Assembly (NCBI GenBank): GCA_905178155.1
Contig: CAJINV010000009.1
Span: forward strand, 789,349 to 853,348
Origin: Amoebophrya sp. A120
Taxonomy: Eukaryota; Protista; Dinoflagellata
Length of the DNA: 64,000 nt
Direction: 5' to 3'
In this document: positions 1 to 64,000 of the stretch, piece by piece
Position numbering within the stretch: the first letter of the stretch is position 1
How the letters are laid out: every line of letters begins with the position of its first letter
Notes under the pieces: model-generated
Databases searched by the model: none
What the model was told of the DNA's origin: nothing
What the model saw: the letters and a program-made list of their open reading frames with translations, nothing else
Made by a program: the position numbers and the translations under genes

Positions 1-852
1 CAGACCTCCCCTGCAATGCTAGCAAAGCAACATAATTATTGATGATGATAATTATGATGATGATGCTCAACTTGAAAGAAGCTCGCTCACGAGCAACGCG
101 TCACTTCTGTGAGCTCTTCATCGCAAGTGGTAACTTACAACCTTGGAAGTGGTTCCGTTTCGTTTTCTCCGCTTCGTCGATCCAAAAAGACAGGCTCGGC
201 ATCACAAATTCACGTAGCTCGCTCCGGCTACAGCGATCTAAGTACTCAGGTTGCGATTTTGATTTTTCATCTGAACTCCACCGTGTGATGATTGCAGTAT
301 CAGTTTCAGTAGTGCATAATCTGTGAAAGATAGAGATGCACTTTGAACAGGCTGCGAGCGCTCCATTATTCACAGTCCTGAAAGAGAAAGCAGTTGTCTC
401 ATGTTGGTGCTGCGAGGCTATTAAGGGTAGTAGACGTAGAGAGAGACAGACGGCAAGGGAAGCCCTGTTATTCAAAAAGTTTTTGCCCGAAGGAATAAGT
501 AGCTAGCAGTGTATCCACCTGCCCTATGATTACCGACCACTCATATGTGGATAGTTTGTTTCTGGTATTTCTATAAATAAATCGCCCACAGTATACTAGG
601 TTTAGATTATACAACTCACAAAAAGTGTCTTTTAGCCTTAGCTTATAGTTATAATATCCAAGGATGAAGTTGAACGCAAGCTGCATGTTGCAGTTCTTGC
701 TCTTTACACAGTACAAATCGACGTTTCTTTGTCGGGAGGTGGCTGTGTCACTTCCGTTGCTCCTCCTGTTGGTGCTGTTCTACGAATTCGGGGGGACAAC
801 TGCTATTGGAGCATCCACGACCAGTATTTACGGTGAGCTACCGGCGTTTAAC

Positions 853-2404
853 ATGAACGAGCAGGTTCACCGTGCCGCGATCATCTGGCCTCAGACGAAG
901 AAGCAAGTGAGGAAGTTTTCTGATATCGCCATCGCACCCGCCATATGCATTGCAAAAGTATCGTAATCGTACTAGTATAAATCGCATGACAGGTTTTCAA
1001 GAAGTAGAAAATTGGAATTTGTAATGCAGAGTCAGGTAGAGAACCATTTGTCATGCATACCTGCAATTCATACGTTGCGAGTGCGATACTTTTGCAATGG
1101 ATACGCCAACGTGGAGGACGACGAGGAGTCGGAGAGGTCGTACTCTCAGAAGCTTCTGGGGTTCAAAGATCCGGATCTCCTCTGCGGGATCACATCGGAG
1201 AGGCAAGCGCAGGCGGACTTTTGTTTCTGGTTCGACCGTGAGATGTACACAGAAAAAGAACAAACCTCGGACGAACAAATCTTAAACCAATGGGAGGACG
1301 AAGAAGATGAAGACAGGAAAAAAAAAAGAAAAGCACATGACAAGAAGAACGGAAACAAGAAAGTGAAAGGAAGAAAAGCGGAGAAAAGAAACGGGAAAAC
1401 CAAAGTTGCGCAAAACCCTGTGGATGACACACCGGACCGGAACTACGTCGCGGAAGCCATGGCTGCTCGGTTGCCGTGGTCCGAGAAGAAGAAAGCGAGC
1501 GTGCCGCACGATATGATCATCCACGGGCCCGTGTTGCTCGTCTTCAGTCCAACGATGCAAACCAATGGGATGGGACAGTTTGTTGACGATATGGTTGACG
1601 ACGGCGAGTTCGGTTATCTGGGGATCGAAGAAGCCTGGAACAAAGGGCAACCAGTTGAGCAGCTGCGGAATGAGCAAAAACCAAAAACCACTTCTCCGCG
1701 TGACAGAAGGTGGAGCTTGCGCCAGCTGCAGCAGCGGGTTGCGTACTTTCACATGACCTTCGCTTCGGAAGACCAGTTATCCTGTTGCGCAAAAGCATCC
1801 CACTAAGAGCAATTAGCAATGATGAACTCTGTATTATACAGATTAGCCTAGCAGTAGCATGACAGCAGATGCAATGATTTGTATAGATCTATAAAAATTC
1901 TGCTTTAATACTTTTAGCAAGAAGGCAAAAATTCAATATTGCTATGCAGCATATCTTCTGCATCAAGTACGATACTTCTGCAATTCATACCTGTACGAGG
2001 AGAACCGGGATCCCAGAACGCGCCACCTCACCGAAGAAGAAGTAAAACTGATAACGGATATGGACAGCTGGGACACAATACCCCCCAATCTTATGGAAAA
2101 ACTTAAAATGAAGCTGGAACAAAACCTCACCCCTGAGGGCATGGAAGAGCTTGAGAAGGAAAAGAAGAAGGCACAAAAGCAAAAAGACGGAAAGAACAGT
2201 GGTGGCACAGGCCCAGTGAACAAGGCGGAGCGAAGTACTATGGATAATTCTAGGTCCGTTGATAGTCCTCCGGGGCCTAGTAAAATGTTTCGTGGGGATC
2301 GTGTGAAGACGAAGCACGCAAAGACCAAGAAAAGATCTTCGAAGAATGTGAAAGCAAGAGGTGGTGGTGGCGGCGCTACTGCGAACATGAAAAGTGAGCT
2401 GTGA
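853..2404 (+). CDS. Hypothetical protein, 3 exons (853-943, 1109-1777, 1995-2404), split by two non-canonical hairpin introns
   Basis: ORFs 664..966, 1012..1806 and 2060..2404 join in frame once elements 944-1103 and 1778-1989 (each plus a 5-bp repeat) are removed: ...IAIAPA|NVEDDEES... and ...FASEDQ|YEENRDPRTRHL...; Lys-rich tracts; start codon uncertain; no family recognised. Confidence 0.65.
944..1103. mobile_element. Introner-like non-canonical intron, family A (160 bp)
   Basis: TIR TATGCATTGCAAAAGTATCG ... CGATACTTTTGCAATGGATA (20 bp, 1 mismatch); direct repeat CGCCA at 939-943 and 1104-1108; removing 165 nt keeps the frame and removes the stop at 964-966. Confidence 0.9.
1778..1989. 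mobile_element. Degenerate introner-like intron, family A-related (212 bp)
   Basis: Begins TATCC..GCAAAAGCATC, ends GATACTTCTGCAATTCATA; imperfect repeat CCAGT/CCTGT; internal segment TTTTAGCAAGAAGGCAAAAATTCAATATTGCTATGCAG resembles family A interiors; removing 217 nt links ORF 1012 to the frame of ORF 2060. Confidence 0.65.
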
Positions 2405-3204
2405 CATTCAGTTTTTAACTACAGCCGTCTCATCCAAAAGGAGTTCAGCGAACGAAGCGGCAAGACATCTTTCAACCACTTGATGTGCGAGTCTCCCTTT
2501 CGGTCCTCTGCGTGTCTGCGTGATCGTGTTCAACAGCTCTTGCAGCTTTTTCCAAAATAGAAGATTTCGATACGCTGCTTCTGGTGCATTTTCTGATTTT
2601 TCTAATAAAGGGTAGCGAAGAAAGAAATTGCCGAGAGAACATTTTTAAAAAATGGATACTGAAAAGAAGCATGAAGAAACTTGAGATGCAGGCGTAAGTG
2701 GAAGTGCTTGTTGCAACATTCAATTTATGTAGAATCAGTAGAAGGGAGCTCGGCTGAGCGTGGTACTGGAATTTTGACGACAAAGGGGCGCGTAACGTCC
2801 TGCCATCATGATGGACCTTGTGAGCGGGGTGAGGGCCGCGGGGCGGGGGCTCTCGCTGTACTTATTAATTTGAATCACGCAGGCATCAGCGTCATCGTCG
2901 TCATCCTCTAAGGCAGCTTCTGTCTCTTTTCAGCAGACATCGCAACTTGTTGTACCTAAGCGAGTCGTAAATGCTCAATAAAGTCGAAGATGTTTCCACA
3001 TTCGCGATTCTTCCGACGTCCTGGCGATTGTGTTGGTCCACTTCGGCCAGGATTGGTAGTGCACTTTGATGTTCTGAAGAGCTACGCTAGTGGTGTGACG
3101 TAATTCAACTTGCAGGAGAAGGAGAACTCGGAAGAACAGGATCACGGCATAGGTGGTTCCGTGGCAACAACCCACCCGGAACTGTTCACCGCTGGTGGAT
3201 CAGC

Positions 3205-6200
3205 ATGCCGGCATTGGTGGAAAGGGGCCGAAACATGCACGCGTCGCACCGCGGCGGCTCCGATCATCCCGATCTTGATCTAGTGGACTACAACATGACG
3301 GTGACGAATTACCATTCAGATCACCAACATCCAGAGGAAAATGCCGAACGGCGTCACCAGGATTTGGATCATGTTGACGGTCAACATGAAGAGCTGATGG
3401 CCACCTTTGACGCCACCGAGGACAGGACACAGTTCAGGCGCAACAAGAAGAATTCGAGACGGGCAACGAGATCACCCTCTGGACCCAAGAAGAGGAATAC
3501 AATTTTGAAGATTTCTGACTGCAATATCTTCGAGGGCGACTTCATTGCGTTTTGCCACGTGTTTGCCGCAGGGGTTACGCTTGTCATGGCCCGCGTTACC
3601 CCCGGAGCTTGTTTGCTGGAGGAACTCGGCTTCACGCTGGCGGAGCTGGCCCATTGCGATGCTCTGTTTTGGTCCGGCTTTGTCATTATCAAATGTAAAA
3701 ATGTCTGGGTCTGGAAGAATGCAAGATTTGTGATGCAGGTTTTCCATGACCCATGAGGTCTGGAATGCGAGACCCAGCATGACAGATTTTTTGAGGTCTC
3801 TATCAATATCATGCCTTTCCTGCATGAGAAACTCCCTCTCAACTTGGTCAAAAGCGGACAGCTTTTGGTACTCACGCAACACAGATTTTTGTATTTTTGT
3901 ATCCTTCGGATTTAGCATGACAAGTTCCAATCTTCCAGACCCAGACATTTTTACATTTGATAGTCATCACGCAGATCGTCCTCTTCGCGCCCTTCTTGGA
4001 CCTATTTCGCCCGAACAGCGACGAGAATGACCGAGATGAGGAGGAATTCTTCAGCATAAAGCGAGATTTTGGCAGCGGCTCTTCCGAGAGGACAAAAAAT
4101 GGTTCGCAGCAGGAAGTGAATAGCCACGGGTATCACGATGTTGAAGACGAAGAAGAAGCACAGGAAGAAGATGAAAAGCAAATTTTTACTCGCCCTCCGT
4201 ACAAATACAACGACCACTTCGCTGCAGCTGGAACTTCTGTTTCCCAGCATCATCAAGGAGGCTCAGGCTTCGTCGACGACGCTGATCGAATGCAGCTTCT
4301 CGACCGAGACTGCTATAATGCCTCTGCACTCGTTCGAGGACCCGCGCGTTCGGAAAAACTTTCTTCCGAGAGCAGCAGAGGACGAGGCGAGAAAAGTGCA
4401 AGGGCAAGCGAAGTCGACAGGTTGATCCCTGTTGCGACCGCCGCGTATTCACCGTGTGGTCTGACTAAGACCCACATGACCCTTTCCGCGAGGAACTCGA
4501 AATTGGTGACGTCCAAGACGGCAATAACGCCAGGCGGCCTGCCGGACGGTCATCCCGAGAAAGGCGGCCCGGAAGTTGTGCGACTTCAGGGTCATCAGAG
4601 GCAGCGAAGCGCCGCTCCTCGCTCGACGGCGCAGCACATCGGGAAGGCCATTTTTCGCAGATTTGTGCCGACCAGCTTCCGCAACTGGCTACAGCTGCCG
4701 ACAGCCATGCCAACAAGTTTGCAGGTGGTCTACAAGAACGAGAAGAAAAAGAAAAATCAGAGTACCACGAGGACCAGTCAAGTGGGCGAAAGTGATTCTC
4801 CTGGTGGAACAAGTCATGATCTGCAATTATTCGGCGGGATTCGGAAAAAGCAAATCGACGTTTTTCAAAAACCTAAGCAAGCGCTCCTGGCCGCGCTGCT
4901 GCTCTGCGCGATCGTGCAGTTCTCGTTTCCCTCCTTGGCCACCTCGAAGGCCCTGATGCTCCTGCAAACAATCCACGGGGTGGCGCAGGGCCTCGCCTGT
5001 GCTGCTTGTGCGCAGACCTTCCGCAAAGTGGTGTACTCACCTAACCAATCCACGCTGCTTCTCTGGGTCGCCTGGGGCACGACCAGCTTGGGACTCGGAA
5101 AATTTTGCGGACCGCTGGTCACGGAGTGCAGTCTGGCGCTCGCGGCGCGGGCCCCGCCGGTTTCCACGATCATGCTGGAACTACAAAAAGTCAACCGCTT
5201 CGCCGGCATGAGCACGAGTGGCAGCACGCCTTCTTCCGGTTTGGAGCATGCTGCGGGAACTGCAGCGCCAAGGTGGAGCAGTGCTAGTGGAACAAGATCT
5301 TTGTCGCGAACTGTTTCCTATTTGCAACTCTTCGGTGATGACGACGACGCTACTGTCAAAGAGAAGGAAGCGAGCCGATTTTTTTTCGGCCTCAGCCCGT
5401 CACTTCCTGCCATCCACGACGACGGAAGTTCGTATATTCCCTTGTGGCCGCTGGTGCAGCCGCCGTCCACAAGAACAAAGTCCCAGCAGGGCAAGGGAAT
5501 GGAGGCAGAGGATAAAAAACAGCAAATCACCAAAAAGAAAAACCAGAAGACCAATGATCGCGAGGAAGCAGAGCTGGAAAAAACGTCTGCCAATAAACTT
5601 TCATTTCTGCAAGACGATGAAAAAGCTGCTGCGCCTCCTCCTGGTGAAAGTGAAGAATCTACAACATCGCGAGGAGCTGAAAGACCAAAAAAACAGGTGA
5701 AGCAAGGAGCAGGAAGCAGACAGAGGACTTCGAGTTTTAGTTCCGAAGCCCAACACAGAAAGAAAATGAAAAGAACGGCACATCGTCATGAAGATGTTGA
5801 TGAGATCAATAGGTCCGCACTATTCAGTGTTTCATCGAAAGATCATCTTCTGACAGCAGCGTCTACCGACGGTCCACAGGCACAGCCCGAGTCCGAGACG
5901 GCGGTCATCCTCGGCGAACTCGGAAAGCGAAAGAATGAAAGAACACAGAAAATAGACGGAAAGGAGGAGAAGGAAGAAAAAGAATCGGAGGAACAAGGGG
6001 CTGCTGCTCGTCCAGAACCAGAGAACAAAAAGAAGAAAATCGATTTCTTTGATAGTCGAATTTGGGCCGACTGGGACTGGTCCCGGGTGCTGTTTCACGA
6101 TCCACACGTCAAAATGGACGATGAGGAGCCACACACGGCGTCGTCCGGCGGAGATGCAGCGGATCGCGACAGCAACAAAGCACCGAAAGACCCACGGCAG

Positions 6201-9200
6201 TTGGTGTCGCAATCGTGGCGGAGGTGGAAGCGAATGAATGGCAGGGAGATGAAAAGGCACGAGAGCGAACGGGAACTGGTCGAAAAGCAACAAATAAGTG
6301 AGCTAGAAGCGATCACGACAGCATCAGCAAGTGAGGCGTCAAAAGCAAAAGTAGAACAGGAAAAAGATGCAAAGTCTGATTTGGACGGTGCGGGCACCGA
6401 TACAGCAGATGCAGAAGGAACACAGGACGACGAAAATAAATCTACGGAGGATTTGATTCGATCCCTCCTGCGGTCCCACTCGACGCAGATTGAGGAGGCG
6501 CACGAGAAACTTGAAGAAGAGGAAGAGGAGGAGGCAATTCTGGACGACATCCGGAATTTGCTCCGCGAGCGACGACGGGAAAAGGAAAAAATGCGCTACG
6601 CGGAGGATGGCGCGACTTCGGTTTCTTCGGAAACATCCTCAGCGCCCGCTGTTGAAAAAGCTGGTAAAAGGAGGCTATCCACTCAGTTCCAGGAAGAGGA
6701 ACGGGAGCTCATCGAGGCGCTGTCCAAACGAATCGCGAAAAGCTCCTCCGAAGGCGCAGCTACACACACGGAAGAGCAAGAAGCTGGAGAAGTGGAAGCT
6801 GCTGGACGAGGTGAGCGAGAAGATGGCGGACACAAGCCCTCGGCATCACCGACACCAGGAAAAGGACACTACACTGGACGGAGCAAGACAAAGAGTGCAA
6901 CTGAGCGTGAATCTGAAAAGCATTCTGGCGGAATCTCCTGGGATCCGAAGTACAACAAAAGGGAGCACCAGCATCAACATGACGGCCACAAAAAATCTCA
7001 CTCGCACAATCTCGGCAGCGGCAGCAGCAGCAGCTCTATCGGCATCTACAAGCATCGAAGTACTAGCACATCGACCACAAAAGCCTTAGGCGACGACGAG
7101 GGCGCAACCAGTAAAAGCACAAGCTCGGACCTCCATACAATTACAAATGACGCAAAGGGAAAAGATGACAAGAACGCGGAAGGACAAAGAGCTACTTCTT
7201 CAAATCCGGACGACGCGGCCGCAGAGGAGAAAAGTGAAAGGGACCCGGAGTACGAGGACAAATTCGCTTTTGGTGCGGCTTCGCCAGCGGACATGTTCCA
7301 GTTCCACGCACCGTTTGTGTCGCACGGCATCATCTTCCTGATTCAGGCCTTCCTTGTTTTTTGCACCTTATCTGTGCCGCAGAAGTCAAAGCTAGAAAGA
7401 GCCCAGGATGAAATTCTGGCGCAGAAGGAGCGGAAAGCAAGGATTCAAAATGGTATGTTCTCCTCTCATCGCCATCGCCGGCGTCCGGACGTCGAGGGTG
7501 CGTCCAGAACTACAAGCAGGCTTAGAAATGGAAACGTTTCCAGAAACACAGGGTCCTGTCGTGGAAGTGGTGTACGTGGAGGGTCTTCATCCACTTCCTC
7601 ATCTTCCAGTTGTGCGAATCCGTCCTCATCTTCGTCGGCCGAAAGTGAAGCCCAGGATCAGGCCCATCTCCAGCATCAGGAAGAGGAACTGGTTAGTTTT
7701 TATTCCGATCGCGAGTTCGAGAGCGTTGAGGACCTCGAGGACGAAGATATCTCGCCGATCATGTTCGTGCAGGACCACGATTTAGACCATTGTATCCACG
7801 GCTCCTCCAAAAATGCGGCTTTAGAAGAACCAACGCAGCAAGCGGGAAGAGCAGGCGTGCAGCCAGGGTATTATCCGGGAAGTGTGGACCGGTTGCAGCA
7901 GGGCAGCAGCTTTTTCCAAACTTACACGCGACCCGACGAAGGCGGGCCTCAAAGCAGGGGGCATGGGGCCGCTGTAGCGGCAAGCGTTCGCATTCTCGCG
8001 CGAGGTAAAGGCACCACCAGCCGGCGTCCTGCACAAGAACGTCCGGCGCAGCCTGATCCTGCTGCGGCGCAACACTGGGGCACGTATTACGAGAATGAGG
8101 ATCAAGAAACCAGCATGTCCGCGGTTTCAGTGTCAGACGTGGAGTATGAGGATCGGCGCGGTGGGGTCGAGCACCTTGATGTTTCAAATCACGGACCAGT
8201 GCTGCGACGAGATAACGACAACGACAGCACTCAACCTCGAGAAGAAAGCCCCATTGTCGTGAAGGTACTTTACAGCACTCTTACTCATTTATTGCGCGCT
8301 GGTGCGGCATGACTTTAATGTATTCAGTTTCGTCATCAATTTTAGTAGTTAGACCTTAAAAAAATTTTGGAAAATCACGGTCTCATTATCAACATCGATC
8401 TTCCAACGCGTCAAAATAAACAAATTGCAGGTTGTTGGTGGCGTTATCCGCGTCACTTCCAACGCCGATCCGGAAGAGCCGCGCTCTCGTCTCATGGAGG
8501 ACCACTCGCAAATAAGCAACTTTGAGAACAAATCCTCCAACCTGGACGGACGACCCGGCTCGTCCGGCAATTCGGCCACCAGCATACACTTACCGGATAA
8601 CGATCCAGCGGAAGTAGAGGAGATACAGTACGAAGGAACCAAAGAACCACGACGGGCGGTGGGGGAGCAGCTAGTAGAAGAAGGGGTGTCCTCTTCTCAG
8701 CGACGAGAGGACCACGACAGCAACATGATGATCTCTTCCAGTCTTCAAGCGCTGCAAACGGCGCTCCAGCAAGACCGGTCGCACAGAAAAGAGCGCCTGG
8801 CGTCGCTGACGTCGAACAGCGATCACGATGCCGGTCGTCAAAGTAGCAGAAGAGGCCGGCGTCAACATGATGGTTCTGCTGGTCACCGCGGACGAGGAGG
8901 TGTGCTGTCGCATGGTCCAAGCGCCGACAACTCGTCGAAAAATTCAGAGGAGATGAATTCGACGGGCGGCACAAGCAGTCTCGAGCCGTCTAGTATCGTC
9001 AACACCGCGAGGGATCATAATTTCTACAGCGCGTATGAAAGACAAGAGATTAGTACGACGACCTCGATGCGATCGTCTAAGGAAGTAAACCTGAATCCCT
9101 ACAAGAATAGCAGCAGCAGTTCCACTCTGTACGTGGGCAACAATGACAAAACCACTCGTGCAGCAGTACAAGCAGCCGGAAACCCCGGGGGCGTGGTCAC

Positions 9201-10676
9201 GAACATTCTGAACTCTAGTCATACGGCTTGCCTGTCTGCTCCGCACTACGCAATCGACACGCCGGGAGTCGCCAGTCGGGATGTCAGAGACCAAGCCGAG
9301 GATCTTCTGACCAGGAGCGGTGCCACGGCCTGGTATTTGACGCAGAGTGGTAGTATTTTCTGAAAATTTTTCAACCATCCCCATCGAATTGGAATTTGTC
9401 AGGCAAAAGATGGAGTAAAGTTGGCTTTGTTTTGTCATGCAATGCTGGTTCCGCATCCTCGCCCACCCGACCCCCTGGGGAGAAGAGCCATTGCCTGTTG
9501 CGCTGGGTGCGAGTGCGGAGGGAGGTGTCCACTACATCATGATGACGGTGATGCAAAAAGTGGATGTGGATGGTTAAAAATTTTCAGAGCATAAATAGCG
9601 GCAGCAGTTCAGCAGCGTCAACCGCTCGCGGAGGTAGTCATCTGTTGCAGCTGACGACAGGCGCATCACTTTACCACCCGCAGAGGGAAGTTGCAGGAAG
9701 ACGCGGGAGTGGCTTGCTCGAGCACGAGCAGCGGCTGCGGCAGGATGATCTCCTACATCAAGCTGATGAAGTCGTAGATATGGAGGACATGCAACTTGTC
9801 CAAGTTGCTCGACATAACTTTCTCGGCGAAGGACAGGAAATGTTGGCCAGTAGCACGAATGCGCCTACCGCGGCGTCGCAAGAGACAACCTCGACGTCCA
9901 CCTCCCGCAACATCCTCTCCGCCACTGGAATCAACCTCCTCGGACCGTTTTTCAGCTCGGTTTGCATTTTATGCGTCGCTATGTTGGAGGCGGCCTACGT
10001 GCTGTGGCTCACGTTTAGCTTTCCACGCGGCGTCGGAACCATGTTTCTCGCATTGCACGGGCTTGGCGACGCCTCGAGCGGTCCCCTGATCGCACTGCTC
10101 ATCGTCTCCAGTACGACGGCAGACGCAGAGACAAGGAGAGTAAGAACTTCATCCGGTGAAAGAACAACGACAACGAGGACCTCCTCTCATGCAGGAGCCC
10201 TTCTATCCAACGGAATGATTGACAACCGTGCCACGACAGCCGCCAACAGCTTCAACTCCCGAACAGTCAGTCGCGTTGTGACGACCCGATTCGACCTGCG
10301 CTTGGCCGTGTGGGTGTTGTGCTTCGGATTAGCTTGCATCTTCGTGTTCCTCCTCCGCATAGAACAGAACCCAATTGACACGTATTGTCAGCTGCTCACC
10401 GCAGTTTCGGTCTATTTCCTCGGCGTTCTGATGGCGAGCATTCGGGCGCTGTTCGGCGGCTTTATCCTGCTCACCTGCAACGTGGAAACCGCAAGACTGC
10501 AAATCCCGTTTTTTTGGTGCAGCGGCCACTTTCTGTGCAACTTCATCACCCCCGTTATTGGGGTCGGTTTGCCGTTGAGCCAATTTTTAGCCTACTTCGC
10601 GATTGTGTTGTCTTGCGTCGTCACCCTCGTACTCAGCGGCGAAAAGACCGTTCGAGGATTCGTCAGGTCACCGTGA
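3205..10676 (+). CDS. Very large multi-pass membrane protein, probably MFS-like transporter with giant hydrophilic insertions; exons 3205-3686, 3968-8264, 8431-9353, 9599-10676
   Basis: Four ORFs join in frame via element 3687-3962, a GT-AG intron 8265-8430 and element 9354-9593. Hydrophobic helices with MFS-like character (LFWSGFV|ITQIVLFAPFLD; LLQTIHGVAQGLACAAC; SLGLGKFCGPLV; FHAPFVSHGIIFLIQAFLVF; several C-terminal helices). Confidence 0.6.
3687..3962. mobile_element. Introner-like non-canonical intron, family C (276 bp)
   Basis: Perfect 32-bp TIR TATCAAATGTAAAAATGTCTGGGTCTGGAAGA; direct repeat GTCAT at 3682-3686 and 3963-3967; removing 281 nt fuses ORF 3205 to ORF 3957 in frame. Confidence 0.93.
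8265..8430 (+). other. Canonical GT-AG intron (166 nt)
   Basis: AAG|GTACTT ... TTGCAG|GTT; AT-rich; its length restores the frame between ORFs 3957 and 8425. Confidence 0.75.
9354..9593. mobile_element. Introner-like non-canonical intron, family B-related (240 bp)
   Basis: Imperfect TIR TATTTTCTGAAAATTTTTCAACCATCC ... GGATGGTTAAAAATTTTCAGAGCATA; degenerate repeat GGTAG/AATAG; contains TTTGTCATGCA; removing 245 nt joins ORF 8425 to ORF 9564 (QSG|SGSSSA). Confidence 0.78.
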
Positions 10677-11651
10677 GGAGCAGGTACAACAAGTCGTGAG
10701 TGTTACTGTTCGTTTATAACGACGACCTTGAAACCTCCTGCCCAACACGAGCAGGACGGCAGTGAGAAAGTGAAAACAAAATAATTCTGAAATTAAGAAC
10801 CTGAGATAGATCTTCAATATCGTGAAAGTCGGAAATATGCATGTCTATGAAGTTTCAGAATCCGATAAATTTACTAAAAATATGCACAATTTAGAGAAGT
10901 CAGTATAAATTCAACAGCCTTTTTTGTTCAAAAACAAATAGATAATGCCTCTGTATATTCCACGGATGTAGGATGAAATTTTTCTTACTTTTTTGTTTCT
11001 TTTTGATTTTGTAGCTGCACGAGTGTAGTGAAAATGTTGCTTAACGACGTAAAGAAAAAGACCGACGTAAAGAAATTTACCAGTGGCTTTTCCACCAGAA
11101 TTAACCATGTAAAATGTAACGGAGCAGCCTGACTCAAAGTCAGAGCGGCCGCAGCAGGAGTGCCGTCGAAGTTCTATTCATAAAAATTAGCAATGACATC
11201 AATGTCAATGTTGTTGCTGCAGCACAACAATTACAATATCCTCGCGACGATAAGCCGGGCCCTGTTCGTTGATAGGCCAAAAAGGCCTTCTCGCTTGAAT
11301 TTCTGTACAGAGCAGCCGCAAAAGTTCTGCAGTTCGTTATTGATGTCCCTCGGCGATTCATTTTGTGGCGGTGGTGTTGGCTGCGTTGTTTTGTAAAAAG
11401 ATTTGGCTTTGAGTGTCGTGCGCGATAGATACAGAGAGGAAGACACAAGGATGAAGCGACGATTAGGATTACGAGAGGGCAATGAACGCATTCTGCCGTC
11501 GTGCATTTTCTTCGTGGTTGCACGTTTTCGACAGTAAACCACCTCTGAGAGTCCAAGAAACCACAAAGCGCATCAAAGTTCTTGAAAGTTGTATGAGTAA
11601 AGTTTTAAGTTCTTGTGCGCTCGTGCATCAACATCGTACAAGAAAAAAATA

Positions 11652-14600
11652 ATGTCCGGTCGTCCCCCGTTTTCATTGGCGGGAGACAACGGCTCGCCCA
11701 GTGAGCTTTACGGTGGCGGAAAGAAACACTGGCTCCGCCGCCTCCGACTGGACTACCGGCCTTGTGCAGCCCCGTCTTTTGCTGCAGCCGTGGATGATCG
11801 ATATCGAGATGACGAACAAAGCGACAGCCCACTCGGCCCGGAGTTCTGCCTGCGGGATCGGACCGCGCCCGGCTGCAAGCAGGAGGAGGGGCTCCGGTCC
11901 ATTTGGGCCAGCGCGGATCGCAAGGCACGTGAGTGCTTGAATGCTTTGTATCTGGTGAACATGAAGACTACCAGTGGAGGCACTACTAAAATTGGAAGTA
12001 GTAGTAACAAGCATACCTTGGGCGCCGACCAACCGCCACCGTACCCGGCCCGGCTGGCGATACGAGTGTACCCCGAGTTCTTTTTCACCGTGAAAAGCTA
12101 CCAAGCTGTGCTGACCGAACGCGAACGCCAGGAGAATGCGTTTGTGTTCGGCGATGGTGTGCACGGGCAGGGGTACTACCTGATCCGTGAACGAGAGGAA
12201 GAGGCAGCGAGTTCTGAATTTGGGATAAGTGGAAGTGCAATTACCGGCACCACGGTTGCATCCTCAAGCTCGTCCCATCCTCATCCTTTTGCAAAAGTCT
12301 TGAAGTCGTCCGCCTCCGCGGGATCATCTTCATCTTCGAGGGGCGCCGCTGCAGCAAGACGCGCGTCCATGATTTTGCGTCCCGCGTTCCGCGGAGGCTT
12401 CATCGGTCCGCGCGAGGGGTTTTTCTTCGGTAGGACCACCCCAGAACAGGGAAGGATACTGGGGTACTACCCGCAGCGGCTGCCAGAGGAAGAGATCGAC
12501 TTCGAGCTCGCCCCGAAGTTTACTGGTCCGCGACCCGGCTTTTTCTTCGGAACGCGCCCGATCCGCGACGGCGGCCGAGAGCATGCAGCTACAGTGCTCT
12601 ATTTGGGTTACCACCGGGACAAAGCGAAGGCCTTCGCGGCGTCCTCCAGTGAGGCTCTTCATCTTTCCGTTGCGCAGCAGCAGCTCGAGCAGCAGCAGCC
12701 ATCGGCGGCCGCACTGTCGTCGAAAATATTGAGGACGCTCGCGGCCCAAAACAAATCAAAGTCACTGCAAGCGAAGGAATTGTCGTCGAATGGTGCAACA
12801 GCGTCCCGAGCGCATGCTGCAGCTGGAACGCCGGGGGCAAATGCGAATACGGATATTTTTGCCGATTCGACGAGGACCCCGAGAGACGACAGGGGCGACG
12901 CGAGTGCAAGTGCGCAATACAGTGGCGACCAAACCCAAGCTCCTTCCGGTCGGGTAGGGACGAATTTTTCAATCACTTTTTCGTCCACTTCCGCGGGGGC
13001 CGTGATGCGACCCTTTGACCCTGGCGCGGTCACCGGGGCCCGAATTTTGGACATCGTGCTGGAACTTGCAAAGTATGACGCATCTGCCCGTGAATTCCTC
13101 AAATTGCTCCTGCACCGTCCTTCCACAATCGATGCCTGGAAGTCATGCACGGGTCTGTCCTACAGCGTTCCGAGTCTTACTGATTGTTCAAAAGACGACG
13201 CCGGAAAGCAAAAATTGATGCTGAACAAGGAGCACGGCGCCAGCAGCGGCTCCAGCACCGGTGCCGCGGCCGCAAGCAAAGACAAAGAGCCACTCGTGGG
13301 CCGAGCGTTGAGCTCGGTGCTGAAACGTCCCCGGTTTGATGCTGCGTGGTTGCAGGGTGGGCACAAGAGTTATTCGTTGCGTCAATTTGTGTTTGACCGT
13401 GCCCTACTGGCCTTCATGTACCAAATATCCAGCATGGCGTGGCGACCGTTCTTCAACGAGCATCGTGTGCTTGCCGCGATGCCGAATGCGCGGCTGTTGA
13501 ACAACGCTTTCCGGTTGAAAGGAGAGGGGAAGACCATCGAGAAGCAGATTCAGGTTCTGCAGTCCGTCTCCAAACCAGCCTGGGCGCAGCGCCGTGTCGG
13601 GTCGCCGCCTGGGCGCGCCTCGTCAGCCTGGATGGGCGGCCACGCAGCTTACCAAGCGGAAGGCGATGTGTATCACTGGGCGCGCACTAGCAACAACTTC
13701 ATGCAGAAGAGCCTGCTTTACAAGGTAGTCCTTCGGAAAGATACACACTACACCTGTTGCAGTTTCATAATTCTAGCACGCTGGATTTGATTGACATGGC
13801 TCTTGTTCAGTTGTATGTGACATCAACAAACATGGAAACAATTGCAAACACGAAGACAAAACGCTGAGTGTTTTAGTTTTCCAGTTCGGTGGTCGGGTTC
13901 CAATGACTAAGAATAAAAAGCAGGAAGGTGCAGTTGTGGTTGATCAGCTTTTCTTCTCATTGAAAAACGTACTAACACAGGCGACCAACAAATCCCTGGC
14001 AGATGACGACCTCGGCATCAACAGCCACTCTGTGTTGGCCTTCGGGAGCGTACAACCGAACGTGAACCAGTATGAAGGTGGGCGCTACAACAATGCCCAC
14101 ACAACGACGTATGGTCCAAACGCAAACGCCAGCGGTGCACCACTGTCCGCACGCTGGGGCACGCACAGTGGCATGTTTACGCCCAGGGAAGCATCTTTGC
14201 AGATGACCCCGCGATCTGCGCGCTTGCAATTCGATGGTGGTAGCAGTGGGACGCCTTTTTGCGTTGAAAACGATGCCCTCGGTGGCAATGACACCATCCT
14301 CACCGCTCCTGGAGCTTCTGCTGACACGTGTTCGCTGGAATTGGATCTTTCCTCTTGCTTTCGCGCGATGCATGATCGCCTGATGTGGCAACCTGTAGCG
14401 GTGAGCTCCCAGTATCGGTTTGTGCCGCAGAACCGGAAATCCATCCTGAAACACGAACAACAAATGAACGCGGACACGGTGCTGGCGTCGTGGGTGAACA
14501 GAGGAAACAATCCGCGGGACAAAGGCAAACTTTGGGCCGCGAGAGAGTTTGATCCGAGCTATTCAAGTCGTACCGCCGGCGGGGGCAAGACCAAGAGCGA

Positions 14601-17600
14601 GAACCACATTGTGGACATGAAGACAATGCCCGCCGACTGGAGCAAGAAGTTTCCCTTACGTCATGACCAGATGGCGGCCGTGACCTGGATGCGCGAGCGC
14701 GAGTTGCGAGCGAAGCCTTTCCGGGTTGAGTACGAGCGGATGCTGGAGGGCAATTTCTTCCTGCAGGATTTGGCCAACTGGGATTTGGAGCTCCGAATGC
14801 AGGCGGACTACTCTGCCCGGGGCGGCGTTTTGGCAAACCCGGTGGGTGCCGGAAAGACCGCGACCGTGCTGGGTTTGATTGCGCTGGACAAAGAAGCTCC
14901 GTTACCGTGTGACGAGCCCGGGGCAATGCCGCAGAAGCCACCGACCCGATTCCCAAAAGGGTTCGAGCACGACCGCAAACCAAAGCAGCCGGTCGCAACG
15001 GCGGCGGACAGCGACGAAGAGGAAACCTCGTCTTCCCCCGCAGCAGCTGCGCCCCTTTTGGAAGCAGGCTCGTCTACTAAGAATAAGAAACTGAACAAAC
15101 GAAGCCGCGGACGAGGAGCGAAATCAACGTCTGAAGACGCACATCAAACTCGAGCAGCGAAATTTTCTCGCCAGACACCTTCTCGCAAGACACCTTCACC
15201 TTCCAAAAAATTGCCGTCTGCCGTTGTCGCGAAGGCAAAAGCCTGCGGCAGCGTCAAGAAGAGTAACAGCAAAGTGAAACCAACGGCGAAGGGAAAAGCC
15301 ACTGTCGCGAAGAGCAAGGCAGCTGGAAATAAGGCGAAAGCGTCGCCTCCGCCGTCAGGAGGTCGAGCAGCGCTTCAACATATTAACGACGTCGTGCCTC
15401 CTTCTACTCAAACCGCCGCGGCGAGCGCATCATCGTCTTCTGGTCCGCCCAACGCGAGAGATGGAGGCAAAAGCAAGAAGAAAAAAGTCGGGTCCTCTTC
15501 GGACGCAACTTCGAAATCCGTTGCCGACCAGGTGCGAAAAGTCTTCAGCGACCAGGAGGCACAGGTTTTGGACCACGACTGCTTTTTTCCGAGCAAGGCG
15601 ACTCTTGTTTTTGTCCCCGGCCACCTGGTGGACCAGTGGGAGCGGGAAATTGCTAAGTTCATGCCCGATCACAAGCTCAATATCCTCGCGCTGCGCAACG
15701 TCAACCCCCTCAAGCTGCTCACCGTCGGCGACATCCAGCGGGCAGACATCGTGATTTGCAGCTACCGCATCCTCTTCTCAGAGAACTACCAGCGCCTGCG
15801 GTTGAAAGAGCTGCTGTTTGGCTTCGGTGCGCATTTTTTGAAAAAACCAGGCAACGCAGCTGCAACAACTTCTGCCACGACGAAAACAGAAAGTGAAAAA
15901 GAACCGAAGAAAGTTGGCAGTGAAGAGGACGAGGTGCTGGAGGCTGCGTCACAACGGGAAGGTTTCCGTTCTCCAGCTGCAGCGATGACCTCGGCCGCAA
16001 CGCTGCCGACCGAAGCGAACAAGGAAACAAATATTGACGGGGGTGACACAAACACCATGTTATCTGCGTCTGGGCCGACACAGACTCAGACGCTGAATCT
16101 GAACTATAGACCGACGAGCAGAAGTGGTGCACGACCTCAGGCGATAACGATTCTGAAGACAGAAAACCAGCAGCAGCAGGGAGGCAAGAGCAGTAGTTCC
16201 TCGGCAGCAGGAGGAGAAAATCAACAACCCAGCTCGTTCGCAATGGCGCACAGGCCTGATCTTTCCCTCTGGATTCAGGATCGCAAGTACGGGATTCGCA
16301 CCAAGAAACGCAAGGTTGACTCTATCCTCTCCGTAATGGACCACGGAGCGCGTGCGGTAGTGGATGCCACGGGCGTGGTTCCGAATGAGAAGAACAAGTA
16401 CAACAAGAAAAGATTTGTCGAGGAGGAGCAAAATAAACCGCTGTCCACCGTGTTGCAGGGACCCGCAAAGGAGCGCTTCAAATCCTGGCACTTCTCAGAC
16501 CGCGAGCGAACGATGCTCCATTCGCTGCTGAAGGAGCAGGTGCGAGAGTTTCGCAAGAACCCGACGCATTTCCAGCACTGGCACGACAGTCAACGCGATG
16601 GTGTCAAGTACTTTCGATCGATCCACCGGCAAGCCTTGCTTGTCGCCGCGGCGGTTGAGACGGCGTCCCGCGCAAACAAAAGTTTAAGCGAGAGGGCCGA
16701 GCAGCGGCGCGCCGCATTGTTGGAGAAGCTAGCGCAAGAATTGTCGGACGATGGCGACGAAAGACCACCGCAAGCAGAGAGCGACGGCAGCGAGCCAGAT
16801 TCACCTCTTGCACAAGAGATACAAAACGCGCAAGGAAAAGCGAAAAAGAAAAAGCCGCGGCCACGAGGGCGACCGCGGCTGAAGCCGAAGCCCATCGAGG
16901 CTGCTCCGAAAGCGAAAGTACTAGCTCAGAAACCCAAAGTTCTCGTTGCCTCAGTCCTACTGAAGAAGCCGAAGCGGAAAGAAACCCGGCTTGTTCCGCC
17001 TGGCGGTGGCAAAAACAAAAAGCTGCTGACCAAAAAGAAGGAGAACAAAGCAAGTCCGGGTAAAAGCAAACAAAAACGCCACACACCGGGTAGGAAGAGG
17101 CCTGGGAAAGAGATGTCAGAGCTGCTCGCGAGTCCTGACAAGGTCGCCGAGCCGCGCGAAGACTCGCTCCAAGACACGGAGTACTTCACGAATTGCGTGC
17201 GCGAGTTTCGGAGAGCCCGGCTGCTTGGCACGGAAGAGGAGTGCGCCACCGCGCTCGAGATCCACGAAGCCCAGGACCTTCGCTTCCCGCTACTGGAGAT
17301 GTTTCTCTGGCGTCGTGTGGTGTTTGACGAGATGCACGAGCTGGAATCGTTCAATCCGAAAGAAGTGGACATTCTGCTGCGGTTCCGCGCCCTGTTCAAG
17401 TGGGGACTGACCGGCTCCCCCGCGGCCTTCTCGGTTCGATCCGTCAACGCCATGGCCTCGCTCTTGTCCATCGATCTGCTCGGCGTGTCAAAGGAGGAAT
17501 CCGGTCTGTTGGACCAGGTCCACCAGTACGCCGAGGCGTGCGCTGTGACGCAGGGCGGGGACCGGGGCGGGGCCTTGAGCGAGCACCTAGCCACCTATCT

Positions 17601-20600
17601 CGCTCAGGACGAATACAACTTCGACGCGGTGACGCAGCGGCTCAAAGCCTGCGTGGACTGGTTCTGTAATTGCTGCGGTGCAAAGCTGCTTGTGTCCCAC
17701 AAGATGCCGCAGGTCTTTCGCGGTACAGTCCGCTGTGGCGAGTGCGGCGCCGCGAACCACGCAGAGGTCCAGTTCCGCCGGCGCACGAGGCTCGACGAGG
17801 ACGCAGACTCGCCCTCCAACATCAATAGCTCCCCGCAGCCACTGCCCGAGGTTGGCAGTCGGGTCTACGACCCCTCGCTACGCTGGTCGGCGTCTAACTT
17901 GATGACCACGAATTTGGTGGAGGCCGCCAGCAGCCGCAATTCGCGCACGCGCATGTACGTGGAGGATCGGCCGCTGAGCAGCGACTTGGCCTACGTGGTC
18001 CAAAACGACGACGTGGACAGAAGGCGTCTCCACGCCTTGCAGTATCGAAACGTGAATTGCGGGGTGCGGTGGACGGTCCCTTTGGACGTTGCTGATGCTG
18101 GAGGGAAAGGCGATCGACTGAGCCGTAGCAATCCAAATCCTAGGCAGGATATCTTTCAGCTGAAGAACAAGACACAGCATCACGACGTTCTTGACGAGGA
18201 TGTTGAGGCTCGCCGGCTGCACGACCATGATGTAGCTCCTGAGAACGCGCTTGTTCCCGTGACAAGATCGGCCGATCATAACGCAAACGCAATAGCCGAG
18301 AGCAGACAGAAGATCGTGACGAGGAGCGCCAGTGCTATCGCTGTCAAATCGTCTATTGCGATCCCTTCCTTTTCGCTGAGACGGGAAGACATGCTCTACT
18401 CAGATTTTCAACGGCAACTGGTGAAGCTCGAGGGCCGGCTGGACAATGCGGACTATCCAAAGAAAAAAACCCATCCACATCCAATTTGTCATGCAAAACA
18501 CGTATAAAATCATGTGTTTGTCATGCAAAAAATGGATGTCGATGAGTTTTTTTCTGTGGAAACGGACGGTCGCGACAGTAGTAGCAGCTCGTCGTCGGCG
18601 GACGAAGGTGCTGGGCAGGAGTACGACGACGTTAATGCTTTGCGAGAAGCGGAGCGAGAAGAGGCTGTCCTTGGCATGAGCAGCATTCGAAATAAAACAT
18701 CGAACAGCGGGGGATTCGAGCTTGCTGGCCTGAAGAGTTTCGCAACCGTTACCGCACAAATGCGAACAGAGACCTTGCTCTCGCCAGGCAGCGAAGATCA
18801 TGGCTCTTCCTTCGTGGACGTTGCAGACAAAGTCGCGCAGCGGAGCAATCCTCCTGGGCTGACGCCAGCACAGCAGGCAGGGGTGCAGTCCATCCCAGGG
18901 CTAGAAGATGATGGCATCGTGGAGCCCGTTGCTGGTTTGCTGTCTGCGGCTTCACGCCAACTGGTCGTCGCAGCGGAAGTGAAGCATTCGTCCCCAACCG
19001 CTGTAAACCCTTTCAACGCAGCCGAGGACCGGCATTTTCGGATCGCCGAGGAGAGACGGATGATGCGCGAACTCGACCGCTTCCGCAAAACCGCGCAGCC
19101 GCGACTCGTCGCCGTTCCCTCGGCGTTTGCGCTGCAGCGCTGGAGCACGCTGGCCCGGCACCCCTTCGAGCGGTCCGCCACATACCAGCAGAACGCCGCG
19201 CGGTTCCTTCGCGAATTTGCGTGGCGGCGGTCCTACCCGTTGCGCGTCCGCGTGGTCCAACACGTCGTTTATGTCACACAGATGCCACAGGAGCGAGCCT
19301 TGTACTTGAACCGCGTCCAGTCGCTGCCGACCTGTCGGGAAGTCTACGAGTTGCCCGCCGCCGATGGCGTGGTCACGAGCACAACCCGCGGGGGAACCCA
19401 GCGCGACGCGGGGCAGCAGTTTGCCACTGGGAAGCACATACCGATCTCTAATGTGGAAATCGAGCGCCGTCGCGAATTGCTGGAGCTATGCTCGCACTTC
19501 GCAAAAGGTAGGAAGTACGAGAGATGCTGCGCTTTTTTTAGAGACCACCACCCGAGAGAAACTTCATTTTGATGATGAGCTGCTGCGTCTGATGGCTTTA
19601 GTACTATCTTCAGACGAGCAGGTCATGAGTCGGTGTGGGCTAAAGAACAAGAAGTAGATGTAGGTCTGCTTATAAAGGACACGCATGATCTCTCTTTGTC
19701 GCGTACGCGTTCGATTTCCACGCCACAAGAAAACGCCCAACCAAAAAATCAGGCACGCACGGTTCTGTCACCGGCGAGGTTCTTCGCGTGCTTGCTAAAC
19801 GGCGCGCTGATGTCGAGTCCGATCTTGCCCAGGTCGCCTATTTCTTGAAGCAGCTGGAGTGTTGTTTGCGCGTGCGCGTATTGGGGGCAGAGTCTCGAAG
19901 CAGCTCAGGATCGTCGTCGTCGGCCGCCGAGGGCGAGAACGAGGAGGAAGAGCCGGGTCTCTTTTCGTCTTTTTTCCCGACCACCATGGGCAAAAACGTC
20001 CGCAAGCAGCGGGACAAATATTACAGTGGCAGTGTTCTTGGGAGGAGCAACGTGCGGGTGATGAAACGCAAAGACTACAAGGAGACGGAAAACTCCGGAC
20101 CGTGGGCATCACAATCGGTTGCAAACTTGATGAGGGCTAATGATGCTAGCATGGTACACGAGAAGGGTCTTCCCAAACACTTGTCGGAGAAAATTCGAGC
20201 TGTGATGTTTCATCCAACGTCAAGTGCGGACACAGCCAGCGGCTCGGGTGGAGCCGCCTCGTCTTCGTCGTCCTCGGCACCAAGGAGCGGAGGTCCCTTG
20301 TTGGTGACAAAGACAGGCGCGGTGGTATCATCGACAACACTTGCAATCATCGCTGCGTCTGGTGCCGATACCATCAAGAACAGCGACCCTGTGTCGAACA
20401 AGGACAGACGTAGTGCCAGAGACGGGCTCGGTCCGGGGGAGCGCGCTACGCTGCTGGGCGGTGGTGGGGCGTCATCGTCTTCCTCGACCCTGTTGCCCCC
20501 ATTGTCTTCCTCTTCTAGTAGTAGCGCCGCCGGTGTGCAGCAAAATTTGGTTTCGGGCTCGACCAACTATGACCCGTTTGACTTGGATATGATAGTGGAT

Positions 20601-23600
20601 GCGGACGACGTCGAGTTCCCCCTCGCTGCGGGTAACTACAAGACATCGAACGAAGACCGCACACAGCTGCTACCGGACCCGGTATTGAGAAAGTTGCGTG
20701 ACCTGGAGAAACGCGCAGACGAAAATGCGGCAGCTTCCGGGTCGTCCGCAGAGGAGCAAGAAAGCGGCCAAGAACCTTTGGACTTACCGGGCATCGTAAC
20801 CAGGCTGCTGCGCCTGTGGAACGAAGAAGTTCCCGTGCTCGCATCCCGGTCCATATTCCACGATGCTTTCAAAGAGAACCGACCTGGGGACGGGGATCGG
20901 CTGGACGCGCTGGAAAACCTGGGAACCCTCTCCCGCCGGAAAAAGGAGGAGCAGTTGCAGATGCACGAGCGCGACCTGTCGCAGCTCATTTGTGCACAAC
21001 TGGACCGGTTGCTGACCGCCTATCAGCACTACAACTTCTTCCGCAAGACGCTGGACGTGTACGCCGACTCCACCGCCAGCTCCGCAGCCTCGTCGGTCGG
21101 CGGAGATGTTGGGGACCACCTGAGTGGTGTTGGCAGTGCGAAGAAGAACCTCGAGGCTTTTCTTTCTGATGGCAACACCTCTGCGCGAAGCTCCTCTTCA
21201 GGATCGTCAGGGTCCGCCGGAAACAACATCTCCAGTGATCAGAAAGTACTAGCACTAGACCAGCAGAGCATGAACAACAAACTCGCTGAGGATGCAATAG
21301 AAGAGGTGGTCTCGTCCGCTAAAAACGAGAAGCTGCAGCTCTCGTCGACCACCTTTCCGCAGGCCGATGCGGCTGCCAGTTTCACAACGAGAGTTGATGC
21401 GGCCGCAACAGGCGAAAATAATGCGGTCGTCGCCACAGCTAATGCCGCGATTGCAGTGCCAGCGCAGCTCCAGCCGAGTGGTAATATCACAACTTCGCAT
21501 GGCATCAAGAACCCGTCCAGGGCGGACCAGCGCTACTGCGCAATTTGCACGGAATACCACGACGTGTCCGAGCTGGGAATCACTCCGTGCGCGCACGTTT
21601 TCTGCGTAGTTTGTCTGAACGCGATGGTGGAGAACCAGTATGCATTGCAAAAGTATGGTACTAGTATAAATTGCATTACAAATTTTGGCAAGAAGAGAAG
21701 TCAAATTTGTAATGCTGTTTTACCTTAGGAAGAAGATTTGTCATGCATATTTGCAATTAGTACGAGTGCGATACTTTTGCACAGGATAACCAGCGGAAGT
21801 GCGCGATTTGCCGGCAGCCCTTGCACGAGAAGGACATTTTGTCGCTCTCTTCGGAGCTGCATGCCTGGAAGACGGAGGTGGTGCAGCAAGAAGAGCAGGC
21901 TACCATGGCGACGCTGGGCCAAGTAGGCAAGCGATTCCGCTACCAGAAACTCACGCGCGGCAGTCTGCTTTCGCCCGCCGTGAATGAAGGAGGTGCTGTG
22001 TTCGATCAGCCGGAAGCTCTTCTAGAGCCTCCGCGAAAGATATCAAAAAAGATGACCATGAAAGATATCAAGAAGAGCGTGGAGCAACAAGACCACTCGC
22101 CCACCCACGGCCGCTTTTACCCAGCCAAAAGACAGAAGCAGAGTCCTGACGGAAAAAAGAGTCAGAAAAATTTTGCTGGAGGAGCGCAGAACAGGAAAAA
22201 TGCAACCACCACTACGTCCGATGAGGAGCTTGACCCGCAATGCTCCGCGGTGACAATATTGGAGGACGTCGCAGGGCCGATCGACTTCGTCCGGACGTTG
22301 ATCCCCAAAGGACAAATCGCTTTTCCAGTAGCAGCGAATGTTGGCAGCACGACCGCCAACGACTCATCTACTTCGTCCGCGTCGTCTTCGTCCTCCTCGG
22401 CAGGAGCTGGCAATGGAAAAAATGAAGCCGCCGTGAGCAGCACAACTTCAACTGTATGGAAGAGTCAGAATCGAAATCAACAAAATCGAAATAATTTGTG
22501 ATGCATAAAATCGATACCAGTTGGAGCCTCAGTTTCCAAGTAGTGCATGACAAATTTCGGGAGAACCAAAATCCAGTCCGTCATGCTGCTTGGGAAACGG
22601 AGACTGCTCCTGTCATGCTACCCGGGAAGCACATCGCCTTCCCCTAAACAGGCTTGCAAGCGGTTTCACTTGCCTGCTCCCCAACACAGGCTGCGCGTGC
22701 CCTACATTTTATGCATGACAAACTATTTCGATTTTGTCCATTTCGATCCTGACGCATCCATAAACTGAGAAAGAGTTGTATCCCCTCGTAGACATAGCGG
22801 CGACGTACGGGTCGAAGATGCAGAAGCTAGCGGAGCTACTGACGAAAATCAAGGGCGACGACAAAAACGCAAAGATCCTGGTCTACTCCCAGTGGGACAA
22901 GGGAAACAAGTTGGCCTTCGAAGCCCTGCAGAACCTCCAACACTTGAGCTGCCACCTGTTCAACGGCGGCGTTGCCGCGAAAGCACGCCTCCTTCGCCGG
23001 TTCGCGGACGCCGAGCCGGGAAAGGCATCATTAGACGTGCTGTTGATTATGGGACTCTCAAATGTTACATTCTCAACTGTTACACGATTTGTCATGCAAA
23101 ATTTCCGTCAATAGCTACATGATCAAGCTGCTTCGCATGACAAATTCCCGAAGAGCTGCCAGGCTGAAAATCTACTGTGCCAAATCTGTCATGCAAGATG
23201 CGCTAGGTCTCCCGTCCCCTTTCACGTTTGCCATTCCTGCATCACAAATTCATGCAACAGGAGTTGAGAATGTAACGTTTGAGAACACCATATTGATCCC
23301 CCTGGACTTCGGGGCCAGCGGTTTGAACATGGTGCTCGCACAGCACATCGTCTTCGTGCACCCCTTATCAACTGCAAAAATGTCTGGGTCTGGAAAGTTG
23401 GAACTTGTGATGCAAATTTTGGAATCTAGAAAACTCTGTATTGCATGACCAGCAAGAGGAGTCCAGTTTCTGCTATGCGGGGAGGCCATTTGTCATGCGG
23501 AATAGGCATCAAGAAGCACTCAGAAAATCTGTGATGCCAGGGAATACATCACAGACGTCACGGGCCATGTGAAATCTGCATGACAAGTTCGCATCCTTCC

Positions 23601-23840
23601 AGACCCAGACACTTTTGCATTTGATACCCCTTCAGTTTTCCCTCCGTCGCCCAGACGCGGGCCGCGGAGGCGCAGGCCATCGGCCGGGTGTGCCGGCCGG
23701 GGCAGGCACGCGGAGACATCCACGTGTGGCGACTCTGCACTTTGAACACTGTGGAGGAGGAACTTATCAACGAACGGTGCGGAAATGGCTCCTCGACGGG
23801 TGGGAATGTTTTTCATGAGGAGCAGGCTGCTCCTGCGTGA
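11652..23840 (+). CDS. SNF2-family helicase/ATPase with C3HC4 RING finger (RAD5/RAD16/SHPRH/DNMT5-type architecture); 8 exons: 11652-13724, 13885-18453, 18568-19507, 19753-21638, 21794-22454, 22768-23047, 23298-23365, 23632-23840
   Basis: Motif I RGGVLANPVGAGKT, Ia ATLVFVPGHLVDQW, II RRVVFDEMHE, III KWGLTGSP, RING CAIC..PCAHVFCVVC..NQ|RKCAICRQPL, YGSKMQKL, IV KILVYSQW, V VLL|IPLDFGASGLNM..AQHIVFVHP, VI EAQAIGRVCRPGQ. The model uses two GT-AG introns (13725-13884, 19508-19752) and five hairpin introns; every junction is frame-consistent. Confidence 0.88.
13725..13884 (+). other. Canonical GT-AG intron (160 nt)
   Basis: AAG|GTAGTC ... TTTTCCAG|TTC; joins ORF 11613 to ORF 13903 in frame. Confidence 0.72.
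18454..18562. mobile_element. Introner-like non-canonical intron, family B (109 bp)
   Basis: Imperfect ~30-bp TIR TATCCAAAGAAAAAAACCCATCCACATCCA ... TGGATGTCGATGAGTTTTTTTCTGTGGAAA; direct repeat CGGAC 18449-18453/18563-18567; removing 114 nt gives DNAD|GRDSS and removes an in-frame stop. Confidence 0.88.
19508..19752 (+). other. Canonical GT-AG intron (245 nt)
   Basis: AAAG|GTAGGA ... AATCAG|GCACG; frame-consistent between ORFs 18514 and 19788. Confidence 0.72.
21639..21788. mobile_element. Introner-like non-canonical intron, family A (150 bp), inside the RING finger
   Basis: TIR TATGCATTGCAAAAGTAT ... ATACTTTTGCACAGGATA; direct repeat ACCAG 21634-21638/21789-21793; removing 155 nt supplies the final CxxC of the RING; interior homologous to 944-1103. 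Confidence 0.93.
22455..22762. mobile_element. Introner-like non-canonical intron, family D (308 bp)
   Basis: ~57-bp imperfect TIR starting TATGGAAGAGTCAGAATCGAAATC and ending ...TTTCGATCCTGACGCATCCATA; direct repeat AACTG 22450-22454/22763-22767; removing 313 nt gives TTST|EKELYPLVD in frame. Confidence 0.9.
23048..23292. mobile_element. Introner-like non-canonical intron, family E (245 bp)
   Basis: 31-bp TIR TATGGGACTCTCAAATGTTACATTCTCAACT ... AGTTGAGAATGTAACGTTTGAGAACACCATA (4 mismatches); direct repeat TTGAT 23043-23047/23293-23297; removal restores helicase motif V. Confidence 0.92.
23366..23626. mobile_element. Introner-like non-canonical intron, family C (261 bp), inverted relative to the other two family C copies
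   Basis: TIR TATCAACTGCAAAAATGTCTGGGTCTGGAA ... TTCCAGACCCAGACACTTTTGCATTTGATA; direct repeat CCCCT 23361-23365/23627-23631; removal joins VFVHP to FSFPS..QAIGRVCRPGQ. Confidence 0.93.
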
Positions 23841-24424
23841 AAGGTGGTTCCTAGTGCGACGTGAAAGCGTTCTCAGTCAGGAAGCAAGTTTGATCATCCA
23901 GTATCTCTAACTCTATCTCCAAGAGTGTATCAGTCTACCTTCGGCAACTACAAGAAGAACAAGCGCGCCAGTGCAGTACTAGCAACAGTGATGTAAACGA
24001 CGCGGCGGGTTCTCGCAGGGCGCAGCGGCCCATCGACATTCAAATTCCGAATTTTTGAAAACAACAAGAGGCGAAAAAAGAGCCCCCGAGAAGACACACA
24101 AGAACCTACAAAGAGTAGGTTTCTTTCGTCTGAGAGTGCTGGCCGAAGGCGAAGATATTTGTTCGCGGATGTGGTTTTTTTTTGGGCATAGGAGGTCTCC
24201 TTTGTTCGCTTCGGTTCTTGTGCTTCTTGGTCACTTTATTTGCACCTCGAGTCCTCTGATCCACTACTCGAGGATTCTTGGTGATCGTGCTGTTGTTCGA
24301 CCCGCCTCAAAAATCTTTCTGCATACACAACTAACTTCCATCAGAGCAGCATGTGGTCATTGCTTGGGCTAGTGCTTGTGCTCAGACGTGTCCCTGTCTG
24401 AAAAAGCAAAAGGACACCGTAAAA

Positions 24425-26779
24425 ATGCAGTCCCTCGAGGTTTATCAACTGTAAAAATGTCTGGGTCTGGAAGATTCTGACACTTGTCATGCACGTTTTG
24501 CATGAGCCACCATGTCTGTGATGCATACCCTAGCGATACAGATTTTTTGAGGGCTTCTTGATGCCTATTCCGCATGGGAAATGCCTTCTCAGCGTAGCAA
24601 AAATTGCATTCCCTTTGCTACTCACGCAATACAGATTTTTTTGGAGTCCAAATGCAGCATCACAAGTTGCATTCTTCCAGACCCAGACATTTTTGCATTT
24701 GATGAGGTTGAGGTCGAGCTCGACGAGTTGGATCTACCGCGGCATGGGGATGAACGGTACGGGGTGGATGACGGTGCTCTATTTCGGCACGAATCGTCCG
24801 AGAGAGTTGTAGTCCCCTCACCGCTTGCCAACCACGGCGCCTCGTCCTCCTGCAGCTCTCGCTACAGCACGATCGAGCTCTTGTGCCAGAACGCCGGTTT
24901 TGACAGCTACTACGCCTTCTTCCGGCGGTTGTTTCTGCATTCTGTGCTCTTTTTCGCAATCGCCATCATCGCCATTCCCTTTCTGGTGATGGACCACCAC
25001 TCGTGCGCAACAACGGGCTACCTGGGGGTCATCAGCCACCTGTTTTTCCTGTTGCTGCTCTACGGATCGATTCTGGAGGAGCTGCGTTGCGCGTGCAGGT
25101 TCTTCGACCCAACGGAAGATGGTGGCAGCAGATCAAGCAGTCCGAGCGGCGGTTCGTTTTCCGGATTTTTCTCCATTTTGTCTACAGCAGTAAGCCCGGG
25201 CGGCGGTGGTTCGGCTTACGATTACTTGGAACAGTTAAAGGAATACACGAAGGACTACGATGAACAGGTTGAAGAAGCCACTGTCAGGAATTTCGGAACT
25301 ACATCTTCAACCACGTTTGTTCGCGGTGGGCCGGCAGCACCTACGTCATCAGCACAAATGCTGGAACAAACCTCGTCTGCGTTTTCGTTTGCAACGTCAA
25401 GCACTAGCCGCTTCGAAAACAAAAGCAAGACATCAAACTCTTCAACTGCCGAACTGGAGATCGACACTAGCACCGGCGCGAACAAAAGCAGCACTGCCTC
25501 CGCTGCAACCAGTTTAGCCACGATGATTGGCAGCGCCACCCGGTGGAAAGAATCACCAAAAGCGGCAGATGTGTTGGAGCACGAACTAAGTGGAGGAGCG
25601 GCAGACGCTAGGAACGCGGCGCCACAAGGAAGCGGAAAAATGACCAAATCTTCAGCTGCGTCCTCAAGAGGCGACGTTGTCGTGGTCGAGTTGCGACCAG
25701 ACCAAGAAAGCGGAGCAGCTGTATCAACTTTTGTTCCTTCGCAGTCGTCGCCCCCACCGAAGAGAACAACGAGCGGCAATCTGTGGACGAGCTTTTCGAA
25801 TGCGGTTTTGCAGCCAATCACCAACACCCTGACCATCACGTTCATTCGGTGTCACTACATCACCCAGTTCTGCAGGACTTGCTGCGATTACTTTTTTTTC
25901 GAGGAGCTGTTGCACTTCTTCAAGAAGAACGAGAACGCGATCCTGGTTTTGAAGCAAATGACGTGGCGATTGGACATGTATTGCGACATTTTGTTCGTGC
26001 TCATCGCCAGAAATTGCGGCTCTTACCTCTGGTGGGCGAGTTTGGCGATTTTCGTCTTCGTGAACTTCTTGCTGCAATTCGTCCTGCAGATTTTGTTCTT
26101 CGCCTGCACCGACTGCGACCAGCAACTGCCAAAGTCGACCGGCTTTTTCTGGCTTGACTTCGTCGTCGTCAATAAGGCGGTCCTGGTGCAGTTGCGCAAG
26201 ACGGAGATCATGGTCGCTCGGCAGGAGAATTTGGGGAGCGATAGCCAACCACAAACGATGCAAATAATCGCTGCGGGAAGTTCAGGTGGAAACGAAATAG
26301 TAGCTCCATTAGGACTTGTGCAATCGTCATCTTCGTCTCCGAGCAGCCTCAGCTTCGTCGATAGTTCCAAGAGCACGAATCTGCTCAGTTGGGTCCAGTA
26401 CGCCATCATGATAGAAAAGTGTTTTCTGTCAGATCTGATTCAGATTTTGATTCAAACAAATTTCCTGCTTGACCTCTCTACCCCAAACAATAGCCTTGTG
26501 TACTGCAGTGTGCTGTTTAGCTTTGTGAACTTTTTGCTGAACTTTTGTCAAATAGTAACGGGGGTGATATGGTTTTACCGGAGGCAAAGAATAGCCGAAG
26601 AACGTATGAAGTCACACCTTGAGGCAATAAAACATGATGAAGAAGCGATAATATCGAGTAGCCTAGGTGGAGCTTCAGCTACAGGAGGGGGATCCAGCAC
26701 TGGTGGCACGCTTACAGCAACCGGGTCCACTTCCGCTTCAACTACTCAAAATGAATTGATACCGACAGGGAGAGTTTGA
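24425..26779 (+). CDS. Multi-pass membrane protein of unknown function; exons 24425-24442, 24710-26779
   Basis: ATG CAG TCC CTC GAG GTT joins ORF 24581 after removal of element 24443-24704 (MQSLEV|EVELDELDLP); several hydrophobic helices; RLDMYCDILF and SDLIQILIQ loosely recall XK-like membrane proteins (weak). Confidence 0.7.
24443..24704. mobile_element. Introner-like intron, family C (262 bp)
   Basis: TIR TATCAACTGTAAAAATGTCTGGGTCTGGAAGA ... TCTTCCAGACCCAGACATTTTTGCATTTGATG; direct repeat AGGTT 24438-24442/24705-24709; the 267-nt removal is in frame and can also be read as GT(24440)-AG(24706). Confidence 0.9.
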
Positions 26780-27205
26780 TTCGCATGGATCATTGTGCCA
26801 ACGGACTTCGATTTGCGCCACTGCATCAGCATCCAAGACGATGGGGCAAACCAAGAATCTAGTGATTGACCCAATTTCTAAAATCGAGAAAACATGTTCA
26901 GACTCTGTTTTTTGCAACTGCAACGACGATTAGTAGGGCGACGTTTGTTGTATTAGGTTACTGTGGTCGTTTGCGTTCTTACTTGAGAGAGTTGGACATC
27001 AAATCATGAATTGCATCTATTGATGCTGATCATTTAACAGTTGGAGATGACGAGAGTTTTGCTTTTGCAAGGTAGCAGTAGCACCACCACCAATAAAGCA
27101 CATCTTTTTTTCGTTGTTTGCCAAGCGCGGCAAATAAGAACGAAAAAGAAAAGGCTAAAGAAGTCGACGCCAGCATTCTGTTGAGCTTTTTTCGAGTGCA
27201 AAAGA

Positions 27206-29476
27206 ATGTCTGCCACAGGAGACGGTGAGTCCGCTGCGGGTGTTGAGGAACCTGCGACGCAACCCGGCGCTGTAACAGAGCCACAACAGCCGCGGCGCCC
27301 ATCTCTTGCGAGGATCGCAAGGTCCCAAACCCAGCAGGAACTCTTCACAGCGGAAAGCACGAACAACGCGCTCTTGGAGCAGATGAACACAAAAAATCCA
27401 GCGGTCTATCACCTCAACACAGGCGATGACGAGCCGCTCGACGTGGATCTCGATTTGTCCTTCGACGTTTTTCAGTTTGCCAAGACGTTCCTCTACGAGT
27501 CTTTGCCGACTTATGTGAACCTCCTCGCCATTGTTCCGGTTGAAAGGTTCATCGAGAAAAAGTCCTTTCCGGAAATCTACAATTTTTGCTGGAGTCGGAT
27601 CTACATCTTCACCATTAGCAACGACGCTGCGTTCCCCTTTGCTACCCAGGTCTTGCTGGTGACCGCGCCGAATACCTTGCTGATTGTGGCGATCTGCCTC
27701 TGGGCCTTCGATGTTGACAACGTGCGGGCGGTCCTAGACTTGTCCGAAATCCTCACGTGGATCGTTGCAGTCTTGATGCGCAACTGCGTCGTGGCCATCA
27801 AATACGGCTTCTTGGAAAAGCAGGAGATCCTCGATCAATATGGTGGCAACTATAACGCTGCGCACAGGGTCCCGCGGAAGATTTTTTTGGGCGGTTGGGC
27901 GACGCCCAACGAGTTTGACAAGAAAATCATGCTAGAAGAAATGCAGACTGCCATGGCGCTATGCGATTGCGATCTGAACCTGGCACCTCTAAGAGTGAAG
28001 CCTGATGCGGGGGCAAGAGAAATCGGGAAGTGCTTGCAAAAAATGCTGCATCAAGAGAATGGGAAGGAGCTGCAGCAGGGTGCCGAGGTATATAGCTCAC
28101 AAGTACACGATTTTCACGACGGGCCGAAGCCGAACGCTGAGGACGAGGCTGCAACAAATTCAAATAAAGATAAACCTTCAGCTGATGGTGGAAAACGACA
28201 CAGCAACGGCGAGCACGCGTACGCGACCAAATTAACGCCTCCCGTGACTGCATTAGATTTCCTGTACTTGGTCACAACGCAGACCATCGCTTCGCCTCTA
28301 CCGGGGCACCGACGCGCCTTCATGCTTCTCGGTATCGTCGCCGTCTTTATCCCCCCGGTAATTCGCAGTTTCGGCCCAGGCGACCTTCCTGCTTTCGGTG
28401 ACACGGCGGCGTCGAAGCTCGCAGTGGCGTGCTGCGTATTCTCGCCCGGTTTCTACGTCGCGCTCATGGCCGGTTTCGCGCAAGTGGCCATATGGACCTA
28501 CCAACGCCGCGCGAGGGCATTCGAGATGCTCGACCGCTTGTGTGCCGAAGGAGTCGGAATTTCTGAGTTGGTGCCGGCAGGCGTTCTGGCCTCGGTCAGC
28601 GAGGGCAAAAAGAGCGGCGACCCCTACGCTGCTTTAAGTGAACTCTCACCATCGACGCAGCAGAACAAATCGACGAACACATCCTCGACCACACAGCAGC
28701 TGCGAACGCAGAAAACAAAAGCCCTTGTCTCTGTCCACAAAAAGAACAACGACGTCACTAGTGAATCTCCCGCTATGCGTGTCGTATTCGACCTTGCGGA
28801 TTCTGAAACCGTCGTATCCTTGCTTCTCCTCCGCCGGTGCCTGCGGAAGATAGGCAGCCGATACAACAGTCGCATGGACGGGTTCTCCATGGCCTTTTTC
28901 GGCACGGGAATAATTTTCGTCGGGACGTTGTGTTTGTTCTTCCTGACCCCCGCATCTGTCATCGCCAGTTCCGACAGCGTCACGGGCGCCTCTAAGGAAA
29001 TTACCCCCATGAACCACCGCATGGCTACGGATATTCTCCTCTTGTCCATCACCATATACATCAGCGTCACACTCGCCATGCTACTGTTGGTTGCCGCGAA
29101 GTGCAACGAGGCGCCGCGGTTCAAGATGGCGCTGCAGCGTGCCGCGCTCACCTCCTGTGCGGAGTTGGTCGACGAGGCGGAAGCCAGTGCGAGGGAAGTT
29201 GAAGCTACTAGAGGCAAAAGCGCCGCAACTTGGCAGCGGTTGCTCGCACACAAGGAGCTGTTACAGATGGCGGATACGCAAGTGGGATACGAGGAAGAAG
29301 TGGTGGACCCCGTTCGAGTGTTGGGCGTTCCCGCGTCCTTCGTCACCGTCGGGGCCACCATTAGTGCAATTTTCACGGGATTGTTCATCGCTCTGCAGGG
29401 CTGGCTCACGCAAAGCGGCGCGGGCTGGTCCTATTCAAATGTAGACGGTGTTTGGAGGCCACCTAGTGACACGTAG
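27206..29476 (+). CDS. Multi-pass membrane protein of unknown function (756 aa, intronless)
   Basis: Long uninterrupted ORF with roughly 8 hydrophobic segments; no family recognised. Confidence 0.8.
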   Translation: MSATGDGESAAGVEEPATQPGAVTEPQQPRRPSLARIARSQTQQELFTAESTNNALLEQMNTKNPAVYHLNTGDDEPLDVDLDLSFDVFQFAKTFLYESLPTYVNLLAIVPVERFIEKKSFPEIYNFCWSRIYIFTISNDAAFPFATQVLLVTAPNTLLIVAICLWAFDVDNVRAVLDLSEILTWIVAVLMRNCVVAIKYGFLEKQEILDQYGGNYNAAHRVPRKIFLGGWATPNEFDKKIMLEEMQTAMALCDCDLNLAPLRVKPDAGAREIGKCLQKMLHQENGKELQQGAEVYSSQVHDFHDGPKPNAEDEAATNSNKDKPSADGGKRHSNGEHAYATKLTPPVTALDFLYLVTTQTIASPLPGHRRAFMLLGIVAVFIPPVIRSFGPGDLPAFGDTAASKLAVACCVFSPGFYVALMAGFAQVAIWTYQRRARAFEMLDRLCAEGVGISELVPAGVLASVSEGKKSGDPYAALSELSPSTQQNKSTNTSSTTQQLRTQKTKALVSVHKKNNDVTSESPAMRVVFDLADSETVVSLLLLRRCLRKIGSRYNSRMDGFSMAFFGTGIIFVGTLCLFFLTPASVIASSDSVTGASKEITPMNHRMATDILLLSITIYISVTLAMLLLVAAKCNEAPRFKMALQRAALTSCAELVDEAEASAREVEATRGKSAATWQRLLAHKELLQMADTQVGYEEEVVDPVRVLGVPASFVTVGATISAIFTGLFIALQGWLTQSGAGWSYSNVDGVWRPPSDT

Positions 29477-29989
29477 GAAGCTTCCAAATGTCGATCGTGT
29501 ACAACGCGAATAAGCAGCACTACCACTAATTACATAGAAGCATAAAATCATCGACCCTGCTGAGTTTCCAAGAAGAAGTTTGATTGTTTCTGACGAAGGC
29601 ATACCATGTTGATACTTGTAGCTAGCGCGCTCGATGTTCTTCATGAATAGTCGTCTTGGAGCAGCAAGGCGTTGAAGTTGTGATCCACAAGAACAGCAGA
29701 TCTGTTGTTGACGGTCTCGACGTCCCATTAGTTCGTGATCAAGGTTGTGGCCATTGTACCGTTCTCTTGCAAGCGTTCTTGGTTCTTATCGAAAGCGTTG
29801 GTTGATTTCTCAGGCGCAAGGGATAGAGTAGTATCTTCGTCGTGCCTAGCAACTTGAAATTGTGCGGCGTTCTTCCGATCATCAGCGCATCCTCGTTCCT
29901 TGTGTCCAGTTGTATTCGATCCATACATTGTGAAAATCGTGGGTAACGATAAACCCTGGTGCGCGGTTTCAGCTTGGTTCAGTCGAAAC

Positions 29990-30910
29990 ATGCCTGCTGT
30001 CGTCAACAATCTCGTGCGCGCAGCTGCGGTGGGCAGCAGCGGTATTCTGCCATCCACGCTGGTGACGAAAATTTCTCCCATTGAGCCGCCGCTAGGAAAT
30101 TTGTTGCAAGCTTCCAGGGACGCCGAAGCCCCGCTGGTGGGGCCCCTGTCGTACGGTTACGATGACAAGAATCTGCTGAAACTGGAAACGCCCTACCCAT
30201 CTTCCTCGCTGAGAGAAAGCAGCAATTTCCTGTCTCCTCGTAGAGATCACGGCGGGGTGGAAGTTGTTGTAGATCACACTACAACTAGTGCGTCTAGGTC
30301 TAACCAGCTCGACGTGCTTGAGCAGAACACGTCGACCGTGACCGAATTGCTGCAAGACATCAAAGGTGCAGAGCAAAAGGCGGTCCTCCTGACCGAAGCT
30401 GACCCTTGCTGTCTGGACTGCACCAACAACAAGTCCAAATACTACTCGATCGACCACTTGCACGTGATGTGCGGCGAAACCTGCATGATGGACTGGCAGT
30501 ACCCGATTTTCAAGCTGTTTGAGCCGGGTCTGACCAAGGCGCACGCGGTGGACGAAACGATTTGCAAGGAAAAGGGGTATTCGACCTACAAAGAAACTGT
30601 GACGCACGGGTTCGGGCCGATCAAGTCGACCTTGGACCTTTACGCGCCGGATCCGGCCGGTAGTGGTGGACTGCTGGCTGCCTCGTCTTCGGAAATGGAC
30701 GATAAGGCAGGCACAAATTCTAGCGTGGCTACTTCTACTGCGACCTCCGCTTCCAGTGCCCGCTCGAGCACGAGCACCGATCATAAGAGTGAAGACGAGC
30801 GGATGAAGGTCGAGGATGGTTCATCGAGCACGGCGGTGGTGGATGGAGCGTTGCGGTTGCCGGTATCGGAACCTGAGCGAGTTGGACCAGCAGCGGATCT
30901 GATGGCGTAG
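29990..30910 (+). CDS. Protein with a compact Cys-rich domain (CCxxC...KYYSID...CGETCM...FEPGL...C...GY..Y.ETVTHG...LDLY)
   Basis: First ATG of ORF 29900..30910 is at 29990; an ~80-aa globular-looking Cys/Tyr-rich segment sits in low-complexity flanks; start uncertain. Confidence 0.65.
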   Translation: MPAVVNNLVRAAAVGSSGILPSTLVTKISPIEPPLGNLLQASRDAEAPLVGPLSYGYDDKNLLKLETPYPSSSLRESSNFLSPRRDHGGVEVVVDHTTTSASRSNQLDVLEQNTSTVTELLQDIKGAEQKAVLLTEADPCCLDCTNNKSKYYSIDHLHVMCGETCMMDWQYPIFKLFEPGLTKAHAVDETICKEKGYSTYKETVTHGFGPIKSTLDLYAPDPAGSGGLLAASSSEMDDKAGTNSSVATSTATSASSARSSTSTDHKSEDERMKVEDGSSSTAVVDGALRLPVSEPERVGPAADLMA

Positions 30911-31703
30911 CCACGTTGGCGTTCTTAGCGAGGATGTCGCAACCACAAGACAAGGAAAACTACAGTGGAGGACGCCCGATATCCACCATGTGCTGTGTAA
31001 TCATAAAAAAAACACACATCGCTCTAATCGAACTCACGACCACCTCCGCGACCACCACTTCCAAAACATAGACGAATGTAAAGTAGTAAAGCCAGCATAA
31101 CAAGCGGTAGAAACTAACTTTCCTTCTACTGGCAAGAAATCCCTCGCTTTTCATCAATTTTCATCGTGTGCAGCTTACATTGCAGAGCAGGAGGTGGACG
31201 CCGCCGTATTATAATTGCAAGGAAATGCAGAACCTCGTCAACAACCACGAGAATATACTGAATACCACAACCAAGCTCCTTCTTCTGAAAATAATTTTGC
31301 TGATCACCAAGTAGATGAATTTGAATTTATGCAGTTGCGGCAGTTGTACTCCTGAGGCTGTTGCTAGCACGCAGTAGTCGTAGTGTGTCATCGTCATTGG
31401 ATATTTCCACCTTCCTGTGTCGCTCGAGCACTATCGTTTTCATCATCGCATAGCTTCCAAAACTACGATGATCTTCGTTGGTCGGTCTTTATCCGAGAAG
31501 AAATCATGATCATCAATTTCACTCGTGATCAAAAGTCGGTGCTGCATAGAATTCCCCTTGATTTTTTGGATCACTAGTTCGCTACAAGATTTCTGTTTTT
31601 TTCTTCCCCAACATGTGAGTTAATAACGTTGCTTCTTGCGCCAGCACCTTCGCTTTCTTATCAGTTCTAGCGTTGTCGTTGTGGCGCTTCCAAGATTACC
31701 GAG

Positions 31704-34700
31704 ATGATGTCGTATCGGACGCGTCGCGCCTTTGTGTTTCTCATGCACAGTGTGGGGACTTTCTTTCCCTGGCACTTGCACTATGTACCGAATATGGCGA
31801 AGTACGAAGTCCGCGTGCCATCGTTCTTTGCTCACGCCCTCCCGCTTGTCTTTCCGCTGCTTGGCCAGCGGTGTTTTCCGGGGTTCCCTGGTGACCAGGA
31901 AAGGGCGGAGCAGTGGCACCGCTCCTACAACCTGATGGTGAACAAACTCGCGAATCTGCGAGGCGTGCTTGTGAATAAGGATCGGGATAAGAAGAGCAGC
32001 CAGGACACTGCGAGCGAAGAGCCCACTGCATCTCCGCGAAAACAGCGAAAGAAACTCGTTGACAGGCGAACCCAGGCAGCGTATTTGTTGTCACGCCGAA
32101 GTAACGAGGCAAAGGTCGCAAGAGAAAGGGCTAGCGTGGAACTTGACTCATCTTCCGACGACCCGGACCGCTTTGTAGGCTTCCGCTTCGACGAGAACAA
32201 AGCCAAAGAGACAACCACGGTGTATAATCTTGTTTGATTTGTTGACTGAGCTGCGGGCGTTTTGGCCACGTGACTCTCACTCTGTTCTCTCCGGCATAAG
32301 ATTCAGTCGTCGACCACCGACCACGCCATGTTAGAGTCAGTCTGTCTGTGTTCAGGTCATGATTTTGATTGCAGGTCTTAATAATAATATCGAACACGCA
32401 GTGAATTTTGAAAACGAACCATCTTTATCAGGACAAGCTGAACCACTACTCCCACGAAGCTACCTACGAGGATTTCGTCCTGAATTGGCAGAGGCAGGAG
32501 ACCGTGACCACCATGCTGGAAAACGGCAGATTTTACCACGCGCGGACCCAGGACCGCGTACAGGGCGTCACCCTTACCGAGGACATCGCAGCGGAAATCA
32601 CGACGCAAGCAGTAGCAGGACAATCACCTGTAGAAGCCGATAGAAAAGATGCGACGTCAAAAATATCAAAAGTTTCGACAACTTTGTTGCCGAGCAGCAT
32701 GAAAAAATCGGCTTTCCTACACGTCGAAGACGAGGAGGAGTGCAATCTGGCACTGATGTTCCAGGAGATCCTGACCGCGCACCAGAACGCCAGACGGTAC
32801 GAGGCGTACCCGCAAGCGGACCTGGTGTATTTCCTGCAGGCGTTCATGCGCCTGGGCCAGTCAGTCCTGCGCTACGTCTTCCGCTTCTGGGCGGACACGG
32901 GGTTCTCGTGGCGAGTGTTGCTCCTGGGCGGGCAGGGCTACGATCGACACTACTTTCTGGACAGCGACGCGGTAGCACGCGAGCGGCGGTTTTCCACGGA
33001 AATTCGGCGGAACAGCACGTGGGCAACTGTAAAGCACGCAACGCTGCAAAGATCTTCAGTAGAAGAACGGAGTCGCGGCCACGACGCGACAAGGGCCGTA
33101 CCAGCAAGGGGCGAAAATCATTCTAAAAAAAGCATAACCAACCTGATCGGCCAGGAGTTCCCGAACCGTCTCAAGGACAGTGCGTTGACCCGGGCGACCC
33201 GCTCGCTGTCCATTGCCGTCGCGGCCTCCAGGCCCCGGTACGTGAATCCCTATTCCACGACGGCGCAGTGGCCGGTCTTCACGGCGTTGTCAGAACTGAC
33301 CTCTGAGCTAGTCACCGCGCTGCGCTCGATTTTGCGGCAGCTGAAGGAGCGAGACCTACTTGGACAGGACTGCGAGACCAGTCTTCGTGTAGGCCACGGG
33401 GTCGGTTTGGACGGAAAGTATTTTGGCGCAACAGAAAGCCTTCGGGTGCAGTGCTGGGAAGTGCGGAAGCGAAAAGTTTTGGAGTATTTGTCGAGAGCGT
33501 CAAAACCTACCGCAGGCGACACTGTTGATGACGGCTTGGAGCGGCTCGCTGACATTGCGGACTACGCCCGAAGGAAGAAGGCCCAACTCGCAAAAGAAGC
33601 TGCGACTGCTGGTAGTAGTGATACTGCACGGCGAAACACCAACATAACAACTGCTGCGATCGATATAATTCCCAATGACTCGTCTGACGACGCCGACAGC
33701 CAGGAGGATAAGGAAGAACGCGCTCGACATGCGATAATTTTTCAGGAGCCCATGGCGAGCCTGCCTTCGATGGAGGAAGTGAAGGAGTGGACCCGTGCGC
33801 AATTCTTCAATACGACTTTTCTCGACTTTTCTGATAAGCGGAGTAGACCAAATAAGGCTGGAACAAACGCACCACCAGAAGCAAGTAAATCACCCACAAA
33901 GACCAAAAAGACTTCGTCGGCGGTACTGAGCGTGCACGATTTCCTGAATGATTTCTTCAATAAGACTCTGCAGGAGGCGGTCAGGGAGGAGATCCTGAAT
34001 CTGGGCGAACGCGTGCTGACGGAAGAGAGCACTGCCCTGGATTTGCAAGAGAAAGTGCTAAACGCAGGACCAGGAGGTGCCTTGAGATATGACTCCTACG
34101 ACCCCGTTTCGGCTACCCGCATTTTTCTACATGTTGTGAAGCAACAATCCTCTGCAGACGGGCCGGAGGAGAAAACGGAAAAACTGCAAAGCGAGAATTC
34201 GCTCGCAGCAAGACCTTCTCCTAGTAGTCATGCTGACGACCACGGGCACCAGCAAAATGCGCAAACAGAAAAAGAGGAGCAGAGGCCTCTCTACTACTAC
34301 CCTCTTGACACGATCCGACACCAAGAGTTCATTTTTCGCTACCGGCGGCCGCAAGTTGGGGAAGACGACGGGTTGGCTCATGTGTATGGTGCGGAGCGAG
34401 CGAAGAGAGAAGGGAAAAATCCGATGTACGTGCCGGACGAATTTCTACCTGGAGCAGCTGTGGGTGTTGGAAAACGTCGAAAAGAACCTTCTGCAGCTGC
34501 AAAGGAACCCGCAGCGGCTGGGTCGATGTCGGGCAGCATTGCAGTAGTTGGAGACGAGACGAGCAGTCCTAAAAGTCCACCAGATCAACTACCCCGGCGC
34601 AAGCTCGACCCGGTGTACGAGTTTCTGCGCCAGCCTCTTTCTGCAAAGACATTTTTGCACATTGACAACGTGCAGGCCATGTTCACGGATCTGGTCGAGG

Positions 34701-37700
34701 TGGGGGACGGAAAGTTGCGCCATGTTCCCATGTTTGGCAACATTTGGAAGCGCATGATGTTTCGCGGACTGACGTGCGACGAGCTAGATAAGTACATGGC
34801 CTGTGGCCCTTTTTTGATGTACGTCCACCTCATGTTTGGTAAGATGGTCGACGGTGGGGGACAAGAAGTAGCTGGGGAGAGCAGCCAAACGGGCCAATCC
34901 AAGTCTGACATTTTATCACTGCTGGCAACACTGGAACGCGATCTCCGGCGGGTGCACAACCCACTGAAAATGATTTTGCAGTACTACAAGCCACCTGTTA
35001 CCGCGGCACCATCTTCTCCATTGTCAACACCTGATGGCACTTCTGGCAGCATACCGATGATACGCGTTGCCGTGGTGACGTGTGGGACTTCGCAACTCCA
35101 CTCCCAGGCCGACATCAGTGACGCTGCGGCAGCCATCGCAGAAGCGGGCAAAAACGTCGGCCAGGAGGCGCCTCCTAGCGTCCGCGAAGTATCCTTCCAC
35201 ATGGTCGCGGTACAACTAGACCCAAGGATCCGGCTGCGCGACAGGGCCGCGTGCTTTCGCCACCCTATCGCTGCCGGCGTGATGAAAGCGCTAGAGTTTG
35301 CAGCGGACAACTTCGACCTTGTGCTAGTTTTGTCCCCGTTGCTGCATCTTCAGAACTTCCGTCCAGGTGGAGAAGCGCTGGTGAAGCCGGCGCGACTAAA
35401 GAGTATATTCCGAACTCTCTTCGCACCGGCAGCGAGACTGATGGTGGCAAGTAGAGAAAACCGTAATATCGCGGACGAAACGTCTTTCGATTCGGATGAA
35501 CGAAGTCAAATGACGCTGAACGTCGTCGGTTTTCCAACGTGGTACAACGATGCAGACTTGGACGGCAACGCGAACACGAAACACTGGCGGTGGCCGGTCC
35601 GGTACATTCGTCGCCAGTACTGGAAAGTCAAATACGAAATACCGCCCACGGGAAGCTCCACGGTGCTGAATGTTGAGTCGTCCCCTGAAGTAGATGTTGC
35701 TGGCGTGACAGAAAAGCGCTCCATAACCGGTCCTGAGCTGCCTTCTCCGGAATCCATGACGTGCTTCGGCGGCCACAGCACCAGCGGCACACGCATCTAC
35801 CGCTCGGAAACGCTGAAAAAGCTCGTGAAGCGGCTGCAAAACCAGCTGCACGTACCCCAGGATGGAGGTTCCTGGCTAGTCGCGCTTGACTTGGCGGCAC
35901 ACGAGGCTGCGGAAGCGGAGCTGGAGGTGAAAAAGAAATCAAAATCGGAAAAAGGCATGAATTTCTCTTCCAAGGACCCGCTGACCGTTCGCATGGTTCC
36001 GACGGCCCACACCTGTATCGTAAGAAGTGCTATAGGCGGAATCAAAACCACGTCGGAGGAACAGCAAGCGACGCACAGAAAGAACGGAAACGAGCGAAAA
36101 AAAGCCGGGAAAAGACCAGTCACCACCACCCTGCACGAGCGATCGTATCTGGAGGTGGCAAAAATGGATCGCTTTCTCTCAGAAGTTTTTGAGGTGGAGC
36201 AGGCAGAGTTCGTGGTTCCCAACCTAGTTGTGCGCGGCGCAGCTGCAAACTTGCCGACCGCCGCGCAAACTGGAACCATCCAAGAGGAAGCACGCAAAAA
36301 CCTGCAGCAGCTCTACCAGGCTACCCACAAGGCCACCGGTGCGTCGGACTTTTTCTCCGGGTTTTTGCGGCGGCAAGAAGACATGGAGGTGTTGCTGTGG
36401 CATCTGGTCGCGAAGCCCGCGCTCGGAGACGACGAACTATCGTTACTCACGGCGGTGAGTTTCGACGCTGACACGGGGTATCCGATCGTTGAAGATTTGC
36501 TCTTTCACGGGTACAGAGACAACGTTGGATCTACTGCGGCTCAAGCTCAGGCACGTGCGCGACCTCCGGACAAACCAAATACAGACGCTCCAATCGCTCA
36601 TCTGTCGCAATCTCAATTGGAGCCGGTTCTGCACCGCCACTGTCTTTTTCTGTCACCGAAGGCTGGCAATTTGCTCGGAAAGTTCCTCGGCGTCGTGCAG
36701 CCGGTCTGTGTTCGACAGGCGCAAAGCAATGCCTTATCGAAAGTCGTTGCTTGGTGGGAAAGCTACAGCGTTGCAGGTTCCTCGGATTCGCCAGACGTGC
36801 TGGGGACTTCAGCATCAGCGAGCGGGGATTTGGTCTCACAAAGCAGTTCCACGACGAGTTTCTCAACTCCATCGACACCAATTCGCCGCGCCTTGCTCTG
36901 GAAGTCCTTCGCATTGAACGCGTTTCGAGCTGTTTCAGCTGCAGGAGCACCAGGAGCTTATCAGTCTGGGTCTTTTTCTGCTTCAAGCACTGGCGCACCG
37001 ACTGGAACAACGGCAAACCTGTTTCCCTGGTCCCCGGACCTGGACCTCGAGTTGACAACCAGTGACCCAAGCGGTGTGCAGAAGCGAGTGCTGAAGGACC
37101 TTTCTGCGTCGTTGAAGCCGGGAACGACCTCCTTCGAGTGGTCTTCTACTAGCATGGAGGAAGGAAAAGACGACTTCAAGGACGAATTCGAGACGAAATT
37201 TCTCTACGCCCCACTGACCTGGCACGACGAAGACACCGCGGTGAATCTCAACGTGGATCTGAGCTGGAAAGTTGCTCCAAAAAGAACGAATCATCCCCAC
37301 GATGGGACGGACTACGACGCAACCAGAGTGGAGGGAGATGATCGACCGACAAATCAGGGCGGTGAGCGCCACGATCTCAATGCAGATGAAGGTGGTAGTC
37401 CGACATCAGACGAAGATCTTTCAGACGAATTGTTTTCCCTTCCGATACGGAATTCGGCCGGCACTGCTACTGCAGGTCATCATCGCACGACGGGGCGGGA
37501 AACCGTCGCGCCAGCAAGCCGCCTTCATTTCACTGAACAAACAGACGAATTCAGTTTGCAAGAGGTCCTGGATACGTACGGGGCGGAGAAAATCTTCAGC
37601 GACCCAGATTACGGCGTCGAGCACTTTGGCTGCAAGAGCTCGAACTTTGGAAGTGAAAGTGATGGTGATGGCGAGCATGAGGTAGGCCGAAATACAAATT

Positions 37701-37801
37701 TCGGTGATGGAGGTGTAAGACTCTCAAGACACAACGCTTGTCCTCCGCGCCATTGCACCGCGACTGCATGTGAGTTTGAAGATGATTTTGTACACATTTG
37801 A
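31704..37801 (+). CDS. Large hypothetical protein, possibly with a divergent LicD/fukutin-related (FKRP-like) C-terminal domain; exons 31704-32219, 32432-37801
   Basis: A GT-AG intron 32220-32431 (212 nt) joins the two ORFs in frame (KETTT|DKLNHY). The C-terminal PVCVRQAQSNALSKVVAWWES ... ALNAFR ... LFPWSPDLDL resembles the FKRP/LicD pattern PPCC..LR..GSLLGA.R..IPWDxDxD. The 5' end may extend further. Confidence 0.6.
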
Positions 37802-38161
37802 AGAAATAGGGAAAAACAACTCGATTGGTAAGTGCTATCATCGACAGGACAATTTTGAGTTTTTGCAGCCTCTGGCGTCCGGAGTGTGCAGTCTTGGTGC
37901 AGTTCTTCTTCAATGTGATACTCTATTCAACACTCTAGAACTAGACAAAACGTCTATCCGCAAGTGAAAATGATCGACCCTGTTGTAATTGCCGGCTTGT
38001 AAAAGCAGTTTCATGATGTCTTTGCCATTCCACAACCTCCGCGATTTTTTAGTGTTCGTTTTCAGTTGCAACAGCCGTATTTGACGTTGGCAAAATGAAG
38101 CCGCCGGACTCTGCGTGTTCAGTTTGACGGGAGAATCACGCCCCTCTGTTGCAGCAAGAAC

Positions 38162-39165
38162 ATGGTGCCTCGCGGCATCTTCCGCGAAGCTACTCCCGTC
38201 ATGGGAGGAACTTCCAGCTCGAAAACAAGATTCCGCGAGACGAGTTCGGTCGTTCGCACAAATAACGTGTGTCTTCGGTTGTTGGGACTGATTTATTTCA
38301 GTCTCCGCACGGACCTCTCCCGCGCCAGCGTAGACGAAATGGACAGCGACTTCCTCGGCGAGTTCTTCCAGAAAAGTGGGAATCACGAGCAATTCCTCAT
38401 GCTGATTTACTCAAGTGAGAATCAGAATTGCTTTGAAGGCGATGCGGCCAACTGCAGAGAAGCGCTGTCGTTATTGAGCCGCGCAGAAGACCTGATTGCC
38501 GATCAACCAAGTGGCGAGATGGTGCCGATGGGAAAGATTGGAGTCGACAGCGAGGAAGGAAAGCACGTAGAGAACTGATTCACATTTTGCTCCTGTCAAA
38601 TGAATGTAGTACCGTATACAAAAAAGAAAAACTAAACCGTTTTTGCAACGTGAAACTGAAAGTAGAAGCTTGTCTTTTCTAGTCGAAAGAATGTGAATGA
38701 GAAGCGAAGAAGATCCGAGGTTTTTCGTCCAAACTTGGTGTCGAATTAGGAATGCGCAACAAGGCAAAGTAAAATGAAACAAACCAGTTCGCCGCGAAGG
38801 AGGGAGTGGTCTTCAAATCAGCTGCGGACAAGTTGCCCCAACTGCGGTTTTACTACTGGAAAAAAGGCATGCCAAAAGTCAGCTTCGAGGAAATCGCGAT
38901 CCCGTTGCCCATGGAGCAAGAAACGAGGTCCGCAGAGGAGAACGCGGTCACCTTGGTAACGCGGATAAACTCGGCACACGCGAAAGTCGGCATTCCACGT
39001 CCCGCCCTGGTGGTGCCGCCAACATTTCGCAAGACGCAAGCTATAGCAGGGGAGAAATCAAGTAGTTCCAAGAAGAAAAACAAAAAACGAATTGATGCAC
39101 CGCAGGTAGATCAGCTGCAATTCGGACCTTCGATTAAGATCTCACAGTCAGGGGCTGATCTTTGA
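38162..39165 (+). CDS. Thioredoxin-fold protein without CxxC, paralogue of the downstream gene; exons 38162-38566, 38788-39165
   Basis: GT-AG intron 38567-38787 in frame; VPMGKIGVDSEEGKH|FAAKEG..LPQLRFYY..VSFEEI aligns by eye with VPVGKINIEDKPGRE|LAEKEG..LPSLRLYY..VSFERI of the next gene. Confidence 0.7.
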
Positions 39166-39545
39166 AGGAAATGTTTACTACTCTGCTCTCACAAGCCCTA
39201 TCGCGCACGGCTGCAGCATTCTTGTAGTTACAAAATCGCACACAATCATGATTTTCTCAGCGCCCACGCTTTCTTTCAAACGAAGAAGAAGAAGAGCCAC
39301 CAGAATCCTTGAAACTCGGAAAGTTTCTCAACAAGGAATCTGATATGTCATCTGTCGTGTTTGTCACATCACACGGACACGCCAACGTCATATTATACTG
39401 TGCCTATGCTAGACACTGAATTTTGATCAGTTCGACAAGACCGACGATTTCGATCAACGTCTTTTCTCGTTTCGAAACCCTGTCACACATCTAGGCTATT
39501 GATCCCAAAGAATTATTTTCGTTCGTAGAACGCAAAACGAAAAAA

Positions 39546-40136
39546 ATGTTGCGACTCGTCCTCGCGTCGCTCATCACGCTCTCCACACAAAGGACCGCTG
39601 TAGCCCTGAAGGAGGTTTCTGCGTCTATTCTGGATGACCTGAAAACTCCGTATCTGGTGGAGTTCTACTCTAAATTTTGCGGTTCCTGCACCGAATTCAT
39701 GCCGACAGTGGAAAAGACGGAGAAGCTCTTGAAGAAAGCAGTGCCAGTAGGAAAAATCAATATCGAGGACAAACCTGGAAGAGAGGTAAGTTATGTTGAA
39801 TAAGACATTGAGCGTGCACAACTTGTACTTTTTCTTTTTGCCCCACCGCATCCTATAGATCCTGGAACTGCAGCACATTGCTTCTCTGACTCTGTGTTTT
39901 TCCGCGATAAGAAGGGCACAAAAACAATTTCATTTTCCATTTCAATCCAGCTTGCGGAGAAGGAGGGCGCGCTGGAAGATGGCTTGCCTTCCCTGCGTTT
40001 GTACTACAAAGACGGCGACACAGTCAGTTTCGAGCGCATTCTCGAGCCAGACACGGTTGACTTCCCCCCCGCGGAAACCCTTGCGAAGAAGGTAAAGGCC
40101 ACTTTGAAGAAAATCGGTAAGAGTGGCGAACTGTAA
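39546..40136 (+). CDS. Secreted/ER thioredoxin (PDI-like single domain), CGSC active site; exons 39546-39785, 39951-40136
   Basis: Signal-peptide-like N-terminus, YLVEFYSKFCGSC, GLPSLRLY cis-Pro loop, C-terminal SGEL (KDEL-like); intron GTAAG...TCCAG 39786-39950 (165 nt). Confidence 0.85.
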
Positions 40137-41195
40137 ATGCGGTTGTGCCGCGGCTTTGTTGATGATGCCACTAGTTGTGGGAGATCTTGCTAGATACAAA
40201 GCGCTAAAGGAAGACTGCGCGCTTCTGCAATACAACAGCCAGACCCTCCTGTCATCTGTGGAATCATTAATCCAGTAGACCAATTTGTCGCATGAAAAAA
40301 ATCCTGGGTGCAGCTCAAGGTCAAGCGCACATACAAGACTACCGTGCGACCAGGTTCAGGAGGACTTGGACTGGCAGAAGGCGACTTTTCTGTCCACTGA
40401 TATGAGAACAACCTGTACTTCACAGGATGTTGATTCTCGCGCGAAGGCAATCACGATTTTCGCTCATCTTGATCGTTGATCGTCCTCCTTGTTTCGGCTG
40501 TTGGATACATAGAAGTCGTGCGTGGATAGAAAAAAAAAGGCAAAGAGCAGTCGAGCAGATCTTCATTCCTATTCAGTGACAGTGATTGCCGAAGATCTTC
40601 TGGACATGAGCAATTCGTCTGGTGTAAGAAGTTGGTTGCGTAAGCTGCAGCAAGAAAGATCTAGCTAGTAATCGCGATGCGTTTGCTTACGGCTTTTACG
40701 CCACAAGATCCTACACGGTACTTCACGCGCCATCCAGCGGTAACAGCGAATTTAAAGATTTGATAGTGATACACTTTTTACTATGTGTGCAAAGGGAAAG
40801 GGATGCTGGAGCTGGTTTTCTTCACTGCGATGGCTAAGACGATGAGCAATCGCAATGTACAACAAAGCCCGTGCCAGCTTTTGATAGTGAAGATACTTGA
40901 TACAAGAGTGTCGGCATATTCCATTTGATTTTGATCTTGTCAACTCTAGAATGATCGTGCAAAAATGAAAATCGTCTTCATCGTTTGATATATTTCATCT
41001 CATCTCCTACCTTTAGTTTATGTTTTGGTTTTGGATCATGACTTGTTTTCCGTCCGTATTTATACGTAGACACTGCAAGCTATTGTCATAGATATATTTA
41101 CTACGTACGATAGTGCCACGAGCACGACTAAATTCTTTATTTTTCTACATCACAAAGAAAGGCCGGCATTTGCATGCCACCTCAGCCCTGACCTT

Positions 41196-44100
41196 ATGTC
41201 AACAGACAAAAGAATGTGCACAATTAGAAAGATTGAAAGAAGCCGGGCTAAGGTCCTGCATTGGATTCTTTTTCTCGTCGCCGGGGGATTTTTCGATACC
41301 TGGCAAGCAATCGCAACGGGCATTCGTGGAAAAACCGCCACGGCTTCTGCCACTTTAAGTAGGCAGGAAGACGCTTCAGCTTTTTCCAGACCTAGCAGTG
41401 CCGGCGATGCACATCCGGTCGCTTCTCCGGTCCGCAAAATAAAGACTGACGCGAAGCAGATCCTGGGCGGCCCCCGCAGCTGGGAAATGCAATCTTTCGC
41501 CCAGCAGCTCCTCGCCAATGCTCTTGACGAAGGTAAAGAGCCAGGAACTGAAGGCACTGGAGAATCATCTGGGTCGACTTCCTCTGCTTCGCCGGCTTCC
41601 AATTATGCAAATGACAGTGTAAGTGTTGTTACTCCAGATGCTGACGTGCGGAGGAACCATAAAGGTAACAAAATCTTTGCGCCAAGAGCCTGGGCGGCTT
41701 CAGGACGACGCGCCGCAGACGAGCTAAACCGAGCGGCGTCGCAGGTCGTGTCATCGATCACTCCAAGCGACAGTAACACAGAGGAAGATGCGACCCTCCT
41801 CATCCATAGCGGACGAGATGTAGATGATCCCAGCTTGTTAATGTCCTTGCTTGCTAAGGCGAAGGCGACAACTAGGCAAGATGAAGCACTAGTAGCTAAG
41901 CGCCGCGAAGGTGGTGAATCAGCTTTCCCGATCGTCGAGAAATACGCTGCTCTAGAAGGAAAGGGCTCGAGCATCCTCGAGCGGCAAGCCTCTCTTCAGG
42001 TTCAGCAACAAAGTTCATCTACGACTGGTGCTGCTCCTGAACTCACGACACGCACCGTGCCTGAAGTGCAGCAGTCGTATTCGCATCCAGAAGCAGGAGG
42101 AGCAAGTAACCCAAATGGCTCATATTTCGTCCAACCCGAGAACTGTCTGATGCCCATGCCACCTTTTCCGGGAACAGCAGCAGAACGACTGTACAGTAAC
42201 GGCGCACCATCGATTCGTGTTCAGGACGAATTGTGCAACTCCTCTTATTTTCAGTGCAGCGGCGAGCCACTCGATAACTTTTTCGCACAATACGGCAGTG
42301 CGTACTTCGTCTGCCCGCCACAAAGAGGCGAGCGAACGCCATGGCCACCGGTGCCGGAGATGATGAACTCTTCTCATTTTTTCCAATCTTCGTGGTCGGG
42401 ACCTTCAGAAAGCGCTGCTGGCGCAGCTAGCACACCGTTTCTACATGAGAGCATGATCGGCCGAGGTCCTTCGTCAGCGATGCATCATGAAGACTGGCAT
42501 GTGAGACAAGATTCCGCCATGGCCGCTGCTGCACACGTCAAAAGCTGCATCGAACATGTCAGAGCGCTAGCGGCGCAGGCTGTAGAAAGGAAAACGACGA
42601 CGCTTGACCTGAATACCTCTGGTGCGGCTTCAAGCTCTTGCGGAAGTGTTCCTCAGCCCGCTGGATTAGGACATCAAGCACGACAAGGGGCATCTGCCTC
42701 TAGTTGTGCTTCCGACTCTCTCCTAGCTAGGCATGATTCGGACGACCCACAATTCGACTACGCAAATCCAGATCATGATCAGCAGGTCTTCCGTGACTAC
42801 AGCTACTTTGACGTATCACCAAAGCCTCCTGTGATCTGTGACGATCCAGCTTTTCATGATGCGACAGGAAGTGCATGGGACGACACATCAGAGACAGAAT
42901 CCCGGCACGGGCAGCCGCCGGAAGGATGGATTTGGGTTCCGAAGGCGAAGCAACAACTGGCTGCTGACGTTGAGCCCGAGGAAACTGCAACCAGCAACAT
43001 GCGAGACGGCCGGAAACGCAAATCACCCAAGAAGCGTAAGCAAGATCATGGAGATGCGCTGTTCAGGCGTCAGTCTGCCATCGCAACCACAGGCGTCAGT
43101 CCGCGAACGCAACCACCAGAATTCATTTCGAGGGATGGCACTGGCCAGCATGAACTGCAGTCGGCTGAGCAGCATGCAGATGCAGCAGAAGATGCAAATA
43201 AGGAACGGGAACGGCCAAGTTCTGGGGGTCATCCATATGAGGCTCCTTTCTCACACGCTGGAGCAGCGCACAAGACCACCGGATGCAACGGCTATACCGC
43301 AGGCCAACGCACTGCCTATTACGCAGGCCAGTCCATTCACCACGTGGAAGCAGGGGCAGGCACCAGTCACGTTGCAGATCGACAGCCAGCGCCAGACGAG
43401 GTACCTCCTGAGTACCAAGCGTTGTGTTCCACCTACACGCAATCACGGCAACAGCTCCCGCACGCAGGTCGACCTTATCCGTCCCCTGCAGCTGCTCCGC
43501 CCCCGGGTTTTGTTTTTGCCGACGAGTACGGGACGCCGCTTGCTTCGGGAGGTCCTTTGGAACTGACACGTCAACTCCCTCCAATGCCGACGCCTCCAGA
43601 TTTTTGGGTCTGGAACAACCGTACAAATCACTACGAAACAATCATGCAGCCCGGCACCAGTTCTAGTTTGTGCACAACGATGTGGAGCAGGGGCCGAACT
43701 GAAGTTGTCAAGTCGGGAATATTGTGTTGTGCAGCCGAATCGTTCAGGCGCGCAGATGCAGCGGCTGGTGCGCACCACAGCGGGACCACGGAGAGCCATT
43801 TCGTGGACCGGACTATGGCAACGACGCTGCCAACGGTCACGGTGCGCGAAGCGGCGGAGAGGTGGTTGGCTATGCAGGCACGGCAAAGCTTGAAGGCGGG
43901 AGCAGAGACGCGATCGAGTTCTGTTCACAATCAAGGTTCTTCTATCACCAGTTCCAGTTGTACCGATCAGGCCAACATGACTTCGCAGCGTGCGGGCACT
44001 TCGTCGTCATCATCTGACGTTACCGGTAGGGAAACTTCAGTGACGGCGGCCAACATCCGGAAAAAAGAAAGACAGAAGGCAGACAAGAAACTGAAATCAA

Positions 44101-45984
44101 AGGCTCGAGGTTCTTGTGAGGACCATGGGCTTTTTGCAGATGGCACCTACACTACGAAAGAAGACGCGAGGTTCAGCGGTAGTGCAAAGAGCGCTCCTGC
44201 TGCAACAAAGACCAAGAAAAAGAAAAAGCGCGCAGCGAAGAAACCTACCGCACTTGAACTTGTTCGACCGGTGTTACCTGTAGGCGAACAATCGCGGTAC
44301 TTCTACGGAAGCCCCCAGAGCGCTTCCGGAACATCAGGAAGCAGCGCAGCTCACCTTTCCGATCGTGCAATCGCAAGGCCAAAACCAAGGCCGAAGTTCC
44401 TCTGCGGACCGGGGAGCCACATTAAGTCGCTCGTACGGCGATGCGGCGCTGGGTCTTCCGGACCGTTGTCTGGCTTTTTGCCGCCCCTACAGATGATGGA
44501 ACCTGTCCCGGAAACTGACTCTGTAGACGAGCAAGAGGAATCGCGAGAGGAAAATCTGATTTTTTCCTTTCCAGGACCAGGCATGGGCGATAAAGATAAC
44601 CAGGGTAAAATCAAAGCAGACAATGGCACCGTGCTGGAGGTGGAGAAAGCGCAAACAGAAACATCAGCCCCGTCTATTGGCTCTGCCTCCTCTTCTTCCA
44701 ATAGCGGATCTTCGTTTGAATTCCCGCTCTCGCTAGAGAGTCCAGCAAGTACAGGAGAATTTTTGGAAGATTCTGCAACAGTGTCTACTCTGGCTGTCTC
44801 AGGCCGTGGCTCAACCCAACAAATAGGCTCAGCGCCGGTCACGTTGAATCCTGCCGCCTGGCTGAACGGCGCCACGCCTGAGGTTTTAGCATCAGACATT
44901 GATCAGCGAGATGATCAAGATCATTTCCCGAAAGACATGCACATGGAGTGGCTCACGTCGAGCTCGAGCAAAGAAGACCTGAATCCGCCCGAAAAATTGT
45001 CGATATCGCGCCAGTCCACTGCTTCCCCTGCTGGTCCGCGACCCATGGAGACTAGCGCTCCTTCGAGTCCGACTGAGATGGAGAGAGAAGCCGGCCTCCC
45101 CGAGGCTGGTGCAACATTCGACCGAGCTCCGACCGAAAAGTCCGAGACCGATGCGTTAGACTCAAACGCAGATTTTTCCGATGCGTACTATAACCCCTAC
45201 GACCAATATCTGCAAGTGCGCCCTGCAGAGGAGCTGCGAAGTCTGTTCAGCCACTTACCCGAAAGATACCGGAGCTGGGTGGAAGGAGAGCAGCAAGACA
45301 CTAGAACAGGTTCCGATTACGGACGATACGAAGCATGGACTGGTCGGTCAGGCTGGACAAAAAACCACGACGATGTGCCTTATTCTAGTTCTATTGCTGT
45401 CTCGTCACGGTGGAATCATCACCGACCTGAAAGTCGCCACGACTATTCAACCGGTCGCGGTTTCGATACCGGAGACGCATGGACCCAAACCCAGCACAGG
45501 GCGGAGCGCGCGTCGACAGGTGGGGGAAAAAATACTCAGTGGAAATACGGGGCGGGGGGGCCACACCCAAGTGATGAAGGTACTGCTGCTTGAGGATTCC
45601 CCTCGGGAATGTATACAACGACAACGTGTGTATTCTCCCTTTTGAGTCTGATGATCTTTACGCACCGCACTTATTTCTATCGCTTGATGCTTTCAGTGAC
45701 TACGTACGAGTACAAGAAGACTTTCATGGTTTGAACCCGGCTGATTGTGATATTCTCCTCCTCTTAATCCTTCAGGTTCCTGGTCGTCCTGGAAAGCAGA
45801 GGGTGGCTACACCACTGCGCACGTCGACGAACGGAATACGCGAGAGCGTTACAAGGCATCTTCTTCTTCCGGCCCTCGACGACCTCAACGCAATGGCCAC
45901 AGAGAGCGAGAAGCCACCGCACCAAGGACAAGGACGAAGGCGTACACAGACAGATATGGCAGGGAATGGCGGAAAGTTGCATAG
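41196..45984 (+). CDS. Large low-complexity hypothetical protein; exons 41196-45579, 45776-45984
   Basis: 1465-codon ORF with an N-terminal hydrophobic stretch; a probable GT-AG intron 45580-45775 extends it in frame (SDE G|SWSSWKAEGGY...REWRKVA*). Confidence 0.68.
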
Positions 45985-47143
45985 ATTGATAAACAAGCAC
46001 GGCGGCTGTAGTCTACTTCTGTCCTCATATTTCAGAGCTACAAGAATAATTTTAGGCGAATTTCTTATTGTCGGTCGTAAGGCCGTAAACATGTAATTTC
46101 ATATGACACCCGAGATTTTCTTATCTTTTCGCTCTCGAGGCGACACACCAATGTCCTGGCGCAGCCATTCTTTTTCATGCATGTCGCTTCTAGATGAGTC
46201 GATGCATAATTTTGAAGGCAAGACAGCTGACCGCTGCCTACTGTCAACATGTCTGATCATATAGAAGCGCCGTCTTTTTTTGTTTTTCTGCTTCTTGCGC
46301 TTACGTTCCTGCTAAAATCAATGCACATAGCAGGTCGTATGATCTTGTTCTACAACTTCGCACAGTTTTTAGATGTTCAGACGCACCATTTCACTTCACA
46401 TATAGTAGGTACTTATGTGCTTACATCTTTCATCTTTAACTGTGCCTACTAACGCCTGCAAAAAAAAAAAACGAGGACATCGAATTTTCCGTTTTGTGAT
46501 TATCAAAAATCAATCTGGATATTTGCGAACTTTTGTCGGCCGCCTGTTAAAACAAAGCAAAGGCTTAGGTATTTCAGCCAAAGCGAAAACAGAAACCAAA
46601 AGATGCGCACCCGCATCATCCTTTTTTTGTCGCCCCACCGGCATCAACAAGCCAGCGAGCAAAAGTTTTGTGCTGGTGTTCGTGTTCGCTGCAGTCTCTA
46701 CATTTATTTTTACTCCTCGCACAGTGTCAGCGCATACGCATAGTGGTCAGACGCAAATTCTTTTGGTCATCGGCTCGAGCTAATGTTTTTTCGTCACATC
46801 CTGCATAGTTCGTCGTGTTGTTTTTTTCGTTAAGTACACTTCGTTGGTTTTTTTATGTCGGAAGCGGAGGGTTTTTTCATTTAAATTTTGTTCTCCTGCA
46901 GCTGTGTATTCAATGCAGAGCAGCGCCGGTTTTTCATCACGACGATCGCAGTAGGTTGTTTGCAGGGAATCAAAAAACCGGGCGGCAGTAGACTCTGTTC
47001 GACGTGCTTTCGATTGTTTTTTGGCTCTCTCCTAGTTCGCGTGAGGACCATCGAGAAACCACATAATTCGTTTTTCGTAGTAGTCGTCGTTCCCGAAATA
47101 TTAGTTCAAATTCTGCTAGAGCGTAATCATCAACATCAGCAGC

Positions 47144-48438
47144 ATGGGGTGTTGCGCTAGTGCGGACTTCCGCGCAGCAGATCATGGCGCGAACAAAGCG
47201 GAGGATGCAGTTGTTGGCGGAGCTCATAAGGAAAACGAGAACAACGCTGATGTGAACGTCCTCGGAGCACCACTACTCCTCACCGATGTCGACGTCCAAG
47301 TGAACAATAAAGCAGGTGGAGGCGCCAAGGCCAATGGCACAACGAGTAATTTTGAGGACCCCGAAGCGCTTTTCTTTCAGTCTCTCGACGAACACACCAA
47401 CCAGGTTCTGCTGGACTCGCCCAAAAATGAACACCACAACGAAGATGTTGAGCAAGAGCAAACCGAAATGAAGAATGAAGAAAGCAGCAACAGCGTCCTG
47501 CTCGGGTCGCCAGTCGAAGGTAGCACGGCAAAAGGCTCTGCCGAAGCCGATGACAGCGCAAATACGATCATGAGAGACGACTCGGCACCGGTCCGCACCG
47601 ATAGCATGACGATCGTCCCGAACAAGACCAAGAACAGCCCGTCCGGTGCCGGTGAAGCCACAGCATCTACTTTCGCGACGCCCTCGAATCTGTTGGACCG
47701 GAAGAAAGTCGACGTGGATGCTGCTCTGCAGGTCTACCGGAAGTATGGAAGCGTCAGGTGGGAAATCGGCGACATGGACCTAACGTGCAACGCATTTGTT
47801 TTTTTAATTGCCAGCCTTAGTTAGCGTGTTTTCTTGGCTCCTCGTCAAATTTAGTGTTGCATGCGATGGACATGAAATTGGCCTCATTCTGAGCTTGCTA
47901 CGATTCTTCACTTGACGAGTTGCTGAGAAGCGTGGCACGAAGTTCTTTTATGACGGCTTCGGAAAAATTTGAATTTTCCTCGCGCCGCTTAGCAAGCAGA
48001 AATGGTGGCCGCCAGCAGCAGCACAACTCGTGTCGATTTTATAAGGCACAACAGAGGCCATTACAACTTATCAAGTCGCTTCGACGATTTTCCACTTAGT
48101 ACCACTTTCATAGAAAGGAGCTGGCGAGTAGTCCGGATCGCACTAGTAGCGTCCACGATGCAGAGGACTTTGCAGAAAACGTGAAGCCAAAGACCCTCGG
48201 TCTGACCGACACGCGGCCCAAGGGGGGTGTCCGGAAGGCCTTAGCCACCGAAAAACCGTCGAACTGGGTATCCAGGAAAAAACACCCATCCCCATCCATT
48301 TTTTGTATGACAAATAGTGGATTTCATGCATGTCTTGCATGACAAATTGGCTGGGGATGGGTGTTTTTTCCTGGATACTGGGTCCCCTTCGTCTCCAGCA
48401 TCCACCTCCGGCCGATTATGACATCGGAGAAAAGATAA
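47144..48438 (+). CDS. Hypothetical protein with N-terminal MGCC myristoylation/palmitoylation-type motif; exons 47144-47757, 48114-48268, 48383-48438
   Basis: MGCCAS start; GT-AG intron 47758-48113; element 48269-48377 carries an in-frame TGA and its removal gives KPSNW|VPFVSSIHLRPIMTSEKR*. Confidence 0.7.
48269..48377. mobile_element. Introner-like non-canonical intron, family B (109 bp), inverted relative to 18454-18562
   Basis: Perfect 26-bp TIR TATCCAGGAAAAAACACCCATCCCCA; direct repeat CTGGG 48264-48268/48378-48382; same length as the 18454 copy. Confidence 0.92.
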
Positions 48439-48927
48439 AATAAGTATAAGGCTGTTGCAGCTGCGTCGCCGGTTCGCAATAGTCTTTGCGTTTTTCGATT
48501 ATACTCCTACCTCTTTCTCTTTGCATGCGGACGGTGGCTCTGAAGCCTGTTCCCTGGGAGTAGACCAAGACCGCATCGTCCATCAAGAATTAGCATAACA
48601 AATTGACGAGGAGGTTATAATCAAAGCCAAAAAAAAGGCATGCAGCACATGCAGGAGGGCGGGTCCACAACGACAAGACGTAGAAAATAAACGAAAACTG
48701 AAAAATCAAAACGGCGATCGTGTTGAGCATGAAATATGGCCTTCAATTTTTCTTCCATATTTCTGAATTCCAGGAAAAAGACTACGGAAGAGCCTGTGGC
48801 TGAGGGCGACGAGGACTGATAGCCACTTTCGAGATAAACGAAGAAGACAAATTGCAGGGTGATGATAGAAGCAGAAGATTTTATAATCAATACGAGTCGT
48901 ATTAGACCAACATCAAACTCGTAACGA

Positions 48928-49534
48928 TCGCATTGCTCGTATTGGTCGCCTCGTATTGACGTGGCGCCAGAACCCCCAAGATAGGCCGTCTAGTAGCTGG
49001 ACCCGATTGGTATACCGCGACTGCGCCGCGAACGCCGAAGGTTTGGCACTATGTATCACTATGACGCTTGCGATAGAAGATATGGAAAAAAAAACGGGGC
49101 CGCGCCTTCGGCGCGGCGGGGTGCTCTTTAAAGTATAGGCGAATTTTTAGGTTGGTGCTTAGGCTCTACTAGTCATCTAGGTTGAAGGGCGGGCGCGAAT
49201 TAGGTTTGGCCCATCTGTCTCTGTCAACCCTGCGAGCCCTCCATGTCCACCACTGCGAGCCCTCCATGGGGGCTCAATTCTAGATGAGACAGGTCGCGCA
49301 AGTAGACTAGCAGTAGGCTTAGGGGCCTGGGCCTCAGGTTCAAACCTCCCTGCGTGGGCAGTAGGCCGACACTAGAAGCACGTCGCGCATTCTGAAGCCG
49401 TTGCGCGGTGTTCAATAATGATGATTGAATGATTGGCGATAGTATATAATAAATGGGAGGCGGAAGCAGCTGGGTGCGCTCGTACGGAGCTCGTATTGCT
49501 CGCATCGCTCGTATTGGTCGCCTCGTATTGACGT
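48928..49534. repeat. Non-coding segment bounded by ~35-bp direct repeats, with an internal GC hairpin and a short tandem duplication
   Basis: TCGCATYGCTCGTATTGGTCGCCTCGTATTGACGT at 48928-48962 and 49500-49534; hairpin GCCGCGCC-TTC-GGCGCGGC 49099-49117; CTGCGAGCCCTCCATG twice at ~49230-49268. Confidence 0.7.
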
Positions 49535-51793
49535 CAAAACCTTATAAAATCCTCTGTAGAAGCGAAAATGAAGTATATGCGGCGTAGCTCTCCGTAATTC
49601 ATCAGTCGCACCCACTTAACATCGTAGCAGTATTCGCATCATATAGACTTAGGCAGCAGCTAACAGATACAGAAGATGTGATGGCGATTATTTTGGTTCG
49701 AAATGTAGTGTAACTACCCGCCAGCAATACCTTACCATAGCTACATTGTTCAAAAAATCAATCTCGTTCAAGTTTTCAGCATTTACTCTGGCATCTGATC
49801 GTCCCGATCACTACGATAGACCAACAACTTCCATTAAAATTGTGTGTACGATAACGGTGAGAATGGTGCATAGACGAGAACTATAGAATGGCAAACGCGA
49901 TGACTTTGGCTGCGTGACATACATCTTCCTGATCTGACGTGTGCAAGTATGAGTAGCATATAAGAGTAAAGCGAAGCATCAACTATGATGATTTATTGGT
50001 TCGTGCTGGTCGTGCCGTCTAAAAGATCGAAAGTATCCTACTAACATGTAATAAAAATTTCTTGAAGACGAAGAATTGAGATTGACTTACATACGTCCTC
50101 CATGCAACGAGTAACCGAATGCACGCCCATGGCGCTGCAATCGCAATTCCTCTGTGCGCCGGTGTTTCCCTGGACTAGCAATGTTGCCCAAGTGCACGTG
50201 CCTACCTGTATGCCACTTTGTCCTTTTATTTTCGCAGGACGGTATTGAGTTTGGTCGTTGATAGGACCTCTCTTTTTTTTGAATCTTGACACCTTGACCT
50301 TCTTTTGCGTTTGATCGTCCGTTTTGGCTGTATAATCTTCGCCCTCGTTTGACTTTTGCTTTGCGAAGCCGCCTAGTTATGCACTGCCACGCCCGTGATC
50401 CCGTCATCTTTAAAAATGTCTCAGAAATGGCCTCAGGAATGTAAGGCGGAGGCAATTCCCACAACGCCGGCGCCCCTCATTGTGGTTGCAGGGAAGAGGG
50501 GCACACAAGGCGTCGAGCCGGGCCATCGCAAAGCAGCTTCCTCGAGACGCGGCGCCCGCTGCCGTATTTGGCGCATTTTTGTGGCGCGCAATGCAGGCCG
50601 CGGCTGGCGTTGACGTTCGGGCGCCGCCCGTTTGCCCCTTATCCCTTTGCCGGCCTCCCCTTGCATATATGGACGCGAAGTGCCGCAGCGCCACACTTGT
50701 CTGTGTCGGGCCTATCTTTGCCCGCTTTCGTTTTGTCGCAGGCGCGCCGGCGCCTTGTCCGCAGCCCGGTTCGAAGCATTGCAGGCGCCCCGTCTGCCCC
50801 TGCATTTCCGCCGCCCCGGCGGTTCAGTGCCTGCTCTGACAGGTTGGGACCTGCAGCGGGGCTGCCTCTGTAAGAAGGCAGTGTGCTGGCCTTGCCGCTG
50901 TTCCTTTCTTTGTTTCTGTGGCAGCCAGGCACGGGCCCGGCCTTGCTTTCTGCGCGGCGGACTGCTATTCTGGCCCTCCTCCCTTGTGGGCGGCAGGCAC
51001 GGCCGGCCTCACCCGGGAGGGCAACCAACTGCCGGCCTCCCATTGGTTGGCCGCCTGCCGGCGCCGCCTGGCCACAGCCGGGCGCTTCGTCAGCCCATTG
51101 TCGTGGCGCATTGCTTTCGCACGCGCAGGCGCGCCCCTTGGCGCGAGGGGGATTTTGCCCTGCTTCTCTAGATCACAGGGCCACCGTGTCACGCGCGTGA
51201 CACGGGCGGGCCCGGCTTCGTTTTTTCTCGTCTCTTGTTGGTCTTGGGTGGTTTGGTGGCAAGCAGAATTGCTGCAGTCAGTTTCCCTTCGCTTCTACCG
51301 CCAAAGCCCAGGGCGCTGTCGCGTGTGTGTGTCTATGATTGGCATCCAAGGCAGTCTTGGACCTGGGGCGAAGGCCTGCCTCAGGTCAGCCCGCGAGCCC
51401 CTCCCGGCTTCTGCCAGCCGGACCGGCCGCCGGCCGACAGCCAGGCAGGCGCCCCCGCGCGGGCCGTGTTGGCCTTGCTTGGATGCAAGTGCCGGCGAAG
51501 GCGTTGCAGCGGCTTCTGAGCAAAGCCGAACCGTATGAAGTTCACGGGGCTGCTGAACTCATTGGCGCAGCTACTGGCGCCATGTGTGGCGCCGCTCCTC
51601 TCCCTCGGCTGGCACGACTTAGGCGCCCCCTTCACCAACAAGAGCGGCGGCCAGCAGCCGGATGAAGCAGCAGCCGCCGGAGTTCGCGAGCCAGCGCGGC
51701 CCTCAGACCCAGAGTCCGACGATGGTGAGCGTTGAGGAGCCTGAGCGCCCCGATTACAGCTGGCCCTTTGTAGATATTGCGTAGAGCAAAACT

Positions 51794-51856
51794 CTATTTG
51801 GCTTGTGGAGGCCACACGTTGTAAGCTATCTGGCTTGTGGAGGCCACATGTTGTGA
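51794..51856. repeat. Tandem duplication of ~32 bp
   Basis: CTATYTGGCTTGTGGAGGCCACAYGTTGT occurs twice, followed by GAATCA-like short repeats. Confidence 0.8.
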
Positions 51857-52019
51857 ATCAGAATCAGAAACGTCGCGAATGAGAATCAGAATCATGGTGA
51901 ATGTGAATCGGGCTACGGTAGTAAAAAGGCCGCGAATGAAGCGAAAAAAATTGAAAGGACCGGGCCAAGAAAGTAGGCAAAAAAAAAGGCCAAAGCGAAG
52001 CCACACGCGCTGCCGGGTG

Positions 52020-52590
52020 CCGCATTTCTGTAGAGGGAGGAAAAATGCCGAGGCCTTCGCATTTTTTTCTTTGGGGAAAAAACCTGAGAGCGTTTGCATT
52101 TTTTTCCTTCAGGGAAAAACCTAAAAAAGTTCGCGCGATTTTCTATTACAAAAAAACCAAAAAAGCTGCGCGCGATTTTCTATTACAAAAAAACCAAAAA
52201 AGTTGCGCGCGATTTTCTTTTACAAAAAAACCCAAAAAAGCTGCGCGGGAATCCCCCCTCGAAAAAAACCAAAACCGAAGACGGGCCATTTTTCCTGCCT
52301 TTCCCCGATGGTATGAGGCCGATCAGGCCGGCGATTTTACACATTTCTGGCCTTTAGAAAATCGCGCGCAGCTTTTTGGGTTTTTTTGTAATAGAAAATC
52401 GCGCGCAACTTTTTTGGTTTTTTTGTAATAGAAAATCGCGCGCAGCTTTTTTGGTTTTTTTCTAAAAGAAAATCGCGCGAACTTTTTTAGGTTTTTCCCT
52501 GAAGGAAAAAAATGCAAACGCTTTCAGATTTTTTCCTGAAGGAGAAAAATGCAAAAGCCGCGACATTTTTTCCCCAATAGCAGAAATGGC
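52020..52590. repeat. Large imperfect palindrome (~230-bp arms, ~100-bp spacer) built from ~37-bp A-tract tandem repeats
   Basis: Unit GCGCGATTTTCTATTACAAAAAAACCAAAAAAGYT about 3x on the left, reverse-complemented on the right; ORFs 52094(+) and 52323(-) translate almost identically. Confidence 0.92.
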
Positions 52591-54542
52591 GCCACGATTT
52601 TCCGCGTTTCGGCTTTTTCTGGTGTTGCTTTTTCGCGGGTTTCGCAGTGCCCTTGCTGGTTTTTTTTCAGCTTTTCAGGATGCCCCTCATTCGTCTCTTA
52701 TATTCGGCAAGAATTGCCGTACGGATCAAGTTCATAATGATCGCCACAGCCACCCGAGAGTGAGGGAATCGATGGCAAATCCGTCCGAGATTGGCTCGAT
52801 CGATCTCGGGCGCGGGCCGTTGCGCCGTGGCGAACGAATCCGATCCCGTGAAAAAGATGCCTTTGCGTGAAGGCTGCAAAGGGTCAAAATTTTCGCGAAA
52901 CTGCGAAGAAGATCCGCGGCGCGGCAGTATTGACTTCTTTTCCGGTGTTATGTTGCAAGGCCGCGGCATCTCCAGAGCTAGCAGTTGTGGAGTGATCTAC
53001 AGAGCAGGCCCAGAGCGCTCCTCGCGCTTCTCATATCTCGGATGGATGTCCTGCAGAGCACGCCCCGGCCGATTGCTAAGACTGGGCACGTGAATACTGT
53101 CGGCCGGTCCGACGGAGGGGGGCCGGAATGGGCGGCCGGCGCTTCGGGCAGTTCTTCGGGATTTGGGCGCGGCCAGTGAGCACGCAGCGAACGAAGGGGC
53201 GAAGAACTGTGGCGGGCGGAGAGTCCGGCGCAAGATTGTGCAGGTTTTTGCGGGTAAAGAGCAGGGCTGTGGAAGCCCGGCCGGCCCGGCCGCCGGGCTC
53301 AGGATGTAGAAGCTTCGCGTGCCGCAGCTGTCGCTTGCGACCTTGGCCGGCGACACCTACCGACACCTACCGCACTGCGTTGATGGTAGGCGGCCCGGTG
53401 TGTGCCTTTGCAGGGGCAGGCCGCTGGCCCGGCGCGCTACCTAGCTGGGCACCTAGGGCAAGGCCGCCGATTGGGGGACGCGGGGAGGGTTTGGCCCGGT
53501 TTTTCTTTCTAGAGGGAAATCGTATGGGGGGGAAGAAGCCAGGGTCCCTCTCGGTTATTCCAAGGAAACCCGCGTGGCGTGTTTCTTACAAGCGCACAAG
53601 CAAAGGCGCGCCGGCGCGCTGGTTTGTATTTTCGCAGAAAGAAATTAGGAAACACGGCCCGCGCAACAGACGCAGGCCGCGGCGCGTGCTCGGACGGGCG
53701 GGCCGCACTGTGTGGGCCGCGCGCTCGCATGCGCGCCCTGTCAGCCGGCTACCAGCCGTCGCTCGCACGGATTGCCAGCCGGCCAACAGCTTTGCGCGCT
53801 GGGCGACCACCTTTGTCCTAACCAGCGCACAACACCCTCCGAGGGGCGCTCCCCGTTTTTCCGAACCGTGGCGCCATCGTGTCACGCGTGTGACGCGAGC
53901 GGCATGCGCTTCAGTTTTGCAGCGTGGTGGTGTAGGGCGCGCGCCCCGGGGGTTCGCCGGGTCTGTGGTTTTGGGCCTATATCTATTACCCGCGCCCAAT
54001 CTTCGCGCCGGCCGGCGGTCCGCCCATGTTTGTAGGTTGTCCAGGACGGCGCAGATAATTCCCGTGGCCCGCCATTCCGTTGCTATGGCGTGCTCATCGT
54101 GTCGCGCATCAGTGATGTGCGACGTATAAAAGCGACCAAGACGATGACTCCGATGCGCGGCGATATATGCAAAGTCGGGACATTTCTGAGCAGATTCCTG
54201 GAGCATTCCTGAGGCATTTCCAGACCTCCTCTGATCACGGGCGGTCCGTGAGTAACCTAGCTTTGGTTTAATTTCAACGAGTCTTTTTGGACATGAAGCA
54301 AATTACGTAGTGCAGCAGGAGCCTAAGCAGCTTTTACAACTTTTTTTTGCATGCATTCAGATTGAGCTATATATGTTTTGGAGAAGCGCATTTTACTATT
54401 TGACTGGCGGCCATTATGCCTGTTGCCCTTTTGACTTTCAAGTTTTCGTTTTGTGATATAAGTAATTAAAACCTTGAGCACGCATCTGCTAAAAACTTTA
54501 CCTTGACTCCGGAGGTACCAATACTTTTTGGTCAAACATAAC

Positions 54543-57500
54543 ATGGGAGACGTCCATCAGATTCAGAAACCTCAACGACTGAGGGTTCAGACGAGCGGAA
54601 GTAGACACTACGCGCACTATGCAGCCAGGCAGGCCTCGAGACAAAGACTCTTCGGACTCGCAACCCTCTGTTCCTCGACCTGCAGTGTCGTGTTTGGCCT
54701 TGGCGCGCTGTCACCAACGCCTGCGAGTGAGGAGCCGGATGACGTCGATTTCCAGACCGCGGCGTCATCCGCTTCAGCTGATAGCTACGCAGTATCGTTT
54801 GCCGGAGAAGACGAGCGATTCACACCGGTGATTCACCAGCGTGGCGTAGACCTTCCACCCACCTGCGGGTCGTCGTCTGGCCGCGACTCTTGCCCAGGAG
54901 ACCAGCATCAACATCAGGAAGCACGACGCTTGCCCGACAACATCAACCAGCACCACCAGCCGAATGACGAGGCAGACGCTGCAGCGGGACACGGTAATGT
55001 CGTGCGGCACCTCCGCGTCCCCATTTCTGGTTCGGCGCCCTCTCCTCCTCGTCCCCGCGACTCTCCTAGGCACTCCATCTCCAATCCTCGTGACCCTTAT
55101 GCAGGAGCGCCACTACTTCTACATCAGCGTCGACCTGCCGGCGTCGCACAGCTTCAGGACGACGAGGCGGAAGTCGCTGCGGGAGCACAGTCAAACGGCG
55201 ATACTGCAGCTGCAAGTCCAGTGCACGCGCAGACATCGATGACATCTTCTGCAATAGATGCCGTGACAAGGTCTCGGTTAAGCAGCGCGCGTGAGGACGC
55301 CGCTGCTCCTGCTTCACGACCGGGCTCACATCTGCAGGGTGCCACAATGCCAGGTGCTGCTGATGGTTCGACGGCAGCTACGTCACCTTCTACCGTGACT
55401 GCCGCAGCGGCAGCAGGAGGAGCCGATATTATTGGTAGCGCACATCCACATCCAGATCGTCGTGAACAACCTCAACCACGGCCTGCACAAGAACTCTACT
55501 ACACCAACTTACCAACAACTCCAGGCCCCCGGTTGGTGCACAAAAACACTTTCCTTGAACTCGTGGACCTGCCAGCAGAGGACGGCGAGGAAGACCAGAA
55601 CGGAGAGCCGCGCGCTGGCGGCGTGGGGTTCCCGTCCCCAGTGGAAAAAACATCAGGCAGTACGATGACCTCCTGCACGCAGACGCCGGCGAGCTTCGGT
55701 CGTTTCCCTTCCTCGGCCTGCTCCGGCGGATCGAGCCGCAGCAGAGCCTTGAGCACGCCCCCCGGTTTTTTTGCAGAATTTCTACGACTGGGAAAAGCGC
55801 GCGAGAGGCTGAGCATCACTGAGGCAGACGGCGCGGGTCGTGGTAGCAGAAATTACGTAGTTGGCGCGACTACACCCATCGACGCTGCTTCGGAACAACA
55901 AGCCTTTGAGACCGACGAAGAAAGACAGCTCTATTATTCACACAACGCACGCCGTGACGGACACGACGAAAACGCGACTGCGCAAGTAGCGGATCTTTTT
56001 CCTCCAAATGGCGCTGAGTACAGACCCATTTCCTCTAGCGATTTCCTTCCGCGGTACAGACGAAGCAGCGCCGAGCTTGGGCTTACAGGCTTTCGCACTA
56101 ATCGCCGCGTTCAGGACGGTCGAGAAGATGATTTGCCCGATGCCGCCGGTGGAACGAGTCGCAATTACAACTCTTCCGTCCAAGATACAGCGAGTTTTTT
56201 CCACGGCTCACCTTCTTCCGCTGCCGGGGAACTGCAGGCGGCGCCGTCTTCTAGCGGGAATAATTACACCGCAATGGAGGACAGAGCAGATGAGGGTGCG
56301 CGGATGTTGTGGCACGATTCGCCGCTCAACGGGCCGAGTAGCACGGAGGCGCCCTCGCCGGACGACGTCGGCTTGATGGACATCGACTTGTCCGGCGCGA
56401 ATAGCACCGGCGGAGACCGATACACAGAGGAGCTTCAACCCGGGCAAGGCGCTCTTCTATCCCATGAAGACGAGACTGATGTTGATGCAGCGCACATATG
56501 GGGCGACGGCTTTGCGACGCCCGAGCCTCAGTCACCCACAGCCGGTGGTTCCTACGCCCCATCATTTGGACATGCGATGCTGCACCAAATTCCCTACGTC
56601 CTCGTCCCGTCGGGAGGTGCAAGCAATCCTGTGGAAGAACATCACATGAACCAGGGTGACACTGTTCAGCAGCACAATCTCTTGCTCTTGGCGGGGCCAA
56701 GGGCGACAGAATCTTCTGAAAATCCACCTCGTGATGGTCCACCTGGAGTACAGCAATCTACGCCACGTACGCCATCCAATCGCGACGAGCAGGACGATCT
56801 TCACTTACTACCAATCGCGCCTCGACTCCATGATGTCCATCAAGAGGCAATTGCAAGCGTCGAAGCCGGCGCAGACAAGATATCGTCGGCGCGACCCAGC
56901 TCCAACGCGACTCTATCCTCGTCTCACCGCGAGCTCAACGCGAGCGCGAAAACTTTTGATCCTACTGCCGTCGCACATGACATCGTTATGTGTGCAAACG
57001 TCGCCGCCGCAGACGGTGCGAGATATTTCCAAAAGCATCTTGCCGATTTTCAAAGGGCTCGAGAAGAACAGGAAGAAGCTCGCCTCTCTCCTGAGACTGT
57101 AGAGACCTCAAAGGCACAGCAAGTTGAGCGCTCTAGTAGTGCGTCGGAGCCTCCCCCTTCTATGCCTGCTCCTGCATTGCAGCCGGAGTCCGCCGCCTCG
57201 GATCATCTGGACTTGGTCACCGGCATGTTGCAGGAGCAAGCAGAGTTCCAGGACGCGCACCCTGCAGCAGCGCAGAGCGCCGCGACGCAGTTGTACCAGG
57301 AAGCGTACGCGCAGATGGAGCAGCAGCGGCAGCTCGCTTGGCAGCAGCACTACTGGCACATGGTGCAGGTGTACCCCATGCACGAAGGTGAGTCCGTGGA
57401 GAAATACCAACAACGATTGGTGCACATCGTCGAGATGCTCCAGAAATACCACCTGCAAACCTGTCTCTACCAGCAACTCATCTACCAGCAGGTCCTCTTA

Positions 57501-60465
57501 CAGAAAAACGACGGGCATCAGAGAGAAAATGGAGCTGGATCTTCTGCAAGCTCGGGCTTGCCAGGTTCCTCTACCGATTCACATTTTCCCTATCCGCATC
57601 ACCAGCAGACGGGGAAAAATGCTACTACTTCGAGTTCTTGGAGCTCCTCGTCGCAGGCATCAAAAATGATCCCGGAAAGGATGCGGCAGAATCAGACGGC
57701 ACTGAGCAATCTGCAACAGCAAATTCAGAAGCTCGAAGACGAGATAAAGAGTGCGATAGGGTATTCCTCTTCCCCTCAGCGTCAAGAAGAGGAGGCAACA
57801 GCTCGACGAAACGTGGTTGAATCAGCCAAACCGGTTGGCCACGTTCGGACCCGAAAGGCAGAAATAAGGGAGCGCCAAGCTGAAGAGACGTGGCCAACAG
57901 ATGTCACGGCACTCGAACAAGACGCCGCAGGCCACCAGAGCGTAAAGAAGCAAAAAGAAAGATTGCGACGCGGGAAAAAGAATGACCAGAATGTGAATGA
58001 AGGGCCAGGACAGGAAAAAGTACATGAAGATCTGGAGGTGTTGCACTTGGATAATTTGCAAAAAGAAAACGGCGACGAAAAAGTCAATGTCGCTACTCCA
58101 ATGCTGGAGTTGGCATCTCCAAATGCGAAAAGCAAAGGTAACATCAAGGGAACGAACAAGAAAGCTGGGCCGACATGGGTCCCAAAGAAAGTTCCAACTG
58201 CTCTTCCAGAAGGCAGTGACAGTAGCGCTTCTGTAGTTCCTGCTCCGATCGAAACTGCAACACCGGGCGACACCCATGTAGCTGCATTCGTTCAATCACC
58301 AGCATCAGTTCCGCCAAGTACTGCCTCGTCGCGGGCACGGAAACTTGGCAAAGACGCTTGGTTCAATCTTTCCAACGAAGCGGAAGACGAGGACGACATT
58401 GACACCCAAATTTTCAAGACGAACCCGCAGATTATGCCTTGGACGGAAAAAGAGACACCTTCCCCGAATCTTTCAAACGAGGCAGAATTGGAAGGCTTAT
58501 ATGACCCCCAAAGTGCTGAGACGGACCTGCTGGAGAGAAGAGCGGAAATGCAAAACGCCGAGACCGAACGATTGGAACAGCAAATGCGAGAGCAGCAGCA
58601 GCAGTCCCTGCTGCGCCGGAAACAAGAAAAAGCAGCCCCGCCTGTAGAAGGTGGTGGAGGCACGGCTCCACCTCCTGTGCAAGATCTCTATGGACAACAG
58701 ACGCAGGGAATGTTGGCGATGCAGCAGATGAGGCATTCTCAAGACCTTTCGTCCTATTCGTCCATGCACTTTCATCATCTTGTACCATACCAACAGGAAC
58801 AGCTGCACGACCAGTACGGCATGCAGTTGCAGATGCAGGGCGGTGCCGCGGCGCAACTTGTGCAGCAAGCGCCTCCTGGTGTGCATCTTCCGTACCAGTG
58901 CAACTTTCTTCAGATTGACCAGTACAACCACCGAGGTCAACTCACACCGGAAGCAGACCGGATATTGTTCGCCACTGCGGGATACCTAGCGAATCCCGCG
59001 GAAGGGGCGACCACCATCTTTATACCGGCGCTGCCTGCGCACTTCAATCAGGAGGTACCTATAAGCATTTTTGGAAATTTGAACGTTCGTTGCAAGCCGA
59101 ACTAATAAAAGTAAAAGAGATGCATCGACTTCGGGGTTGCTCTATTCAACATTGACTCAATGCCATTTTTTCCATCGAATCAACATAGCGACTCCGATCG
59201 GCTTCGATGTTGATTTCGATTAGATTCACAAGCACAATGCAGTTGGGCATGATTTTCTTCTTTTATTCTTTTTCCTCTTTCTCACTTCTACAGAATCTCG
59301 CTGATTTCCTTCGTACGGTGATTCCAGAAGCGCGGTTCAACATGATTTACATGCCGTTTCGCATGAAGGACTTTGAGTACATGTGTACCCAGCCGCCGTG
59401 GTCCGATGAGGGAGATGACTGGGCACCGTACTACACCGAACAAGCGAGACGGCGCAAGGGCGATCCGAGAAACGGTTGGAGCTGGACCAGATGCGCGTCG
59501 CACCCTTCCGAGGAGGACCTGTTTCCCTGGTACGCCGACGATTTCAAAGTACGGCGCGCGCGCCGGTGGCACAGCGGGTATGCGTTTGTGAACTTTGTCT
59601 CCCACAGCGATTTTCTGCGGGCGATGAACCATCTGAGCCAAAATTGGAGCAGCTTGGGGGTCTATCAAGACAACTACGTCGACAAGAAAGCCGAGAGAGA
59701 GAAACTCGAAGCTACCGCTATGGGCAGACCGGTGCTTGTCGACCCACGTCGTAAGCCGCGCCAAGCGGCCGATCAGGTAAGAATCTTAGTTTACAACTTA
59801 CTAGTCGTGTGGAAGCGTGGGCCCTTCTTCTCGTGGGCTTCTAGGAATTTTGATTTGGTTGTGATGCAGTACAGGTTTCAGCCAAACGCTTGGCACACAA
59901 ACTCAAAGTGCCTTATTTTTGAACAGGGGTAACTAAAAGAGCATCCGTGTAGTTCTTGTGATCAAAGTATTTCTGTCATGCTCATGCCATCCCATCACAA
60001 TAATCTGTCTCACATCAGGGCATCTCCATGTACCTTTTGAAAGACAAAAACGCGCTCCGATCACCGATGATGCGGATGACAAAGTCCGTTGCGCCGAAGT
60101 TTTTCCGGTTTTGGGGCCAGCCTCAGTTCTACGACTCGCCTGCCGTGGACGCGCAGGCAGTGCCACGCGAACAGATAAAGGCCTATTGGGACAAGCTATG
60201 CGCCTTTCACAGAGCATCGTCGAAAGCCCCGCTGTCGCTGCCGGCGGCGCTCGGGGCAGATGGAGGACCCACCATTACATATGCACCGACTCTTGCAGCG
60301 TCGTCTTCAACTTCCGCTCCTGCCGCAGGGCAACAAAGTGGAGGACGTGGAAGAAACCACCGGGCTTCGCGCTCCGGTCGAGGCCGCGACTATCATCACA
60401 GGTCGCAGTTAGTAGAAGAAAATGGTCTAGCGGAAGATTACTATCTTCAGCAAAAATTCCAGTAG
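54543..60465 (+). CDS. Mei2-like RRM (RRM_2-type) RNA-binding protein with a long low-complexity/Gln-rich N-terminus; exons 54543-59054, 59294-59776, 60019-60465
   Basis: ATTIFIPALPAHFNQE|NLADFL..FNMIYMPF..SGYAFVNF..ADQ|G matches the Mei2 C-terminal RRM pattern (TT..I..IP..Y.Q; F.YLP; N.GYAFVNF; A..QG); upstream VHKNTFLE motif; GT-AG introns 59055-59293 and 59777-60018 are frame-consistent. Confidence 0.82.
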
Positions 60466-62420
60466 GTAGAAGATGAGCGAAGGACCTCGACGCCACGCAA
60501 AAATTTTGACTAGTAGAACGCAGCAACCGTTTTGTTTTCGGGAGCGATTCCTAGTCAAATTTTTACGTCTCTGCTGGAAAATAGACCGGAATACACGCTG
60601 ATTAATGGATGTTCGCCTTTTCCGATAGGATAAAACAACAGAAGCGCCATCATTCACAATTTAACATGAAAAACGAAAATGTCGGGCACATGCTAAGAAT
60701 AAAATAGAGAATATGAAACAAAATCACACATGAGAAATAGACAACAAGAACAGGCAGCGAATATTTATTTTGAGAATACAAAGAGAAAAACTCAAATTCT
60801 TTTCACCATGCATGAAAAGTTGATGTAAATTAGATGAAATATTAGGTTGAAAGATAAAAATGCAATAGTTTGGAAGGATTGCATCATAATGGCCGGCAAG
60901 CATTGATTCTATGCTGACATACACGATAAACCGTACTGCGAATAGGACTGACAGATGTTGACAACAGAAAGAACATGACGATTACAGAAGATCGCATGAG
61001 ATTGCAAAACGAAACAAACCTTACACATATCGGTATTTTGGAAGAGAAAATGAACCAGAAGGAGAAGCAGCGCAAGCACTCATGATCATCCACATCCTGT
61101 TTACAACAAGACCTTTGGCTTTGAAATTGAAGCAATACAATTTTTCGAATCGAAGATAAACGAATCACATGAGATTGAGGCATGCCACATATGAGTGTAT
61201 CCACCAACATCAACATGTTATGGTTCTCGTGTAGTGGGGGTCAGATCAATTTTATTACATACAATCCCGTAAATCTTTTCCGATATATACAGGACATGAA
61301 AAGTAAAAAGATATTTTGGTTTCGGATCGATGCAATGGAAAAATGATTCAATCATGAAGTTTTATTTTTCTTTCTTTCTTTCTGATGTTTCAAGTTTGTC
61401 GAATCGGTGTGGGATTCTCTTTCTCAAATCTTCAAAAAAAAATTATTTTAGTTTTGGGATTTTTGTGTTTTGGTTTTCTTCATAATCAAGGATGATAGAT
61501 GAATGTTTGATTTTATTGGATTTCTTTCCACAAAAAATATCAATATCGATATTTATCAATTTGGAAAAATTTTGCAGAAATTTAATGTGTTTTCTTATTG
61601 GAAAGATAAAAATATTATGCCAAAATCTTTATGCCATGAATTCATTGAATAAAATTTTAAAATTATTAGAGTTTTTTTTTTTCATGATGAAATATCATTT
61701 GAATTATCTTCACAACAATATTTGAGTTTTATCCTTACAGTCCTTATCTTATTTTTGAGAGAGAACGAATTGATGATGAAAAGACAGAGGACAATCTCGG
61801 AACGGGCCTTCGACATATTTGAGTCATGCCCAGATATGGCCAGAAAGAAAGAAATGAAATATCATGAGAGATCATTTGAAAGATAATTGGAAAAAAAAAT
61901 CAATAGATCATATGAAAACCCATGATCCAAAAAAAAAAACAAATTTCAAAGTTTTTTTTGGAATTCACATATCATTAATCCAAAATTATTCAGAAATAAA
62001 ATCAATGGGAGATATGAAATCTCATATCATGACAGAGAGATCAAGAATGAATCACAGATATCATAATTTGTAGCGAGATCAAGAATCAAAGATATCATAG
62101 TTTTTTCTTCATGAATTTACAATTTTCCAATATATTTATGATGATGAAGATGAATATGGGATGATCGATTGGATAGAGAAAAGATTTGAATTTGATACAC
62201 AAAGATCCATAGAATGGATTCGAATTCATGAATGACATTCAAGGACACCCACATGATTAGAATAATTCACATATTAATATTGAAAATAGAGGTGATGGAT
62301 GAATTCGAATTGGATTTAATTATTATGGAATCGATGACTTCCGAATTCATGTGTCTGTCTTTGCAGGAATAGAATCTTTCTCCAATAACCACACATATCT
62401 CCTGATATCAAGAGGGGGAA

Positions 62421-62500
62421 TAGTTGGAGTAGATGTTTGGAGTAGGTTATATTTGGAGTAGATAGTTGGAGTAGATGTTACGGTTATATTTGGAGTAGAA
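62421..62500. repeat. TTGGAGTAG minisatellite
   Basis: Five copies of TTGGAGTAG with short variable spacers. Confidence 0.8.
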
Positions 62501-63034
62501 CAAGAGCAAGATGTTTTTTTATTTCCAATTTTAGTTTTCAGAAATAGAAGAATATGAAGTTTTTTACTTTGAGCTGGTTCTGACAGGAAAGATCACTACA
62601 GAGGAAAAAAGAGATTGCAACGGAACTTTTAGGGCCTTGAACATTTGACGCCATGCCCGGGCATGGAAAGAAAGAAAGAAAGAAAGAAAGAGGGGGAATA
62701 TCATTTTGTTTTGGGATCGCTAATCAGAATCACAAATCAAATTAGATATCTACGTTGATGTCGCTGTACTCGGGTCCGACAAAGCCAAGATGCACAAGTA
62801 TGACAACCATGGCCTTCTAGATCTGTTTGTATTATCTCGATAGCATTTTCGGCTCTGCCATCGAATTCATCAACAAGTTGGTCTTTTGTCCAAGCGCAAA
62901 TGCACTCGCAGAGCAGGTCGCATACGTCAAGGTCATTACGTTTTGAACCATTTGATGATTGCCCGTTTGATGATTACATTTTGAAATAGAAATAACAATA
63001 TCGTCAAATCCTACAAGAGCGCGGTAACAATTAA

Positions 63035-64000
63035 ATCAACTAACTCGGGACTGTAAGTGGGAAAGCTTTTCTACAAGGCTGCAGCTTATGTCGCGTAGTG
63101 GGAGGGTGAACGAGTGGACAGGGGGGAAAGAAAAACGCCAGAGGGTGGGCAAGGGAGAAAATTTTTGATGCAGGACGGGGCCAGGCATCTGCGCCGCTTC
63201 TTGCTGAACGAACGAAGGCGGAGCGCCATGGGGCGCCCGTGGTTCCCGTCGTTGCGCGAGCGCGAGGACCCCGCCCGCACTGGGCGCGCGTTTGCGTGGC
63301 GGCAAGCCTTAGGCCCAAGCAACAACGCAAAGCGCGGCAGCGGGCGGGCGCCAGTGGACGGGGGAAGGAGGCAAGGGAACTAATAGTCCGCGCCATGCGA
63401 GGCGCTGGCACGTGACGCCCCGCCCGCGCGTTTGCGGTGTGGCCCGCCCGTGCCGCCTGCCCCCTGTGTGCCCCGCCCCTGCGCGCCTTGGTGCCCCCCC
63501 CGCCCTTCTCCCGCGCGCAGCCTTGCAGAGAAGGGGCTCGCTGATGCCCCTGCCGCGCGCGTGGATGGAGGACGGGCGCCGGGGCGGGGCAGCCATTGCC
63601 CCCCAGGCGCAGGGGCCCACCACCCTCCCCCAGCACCCCCGGACAACAACGGCACCCCCCGCGTTAGCTCGCGCGAAATCTGCCCCGCCCCCGTCTGCCT
63701 CCCTCGCGCGCACCCTCCAAGACAGAGACGGCGGACGGTGGCGCCCTCTGCCGGCCTCCTCGTGAGCAGAGGCAGGCAGGGGGGGCGCCGGGGGAGGGTG
63801 GTGGGCAGCTGCTCGCCTGCAAGCCTGGTGCTTGCTGGGGCGCGGTTTCCCCTTCGCGAACAGAGGGAGGGCGCCGGGGGAGGGCGGTGGGCAGCTGCTC
63901 GCCTGGTGCTAGGCCGCCGGCGCCGTTTCCAGCGAACCCATGCCCCCCGCCTTCTGTGCGCCCTCCGCCCGCCCGTGCTTCCCGCTTTCCCCGTGCTTCC
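63035..64000. repeat. Very GC-rich non-coding segment, probably a repetitive element running off the window
   Basis: Abrupt composition shift; internal ~37-bp duplication GGGCGCCGGGGGAGGGYGGTGGGCAGCTGCTCGCCTG at ~63783 and ~63870; only spurious Arg/Pro/Gly ORFs. Confidence 0.45.

Follow-up and report, generated by a model that had tools for sequence, protein, structure and literature searches.

MITE-like introners of Amoebophrya sp. A120 are probably spliced from RNA at positions set by a hairpin

The genome of Amoebophrya sp. A120 holds roughly 29,850 repeated introns, and its introners start with TAT, seven variable bases and at least three A and lie between direct repeats of 3–5 nt (Farhat et al. 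2021, PMC7789003). In its passages on these introns, that paper reports no transposase in A120 and argues against mobilization by transposases in general. A later survey recognizes 58 introner families in the strain (Gozashti et al. 2025, PMC12130899). Here we analyse 11 elements in a 64,000-nt stretch of A120 DNA (the window), which an initial annotation had interpreted as MITE-like elements acting as introns. That annotation cited Farhat et al., and correctly so: the paper describes A120 introners of this build, and the 11 elements belong to this published, already known system. Our results support their reading as MITE-like transposons acting as non-GT–AG introns, and their removal from RNA is likely guided by the shape of the element, not by the usual splice signals. 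We consider it quite probable that these known introners are inserted by a transposase, stay in the DNA and are then, as seems likely, spliced from RNA at hairpin-set positions.

All 11 elements are present at the starts initially assigned to them, including the two terminal variants, AAA at 18454 and ATG at 24443. Host genes and ordinary introns (all on the + strand) and introners are as follows:

664..2404, +, host gene 1: 452 aa; A120 model GSA120T00004035001 (CAD7959467.1)
3205..10676, +, host gene 2: 2,259 aa; A120 model GSA120T00004036001 (CAD7959469.1)
13795..23840, +, host gene 3: helicase of the SNF2 type bearing a RING finger; some 2,900 open codons; start codon uncertain
24425..26779, +, host gene 4: 695 aa once 24443 is deleted; without Pfam match
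47144..48438, +, likely host gene 5: carries 48269; gene model, including upstream intron borders, uncertain
8265..8430, +, ordinary GT–AG intron: shares host gene 2 with 3687 and 9354
19508..19752, +, ordinary GT–AG intron: host gene 3; skipped in the contig that also skips 18454
944..1103, introner 944: 160 bp; exact repeats at 939–943 and 1104–1108; family of 21639; not in deposited protein CAD7959467.1
1778..1989, introner 1778 (decayed): 212 bp; deposited protein retains the third base of the upstream copy
3687..3962, introner 3687: 276 bp; exact repeats; family of 23366 and 24443; not in deposited protein CAD7959469.1
9354..9593, introner 9354: 240 bp; transcript contig and deposited protein retain the first two bases of the upstream copy
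18454..18562, introner 18454: 109 bp; AAA end; a spliced contig lacks it together with one repeat (114 nt)
21639..21788, introner 21639: 150 bp; within the RING finger; a contig piece stops at 21632
22455..22762, introner 22455: 308 bp; in a weakly conserved linker; evidence from frame, and indirectly from depth leaning to skipping
23048..23292, introner 23048: 245 bp; in the C-terminal helicase region
23366..23626, introner 23366: 261 bp; in the C-terminal helicase region; orientation opposite to its relatives 3687 and 24443
24443..24704, introner 24443: 262 bp; ATG end; evidence from frame alone; the sole one readable as GT..AG
48269..48377, introner 48269: 109 bp; near-perfect palindrome; orientation opposite to 18454; evidence from frame alone

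The elements, 109–308 bp long, fall partly into shared families (944 and 21639; 3687, 23366 and 24443; 18454 and 48269). As the initial annotation had noted, the flanking direct repeats differ in sequence at all 11 sites; its claim of 5-bp repeats holds exactly at nine, with imperfect copies at 1778 (CCAGT/CCTGT) and 9354 (GGTAG/AATAG). Likewise, terminal inverted repeats are evident in nine elements (16–20 of 20 complementary terminal bases) and decayed in 1778, whose hairpin folds no better than shuffled sequence (z +0.4). The published left end of TAT, seven variable bases and at least three A is found in eight elements, the exceptions being 1778, 22455 and 23048. An internal motif, TGTSATGC, occurs 26 times in the 2,332 bp of elements against four times in the other 61,668 bp of the window. 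A strict scan (TAT/ATA-like ends, exact 5-bp repeat and terminal score of at least 12) gave nine hits in the window against a mean of 0.05 and a maximum of one in 40 shuffles. A loose repeat scan gave no separation (11 hits against 3–10 in eight shuffles). We rejected a candidate at 11175–11607, which has an inverted-repeat score of 7, within the shuffled range, lacks the internal motif and lies upstream of the next long frame; low-scoring hits at 32683, 61360, 61705 and 61962 were dismissed likewise.

Exactly the element plus 5 nt is removed at one element by direct observation and at seven others according to depth, to the deposited proteins or to an orthologue, where the single RNA junction seen directly comes from cDNA-derived assembled contigs and the deposited proteins from the same type of data. 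The transcript check proposed in the initial annotation was borne out at 18454: a contig of run X1 (record 6) joins 17482–18448 to 18563–19505, removing the element and 5 nt, and no GT–AG register is available at that join. We judge X1 to be RNA because it skips the GT–AG intron at 19508–19752. X1 depth bins agree to two decimals with skipping of 9354 and are incompatible with its retention, depth being zero inside the element. Junction checks in reads covered 5600–25500, and the raw RNA runs X8 and X9 contributed seven and two reads, none on exons. A hairpin with a direct repeat in cDNA is a classic setting for template switching.

Two deposited A120 proteins are 100% identical to window gene models; in these models 944, 1778, 3687 and 9354 are already introns, and removing each element with one repeat reproduces the proteins. 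At 21639, 23048 and 23366, deleting the element plus 5 nt aligns best with the orthologue of strain AT5.2 (score 740 against 718–730 for other in-frame sizes); at 22455, in-frame deletion sizes score alike (740–744). The orthologue lacks the elements and thus represents an empty site at the protein level, and the 150 loci examined from another assembly include no DNA orthologous to the window sites. The initial claim that such deletion restores the frame stands in that an open + strand frame flanks all 11 elements, host gene 3 opening on deletion of five elements and one GT–AG intron; it is weak at 48269 and 24443, because 17 codons follow the first and six precede the second. Ordinary GT–AG introns, said to coexist with the elements in the same genes, do so in two of the five host genes (8265–8430 and 19508–19752), whereas the gene at 664–2404 has element introns only. 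As claimed, sliding the junction within the repeat yields GT..AG at one of the 11 sites; 24443 alone may thus use a GT–AG register.

Around 280 relatives taken from the 150 loci of the other assembly extend these observations. Ten of the 11 window elements have blastn matches among these loci, 1778 having none. Among 305 inverted-repeat pairs, an exact 5-bp repeat flanks 211, a 4-bp repeat three and a 6-bp repeat none; this, with the shortness and non-coding nature of the elements and their terminal inverted repeats, upholds the MITE-like reading. TAT is found at 543 of 564 ends (the search tolerated one mismatch per element), A occupies element positions 11–14 in 86–95% of 422 relative ends, and 199 of 211 relatives carry TGTSATGC. 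Outside the duplication, insertion sites show a mirrored preference for A at +13 (273 of 530 half-sites, background 0.21) and C at +11 (241 of 530, background 0.29), the latter missing from two families (4/46 and 25/90). Joined sites show no base preference from −10 to +10 (n = 148). Orientations are mixed (pairs split 145:141, and the two largest families 17:9 and 9:7), the first 16 positions of 5′ ends do not differ from those of reversed 3′ ends (p > 0.25 each, n = 87), and a GT–AG register is available in 5/76 against 3/76 on the antisense strand. In 175 of 177 cases, an element kept in the message would bring in a stop or shift the frame. When the reading frames of the two flanks were called separately, 76 of 84 cases agreed with retention of one repeat copy, the calls being noisy at low margin (opposite strands in 32/116); with a stricter margin, 41 of 41 agreed. 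A variable cut by which both repeat copies reach mRNA is no more than a lead: the surplus at third positions relative to a one-copy-free model did not hold up robustly (p 0.05–0.37 at margin 2, 0.002–0.036 at margin 5). Five longer elements in the loci (457–1,031 bp) have stop-free stretches of at most 151 aa, and a search of viral contigs with two end motifs gave no matches. A 604-nt match of loci L002 and L003 spanning 23048 and 23366 reflects chance adjacency of two families, with different spacers and repeats.

Insertion by a transposase, which the published account, in its treatment of mobilization, doubted, is favoured by the strict 5-bp length of the duplication and by the mirrored preference at insertion sites. 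Such an enzyme would be symmetric and probably dimeric, cut with a 5-bp stagger, be indifferent to sequence within the duplication, favour mirrored positions 11 and 13 bases beyond its edges, and bind the TAT ends and the repeated internal motif. In RNA, the two element ends would pair, the 5′ cut falling at the hairpin foot or within 2 nt of it and the 3′ cut 3–5 nt past the other foot. The placement of the 5′ cut follows from the mismatched repeats at two sites, 1778 and 9354. The occurrence of both orientations argues for a structural signal, and because both ends are alike on either strand, recognition appears orientation-blind; pairing alone cannot be the whole signal, since shuffled sequence folds as well as the hairpin of 1778, an element that is nonetheless removed. 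Because the message loses exactly the element and 5 nt, the original coding sequence is regained in any phase. Catalysis would most likely fall to the core of the parasite's spliceosome, modified in how it recognizes its substrate. A bolder reading, possible though less likely than not, combines orientation-blind RNA excision by a system other than the standard spliceosome, with cuts at one hairpin foot and a fixed short distance past the other, and a transposase lineage, not yet named, whose hallmarks would be TAT..ATA ends, the strict 5-bp duplication, internal TGTSATGC and the mirrored target preference at 11 and 13; were such excision true, insertion would be harmless in either direction and any phase.

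The main rival to this catalytic proposal differs in that step only: the same elements could be removed by a separate, hairpin-reading endonuclease and a ligase outside the spliceosome. We hold this to be possible though doubtful. Ends with neither strand-specific signal nor orientation bias, the lack of base preference at the joined site and the failure to detect U1 in A120 all fit it, as does the exit of similarly built euglenid introns as circles without lariats, described in part of PMC11282704; yet A120 retains U2, U4, U5 and U6 along with almost the full set of spliceosomal proteins, and tunicate non-canonical introns are processed by an altered U2 spliceosome. An improbable reading has RNA polymerase jumping the hairpin or cruciform and re-pairing at the second repeat, so that the element is never transcribed. 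A DNA hairpin with direct repeats would suffice for this orientation-blind process, but 9354 is lost at exactly the element plus 5 nt although no more than three repeat bases match, 1778 is lost despite its weak hairpin, and element sequence from other loci appears in X1 and in raw X8 RNA, which DNA carry-over could explain. It is very improbable that the joins are template switches of reverse transcriptase, with mRNA keeping the element and ribosomes hopping between repeat codons. Hairpins with direct repeats are known to yield false introns (as part of PMC2923612 describes), the main text of Farhat et al., as far as consulted, mentions neither template switching nor RT–PCR, and every 5-bp repeat contains one in-frame codon. 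Against this, X1 depth is absent inside 9354, and hopping itself is contradicted by codon changes between copies (altering the amino acid in 11 of 29 phased imperfect-repeat elements, and breaking the match at both imperfect window elements) and by late first stops, at a median of 21 codons in and within two codons in only 8 of 170.

Excision from the DNA of expressing cells, in the manner of ciliate internal eliminated sequences, would, if precise, also take the element and one repeat, and the initial annotation had allowed for an excision route. We give it a very slight probability: it is unsupported by the DNA-type run X5, whose contigs hold 9354 whole at unique-DNA depth (43–50) and show exon–element borders of other elements at the same depth. 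The X5 check for joined forms applies to the joints listed (211 further exist) and contigs drop rare variants, so excision could still occur at low frequency or at a different life stage. That the host genes are transposon-broken pseudogenes, or that nearby GT–AG sites are used, had been named beforehand as fatal to the intron reading and is now largely refuted and scarcely credible. A convincing Pfam match is indeed absent in four of five host genes. Nonetheless, conserved RING and helicase motifs continue over three junctions, transcript contigs are spliced, mismatches between repeat copies favour the third codon position (21/38, p = 0.0065 against no constraint), and the 18454 RNA join has no GT–AG register.

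Set beside known systems, the preferred reading of transposase-inserted, RNA-spliced introners agrees with Farhat et al. in strain, ends, inverted and direct repeats, non-canonical junctions and families, with no difference in kind from the introners as described there in part. Where that description gives repeats of 3–5 nt and leaves the cut position open, here the length of the duplication is strictly 5 bp and the cut is bracketed by two sites; the mirrored site preference and both orientations go beyond it. In the published accounts of A120 introners, as far as consulted, we did not find the strict 5 bp, the mirrored preference, the internal motif, the mirror-image ends in both orientations or the 5′ cut near the foot. 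These details make the removal route more testable, since mismatched repeats report the cut site, genome-wide, in existing RNA reads, and the duplication and mirrored preference provide a fingerprint for finding the inserting transposase. Among 22 of the 58 family rows of Gozashti et al. (PMC12130899), most are 'TIR DNA, Unknown', none has a superfamily, duplications are 2–5 or not given, and lengths of about 106, 149, 160, 252–260 and 305 bp resemble those in the window, a comparison by length.

The elements are short and non-coding, with terminal inverted repeats and a fixed-length duplication, as MITEs are, and depart from canonical U2 introns in having GT..AG at one of 11 sites and no strand-specific 5′ or 3′ signals. 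IS3EU/GingerRoot elements, in the part of PMC10045372 that describes them, share TA..TA termini, and their integrase-related transposase is of a class that would suit symmetric insertion; we rejected assignment to them because their usual duplication is 6 bp, against 0 of 305 here. Introners of Micromonas and Aureococcus and introns of Fritillaria, as outlined in PMC11282704, likewise have a MITE-like origin, border duplication and precise removal; those systems use fixed splice dinucleotides, whereas here none stands at a fixed register save the elements' own TAT start. Euglenid nonconventional introns, in an unrelated lineage, differ, in the descriptions consulted, in a purine preference at the first base of the downstream exon, not seen at our 148 joined sites, and in ends with a CDG/CHG stem 3 and 5–6 nt inside (PMC12501133), against TAT/ATA here by inspection. 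According to the same partial accounts (PMC12501133, PMC11282704), they too have paired ends, repeat-like borders and no GT–AG, lie beside spliceosomal introns and have their cuts placed a fixed distance away from the stem.

All eleven hairpin-ended introners that the initial annotation placed at 944, 1778, 3687, 9354, 18454, 21639, 22455, 23048, 23366, 24443 and 48269 are present at those starts. The 5-bp direct repeats ascribed to every element are exact in nine of the eleven and imperfect in two:
1778-1989, one mismatch between repeat copies
9354-9593, two mismatches between repeat copies
In the nine elements with exact repeats, 16–20 of the 20 terminal bases are complementary. A strict scan of the window, which demanded a terminal score of at least 12 together with an exact repeat and TAT/ATA-like ends, returned nine matches, compared with 0.05 on average over 40 shuffles; a loose repeat scan gave little separation, with 11 matches versus 3–10 in shuffled DNA. 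Fold z-scores lie below −4 in nine elements (9354, −2.6; 1778, +0.4) and are +0.9 and −1.9 for the two GT-AG introns of the window. As claimed, removing each element with one repeat copy leaves the + strand frame open in all eleven cases, and GT..AG is readable only in 24443. A further stretch at 11175–11607, with a TAT start, exact 5-bp repeats and a weak inverted repeat and without the internal motif TGTSATGC, is probably a chance occurrence or a very old element.

Exon searches retrieved two Amoebophrya sp. A120 proteins at 100% identity. A model of host gene 664–2404 without 944 and 1778 reproduces every residue of the deposited 452-aa protein (P0002), and a model of host gene 3205–10676 without 3687, 9354 and the GT-AG intron 8265–8430 reproduces every residue of the deposited 2259-aa protein (P0003). 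Because A120 gene models are described as derived from transcript alignments (Farhat 2021, PMC7789003), these proteins represent prior annotation and not an independent method.

Read evidence, from four of ten listed runs, covers 5600–25500, with 944, 1778, 3687 and 48269 lying outside it. The unlabelled run X1 behaves as RNA, since GT-AG intron 19508–19752 is skipped; the DNA-type run X5 retains GT-AG introns. Within this range, the transcript check proposed earlier supports skipping at two elements. At 18454, a contig (X1 record 6) joins 17482–18448 to 18563–19505, removing the element plus one repeat; its next piece ends at 21632, at the repeat preceding 21639. At 9354, the support comes from depth: X1 record 2 ends at 9350 with 145 letters remaining, and placing these past the element gives depths of 6.75/13.48 for observed bins of 6.75/13.5, whereas retention predicts 9.02/11.21, at odds with the bins. 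The X1 depth bin at 22455 indirectly matches skipping better than retention. One X5 contig traverses 9354 whole, and X5 sequence at depth 43–50 extends into the ends of each of the six remaining elements. The listed rows of the joint table were filled by joins between repeats of different families. Four raw RNA reads of X8 (2026 run) at 24443–24476 carry a 24443-family end in foreign flanks, and therefore this run contains either element RNA that is unspliced or carried-over DNA. If all remaining elements are skipped, X1 record 6 would be long enough to extend beyond the stop codon of the helicase and enter the gene that follows, which would hint at overlapping or read-through transcripts at 23840–24820.

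Host gene 13795–23840 encodes an SNF2-type helicase bearing a RING finger. Its orthologue in strain AT5.2, where introns are reported as almost only GT-AG (Farhat 2021, PMC7789003), shows no alignment gap at 21639, 23048 or 23366, and the element plus one repeat is the top of six in-frame deletion sizes at these sites (740 versus 718–730). At 22455, in a linker, this alignment does not separate the deletion sizes.

A 20-base end motif matched at least 151 stretches in another public assembly, whose elements are 67–86% alike to those of the window and which yielded no exon match. The resulting sample comprises 150 loci, roughly 80 of them with long flanking sequence, and is biased towards a single family. 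Among 305 inverted-repeat pairs chosen without requiring a direct repeat, an exact 5-bp repeat flanks 211 (245 with at most one mismatch), a 4-bp repeat three and a 6-bp repeat none; by inspection, many pairs lacking a 5-bp repeat represent inner pairs within the same element. Filtering 282 elements to 180 with both flanks of at least 60 nt, 116 scored as coding and finally 84 scored on one strand, we found that one retained repeat copy fits the flank frames in 76 of 84, and in 41 of 41 at a stricter margin once six strand conflicts were dropped (26 of 27 in an earlier version of the test). Of 177 relatives, 175 would disrupt the frame by a stop or a frameshift if retained. Where the repeats of these loci are imperfect, mismatches between copies fall preferentially at third codon positions (18 of 25 under the most stringent margin). 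This excess perhaps surpasses the fixed-cut prediction, and both copies may sometimes be kept.

Insertion shows no base preference inside the 5-bp duplication in the relatives' sample. The flanks do show one, with T at −13 and G at −11 on the upstream side mirrored by A at +13 and C at +11 downstream, independently of the coding strand. Among the relatives, A at +13 occurs in 273 of 530 half-sites (background 0.21) and C at +11 in 241 of 530 (background 0.29). Five of the six end groups show an excess of the former, whereas the latter is enriched in some groups only; the window has 10 and 12 of 22 half-sites, respectively. RNA pairing is ruled out as the cause of this symmetry, because both half-sites occur together in 52 of 265 elements, more rarely than the roughly 70 under independence. 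Mirrored preferences of this kind in DNA are expected from a transposase or integrase acting as a dimer, and we infer that the flanks point to such an enzyme. TGTSATGC, common to several families and mostly 30–55 bases from the ends, may be its binding site. Five longer elements in the loci contain no coding partner; three longer members (L066:2991-4021, L073:4014-4985 and L048:3305-3935; 631–1031 bp), with exact 5-bp repeats, up to ten internal motifs and no long frame, are likely nested insertions.

Removal appears indifferent to orientation: among the relatives, members of a family can point either way with respect to the coding strand, 5′ ends resemble reversed 3′ ends, and GT-AG availability is no higher on the sense than on the antisense strand. 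Two window elements are inverted with respect to others of their own family: 23366 compared with 3687 and 24443, and 48269 compared with 18454. P0002 residue 316 requires the upstream repeat copy of 1778 through position 3, and P0003 residue 1900 and the X1 contig require that of 9354 through position 2. Assuming a single register, the 5′ cut would lie no more than 2 nt from TAT and the 3′ cut 3–5 nt beyond ATA, and the GT-AG of 24443, at position 2, would be coincidental. The removal of 1778 despite its decayed hairpin argues against a purely structural signal. Ribosome hopping was rejected when its codon-match test failed. cDNA template switching may contribute to the reads; it cannot be the whole story, however, because the proteins require removal.

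Every long frame lies on the + strand, as does each of the five host genes, in agreement with reports of co-oriented gene blocks in Amoebophrya. The GC-rich stretches 50400–54300 and 63100–64000 hold no convincing genes; a palindromic motif at 51185–51220 recurs inverted at 53862–53897, and a 45-nt direct repeat lies at 48918 and 49490. A larger mobile element may have left these features behind. A large inverted repeat at 52023–52588, not of the TAT/ATA type, has 216-nt arms (91% complementary), both built of 37-bp tandem units. An AT-rich block at 60600–62600 (GC 0.38 in 60001–62000) has short tandem repeats near 62420 and longest frames of about 200 codons under table 4.

The initial annotation was correct in reading the elements as Amoebophrya introners: they are the A120 introner of Farhat 2021, a real and already known feature, and Gozashti 2025 lists 58 A120 families (PMC12130899). 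The literature compared also included PMC11282704, PMC12005148, PMC10045372, PMC9860276, PMC12501133 and PMC2923612; subscription papers and theses lay outside its scope, figures of Farhat 2021 may detail repeat length or position, and within these bounds we found no statement on the orientation, internal motif or target preference of these elements. Table S4 of Farhat 2021 gives mainly TT-NN junctions for A25, whose repeats start TTA (PMC7789003); these fit a cut at the hairpin foot, yet may follow aligner convention. Beyond the known system, the present analysis provides handles on the removal mechanism.

Follow-up and report, generated by a model that had tools for sequence, protein, structure and literature searches.

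The 64-kb window, meaning the whole stretch of DNA that was analysed, carries 11 miniature elements with TAT..ATA ends and a 5-nt target duplication (TSD). The calling relied on these ends together with a 5-nt direct repeat, used no internal motif and gave 10 clean elements; the decayed copy A2d (1778–1989) was delimited by eye and later backed by an RNA join. Nine of the 11 are skipped as exactly element plus 5 nt in putative-RNA contigs, X3–X6 being contigs of runs presumed to be RNA; a raw RNA run, X9, aligned only 10 reads. They are listed here without strand assignment, the strand of each motif site being given in brackets.

A1, 944–1103, 160 nt, TSD CGCCA; sites 946 (−, overlapping the tip), 983 (−), 1018 (+), 1047 (+); 938 joined to 1104 in putative-RNA contig X6 record 21
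A2d, decayed A-type, 1778–1989, 212 nt, imperfect TSD CCAGT/CCTGT; internal site 1856 (−), no end-proximal sites; 217 nt removed in X6 record 21 (putative RNA), with a join from 1775 to 1993
B1, 3687–3962, 276 nt, TSD GTCAT; sites 3727 (+), 3759 (+), 3776 (−), 3821 (−), 3875 (−), 3914 (−); joint 3681–3963 present in X3, X4 and X6, absent from X2
C0, decayed C-type, 9354–9593, 240 nt, imperfect TSD GGTAG/AATAG; sites 9395 (+, weak), 9431 (+); joint 9350–9596 present in X3, X4 and X6, absent from X2
C1, 18454–18562, 109 nt, TSD CGGAC; same-direction sites 18485 (+) and 18517 (+), 32 nt apart; 18448 joined to 18563 in X3 and X6
A3, 21639–21788, 150 nt, TSD ACCAG; sites 21641 (−), 21672 (−), 21706 (+), 21737 (+); 21632 joined to 21788 in X6 record 16
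D1, 22455–22762, 308 nt, TSD AACTG; sites 22495 (+), 22544 (−), 22609 (+), 22712 (−), 40 nt from both tips; removed as element plus 5, by length arithmetic in putative-RNA contigs X3 and X6
E1, 23048–23292, 245 nt, TSD TTGAT; sites 23088 (+), 23134 (−), 23185 (+), 23238 (−); removed, by length arithmetic in putative-RNA contigs
B2, 23366–23626, 261 nt, TSD CCCCT; sites 23404 (+), 23435 (+), 23489 (+), 23528 (+), 23577 (−); removed, by length arithmetic in putative-RNA contigs
B3, 24443–24704, 262 nt, TSD AGGTT; sites 24483 (+), 24515 (+), 24571 (−), 24625 (−), 24656 (−); removal only suggested, by a match of X6 record 17 that begins at 24704
C2, 48269–48377, 109 nt, TSD CTGGG, in opposite orientation to C1; sites 48336 (−) and, weak, 48304 (−)

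A motif common to the element families

The initial annotation had reported the motif TTTGT(C/G)ATGCA in all of families A to E, and it is present in all five; at the level of single copies the decayed A2d is an exception, with no match within 2 mismatches and a single internal matrix site. Exact TTTGT[CG]ATGCA stands on the forward strand at 1047, 3727, 9431, 18485, 18517, 21737, 22495 and 23088, and on the reverse strand at 22544, 22712, 23238 and 48336. These 12 matches lie in 2,332 element bases, as against none in the other 61,668 bases of the window; the initial annotation had likewise noticed none in flanking coding DNA. With up to one mismatch, 24 matches fall inside elements and 6 outside. 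The means over 100 dinucleotide shuffles of the elements were 0.01 (exact) and 0.35 (up to one mismatch), with maxima of 1 and 2. Eleven of the 12 positions originally listed were right within 1 nt, 23078 having to be corrected to 23088; two of them, 23489 and 24484, are real positions (within 1 nt) that hold only one-mismatch variants. The string proved too narrow as a description of the motif, whose consensus is looser: YYTGT(C/A/G)(A/T)TGC.

In the two canonical introns whose borders are given by RNA joins, nothing reached the threshold of 9 bits, the highest scores being 3.2 and −2.3. Scanning the window with the matrix at 14 bits or more placed 30 of 33 matches inside elements, and at this threshold the motif can serve as a detector for decayed copies. 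One of the one-mismatch matches outside the elements, at 59858, falls in a stretch resembling a GT-AG intron.

About 0.58 Mb of separate contigs yielded 365 motif-blind element calls and 13 families with three or more copies. The motif is 29-fold enriched in these elements (159 in 87,994 bases, against 29 in 469,395), so that the excess over background which the initial annotation had anticipated is found both there and in the window. Its observation that the motif often lies just inside the terminal inverted repeat (TIR) also extends to this larger set, in which 628 of 730 element ends have a site 25–60 nt inward. The 373 elements called in the separate-contig loci, together with the window's 10, form 36 clusters. 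Summed depth in run X1, which is not a copy number, reaches up to 10^5 over elements and about 45 elsewhere. The Rpb1 of one locus (L068) has alveolates as its best named relatives (62–64%), with a top match at 86%.

Anatomy and conservation of the element ends

The ends are built from a TAT-N7-AAA tip, a family-specific block at about 15–28 nt and then the first copy of the motif, some 31, 41 or 52 nt in, often with more copies after another 31–33 nt. The TAT was imposed by the caller, whereas the A at positions 11–14 (0.73–0.84) emerged unprompted. A perfect 5-nt duplication flanks 206 of 341 TIR pairs; no other length between 2 and 10 nt is found in more than 28, and 6 nt is found in none. 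The first inward sites cluster at 30–32, 38–42 and 50–54 nt, and a period of 10.5 nt fits best; a Monte Carlo test on 10 family modes merged by hand gave p = 0.0005. Family B has its first site at 31 in 42 ends and at 38–41 in 214, as against 3 at 32–36. The three distance classes could stem from few ancestral events. Same-direction copies 31–33 nt apart are the modal or tied spacing in 10 of 13 families, and indels between such pairs show no significant depletion (81/643 versus 145/944, p = 0.13). Outward-facing sites are only loosely phased, and a strict 12/23-like rule of end pairing was ruled out, symmetric and asymmetric pairs both occurring. The spacing from the ends, which the initial annotation had proposed to measure, is that of repeated conserved internal sites at defined distances from the TIR, as in miniature inverted-repeat elements (MITEs) with subterminal sites; Mu, Tn7, hAT and CACTA likewise have ends in which internal sites are arrayed beside the TIR.

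The block is kept within families and unlike between them; in 14 of the 20 consensus ends it holds a short direct repeat (5 of 5) at a spacing of 5–7 nt. A family-specific block beside one universal motif is the two-tier anatomy that would arise if a host DNA-binding or DNA-bending protein bound the motif and aided family-specific transposases reading the block at 15–28; the phase dependence, typical of bending cofactors, also speaks for such a protein. Part of an OCT4 SORE probe matches the motif letter for letter (PMC8119428), as a look-alike only. A host site might, however, recur in host non-coding DNA, and no exact copy occurs in 61.7 kb outside the elements; moreover, a large number of distinct transposases ought to be easier to detect than a single enzyme, and for A120 none was reported (PMC7789003). 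We regard a host protein of this kind as unlikely, although the family-specific blocks would also fit family-specific transposases together with a separate common factor.

The end-proximal core deviates rarely (44/2093, 2.1%), at about the rate of the terminal TAT (24/1248, 1.9%), compared with 5.1% in the family-specific block and 678/9906 (6.8%) in inner sequence; a core more conserved than the block would also be given by host selection after insertion. Conservation of the motif exceeds that of other internal sequence in all 10 families tested (p < 0.001 in 9), identity to the consensus being about 0.84–0.96 at the core against 0.71–0.83 beside it, with one free position (0.71) within the motif. 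When the motif is masked, 43 of 45 family pairs are unalignable. The families are thus not the single diverged family, without excess conservation at the motif, that the initial annotation had named as the refuting case. For a functionless relic of one common ancestor one can point to the 2 of 45 masked pairs that still align and to the shared tip consensus and spacing modules, which indicate common descent; but 3–6 copies per element persist amid unalignable flanks, and with the excess identity of the core this reading is already largely refuted and, in our estimate, very improbable.

Removal from RNA and the level at which the motif may be read

After removal of the elements the flanks are in phase at 55 of 61 scorable loci, whereas the mere absence of stops, seen in 206, 156 or 147 of 302 when element +5, +6 or +4 is removed, is too permissive a control. 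The motif might be a signal on single- or double-stranded pre-mRNA for a non-canonical excision machinery; multiple copies in both directions would then be kept to make an element removable in either orientation of insertion. The same host machinery must remove all families, the core and the TAT tips are equally conserved, the motif is near-palindromic with 64 of 108 sites pairing with another site in predicted folds, and U1 snRNA was undetected in these genomes (PMC7789003). Against such a signal, A2d is excised exactly in a putative-RNA contig despite its lack of end sites, and among 177 coding-context elements such sites are missing at both ends in 3 and at one or both in 45. Gene orientations are both used (37:37 in family B), even in family 3, where six consensus sites all point one way and the orientations stand at 9:5. 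Site strength is alike in coding-context and other copies (p = 0.73), a weak comparison because the second group is mixed. Nor are partner sites kept complementary: at the variable base of family B, agreement was found in 35 of 124 copies, where 57 were expected, and perfect pairing is therefore not favoured. The period of 10.5 nt is that of B-form DNA, though A-form RNA, at about 11, comes close. We consider an RNA signal possible but rather improbable. An RBFOX-type reading was ruled out separately, its UGCAUG motif being present only in the C variant on one strand. The TSD-clock test of transposition against splicing selection gave +0.007 for the core (CI −0.003 to 0.016) and +0.010 for inner sequence (CI −0.004 to 0.025).

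The initial annotation had proposed a common binding site for one factor, on DNA or on RNA. The common site is the best reading, and the DNA-level option is favoured because the spacing is helix-like, both gene orientations are used and A2d is precisely excised without end sites; the factor itself is putative, no protein having been found. With moderate confidence, we take YYTGT(C/A/G)(A/T)TGC, repeated at fixed distances in roughly helical phase within at least 13 families of miniature inverted-repeat introners, as the candidate DNA binding site of one shared transposase that would mobilise them all. Several subunits of this enzyme would load on the motif arrays, and the loaded subunits would pair two element ends and insert the element by cuts staggered by 5 nt, with no clear preference for the target sequence. 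Selection on the motif would then act mainly during copying, while a distinct step, reading the TAT..ATA ends and the terminal hairpin, would remove the elements from RNA.

The putative enzyme and known systems

Farhat et al. treated A120 introners as many separate families, found no transposase and argued against a general mobilisation by transposases, while posing the spread and RNA removal of Amoebophrya-type introners as open questions (PMC7789003). One conserved, phased internal site in families that are otherwise unalignable suggests a single machinery behind them, and the motif offers a pull-down probe and a signature for finding the autonomous element. More doubtfully, all TAT-type non-canonical introns of this lineage, published as up to about 2,000 separate families, might be one transposon system with 5-nt duplications, TA..TA ends and a helix-phased 9–11 nt site, whose one element-encoded integrase-like protein reads the site on DNA; the same site may recruit RNA removal without U1 or GT-AG.

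Pfam searches covered 188 ORFs, 4 from the window and 184 of at least 230 aa from the loci, and turned up nothing but host genes, with no transposase among them; the search for long elements with the same ends and a transposase ORF, suggested in the initial annotation, found none in about 0.58 Mb. The ten long candidates examined, 432–1104 nt in length, proved to be short elements that were nested, lay next to each other or contained insertions, the longest ORF being 238 aa with no Pfam match. Viral contigs gave no matches to the B-end and A-end patterns, and the two-site pattern occurred there in 5 stretches (3 distinct contexts), about as expected by chance, with no element-like ends in the flanks examined. 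A single GTDB match had no motif behind the end and was taken as chance. Our literature search found no paper on subterminal sites of an Amoebophrya transposase and no later one devoted to the internal sequence of these elements, and there were no protist elements among the matches listed for the exact motif strings.

The window elements match the A120-type introners (PMC7789003, PMC12130899) by their features: an inverted repeat starting with TAT, 7 variable nt and AAA, direct repeats on both borders, an excision that is not of the GT-AG kind and restores the frame, and genome-repeated families, whose lengths near 109, 150, 210, 235, 260, 280, 305 and 320 nt agree with the published table. 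The elements are thus already known. The searched text and supplements describe ends and repeats only, and we did not find the internal motif, its phasing or its spacing in print; the duplication is here resolved as 5 nt.

The predicted enzyme is an integrase-like DDE protein near IS3EU/GingerRoot, because the elements have TA..TA ends and a published 810-nt family, A120 fam38, combines such ends with integrase-related ORFs, being described with a "5-bp TSD, TA/TA Termini" (PMC12130899). In the passages available (PMC10045372, PMC6839031, PMC12730594), IS3EU/GingerRoot elements share the TA..TA termini, the lack of a strict target sequence and a suspected integrase-like enzyme, and the fungal IS3EU ends TAYGG..CCRTA resemble families D and E, which begin TATGG. 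Their TSD is usually 6 nt rather than 5, and those passages describe neither a subterminal motif nor RNA excision, both found here. Ginger2/TDD-4 and TDD-5 (PMC2836005) combine a 5-nt TSD in a protist with an integrase-like DDE enzyme, but have TGTNR termini instead of TAT and prefer RTATAY targets, whereas no preference was seen here. In the Emigrant MITE, according to the part of the source available, Lemi1 proteins bind subterminal repeats (PMC1636448). These elements are likewise non-autonomous, with repeated internal sites beside the TIR; there, however, binding was demonstrated and the sites serve one element–enzyme pair, whereas here a putatively bound motif spans 13 or more families that cannot be aligned and whose members are excised from RNA as well. 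The nonconventional introns of Euglena, in the passages available (PMC12501133), are similarly abundant, non-GT-AG and paired at their ends, but their code sits no more than about 10 nt from the borders, whereas the motif described here lies at least 30 nt inside and is repeated.

Motif distribution in the window and in related loci

A scan of the window found the exact motif TTTGT(C/G)ATGCA eight times on the forward and four times on the reverse strand; of the 12 positions listed in the initial annotation 11 stood, and one was 10 nt off. Elements were called by their TAT..ATA ends and a 5-nt direct repeat, irrespective of the motif, which reduced 31 permissive candidates to 10 clean elements, the remainder being discarded because their inverted repeats were weak and their direct repeats imperfect; the decayed copy A2d (1778-1989) was added by eye. 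The suspected enrichment over background was borne out: all 12 exact matches lie in the 2,332 element bases, and the remaining 61,668 bases hold none. With up to one mismatch there were 24 matches inside elements versus six outside, and shuffled elements gave means of 0.01 (exact) and 0.35 (one mismatch).

An independent set of loci was gathered with a 20-nt family-B end pattern that does not contain the motif. At least 151 stretches matched, and all 74 loci named among the matches listed are JACKZZ01 contigs. The 145 loci (~583 kb of unique sequence) seemingly come from one assembly, perhaps of the same species as the window, with which they share only element-length matches among the best 25 by length; for the Rpb1 encoded at a related locus, the best named relatives are alveolates. 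The perfect flanking repeat was 5 nt long in 206 of 341 inverted-repeat pairs, other lengths (2 to 10) accounting for at most 28 each. The caller returned 373 elements, against three false calls in shuffled loci; leaving out eight longer than 360 nt, 365 were kept, in 13 families of three or more copies and 14 singletons. Exact motif density was 1.81/kb in elements versus 0.062/kb in the masked background. The matrix learned from the elements reads YYTGT(C/A/G)(A/T)TGC(A), and a site lies 25-60 nt inward at 628 of 730 element ends. Family B makes up 163 of the 365 elements behind these figures, and the elements scored with the matrix are also those from which it was learned.

At three loci, elements are nested or carry inserts. 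A 111-nt TAT..ATA element without an end-proximal matrix site, possibly of a motif-poor class, is nested in a D-type element (L012:1641-1751); another D-type element carries an insert of ~800 nt (L016:505-1608); and a B-type element with a ~700-nt insert comes immediately after sequence coding for the largest subunit of RNA polymerase II (L068:11014-11985).

Constraint, common descent, and spacing

The motif is genuine, shared across families, and under constraint, in elements that were already known; the window elements match the A120-type introners of PMC7789003 in their features. In each of 10 families compared, the conserved core of the motif agrees with the family consensus more closely than the rest of the inner sequence does (p<0.001 in nine), with one position within the motif free to vary. 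Among copies of families 1-8 collected by BLAST rather than by the element caller, rare deviations amount to 2.1% in the end-proximal core, a rate somewhat flattered because the core columns were picked from the same data, 1.9% in TAT, 5.1% in the family block, and 6.8% at inner sites. That the motif is a mere relic of a common ancestor is very improbable: once it is masked, two of the 45 family pairs (3-6 and 4-5) still prove related, and the other 43 score no higher in alignment than shuffled sequence does (z up to 2.2).

Positions 15-28 of the consensus ends form a conserved block peculiar to each family, and 14 of 20 ends show a short direct repeat there, spaced 5-7 nt apart; the block may be a second, family-specific recognition site. 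The A-type tip (window 946 and 21641) is a reversed motif copy scoring 14 bits, in A3 31 nt before the next copy, and the TAT-N7-AAA tip could be a less stringent form of the motif site.

Sites are nearly absent before ~30 nt, except that some families have the reversed look-alike over the tip. The first sites that face inward group at 30-32, 38-42, and 50-54 nt, with a best period of 10.5 nt (p=0.0005 on 10 modes hand-merged for relatedness, classes that could reflect few events), whereas first sites facing outward are scattered over 32-50 nt, which counts against phasing. Same-direction copies have a modal or tied spacing of 31-33 nt in 10 of 13 families, though in families 8 and 9 it does not rank with the commonest spacings. 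Modules of sites recur between families; the sequence between paired sites shows no significant deficit of indels (p=0.13), which counts against fixed geometry.

The motif had no match in 12 of the 14 supplementary files of PMC12130899, nor was it found in the literature searched, which covers few subscription journals; figures S19-S25 of PMC7789003, which are images, might display it. TTTGTCATGCA is letter-identical to part of an OCT4 SORE probe given in PMC8119428, a likeness taken as coincidence.

Excision from putative RNA and possible roles of the motif

When the element is deleted along with one copy of its repeat, nine of 11 window sites can be read without a stop over ±150 nt; the two exceptions have a best frame that crosses the junction, with one stop further away. 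Exactly the element plus 5 nt is absent from putative-RNA contigs for A1 and A2d (sequencing run X6), B1 and C0 (X3, X4, X6), C1 (X3, X6), and A3 (X6). For D1, E1, and B2 the summed removals fit the record length exactly, 1009 nt in X3 (A3 counted in) and 347 nt in X6, and removal of B3 is suggested. Among the joins listed, C0 is retained in continuous contigs of X1 and X2, and A2d in X2. At the imperfect duplications of A2d (1773-1994) and C0 (9349-9598) the joined putative RNA carries the upstream copy's variant letters, placing the cut at or after duplication base 3 and base 2, respectively; such copies can map a splice point that is otherwise ambiguous. In X9, a raw RNA run of a separate study, ten reads matched to window 24443-24476 carry a B-type end with other flanks and continue into the motif.

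We consider it unlikely that the motif is an RNA excision signal. Its core is protected as much as the tips, and predicted folds pair 64 of the 108 consensus sites with a second site, which inverted copies would do in any case; however, A2d is exactly excised in putative RNA without an end site, and elements, with the strand called for 177 of 298, lie in host genes in both orientations (37:37 for family B; 9:5 for family 3, whose six sites all point one way). The variable base is the same in both partner sites of family B in 35 of 124 cases, fewer than the 57 given by chance, with no trend in four smaller families. Telling old copies (78) from young ones (259) by their imperfect duplications did not separate DNA from RNA models. 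A host DNA cofactor binding the motif is likewise rather unlikely, and a site for a shared transposase is the leading reading, about as likely as not.

Candidate transposon relatives and host sequence

No transposase family was detected by Pfam in 188 ORFs from the loci and window, nor any long coding element among ten long candidates examined. PMC12130899 lists an A120 family, fam38, of ~810 nt with a 5-bp TSD and TA/TA termini, whose ORFs are related to a Copia/Gypsy putative transposase region. IS3EU/GingerRoot (PMC10045372, PMC6839031, PMC12730594) share TA..TA ends with the window elements but usually duplicate 6 nt rather than 5, whereas Ginger2/TDD (PMC2836005) include 5 nt in their 4-5 nt duplications but end in TGTNR rather than TAT. 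By this comparison of ends and duplication, the elements have the make-up of non-autonomous partners to an integrase-like transposon, but they depart from each named group in one defining feature.

Elsewhere in the window, a 566-nt palindrome (52023-52588; arms of 216 nt, 91%) is made of 37-nt tandem units in apparently non-coding surroundings; it lacks the motif and is not a TAT element. An AT-rich block (60600-62700, 26-39% GC) is followed by one of 65-75% GC with local repeats (63100-64000), and one ORF from these blocks (60600-64000) had no Pfam match. A single long gene at ~11650-23840, which from its translation and known motifs we take to resemble a SNF2/RING helicase, hosts five elements from five families, and A3 splits its RING-like finger.

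Follow-up and report, generated by a model that had tools for sequence, protein, structure and literature searches.

Oppositely oriented copies of a 109-bp introner family in Amoebophrya sp. A120 and their probable removal as 114-nt non-canonical introns

The window, i.e. the whole 64,000-nt stretch of DNA analysed here, contains two copies of a short element (family B), each lying in a coding exon of a + strand gene model. Both copies are exactly 109 bp long (18454-18562 and 48269-48377) and mutually inverted. The family starts with TATCCA, has 30-bp terminal inverted repeats and lacks coding capacity. The two copies are flanked by perfect 5-bp direct repeats (CGGAC and CTGGG, respectively). 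The host proteins, P0001 and P0002, match, at 100% identity, two NCBI proteins that carry the name Amoebophrya sp. A120. The two loci contain the following features:

11652..23837, + strand: P0001, host gene of copy 1, 3529-aa SNF2-related/RING protein (public model, 7 introns)
18449..18453, no strand: upstream 5-bp target-site duplication of copy 1, CGGAC
18454..18562, + strand: copy 1 of the family B introner (109 bp), taken as the reference for orientation
18454..18483, + strand: left terminal inverted repeat of copy 1 (30 bp), with 26/30 positions complementary to its right-hand partner
18485..18495, + strand: inner motif TTTGTCATGCA, first occurrence in copy 1
18505..18507, + strand: in-frame TAA if copy 1 is retained
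18517..18527, + strand: inner motif, second occurrence in copy 1, same direction
18533..18562, + strand: right terminal inverted repeat of copy 1
18563..18567, no strand: downstream 5-bp target-site duplication of copy 1
47144..48816, + strand: P0002, gene hosting copy 2, encoding a 279-aa protein without a Pfam family (public model, three introns: 374, 114 and 348 nt)
47744..48117, + strand: older TAT..ATA intron, 369 bp plus the 5 nt downstream of it; its duplication differs at one base, and the inner motif is absent
48264..48268, no strand: upstream 5-bp target-site duplication of copy 2, CTGGG
48269..48377, - strand: copy 2 of the family B introner (109 bp), running opposite to copy 1 and to its + strand host
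48269..48298, + strand: terminal inverted repeat of copy 2, 30 bp, 29/30 complementary
48304..48314, - strand: inner motif, second occurrence in copy 2, one change
48336..48346, - strand: inner motif, first occurrence in copy 2
48340..48342, + strand: in-frame TGA if copy 2 is retained
48348..48377, + strand: terminal inverted repeat of copy 2, other end
48378..48382, no strand: downstream 5-bp target-site duplication of copy 2
48417..48764, + strand: older TAT..ATA intron, 343 bp plus 5 nt; duplication no longer recognisable

Ungapped alignment of the two copies gave 86 identical positions out of 109 with one copy reversed versus 62/109 in the same sense, the latter figure being due to the inverted repeats at the ends. 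When 30 nt were trimmed from each end, the interiors were identical at 40/49 positions reversed versus 16/49 same-sense. Chance was rejected as the source of this match, since 2000 shuffles gave a mean of 13.9 (sd 3.1) and a maximum of 26. The earlier note had described two 109-bp copies in both orientations within + strand genes, with terminal repeats making up about half of each element and with in-frame stops, and this description is borne out throughout: the repeats occupy 60/109 bp of each copy, the stops are the TAA at 18505 and the TGA at 48340, and the interior strings quoted there, 43 nt each, are present in the sequence and match at 34/43 positions. The flanking 5-bp repeats go unmentioned in that note. 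A second family occurs in the window in both orientations as well (3687 and 24443 versus 23366).

In the public + strand models of P0001 and P0002, both copies are removed as introns of 114 nt, i.e. the element plus one target-site duplication, and not as the 109-nt unit. The P0001 model additionally treats four other TAT..ATA elements as introns, each together with one duplication. These models were built from transcript alignments, with the longest frame picked per locus. Excision of 109 nt alone was discarded as it would shift the frame. The frame test does not distinguish removal of the element length plus 2 from removal of the length plus 5, and the value of 114 rests on a contig, described below, and on the models. 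The possibility that copy 2 sits in a gene read from the - strand was likewise dismissed, as P0002 maps to the + strand. For copy 1, the predicted removal at 18454 rests on the gene model and on reading-frame logic. A protein-based search for an empty-site allele returned no close relative spanning either site: P0003, a 92% identical relative, ends inside the 47744 element, short of the 48269 site, and with P0004 the coverage of the query is no more than 15%.

At 48269, one contig of the run X1, which is guessed to be RNA, skips exactly 114 nt. This contig has a depth of 3.1 and only 40 letters beyond the joint on its shorter side, and it may share source data with the public models. In the same run, a 196-nt GT..AG intron is skipped as well and coverage of the stretch is patchy; one of its contigs has a family copy retained elsewhere, and another falls within the third annotated intron. 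The raw-read runs X8 and X9 gave 0 reads on the stretch, a result that carries no weight either way. The DNA-like run X5 covers the stretch evenly, and its contigs cross both element junctions, with the 114-nt joint absent from them; dozens of its contigs depart from the window sequence at the two ends of the element. The joint described is the only exact one seen at 48269 among contigs, which drop rare variants. The gene model and the likely-RNA contig place the 48269 copy within the transcript. A position outside it would have contradicted the earlier note, as would interiors aligning better in the same sense, and neither was observed.

Family B is repeated well beyond the window: in addition to the two copies and the dozens of X5 contigs with other flanks, 27 loci were found in another assembly, with both orientations inside reading frames. 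Seventeen of these 27 are exactly 109 bp long; the target-site duplication is a perfect 5 bp in 18, matches at 3-4 of 5 positions in 6 and at fewer in 3. Family B is the shortest class among the 58 listed elements with a perfect duplication, which does not establish the near-minimal unit of two TIRs plus two motif copies proposed in the earlier note. Orientation was counted over 26 distinct loci, L014 being left out because it shares a flank with L022. Relative to the reading frame, 13 copies are in the same sense, 5 are opposite and 8 are uncalled; a further count gives 13:6 among 19 called, and the fullest tally gives 15 same versus 9 opposite (p 0.31). The coding-score rule is conservative, since the window's own 48269 copy went uncalled under it. 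At L013, excision of two opposite copies and a third element yields a 397-aa frame in a zf-AN1 gene, and at L024 an opposite copy of 111 bp causes a frameshift, with 477 open codons on one side and 492 on the other. L010 and L023 are uninformative on splicing because their frames stay open even with the copy retained. Introners of Aureococcus reportedly occur in both orientations too, as Huff and co-workers are said to have described in 2016. Searches for the family B pattern in viral contigs and for Rfam families in the window each gave 0 matches, and no transposase family was recognised in six frames of a 3.9-kb element.

Family B is likely a non-autonomous DNA transposon, and its copies belong to the introner elements described in A120 by Farhat et al. 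2021, a class already known (PMC7789003). Their ends fit the published A120 pattern of TAT, 7 nt and then at least 3 A. That the copies are A120 introners and are also removed as 114-nt units is, in our judgement, very highly probable.

The splice signals were then considered over all equivalent registers of the junctions. The two copies have 6 and 8 such registers, respectively, and GT..AG or GC..AG occurs in none, so a canonical intron in another register was rejected for both; among 51 elements, such a register is possible in only 3. The terminal triplet is damaged in 7 of the 58 elements with perfect duplications, always at the 3' ATA (7/7) and never at the 5' TAT; in copy 1 at 18454, the 3' triplet reads AAA in place of ATA. 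The count is small and the skew was noted post hoc (p 0.016, or 0.06 when L002 and L016 are left out), and some of the host strands were themselves inferred. At the sequence level, this one-sided conservation of the 5' TAT points to a machine that would read sequence. The inner motif is not a splicing requirement because the 47744 intron, which has no match to it, is still removed; the motif more likely serves mobility. The 48417 intron places the junction at most one base from TAT, provided that the model is right, and its ends are not predicted to pair. For family B itself, each of the two copies is predicted to form a hairpin whichever strand is folded (z -7.7 to -11.7; 0/200 shuffles). Among 19 copies, 8 of 30 terminal pairs have changed on both sides; we did not accept this covariation as evidence at the RNA level, as common ancestry of the copies and the symmetry of the DNA would produce it too. 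A test for selection on an RNA stem was negative: on the transcribed strand, G-U pairs have no advantage over A-C (25 versus 34, p 0.30; 42 of 51 elements).

Our main reading, with a probability of roughly 0.55, is that these oppositely oriented A120 introners are 114-nt non-canonical introns cut by a modified spliceosome that reads their symmetric ends. Family B would insert into exons in either direction and leave a 5-bp duplication, both the duplication and the two directions being observed; a transposase from elsewhere may bind the ends together with the inner motif, which is present twice. Pairing of the 30-nt ends within the pre-mRNA is predicted for transcripts of either strand. The 5' cut would fall at TAT or one base earlier and the 3' cut 4-5 nt past ATA, restoring the original exon exactly; this register is taken from the two older introns of P0002, while the 114-nt length is itself observed. 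According to the A120 report, the predominant non-canonical sites have T in the second position in nearly all cases (Table S4), and U2, U4, U5, U6 and 83/89 spliceosomal proteins are reported with U1 undetected (PMC7789003). Catalysis would be assigned to a U2/U4/U5/U6 spliceosome, with TAT as a relaxed donor and, as a putative 3' signal, a U-run mirroring the A-run of the element. Orientation should not matter because both signals sit in inverted repeats. A bolder version can be offered only tentatively, and we consider it less probable than its negation: the machine would be U1-free, and its whole code would be the symmetric 30-nt end, with the 5' TAT and a fixed step of 4-5 nt past the mirror ATA and with no acceptor dinucleotide, so that any insertion would give an exact intron.

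The same elements could undergo the same 114-nt removal independently of the spliceosome. The paired ends would be recognised by their structure, a nuclease would cut at set distances from the base of the stem, and ligation would follow, as in SOS splicing with RTCB or in euglenid nonconventional introns. The strong terminal hairpin predicted on both strands, the lack of canonical dinucleotides in any register, the irrelevance of orientation and the U1 result in A120 all fit such a route, and for SOS splicing the pairing of inverted repeats is the trigger, irrespective of sequence (PMC12779559). The doubly changed terminal pairs have been counted in its favour too, but are also expected from DNA-level symmetry and shared descent. 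SOS splicing is described as imprecise, while P0001 needs exact removal at five elements; the one-sided conservation of TAT, the absence of a G-U excess and the non-pairing ends of the 48417 intron argue for recognition of sequence and not of structure alone. We regard this route as rather unlikely, though it is the main competitor.

Recognition by a modified spliceosome could also depend on the interior, if one direction offered a better branch point or enhancer and opposite-sense copies were spliced less well and selected against. Same-sense copies are indeed ahead by 13:5 (p 0.096), and by 15:9 in the fullest tally, and the sole RNA junction seen has a low depth; with p values of 0.17 to 0.31, however, the skew falls short of significance, opposite copies carrying stops or frameshifts interrupt long frames and a zinc-finger gene, and the sole contig junction is at the opposite-sense copy, 48269. 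We regard a role of the interior as very improbable. Least probable of all, to the point of being very hard to credit, is that the joined form stems from DNA polymorphism among cells, or that the models were forced, the elements being ordinary gene-disrupting MITEs. That X1 is RNA is no more than a guess, and the annotation takes the longest frame per locus, but X1 also skips the GT..AG intron and is patchy, whereas the even X5 lacks the joined form. Moreover, transposon excision seldom restores a site exactly. A further argument against a DNA origin is that 66,565 read-supported introns, 65% of them non-canonical, are given for A120 in the published report (PMC7789003).

In A120, U1 snRNA is undetected and about two thirds of introns lack GT-AG. 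If one short family is removed whichever way it points, the splicing signals must lie in its symmetric ends and not in the strand-specific interior; the ability of such elements to spread through coding sequence at low cost would be accounted for as well. The family B pair is a ready substrate for comparing a rewired spliceosome with a hairpin-triggered SOS route. If U1-free reading of the ends were true, thousands of transposon-born introns would be removed in this way, any insertion at any site and in any direction would be spliced exactly at once, and the 109-bp family would be the smallest natural two-orientation substrate for distinguishing the spliceosome from a precise SOS-type splicing.

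Among known systems, family B resembles MITEs and other non-autonomous TIR DNA transposons in being short and non-coding, with inverted ends, both orientations and many dispersed copies, and its target duplication is MITE-like, of constant length and free sequence; unlike MITEs, it lies in coding exons and is removed from the message. SOS splicing, described in C. elegans and human cells and requiring AKAP17A, CAAP1 and RTCB (Zhao et al. 2025, PMC12779559), likewise takes a TIR element out of mRNA at non-GU-AG sites and would be blind to orientation. Family B shares the substrate trait, inverted repeats in an mRNA exon, with pairing seen in predicted folds only. SOS splicing produces indels and many out-of-frame products (PMC12779559), whereas removal of family B appears exact and takes one duplication. 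The nonconventional introns of euglenids are similar in their MITE-like origin, paired ends, junction repeats and lack of GT-AG, but are released as circles in a lineage unrelated to Amoebophrya (PMC12501133; PMC11282704), and their signature of CAG at +4..6 and CTG at -8..-6 is absent in family B (PMC11282704). In Fritillaria borealis and in the introners of Micromonas and Aureococcus, TIR/TSD elements also become introns; these are removed by a U2-type spliceosome, and the duplication can supply one splice site (PMC11282704). These systems retain preferred dinucleotides, AG-AC/AG-AT or GT/GC-AG (PMC11282704), whereas the family B duplication is of any sequence.

The closest likeness is to the A120 introners themselves, which have inverted ends of TAT, 7 nt and AAA, a predicted hairpin, direct repeats of 3-5 nt at their borders and non-canonical sites, and are repeated and non-coding, as family B is; the strain is the same by protein match (PMC7789003). 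The published motifs are 8-20 nt long, whereas the family B ends pair over 30 nt. The parts of the report consulted leave the splice position unresolved and do not discuss orientation relative to the gene, an inner motif or a 5'/3' asymmetry, and Farhat et al. found no transposase in A120 (PMC7789003). A120 introners with TIR flanks and LTR-element-like open frames were described by Gozashti et al. 2025 (PMC12130899). To this published class, the present analysis adds family loci in both orientations, the lack of any possible GT..AG at either copy and the post hoc count of 7/7 damaged triplets at the 3' end.

The two family B elements at 18454-18562 (copy 1) and 48269-48377 (copy 2) are each 109 bp long, as the earlier note had stated, and its claim of opposite orientation stands: they agree at 86 of 109 positions when one is reversed and at 62 of 109 in the same sense. 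A better same-sense fit of the interiors (30-nt ends trimmed) was looked for and the opposite was found, with 40/49 matches reversed versus 16/49 same-sense (mean 13.9 and maximum 26 in 2000 shuffles). The terminal 30-bp inverted repeats match at 26/30 positions in copy 1 and 29/30 in copy 2, and each copy sits between perfect 5-bp direct repeats, whose sequence differs between the two. An 11-nt inner motif occurs twice in the same direction within the interior, thereby giving the element a polarity. Element plus one direct repeat amounts to 114 nt, which is divisible by three, and each copy carries an in-frame stop (at 18505 and 48340, respectively), in line with the earlier note.

With the exon that precedes copy 1 as query, a protein search gave a single match, P0001 (3529 aa, 100% identical, NCBI name Amoebophrya sp. 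A120), with SNF2-related and RING domains; the first exon of the copy 2 host returned two proteins, among them P0002 (279 aa, A120, 100% identical). Both map to the + strand around their copies, in agreement with the assignment of the copies to + strand genes. The gaps of P0001 comprise two canonical GT..AG introns (256 and 245 nt), 114 nt at copy 1, and 155, 313, 250 and 266 nt, each equal to a TAT..ATA element plus 5 nt; the 114-nt gap of P0002 is copy 2.

Features of the window (the TAT..ATA elements belong to several families and have 5-bp duplications)
11652-23837, + strand: P0001 gene, protein mapped with seven gaps
47144-48816, + strand: P0002 gene, protein mapped with gaps of 374, 114 and 348 nt
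47744-48117, + strand: older element, intron (gap) in P0002, ends and duplication decayed
48417-48764, + strand: older element, intron (gap) in P0002, ends and duplication decayed
50377-54255: TTA..TAA element, 3879 bp, short inverted repeat, perfect 5-bp duplication CCTAG
944-1103: TAT..ATA element
3687-3962: TAT..ATA element
9354-9591: TAT..ATA element
21639-21788: TAT..ATA element
22455-22762: TAT..ATA element
23048-23292: TAT..ATA element
23366-23626: TAT..ATA element
24443-24704: TAT..ATA element
31328-31548: TAT..ATA element

P0002 begins with MGCCAS (47144-47161), which we take to resemble an N-terminal myristoylation and palmitoylation signal. Every long frame in the window lies on the + strand, which fits the one-directional gene clusters reported for the genus, and 14 of 16 window frames had no match in a Pfam scan. 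According to PMC7789003, transcript and protein alignments underlie the A120 gene models, with the longest frame retained at each locus, so that these models constitute indirect RNA evidence.

Four runs were mapped to 45500-51500: X1 (9 contig records on the stretch, presumed to be RNA), X5 (DNA-like contigs, 655 records, even cover), and X8 and X9 (raw RNA reads), of which 0 reads fell on the stretch, so that these two have no bearing on the junction. One contig of the presumed RNA run (depth 3.1, short side 40 letters) joins the sequence on either side of copy 2 with 114 nt left out; this copy also lies inside the P0002 model and hence not outside the transcript. Two more joints occur in X1: one spans a 196-nt GT..AG stretch of the gene upstream, and the other, a loose end, connects 47743 to 48118. 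All three joints are absent from the 655 X5 records, and X5 contigs run across both junctions of copy 2. Around copy 1, 1000 upstream codons (the whole tested span) and 334 downstream codons form an open frame only if length+2 or length+5 is removed; P0001 and this frame indicate that copy 1 is removed as well.

Among the six X5 loose-end rows listed, 58 and 41 contigs leave the window at the left and right ends of the element, respectively, and run into unlike flanks, which indicates that family B is dispersed. A 24-letter pattern from the left part of the element matched 27 loci in metagenome contigs, all of one accession prefix, and none in viral contigs. These copies are 108-134 bp long (exactly 109 bp in 17/27). 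Of them, 18 have a perfect 5-bp duplication, three one of 4/5, three one of 3/5, two one of 2/5, and one has none; copies of 108, 110, 111, 119 and 125 bp cause a frameshift unless length+5 (or +2) is removed. L014 was left out for a flank common to it and L022. Codon-position modelling, with eight window frames as the training set, assigned a host strand to 18 of the remaining 26 loci, with 13 copies in the same sense as copy 1 and five opposite (eight uncalled; p 0.096). L013, uncalled by this rule, is opposite by hand inspection: with two copies of the family and one further element taken out, a 397-aa frame results, the middle exon of which matches zf-AN1 on the same strand. Family B is seen in both orientations at these further loci too, at 13:6 (p 0.17), or 14:8 (p 0.29) with the extra copies (L020 has two in opposite directions, L017 a second same-sense one) and 15:9 (p 0.31) with the window pair. 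A second window family also lies in both directions (3687 and 24443 versus 23366), its 23366 element being an intron in P0001.

Dense element clusters, up to five in 3 kb, occur at L013, L020, L002 and L025, and the two family B copies of L013 lie within zinc-finger motifs. Most other TAT..ATA elements of the window share TGT(C/G/A)ATGC as inner motif, with its direction varying, and the element at 9354-9591 has the inner part of its inverted repeat in common with family B. In X1, a 6546-nt contig links 50376 to 54261 through a loose end, so the 3879-bp element appears to be skipped in full together with one duplication. Over the left part of this element, X5 depth is ~7x background; the element contains a 566-bp palindrome built from 37-bp repeats (52023-52588), and no transposase family was found in six frames. 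A non-coding 45-bp direct repeat, 91% alike, lies at 48918-48962 and 49490-49534, bins with raised X5 depth.

GT..AG is found in no register at copy 1 or copy 2, and a canonical reading is possible in 3/51 elements. In the two older P0002 introns with diverged duplications, the upstream duplication copy is kept and the junction is limited to -3..0 from TAT at 47744 and, as read from P0002 only, to -1..0 at 48417; such decayed-end introns can fix the splice register genome-wide. P0003, a 92% identical relative, continues into the 47744 element, which indicates a shared insertion. This element is an intron despite having no inner motif match, so removal does not depend on the motif; the motif recurs in other families (29/36 window matches within elements) and more likely binds a mobility factor. 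A finder tolerating damage at either end gave 58 elements whose duplications are perfect, of which 49 lie in 26 loci and 9 in the window. The terminal triplet is damaged in seven, in all of them the transcript's 3' ATA (p 0.016, post hoc and small; p 0.06 without two elements with strands from codon-position calls only); this hints at sequence reading of the 5' end.

Family B probably spread as a non-autonomous DNA transposon. Its removal would be by a U2-type spliceosome without U1, with TAT as relaxed donor, the mirrored U-run as 3' signal and the stem assisting, a reading to which we assign a probability of roughly 0.55. Structure-guided cutting and ligation without the spliceosome is the main rival and somewhat less likely: a long terminal stem is predicted on both strands of both copies (z -7.7 to -11.7), and in 8/30 pairs both partners vary across 19 copies; yet the transcribed strand shows no preference for G-U over A-C (25 vs 34; 42/51 elements), and folding predicts no end pairing for the 48417 intron. 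The same-sense excess could speak for a removal efficiency dependent on orientation, which we hold improbable beside the opposite copy of L024, flanked by 477 and 492 open codons. Loss at the DNA level, or a gene-model artefact, is very improbable beside the 196-nt GT..AG joint of X1 and the absence of joined forms from X5. The picture of removal is less tidy in that X1 also has one contig keeping a family copy elsewhere and another that lies within the third annotated intron.

The observation is real and was correctly seen, and the element class is already published for the A120 genome. Farhat et al. 2021 (PMC7789003) sort 29,850 repeated introns of A120 into 1,954 families and describe ends beginning TAT + 7 nt + AAA and direct repeats of 3-5 nt, with U1 undetected and the splice position left unresolved; by this description, copies 1 and 2 are members of the class. 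Gozashti et al. 2022 (PMC9860276) used a method permitting opposite-orientation insertion, and Gozashti et al. 2025 (PMC12130899) listed diverse A120 introners. Our literature search, covering parts of these sources, returned no report of A120 introners spliced both ways; supplementary figures S19-S25 of Farhat et al. may show this family or its orientation. What is added here is a natural substrate of small size, present in either direction, together with the hint concerning the 5' end. Aureococcus introners reportedly occur in both orientations. Systems for comparison are SOS splicing (PMC12779559) and Euglena introns (PMC12501133), with a review (PMC11282704) and further sources (PMC8469720, PMC11453091, PMC13326754).

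Follow-up and report, generated by a model that had tools for sequence, protein, structure and literature searches.

Four inverted-repeat elements from four different sequence families interrupt the gene of an SNF2-family ATPase in Amoebophrya sp. A120 within a combined span of 1,988 nt, and their removal is base-exact, as directly supported by contig joints and an identical public protein. The analyzed stretch of DNA, hereafter the window, comprises 64,000 nt of contig CAJINV010000009.1 (positions 789,349 to 853,348). The elements probably belong to the A120-type introners already described from Amoebophrya. Taken jointly, the model in which non-autonomous inverted-repeat elements of this likely identity insert with 5-bp duplications, are lost with exactly one duplication copy and are distributed as described below is very probably correct. 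Because the element class and the host gene model are already public, the locus, though clean, serves as an illustration.

Host gene

The host gene and its conserved parts are listed below; helicase motifs (V, VI and others) carry their customary names.

11652..23840, plus strand: host gene, 3,529-aa SNF2-family ATPase with a C3HC4 RING; 7 introns
13725..13980, plus strand: first intron of the gene, canonical GT..AG (open frame, identity to the public protein; a contig piece starts at 13979)
19508..19752, plus strand: canonical GT..AG intron, present in the DNA-type run and skipped in the likely-RNA runs
21537..21811, plus strand: C3HC4 RING, residues 3091-3130, with E1 inside (Pfam PF00097, homolog profile)
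22800..23777, plus strand: helicase C lobe, residues 3356-3509, with E3 and E4 inside (homolog profile, PDB)

Scripted splicing of the host gene reproduces the public protein (P0001) letter for letter. Homologs came from a full HMMER search, and word-indexed searches returned none; Amoebophrya is represented in five of the eight relatives that were looked up, and the nearest named ones are Amoebophrya proteins. The host ATPase most resembles the fungal DNMT5 ATPase (PDB 7r76, E=2e-31, SNF2 part only). As in Cryptococcus DNMT5 (7r76) and Rad5 (6l8n; E=3e-9), the RING lies between the SNF2 lobes; only residues 1372-2265 of 7r76 match the host protein, which adds long low-complexity inserts. Identification of the gene as DNMT5 was rejected, as the PDB match is limited to SNF2 and the cytosine methyltransferase domain expected ahead of it was not found: no Pfam methyltransferase family matches P0001.

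Elements in the window

The following elements are considered, none with an assigned strand, together with the exon between E3 and E4.

9354..9593: element G; its duplication copies differ (GGTAG / AATAG)
18454..18562: E0, 109 nt, in a Ser-rich low-complexity insert, found by the scan; duplication CGGAC; AAA at the right end
21639..21788: E1, 150-nt TAT...ATA hairpin; duplication ACCAG; interrupts the RING just ahead of the final pair of Cys; fold z=-5.5
22455..22762: E2, 308 nt; duplication AACTG; fold z=-8.5
23048..23292: E3, 245 nt; duplication TTGAT; in the strand leading to helicase motif V
23298..23365, plus strand: 68-nt exon between E3 and E4; carries motif V; a separate piece in spliced contigs
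23366..23626: E4, 261 nt; duplication CCCCT; 14 codons ahead of motif VI
24443..24704: E5, reverse-oriented copy of the E4 family, six codons into the next gene (from its frame)

The end-pattern scan of the window, which left out a palindromic array at 51.9-52.7 kb, gave 10 matches versus none in each of five shuffles. E1-E4 have TAT...ATA inverted ends with 16-18 of 20 terminal bases complementary, and an exact 5-bp direct repeat flanks all five of E0-E4. The element hairpins fold with z from -5.5 to -9.7. The published end motif TAT-N7-AAA is represented by a 5' TAT in all five; AAA occurs at positions 11-13 in E0, E1 and E4, is shifted by 2 in E3 and is absent from E2. The E4 family is also present at 3687-3962 and 24443-24704 in the orientation opposite to E4 (blastn). 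No Rfam family matches within the window. Exonised element remnants in the low-complexity inserts were considered and rejected, with only 2 motif matches in 61,448 other bases.

A reading of the sequence alone had proposed that four elements of four families split the gene within 2 kb, and the scan, the family assignments and the 1,988-nt span agree with it; cutting out each element with one repeat yields the peptides it quoted. Its placement of the elements in the RING and motifs V and VI stands for E1, inside the RING, and for E3, just before motif V; E2 sits where a Ser/Ala linker ends, 11 codons ahead of the helicase C lobe, and E4 is upstream of motif VI and does not split it. The low-complexity exons, described as element-free, contain the overlooked E0, at whose Ser-rich insert none of 149 homologs align. 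The longest element-free exon (4.5 kb) contains the conserved N-lobe motifs I-III.

The proposed check of the spliced protein succeeded for the RING. Pfam PF00097 (zf-C3HC4) covers positions 1-40 of 40 at 22.7 bits (cut-off 21) after splicing and only 1-32 of 40 before it, and the RING homolog profile scores 66.8 bits on the spliced sequence versus 39.8 and 22.6 on the pieces. For the helicase C lobe, Pfam Helicase_C gave no match to the spliced protein at E<=0.01; the homolog profile scores 137 bits spliced versus 49, 24 and 54 as pieces, and its alignment crosses the E3 joint without a gap.

Removal of the elements

Skips of 155 (E1), 313 (E2), 250 (E3) and 266 nt (E4) were found in four of four runs, and in each run a single contig carries every one of these joints along with the 68-nt exon, with no other letters. 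If even one joint slipped by a base, the RING end or the helicase lobe would be lost. These contigs, from two samples of one study and without strand, are taken as likely RNA because the GT..AG intron is also missing from them. The contig joints and the public protein bear out the base-exact excision that had been proposed from the sequence. A 114-nt skip at E0 is present in contigs of runs X3 and X6. At E5, contig pieces stop at 24436 and restart at 24704, which corresponds to a 267-nt skip placed as far left as possible and from which we infer excision of E5 from the transcript of the next gene.

The DNA-type run X1 retains the 19508..19752 intron. Among the matches listed, its contigs pass without a break across six of the eight element ends, and those spanning element ends and the intron are at single-copy depth. 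Altogether 17,176 contig pieces of X1 match the window, with depth heaped on the elements. Run X9, raw RNA reads labelled with the same species name, yielded 10 reads at the end of one element, whereas the gene received no read. Excision from DNA at some life stage, as for the TA-bounded IESs of ciliates, would account for the transposon anatomy, the TA at the ends and the base-exact loss, and the RNA nature of X3-X6 is a guess; it is nevertheless very improbable, as the same contigs also miss a GT..AG intron and X1 is unbroken over element ends and intron, although, as contigs drop rare variants, a minor DNA form might exist.

Within an exact repeat, any cut register would give an identical mRNA. 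In element G, with its unequal copies, an X6 piece restarts at 9596 and the bin depth is 14.4 versus 14.39 expected for a 245-nt skip; in this one case removal appears to retain the upstream copy. Given RNA, such elements, to which a further 33 of 266 related elements with one mismatch belong among the matches listed, would fix the cut register.

Anatomy of related elements and possible mechanism

The related-locus set covers 546 kb found via the end pattern of one family, and all figures given for it refer to the matches listed. The 77 of 141 related loci listed with a source all come from one assembly; their reading frames are predicted from the DNA. Of 266 elements, 200 have a duplication of exactly 5 bp (233 allowing one mismatch), lengths of 3, 4 and 6-10 occur in at most 4 elements, and the base composition of the duplication is that of the flanks. 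A is present at positions 11-13 in 91-96% of 400 element ends. A sub-terminal motif, TTGT(C/G/A)ATGC, is common to 192 of 200 elements, 32-43 nt inside the ends. Full-length relatives of the window elements (79-94%) occur in these loci, and sites called as coding hold copies in both orientations (19 vs 10; 3 vs 10). With terminal inverted repeats, a fixed-length target duplication, no coding capacity and many copies, the elements have the properties of MITEs. No transposase-coding or autonomous copy was found among long end-pairs in the 546 kb, matches listed, and the end pattern has no match in viral contigs.

No GT..AG, GC..AG or AT..AC placement is possible for E0-E4; in related loci, with both strands considered, 19 of 200 elements allow a GT..AG placement and 52 of 200 any of four canonical-like pairs. 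The 5' TAT as a splice donor, suggested by two window cases, found no support, as mutations affected the 5' and 3' ends to a similar extent (7 vs 10, P=0.63). Co-option of splice signals from the duplication was rejected, none being seen in the related elements listed.

We suggest that insertion involves a cut-and-paste transposase with a 5-nt staggered cut and no sequence preference, which likely binds the shared sub-terminal motif. In the pre-mRNA, the paired ends would form a stem that joins the two duplicated copies, and a modified spliceosome would likely cut at fixed offsets from it. Because the cuts would sit at fixed stem offsets, the element and 5 nt would be lost irrespective of target sequence and orientation.

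The same exact removal could be the work of a nuclease and ligase that are guided by structure and independent of the spliceosome, perhaps a transposase-derived protein reading the sub-terminal motif on RNA; a route of this kind has been proposed for the nonconventional introns of Euglena. The lack of a common donor or acceptor dinucleotide, the sequence-neutral duplication, the occurrence of both orientations and the equal decay of 5' and 3' ends would suit such a system, as would the reported failure to find U1 snRNA in A25 and A120. Hairpin introns of Euglena, in the available part of the source, leave as circles without lariats (PMC11282704). On the other hand, A120 is reported to have 83 of 89 spliceosomal proteins as well as U2, U4, U5 and U6, GT..AG introns reside in the same gene, and the spliceosome of Fritillaria, according to the portion of that work at hand, removes MITE-derived non-canonical introns. 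We consider the nuclease and ligase unlikely and prefer the modified spliceosome.

Distribution of elements in coding sequence

The coding test used 193 predicted coding sites of 335 elements; 142 were omitted (79 with no open frame, 63 with a weak score). Pfam gave one match, below the cut-off, on 21 other long ORFs. Because Pfam could not map the domains of other genes, hydrophobicity and third-position GC (GC3) were used as domain proxies, true conservation being measured for the host gene only.

Among the matches listed (193 sites, 546 kb), element density is 2.3-fold higher in hydrophobic windows and rises about 10-fold across GC3 quintiles, from 0.71 to 7.58 per 1,000 codons. GC3 is 0.716 at sites versus 0.615, total GC is 0.559 versus 0.540, and GC12 is lower at sites. 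Within single ORFs, sites have the higher GC3 in 69 of 87 cases, and with GC3 in the model the effect of hydrophobicity is small (0.14 +/- 0.09; matches listed in each case). Third-position GC is the better predictor of density. Total GC as the source of the hydrophobicity bias was rejected, as the bias is present in all three GC tertiles. The uneven density that the sequence-only reading had expected draws its support from the 193 related sites and not from the host gene itself, where three of five elements lie within conserved segments (cluster P=0.014, chosen post hoc) and N-lobe segments with GC3 of 0.76-0.79 have no element.

Gaps of 28-70 nt between neighbouring elements were found in 52 of 204 cases, versus 11.1 expected under uniform or 16.5 under GC3-weighted placement, a 3-5-fold over-representation (maximum 29 in 1,000 simulations; matches listed). 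Such neighbours mostly belong to different families, and this distance also separates 24 of the 112 listed element pairs that lack the search pattern. Composite elements as the source of the short spacers were rejected, as the 52 pairs have no spacer-spacer matches and no shared duplications. Part of the clustering is a separate neighbour effect. Clusters comparable to that in the host gene are common, occurring in 16 of 77 listed related loci of at least 2 kb. The 68-nt exon between E3 and E4 is one instance of this class of neighbours.

The cluster could reflect chance and post-hoc choice, with uniform density and with related-locus patterns produced by frame calling and the anchored search. 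The host gene offers only five elements, two of them in low-complexity sequence, frames are predicted, and position may contribute, since listed sites are closer to non-coding gaps (downstream, a median of 733 versus 1,078 nt). Against this, sites and background passed an identical filter, and the effect survives within ORFs, under stricter filters (GC3 ratio still 2.8-4.0), in 106 isolated elements (GC3 0.696 vs 0.615; related loci, matches listed) and in pairs without the search pattern. We regard chance and artefact as quite improbable.

Uniform insertion over coding DNA is a more serious alternative, in which the bias would arise from retention, low-complexity inserts being younger or shedding elements by deletion. 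A transposase should be blind to codon position, yet GC3 predicts density better than total GC and GC12 is lower at sites; conserved segments of the host gene have GC3 of 0.79 versus 0.64 whether or not elements are present. The bias, however, shows no significant rise over three crude age proxies (rho -0.04, -0.10; matches listed), and the excess at 28-70 nt would be unexplained. The choice between preference and retention, raised in the sequence-only reading, is not separated by an age trend, although the unevenness itself stands; we give retention somewhat less than an even chance.

In our model, copies build up in GC3-rich hydrophobic code and also settle near residents of other families, at a distance of 28-70 nt, patterns measured in related loci on predicted frames, with a floor of about 30 nt that likely reflects the minimum exon size. 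We speculate further that the TAT...ATA families form a single transposon system, characterised by a common sub-terminal motif and a strict 5-bp cut made regardless of sequence, which targets positions 28-70 nt beside any resident copy and piles up in old GC3-rich domain code, leaving micro-exons. The host might tolerate chopped domains because stem-measuring splicing needs no gene signal. This wider reading is tentative, and we place it barely below even. If the GC3 gradient and the 28-70 nt excess are true genome-wide, they would show one transposon system reshaping gene structure and reveal the minimum exon allowed by this splicing.

Comparison with known introners and introns

We found neither the GC3 gradient nor the 28-70 nt excess in the literature searched. 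The element class, published in PMC7789003, was not mentioned in the sequence-only reading. As described in the available parts of that paper, A120 introners have TAT-N7-AAA inverted repeats, direct repeats at the junctions, a hairpin and a length of about 240 nt; the direct repeats are variable, 3-5 nt, and 5 bp in the legend of Fig. S19. Like the window elements, they lack GT..AG, form many families, are intermixed with canonical introns and reside among genes that share one direction, and these parts point to no difference in kind (PMC7789003). The differences are of detail: 200 of 266 duplications in related loci are exactly 5 bp and sequence-neutral, compared with the variable 3-5 nt published, and 192 of 200 elements share a sub-terminal motif, whereas Farhat et al. 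describe, in the same parts, no family-specific motifs and unrelated singletons (PMC7789003). Per gene, A120 introners favour less-conserved genes there, the opposite trend to the density found here, and no transposase-coding copy was found in A120 (PMC7789003). In the accessible part of the published table, TIR families of A120 are labelled 'TIR DNA, Unknown'.

Introners of Micromonas, Aureococcus and Polarella are likewise non-autonomous TIR elements with target duplications and a bias to GC-rich sites (PMC9860276; 10.1101/2020.10.14.339549). These MITE-type introners bring or co-opt GT/GC/GA and AG, often via the duplication, whereas here neither element nor duplication supplies them (PMC9860276; 10.1101/2020.10.14.339549). 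A canonical U2/U12 intron or a Micromonas-type introner was rejected for E0-E4, where no such ends can be placed.

The nonconventional introns of Euglena, as far as the accessible portions of the sources describe them, similarly have a stem that joins the ends, slidable direct-repeat junctions, non-GT..AG borders and a likely MITE origin, and depend on a CDG / CH'G pair at set distances as well as on a purine that follows the 3' end (PMC12501133; PMC11282704). Unlike those of Euglena, the ends described here are TAT...ATA with stems of 20-40 bp, and the two lineages are unrelated.

Hairpin elements of the SNF2/RING gene

The SNF2/RING gene of the window (11652..23840, + strand) contains five hairpin elements, E0-E4. 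The positions of E1-E4 proposed in the sequence-only reading were recovered by a scan for ends and duplications, which found ten matches in the window, a palindromic array at 51.9-52.7 kb being excluded, and none in 5/5 shuffles.

Elements of the SNF2/RING gene
E0, 18454-18562: fifth element, inside a Ser-rich insert; also skipped by contigs
E1, 21639-21788: starts TAT, ends ATA, exact 5-bp direct repeat
E2, 22455-22762: starts TAT, ends ATA, exact 5-bp direct repeat
E3, 23048-23292: starts TAT, ends ATA, exact 5-bp direct repeat
E4, 23366-23626: starts TAT, ends ATA, exact 5-bp direct repeat

The first and last 20 bases of E1-E4 are complementary at 16-18 positions, and hairpin z-scores range from -5.5 to -9.7. 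As proposed, E1-E4 represent four different families, among 32 obtained by clustering with 335 elements from related metagenome loci. The sub-terminal motif TTGT(C/G/A)ATGC, derived from the window copies themselves, lies mostly 32-33 or 40-43 nt inside element ends and occurs in 192/200 related elements (at least 141 loci); judged by this common motif, the four families belong to one clan.

Further TAT...ATA elements are located at 944-1103, 1778-1989 (a decayed reverse E1-family copy), 3687-3962, 24443-24704, 31328-31548 (weak ends, shared motif absent) and 48269-48377. Positions 31549-48268 contain long ORFs but no TAT...ATA element.

Exact removal

Base-exact excision, as suggested earlier, is directly supported by assembled contigs. 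In each of the four runs examined (X3-X6, presumed RNA, from at most two samples of one study) one contig skips all four elements; the skips of 155, 313, 250 and 266 nt equal the element plus 5 nt for E1-E4, with no other letter differing. The 68-nt exon between E3 and E4 forms its own piece in these contigs. The GT..AG intron 19508-19752 is retained in an unbroken contig of the DNA-type run X1 but likewise missing from the contigs of X3 and X6, which are therefore likely transcripts. Among the pieces shown, X1 contigs of single-copy depth cover 6/8 element ends. No equivalent placement of E0-E4 has GT..AG ends. Seven removals yield a 3,529-aa frame letter-identical to a public protein (P0001), so a gene model of the host already exists publicly.

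The duplicated copies flanking another window element (G, 9354-9593) differ by a two-base mismatch. Contig start and bin depth at this single element suggest that the upstream copy is retained, which would place the 3' cut two or more nt beyond the inverted repeat.

Host protein and element positions

P0001 combines an SNF2 domain with a C3HC4 RING. In agreement with the proposed split of the RING, the zf-C3HC4 profile is matched completely (1-40 of 40) only when the protein is spliced; Pfam Helicase_C has no match even then. With a profile of 84 relatives, the spliced helicase lobe scores 137 bits versus 49, 24 and 54 for its pieces, a partly circular value since the relatives were chosen using the spliced query; the alignment is gap-free across the E3 and E4 joints. 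The proposed interruption of helicase motifs V and VI holds only in part: E4 sits 14 codons before motif VI, and E2 in a linker. In PDB, the host protein is closest to the SNF2 part of 7r76, an entry named in a preprint on DNMT5 structure and presumably that enzyme; no methyltransferase domain was detected in the host protein. Amoebophrya proteins account for 5/8 relatives looked up. SNF2/RING proteins of similar kind (2,900-4,800 aa) occur in Amoebophrya A25, A120 and AT5, which suggests a family.

The idea that low-complexity exons lack elements needs correcting: E0 sits in the Ser-rich insert. The longest element-free exon carries motifs I-III. Segments aligning to at least 30/149 relatives amount to 14% of the protein and contain 3/5 elements; with the bar lowered to 15/149, the figures are 17% and 4/5. 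A stretch of 1,009 coding bases holds four of the five; if placement were uniform, P would be 0.014, for a cluster picked post hoc. One X3 contig spans the helicase gene, a 0.6-kb spacer (23840-24436) and the next gene, which does not prove one transcript.

Density and spacing in related loci

The E4 end pattern, searched in metagenome data, yielded at least 141 loci (546 kb), to which the counts below refer unless stated otherwise; all 77 of those listed belong to a single assembly. The window's element families recur in these loci at 79-94%, its unique DNA in none of them. The 5-bp duplication is exact in 200/266 end-anchored elements and has at most one mismatch in 233/266. A scan tolerating decayed ends found 335 elements (101 versus 0 in shuffles of the first 25 loci): 193 called coding, 79 without open frame and 63 with weak score. 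An E4-family copy of 972 nt (L059:5001-5972) has identical ends and a 5-bp duplication; its longest ORF has only 86 aa, hence it is unlikely to be autonomous and probably a longer deletion derivative. At L001:320-892, an E3-family copy beside an E4-family copy is 70% like window 23050-23628 over 604 columns; the family pair thus recurs at another site.

The uneven density along coding sequence anticipated earlier is seen at the 193 predicted coding sites, but GC3 (third-position GC) predicts it better than hydrophobicity. Relative to 52,042 background codons that passed the filter applied to the sites, the two most hydrophobic bins have 5.3-5.5 elements per 1,000 codons and the three lowest 2.1-2.7; hydrophobicity is higher at sites in 60/87 ORFs, and the bias is present in every total-GC tertile. 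GC3 quintiles rise through 0.71, 1.53, 3.36, 4.97 and 7.58 elements per 1,000 codons, GC3 is higher at sites in 69/87 ORFs, and the hydrophobicity effect falls to 0.14 +/- 0.09 once GC3 is in the model. In the window gene, GC3 is 0.79 in conserved segments, element-free N-lobe segments included, versus 0.64; high GC3 is thus a mark of conserved code rather than an effect of the elements. Crude age proxies revealed no age trend of the bias, so it may stem from either targeting or retention. Element sites are somewhat closer to non-coding gaps.

Among the matches listed in 70 non-overlapping loci, gaps of 28-70 nt between neighbours form the peak of the distribution (52/204, versus 11.1 expected under uniform and 16.5 under GC3-weighted placement; maximum 29 in 1,000 simulations). 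Gaps under 28 nt number 2 versus 7.6-13.5 expected, the picker itself barring those under about 10 nt. The 28-70 nt excess remains without the search pattern (24/112). Counting all 217, there are 52 close pairs; 43 of these bring together different families, and no pair has a common duplication or common spacer. Four or more elements within 2 kb occur in 16/77 loci of at least 2 kb, among the matches listed. The 68-nt exon and the cluster of the window are thus ordinary for such genomes. The spacing rule may be new: a literature search, with most subscription papers outside its reach, found no earlier report of it or of the GC3 gradient.

Proposed mechanism

The element anatomy, the exact loss of element plus 5 nt and the non-canonical ends are direct observations; in the related loci, duplication bases are neutral and both orientations occur at predicted coding sites. 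A transposase with a 5-bp stagger probably binds the sub-terminal motif, and the stem is likely to position a modified spliceosome. The smallest exon allowed is probably near 30 nt, and neighbours may be targeted via open DNA or a tethered transposase. The 5' TAT as splice donor is unsupported (7 versus 10 mutated ends).

Other features of the window

A large inverted repeat (52023-52588; 216-nt arms, 91%, made of 37-nt tandem units) is possibly another mobile or structural element. It is enclosed by a GC-rich stretch at about 50400-54200 in which two 36-nt sequences, at 51185 and 53862, form an inverted pair. From 60700 to 64000 GC drops abruptly to 30-36%, with short tandem units near 62420 and a final kilobase of 70% GC. 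All window ORFs of at least 300 aa are on the + strand, and 20/21 ORFs tested beyond the helicase region lack a Pfam match, as reported for Amoebophrya.

Comparison with published introns

According to Farhat et al. (PMC7789003), more than 60% of introns in Amoebophrya A25 and A120 are non-canonical, with inverted and direct repeats, and such introns are commoner in less-conserved genes; in A120, 29,850 introns are repeated and fall into 1,954 families, and the intron-end motif is TAT-N7-AAA. They describe U1 as undetected, report no transposase in A120 and leave intron borders undefined. In other papers, TIR families of A120 are listed with no known superfamily and with duplication lengths, assigned automatically, of 2-5 (Gozashti et al. 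2025, PMC12130899), and introners in general are reported as biased to GC-rich and nucleosome-linker DNA (Gozashti et al. 2022, PMC9860276); related work includes 10.1101/2020.10.14.339549, PMC11282704, PMC12005148 and PMC12501133. The interest of the window elements rests on their distribution patterns and on the route these open to mapping splice register. Since the published Amoebophrya introns match them in kind, these real and exactly removed elements are likely members of the published class.

Follow-up and report, generated by a model that had tools for sequence, protein, structure and literature searches.

The window analysed here, a 64,000-nt stretch of the Amoebophrya sp. A120 genome, contains three copies of a repeated element, family C, together with elements of other families and a canonical intron (Table 1; elements are referred to by their first position). 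The three host genes of the family C copies all lie on the forward strand, according to long open reading frames and a codon model, in agreement with the sequence-only reading of this DNA. The helicase gene at 13795..23841 bears the elements 18454, 21639, 22455, 23048 and 23366, and the RNA contig comparison covers its junctions from 21200 onward. The inverted family C copy 23366 had been placed between helicase motifs V and VI, and the alignment to the independent homologue P0001, which carries PF00271, bears this out: once the element and one repeat are deleted, no gap interrupts the alignment at the junction. Family B likewise has an inverted copy, as the interior of 48269 matches that of 18454 at 30 of 39 positions when reversed (score 42 vs. 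2); the host strand at 48269 was called + weakly (codon model score 8.5). Two further candidates, at 31328 and 61498, were dropped with scores within the shuffle range (0-4 matches per shuffle), and nothing in Rfam matched within the window.

Table 1. Genes, elements and introns located in the window
Feature	Position	Strand	Remarks
Family A element	944..1103		~150 nt; duplication CGCCA; 165 nt skipped in X6
Degenerate TAT...ATA element	1778..1989		imperfect duplication CCAGT/CCTGT; joint 1775>1993, one X6 contig
Family C element	3687..3962	+	276 nt; orientation same as 24443
Canonical GT-AG intron	8265..8430	+	166-nt joint in X3, X5, X6
Degenerate TAT...ATA element	9354..9593		imperfect duplication GGTAG/AATAG; joint 9350>9596 in X3, X5, X6
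SNF2-type helicase gene with RING finger	13795..23841	+	PF00176, E 1.3e-16; RING matches; homologue P0001
Family B element	18454..18562	+	109 nt; duplication CGGAC; ends AAA; predicted removal restores helicase frame
Family A element	21639..21788		splits RING finger; duplication ACCAG; 155 nt skipped
308-nt element	22455..22762		duplication AACTG; 313 nt skipped (X6 record 15)
245-nt element	23048..23292		duplication TTGAT; 250 nt skipped by length accounting
Family C element	23366..23626	-	261 nt; inverted relative to 24443 and 3687
Family C element	24443..24704	+	262 nt; ends ATG, not ATA; near start of 689-codon ORF
Family B element	48269..48377	-	inverted relative to 18454; duplication CTGGG

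All three family C copies are inverted-repeat elements of the TAT...ATA type, with terminal repeats of ~35 nt at 23366-23626, and they are flanked by perfect 5-bp direct repeats: GTCAT at 3687, CCCCT at 23366 (23361-23365 and 23627-23631) and AGGTT at 24443. Stop codons occur in all frames within the elements, and the stem-loop z was -5.65 at 23366 and -9.14 at 3687. The claim that 23366-23626 is the inverse of 24443-24704 held in both full and interior-only alignments compared with shuffles. With 55 nt trimmed from each end, 23366 and the reverse complement of 24443 are identical at 115 of 152 positions (score 157), against a forward score of -25 and a best of -26 in 40 shuffles. The copy at 3687 is oriented like 24443, also as claimed: 113 of 167 positions are identical in the forward comparison (score 109; reversed, -30), and the alignment of 3687 to the reverse complement of 23366 gives 102 of 166 (score 76; forward, -50), so that the three-copy alignment supports the inversion. 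The AGGTT repeat at 24443 permits a GT...AG cut, which the sequence-only reading had overlooked; no GT/GC-AG cut is possible inside the repeat of 23366 and no GT-AG cut at 3687, and the informative pair is therefore 3687 and 23366.

Removal was followed in the transcript-type contigs X3, X5 and X6, which come from one study, are presumed to be RNA and carry no strand or efficiency information; as a control for spliced RNA, the GT-AG intron 8265..8430 is removed in the same contigs. A raw-read RNA run (X9) yielded 11 reads and was uninformative on strand or efficiency. At 3687, 281 nt are skipped and a direct joint, 3681>3963, is present in X3, X5 and X6. At the inverted copy 23366, 266 nt are absent by exact length accounting (X3 record 9, X6 record 15). 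Elements of both orientations are thus removed in contigs from two samples, and both of these without a GT-AG cut. In-frame GT/GC-AG introns near 23366 and 3687 can be drawn on paper, but they shift exon length by at least 6 nt, contradicting the contigs. At 24443, the X3 record 9 alignment stops at 24436 with 114 nt remaining and the X6 record 16 alignment starts at 24704 after 76 nt; both contig ends fit a 267-nt removal, although the joint itself is not displayed. The degenerate elements show where the cut falls: the 1778 transcript retains the third base of the left repeat copy, placing the cut after base 3, 4 or 5, and the 9354 joint places it after base 2 or later. The cut is thus off-centre in the repeat (joints 1775>1993 and 9350>9596), on the assumption of a fixed cut and with a window set by two junctions, the tighter one from a single contig.

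For orientation counts, we sampled further family C copies from one public assembly, at no fewer than 149 loci, none of which overlaps the window's unique sequence; these loci may belong to another strain. Before counting, 15 of 150 copies were excluded because they matched the repeat at fewer than 4/5 positions, had a truncated flank or were at least 400 long, leaving 135; 69 of these had no confident host strand and 66 were callable. With 150-nt flanks, the strand caller was right in 181 of 300 cases, wrong in 6 and made no call in 113; it replaced a first, order 4 model that left most segments uncalled. The sense versus antisense count that had been proposed as a check revealed no bias in this sample: 32 copies one way and 34 the other by strict calls, 45:48 by loose calls (n = 93) and 13:16 among the closest relatives (n = 29). 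The earlier, weaker strand model had given 15:6 of 21 in one stratum (p 0.078). Neighbouring copies were in the same orientation in 9 cases and in opposite orientations in 9 (n = 18). Locus L004, for example, yields an 890-aa frame once three copies, two facing one way and the third the other, are removed. Of 44 loci, 7 had Pfam matches, in each case on the strand that had been called; three of these bear inverted copies, and one of the seven lies in an RNA polymerase largest-subunit gene. Taking the longest ORF as a shortcut gives the wrong strand at locus L025. Four other families gave 3:4, 4:3, 5:1 and 2:2, and in one 320-nt family all 8 close members share an orientation, which means that some families may be biased. 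The interior of family C has a strict polarity, without conflict in 5466 of 5466 pairwise edges; with no orientation bias and both orientations removed, the signals must lie in the terminal repeats. The family pattern had no match in viral contigs.

Perfect 5-bp repeats flank 125 of 150 family C copies, the sequence of the target duplication is near random, and the reading frame is restored by removing the element plus 5 nt in 59 of 135 copies, versus 10 of 135 for plus 4 or plus 6. The elements lack canonical U2 intron ends (GT/GC/GA...AG): 17 of 122 copies permit a GT/GC-AG cut on either strand, as do 6 of 65 sense-oriented copies, or 9 of 65 if GA is counted. The motif CTRAY occurs in 9 of 35 copies of one orientation and 5 of 39 of the other, so that no branch motif is shared in the interior. 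Family C and the non-C elements both have terminal inverted repeats that begin TAT-N7-AAA, the latter having T1 in 66/66, A2 in 66/66, T3 in 65/66 and A13 in 64/66. With terminal inverted repeats, a target duplication of fixed length, no coding capacity and many copies in both orientations, the elements have the features of MITEs; no stop-free stretch above 151 codons occurs in six longer spans (481-1031 nt) bounded by family C ends. Family C elements thus insert in exons both ways at about 1:1, with no preference for the duplicated sequence, and are removed exactly, as element plus 5 nt, irrespective of the interior.

The ends appear polar with respect to transcription, although the effect is small and post hoc: the 5' UA is altered in 0 of 140 copies and the 3' UA in 8 of 140. 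Without the window's own elements, the counts are 0 vs. 6 of 130, with 4-8 expected from duplication mismatches; over positions 1-3 they are 2 vs. 8 (p 0.11), and over 32 repeat positions 194 vs. 229 (p 0.098). One A, three bases from the 3' terminus, is unchanged in 140 of 140. We saw no sign of selection for RNA pairing (81 G.U vs. 87 A.C on the sense strand), and the position of duplication mismatches (12 at positions 1-2 vs. 5 at 4-5, p 0.14) was not used.

Judged by their architecture, the elements almost certainly represent the same system as the non-canonical introners of Amoebophrya A25/A120 (Farhat et al. 2021, PMC7789003); this and the other published systems are compared here as far as the accessible parts of each source describe them. 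The A120 introners share inverted repeats of TAT, seven variable bases and an A run, 3-5 nt direct repeats, a hairpin, a length of ~240 nt, co-oriented gene blocks and the lack of an internal transposase, and no transposase was found in A120. The elements are thus already described, and introners of either orientation are known in other organisms. The accessible text of PMC7789003 treats the orientation only of genes, and not element orientation, cut position within the repeat, end polarity or lariats; we found no published report on the orientation of Amoebophrya introners. In Polarella glacialis and Aureococcus, introners derived from transposons with terminal inverted repeats and target duplications create introns in either orientation (Roy et al., 10.1101/2020.10.14.339549). 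Those, however, have GT/GC/GA 5' sites and obtain a splice site from a duplication under sequence constraint (GH.., AGGH), whereas family C has a near-random duplication and a GT/GC-AG cut in few sense copies; their classes 6, 8 and 10 are biased to one orientation, unlike family C. The introns of Fritillaria borealis are MITE-derived, with terminal inverted repeats, target duplications and non-GT/AG ends in a genome that keeps the U2 spliceosome (PMC11282704; PMC13326754), but their ends are restricted (mostly AG-AC, AG-AT) and U1 is conserved, whereas the elements analysed here have unrestricted ends and U1 was not found in Amoebophrya. Euglenid nonconventional introns are also MITE-like, with paired ends, no GT-AG, direct repeats at the junction and a 5' spacer shorter than the 3' one (PMC12501133; PMC11282704). 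However, the lineages are unrelated, the euglenid motif is CAG/CTG rather than TAT...ATA with AAA/TTT at 11-13, and the purine required at the euglenid exon start is not evident in the elements analysed here.

We give about an even chance to the reading that we prefer, in which these MITE-like TAT...ATA elements are removed with one copy of the duplication, in either orientation, by a hairpin-guided ruler reaction of an adapted spliceosome that lacks U1. A TIR transposase provided in trans would insert the elements. In the pre-mRNA, the paired ends would fold into a stem in which both cut sites meet and which would stand in for U1 and AG recognition; the 5' cut would fall 0-2 nt upstream of the invariant UA(U), with its 3' counterpart 3-5 nt past the stem. 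More speculatively, the A three bases from the 3' end might be the branch nucleotide, for which it is the only family-wide candidate. Canonical introns occupy the same genes, which speaks for the spliceosome as the catalyst, and the last 3-5 nt of the intron would be arbitrary, which speaks against it; docking of the 3' site in the spliceosome is not known to tolerate this. Nearly all spliceosome subunits were reported present in Amoebophrya and U1 was not found (PMC7789003, accessible text), and the TIR-derived non-canonical introns of Fritillaria are reported as spliceosomal (PMC11282704, likewise). From orientation independence, the sequence-only reading had argued for symmetric recognition in an endonuclease-ligase or transposase-like reaction. 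Its restriction of the signals to the terminal repeats stands, but its step away from the spliceosome is unsupported because inverted repeats give the RNA the same 5' and 3' ends either way, so that a polar machine is orientation-blind as well, and the introners of Polarella and Aureococcus with GT/GC/GA 5' sites do function either way round; the apparent polarity in UA counts and the off-centre cut argue against symmetric recognition.

A serious but less probable contender is a spliceosome-independent endonuclease that cuts at fixed distances from the terminal stem, with an RNA ligase joining the exons and a linear hairpin or full-length circle released; this is the model of the sequence-only reading made polar instead of symmetric. 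It would account for the near-random duplication and the lack of a terminal dinucleotide, and agrees with the failure to find U1 in Amoebophrya (PMC7789003) and with euglenid introns reported to leave as circles without lariats (PMC11282704). The overhang of the stem is short on the 5' side and longer on the 3' side, a likeness to the Euglena code N3CDG/CH'GN5-6|R (PMC12501133) that, given the TAT.../...ATA ends, is limited to the offset geometry. Orientation independence itself does not favour it, and no end-to-start circle joint occurs among the RNA joints listed, in contigs that lose rare forms. Removal could also be apparent, the joins arising when a polymerase skips the hairpin from one 5-bp repeat to the other on its template; this could be reverse transcriptase during library preparation, which would make the joins an artefact, or cellular RNA polymerase. 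Skipping of this kind would ignore orientation, every element offers a strong hairpin and a direct repeat, and the RNA evidence is all cDNA-based and from a single study. We nevertheless consider it improbable: junctions with just 2-3 matching bases are joined at full transcript depth, the invariant 5' UA is left unexplained, and elements with stops in all frames that split conserved motifs must be removed by the cell. Least probable of all, in our estimate, is excision from DNA by a transposase-like enzyme during the expressing stage of the life cycle, as in ciliate internal eliminated sequences. The TA-containing inverted ends and orientation-blindness fit, but contigs of run X1 span the element-exon borders at the depth of the unique flanks (43-48), the contigs without elements also lack a GT-AG intron, and end polarity tracks the direction of transcription.

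In Amoebophrya A25/A120, over 60% of introns are removed without GT-AG, and the accessible texts of PMC7789003 and a 2024 review state how as an open question. The natural orientation pairs show that ~30 nt at each end hold all the information needed, with none in the interior, at the target site or in the terminal dinucleotides; they turn this question into a few assays, on the cut window, the invariant 5' UA and one candidate branch A. If removal is spliceosomal, as in our preferred reading, this would be a spliceosome that needs no splice-site dinucleotides; otherwise, there would be a non-spliceosomal mRNA splicing enzyme. The latter would amount to a second mRNA splicing system, to which we lean less, in which the 5' UA and the terminal stem are recognised by a protein endonuclease that makes measured cuts and leaves a ligase to join the exons, erasing any exonic insertion either way round. 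Such a system would be convergent with that of euglenids and used genome-wide, essential genes included. Either outcome would make this a scarless, sequence-independent intron.

Aligning the three family C copies, with the terminal 55 nt trimmed from each, we confirmed that they lie at 3687-3962, 23366-23626 and 24443-24704, as the sequence-only reading had held, and that 23366 is inverted relative to the other two. Over the trimmed interiors, 115 of 152 positions are identical between 23366 and 24443 reverse-complemented (score 157, compared to -25 for the forward alignment and -26 for the best of 40 shuffles); 3687 matches 24443 in the same orientation at 113 of 167 positions, and 23366 reversed at 102 of 166. 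The copies start with TAT and end with ATA, except for 24443, which ends with ATG; each folds a terminal stem (z -5.65 for 23366 and -9.14 for 3687), and perfect 5-bp direct repeats flank all three. The window contains at least eight further elements built the same way, from other families. The hosts are on the + strand, as claimed, given that every long ORF of the window is on +. The host of inverted 23366 is an SNF2-type helicase with a RING finger, and the proposed split between helicase motifs V and VI was borne out: minus the element and 5 nt, an independent homologue aligns gap-free across them. Elsewhere in the helicase gene, the frame shifts at 19573-19688, a putative intron where no TAT...ATA element was detected.

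Both orientations are removed from transcripts. Element 3687 is skipped by exactly 281 nt in contigs of sequencing runs X3 and X5 (one sample) and X6 (a second sample of the same study). These presumed transcript contigs behave as spliced RNA because the same contigs also skip a canonical GT-AG intron. For inverted 23366, X6 record 15 spans 23042 to 23626 with 67 letters, exactly as many as the small exon 23293-23359 contains; in X3 record 9 the remainder is 347 letters (280 + 67). By length accounting, both records therefore require removal of 266 nt. A GT-AG cut is impossible at 3687 and at 23366. Element 24443, with only two breakpoints seen in contigs (24436 and 24704), is a poor witness because its repeat, AGGTT, permits such a cut. 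An unbroken X3 contig spans 23626-24436, from the last helicase exon to the start of the next gene; overlapping UTRs, read-through and assembly merging are alternative explanations. X3 and X5 each contain one contig running from inside the right repeat (3945) back to the left end (3687), separated by 27 letters of other sequence; these probably come from another locus, a circle-like product being the alternative. In raw RNA run X9, which leaves the window genes uncovered, a few reads carry the family C end (24443-24476) with foreign flanks, and family C may also be present in a related strain.

A scan of one public assembly (JACKZZ01 contigs) for the family C end motif gave at least 149 loci with 150 distinct copies, 125 of them with a perfect 5-bp repeat; 135 were retained for orientation analysis. 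Their interiors orient without conflict (5466/5466 edges consistent), so the element is truly polar. Host strand was called by a codon model, which, checked leaving out window ORFs, was right in 181, wrong in 6 and uncalled in 113 of 300 cases (150-nt flanks). The sense versus antisense count that the earlier reading had suggested is near 1:1, with 32 like 24443 and 34 like 23366 among the 66 callable copies of this assembly. The split was 45:48 under a looser cut (n=93) and 11:13 under a stricter one (n=24); an earlier, weaker strand model gave 30:23 (n=53), and 15:6 in one stratum (n=21). Neighbouring copies, which need no strand call, were the same in 9 cases and opposite in 9 (n=18; the clearest, 4 versus 2, n=6), and two loci (L004, L010) hold both orientations within a single restored frame. 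Pfam matches in 7 of 44 loci all agreed with the strand call; three of these loci carry inverted copies, and at one of the three, L069, the copy lies in an RNA polymerase largest-subunit gene. Splicing of these copies is predicted from frames, not from RNA: coding is restored on both sides by removing the element plus 5 nt in 59 of 135, and by removing 4 or 6 extra nt instead in 10 of 135. The repeat has no usable preference; of 122 copies, 17 would permit a GT/GC-AG cut on one strand or the other. Removal in either orientation is real and general.

Four further families split 3:4, 4:3, 5:1 and 2:2. All eight close members of a ~320-nt family share one orientation with respect to the host strand as called, with hosts on both contig strands; among more distant relatives, one lies the same way and two opposite. 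This family, unlike the rest, may carry a polar constraint. Long family C copies have perfect 5-bp repeats and unrelated inserts within, and no transposase-length ORF was found inside them. L070 adjoins the RNA polymerase matches of L069. Two other structures were seen in the window: a 566-nt inverted structure at 52023-52588 (216-nt arms, 91% complementary; tandem ~37-nt units; no TAT/ATA ends), possibly a foldback-type element, and a candidate element at 48872-49556 whose ends differ, with a 6-bp repeat on its flanks and a 45-nt direct repeat inside (48918-48962 and 49490-49534).

Close members of the ~320-nt family and long family C copies (481-972 nt) in the public assembly
Group	Locus	Coordinates
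~320-nt family	L002	307-658
~320-nt family	L003	89-409
~320-nt family	L039	729-1052
~320-nt family	L041	1677-1997
~320-nt family	L056	1083-1404
~320-nt family	L058	493-813
~320-nt family	L058	875-1192
~320-nt family	L076	1811-2132
Long family C	L070	1501-2472
Long family C	L042	571-1051
Long family C	L043	1815-2445
Long family C	L065	426-929
Long family C	L072	1501-1996

The signals lie in the element ends, because inverting the polar interior has no effect and longer copies whose interiors are foreign retain their repeats. Terminal recognition, as proposed earlier, thus stands in this respect; the accompanying exclusion of the spliceosome does not, because the RNA reads 5' UAU-N7-AAA and 3' UUU-N7-AUA whichever way the element is inserted. 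Cut placement and end conservation suggest that the reaction is polar. In two degenerate elements with imperfect repeats, the left repeat copy is kept in transcripts through base 3 (1778-1989; one contig) and base 2 (9354-9593; three runs); therefore the cut, if fixed, would lie 0-2 nt upstream of UAU and 3-5 nt downstream of AUA. Among 140 elements read on the transcribed strand, the first two bases never vary and the last two are altered in 8 (p 0.008), compared to 0 and 6 without the window's own elements (n=130); a second detector, whose set overlaps the 140, gave 0 (5') and 7 (3') altered (n=125). The 8 altered 3' ends are about the neutral drift expected from repeat mismatches (4-8), and the asymmetry fades with position 3 added (2 versus 8, p 0.11). 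The wider repeat showed no clear asymmetry and no G.U excess. This post hoc split is a lead only. The A three from the element end is unchanged in 140/140.

In the mechanism we propose, the stem would present both cut sites, and a polar machine would read the 5' UA and measure distance from the stem. The catalyst would be a U1-less spliceosome, to which we give an even chance, slightly above that of an endonuclease-ligase; it is favoured because a spliceosome exists and already has to function with no U1 detected. Wholly arbitrary 3' ends speak for the endonuclease-ligase, which we regard as a possible, tentative alternative. In group II introns and in some protists, the branch adenosine can be as near as 7-8 nt to the 3' site. 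It is unlikely that template skipping makes the joins or that the elements are excised from DNA; run X1 retains them at depth equal to unique flanks.

The window elements have the build of the introners described, in the portions available, for Amoebophrya A120 (PMC7789003). Introners of Polarella and Aureococcus are likewise reported in either orientation, and differ, in the preprint sections consulted, by GT/GC/GA sites, constrained duplications and orientation bias in several classes (10.1101/2020.10.14.339549). The offset stem is common to euglenid introns, according to the available part of PMC12501133, and Fritillaria introns offer a spliceosomal precedent in the accessible text of a review (PMC11282704). 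In the pipeline of PMC12130899, as excerpted, matches had to be in the same orientation. The literature searched, with subscription papers outside it, yielded nothing further on the orientation or chemistry of Amoebophrya introners, and within the text available from these sources either-orientation removal was not found in print for them. The element class that shows removal in either orientation has itself been described before.
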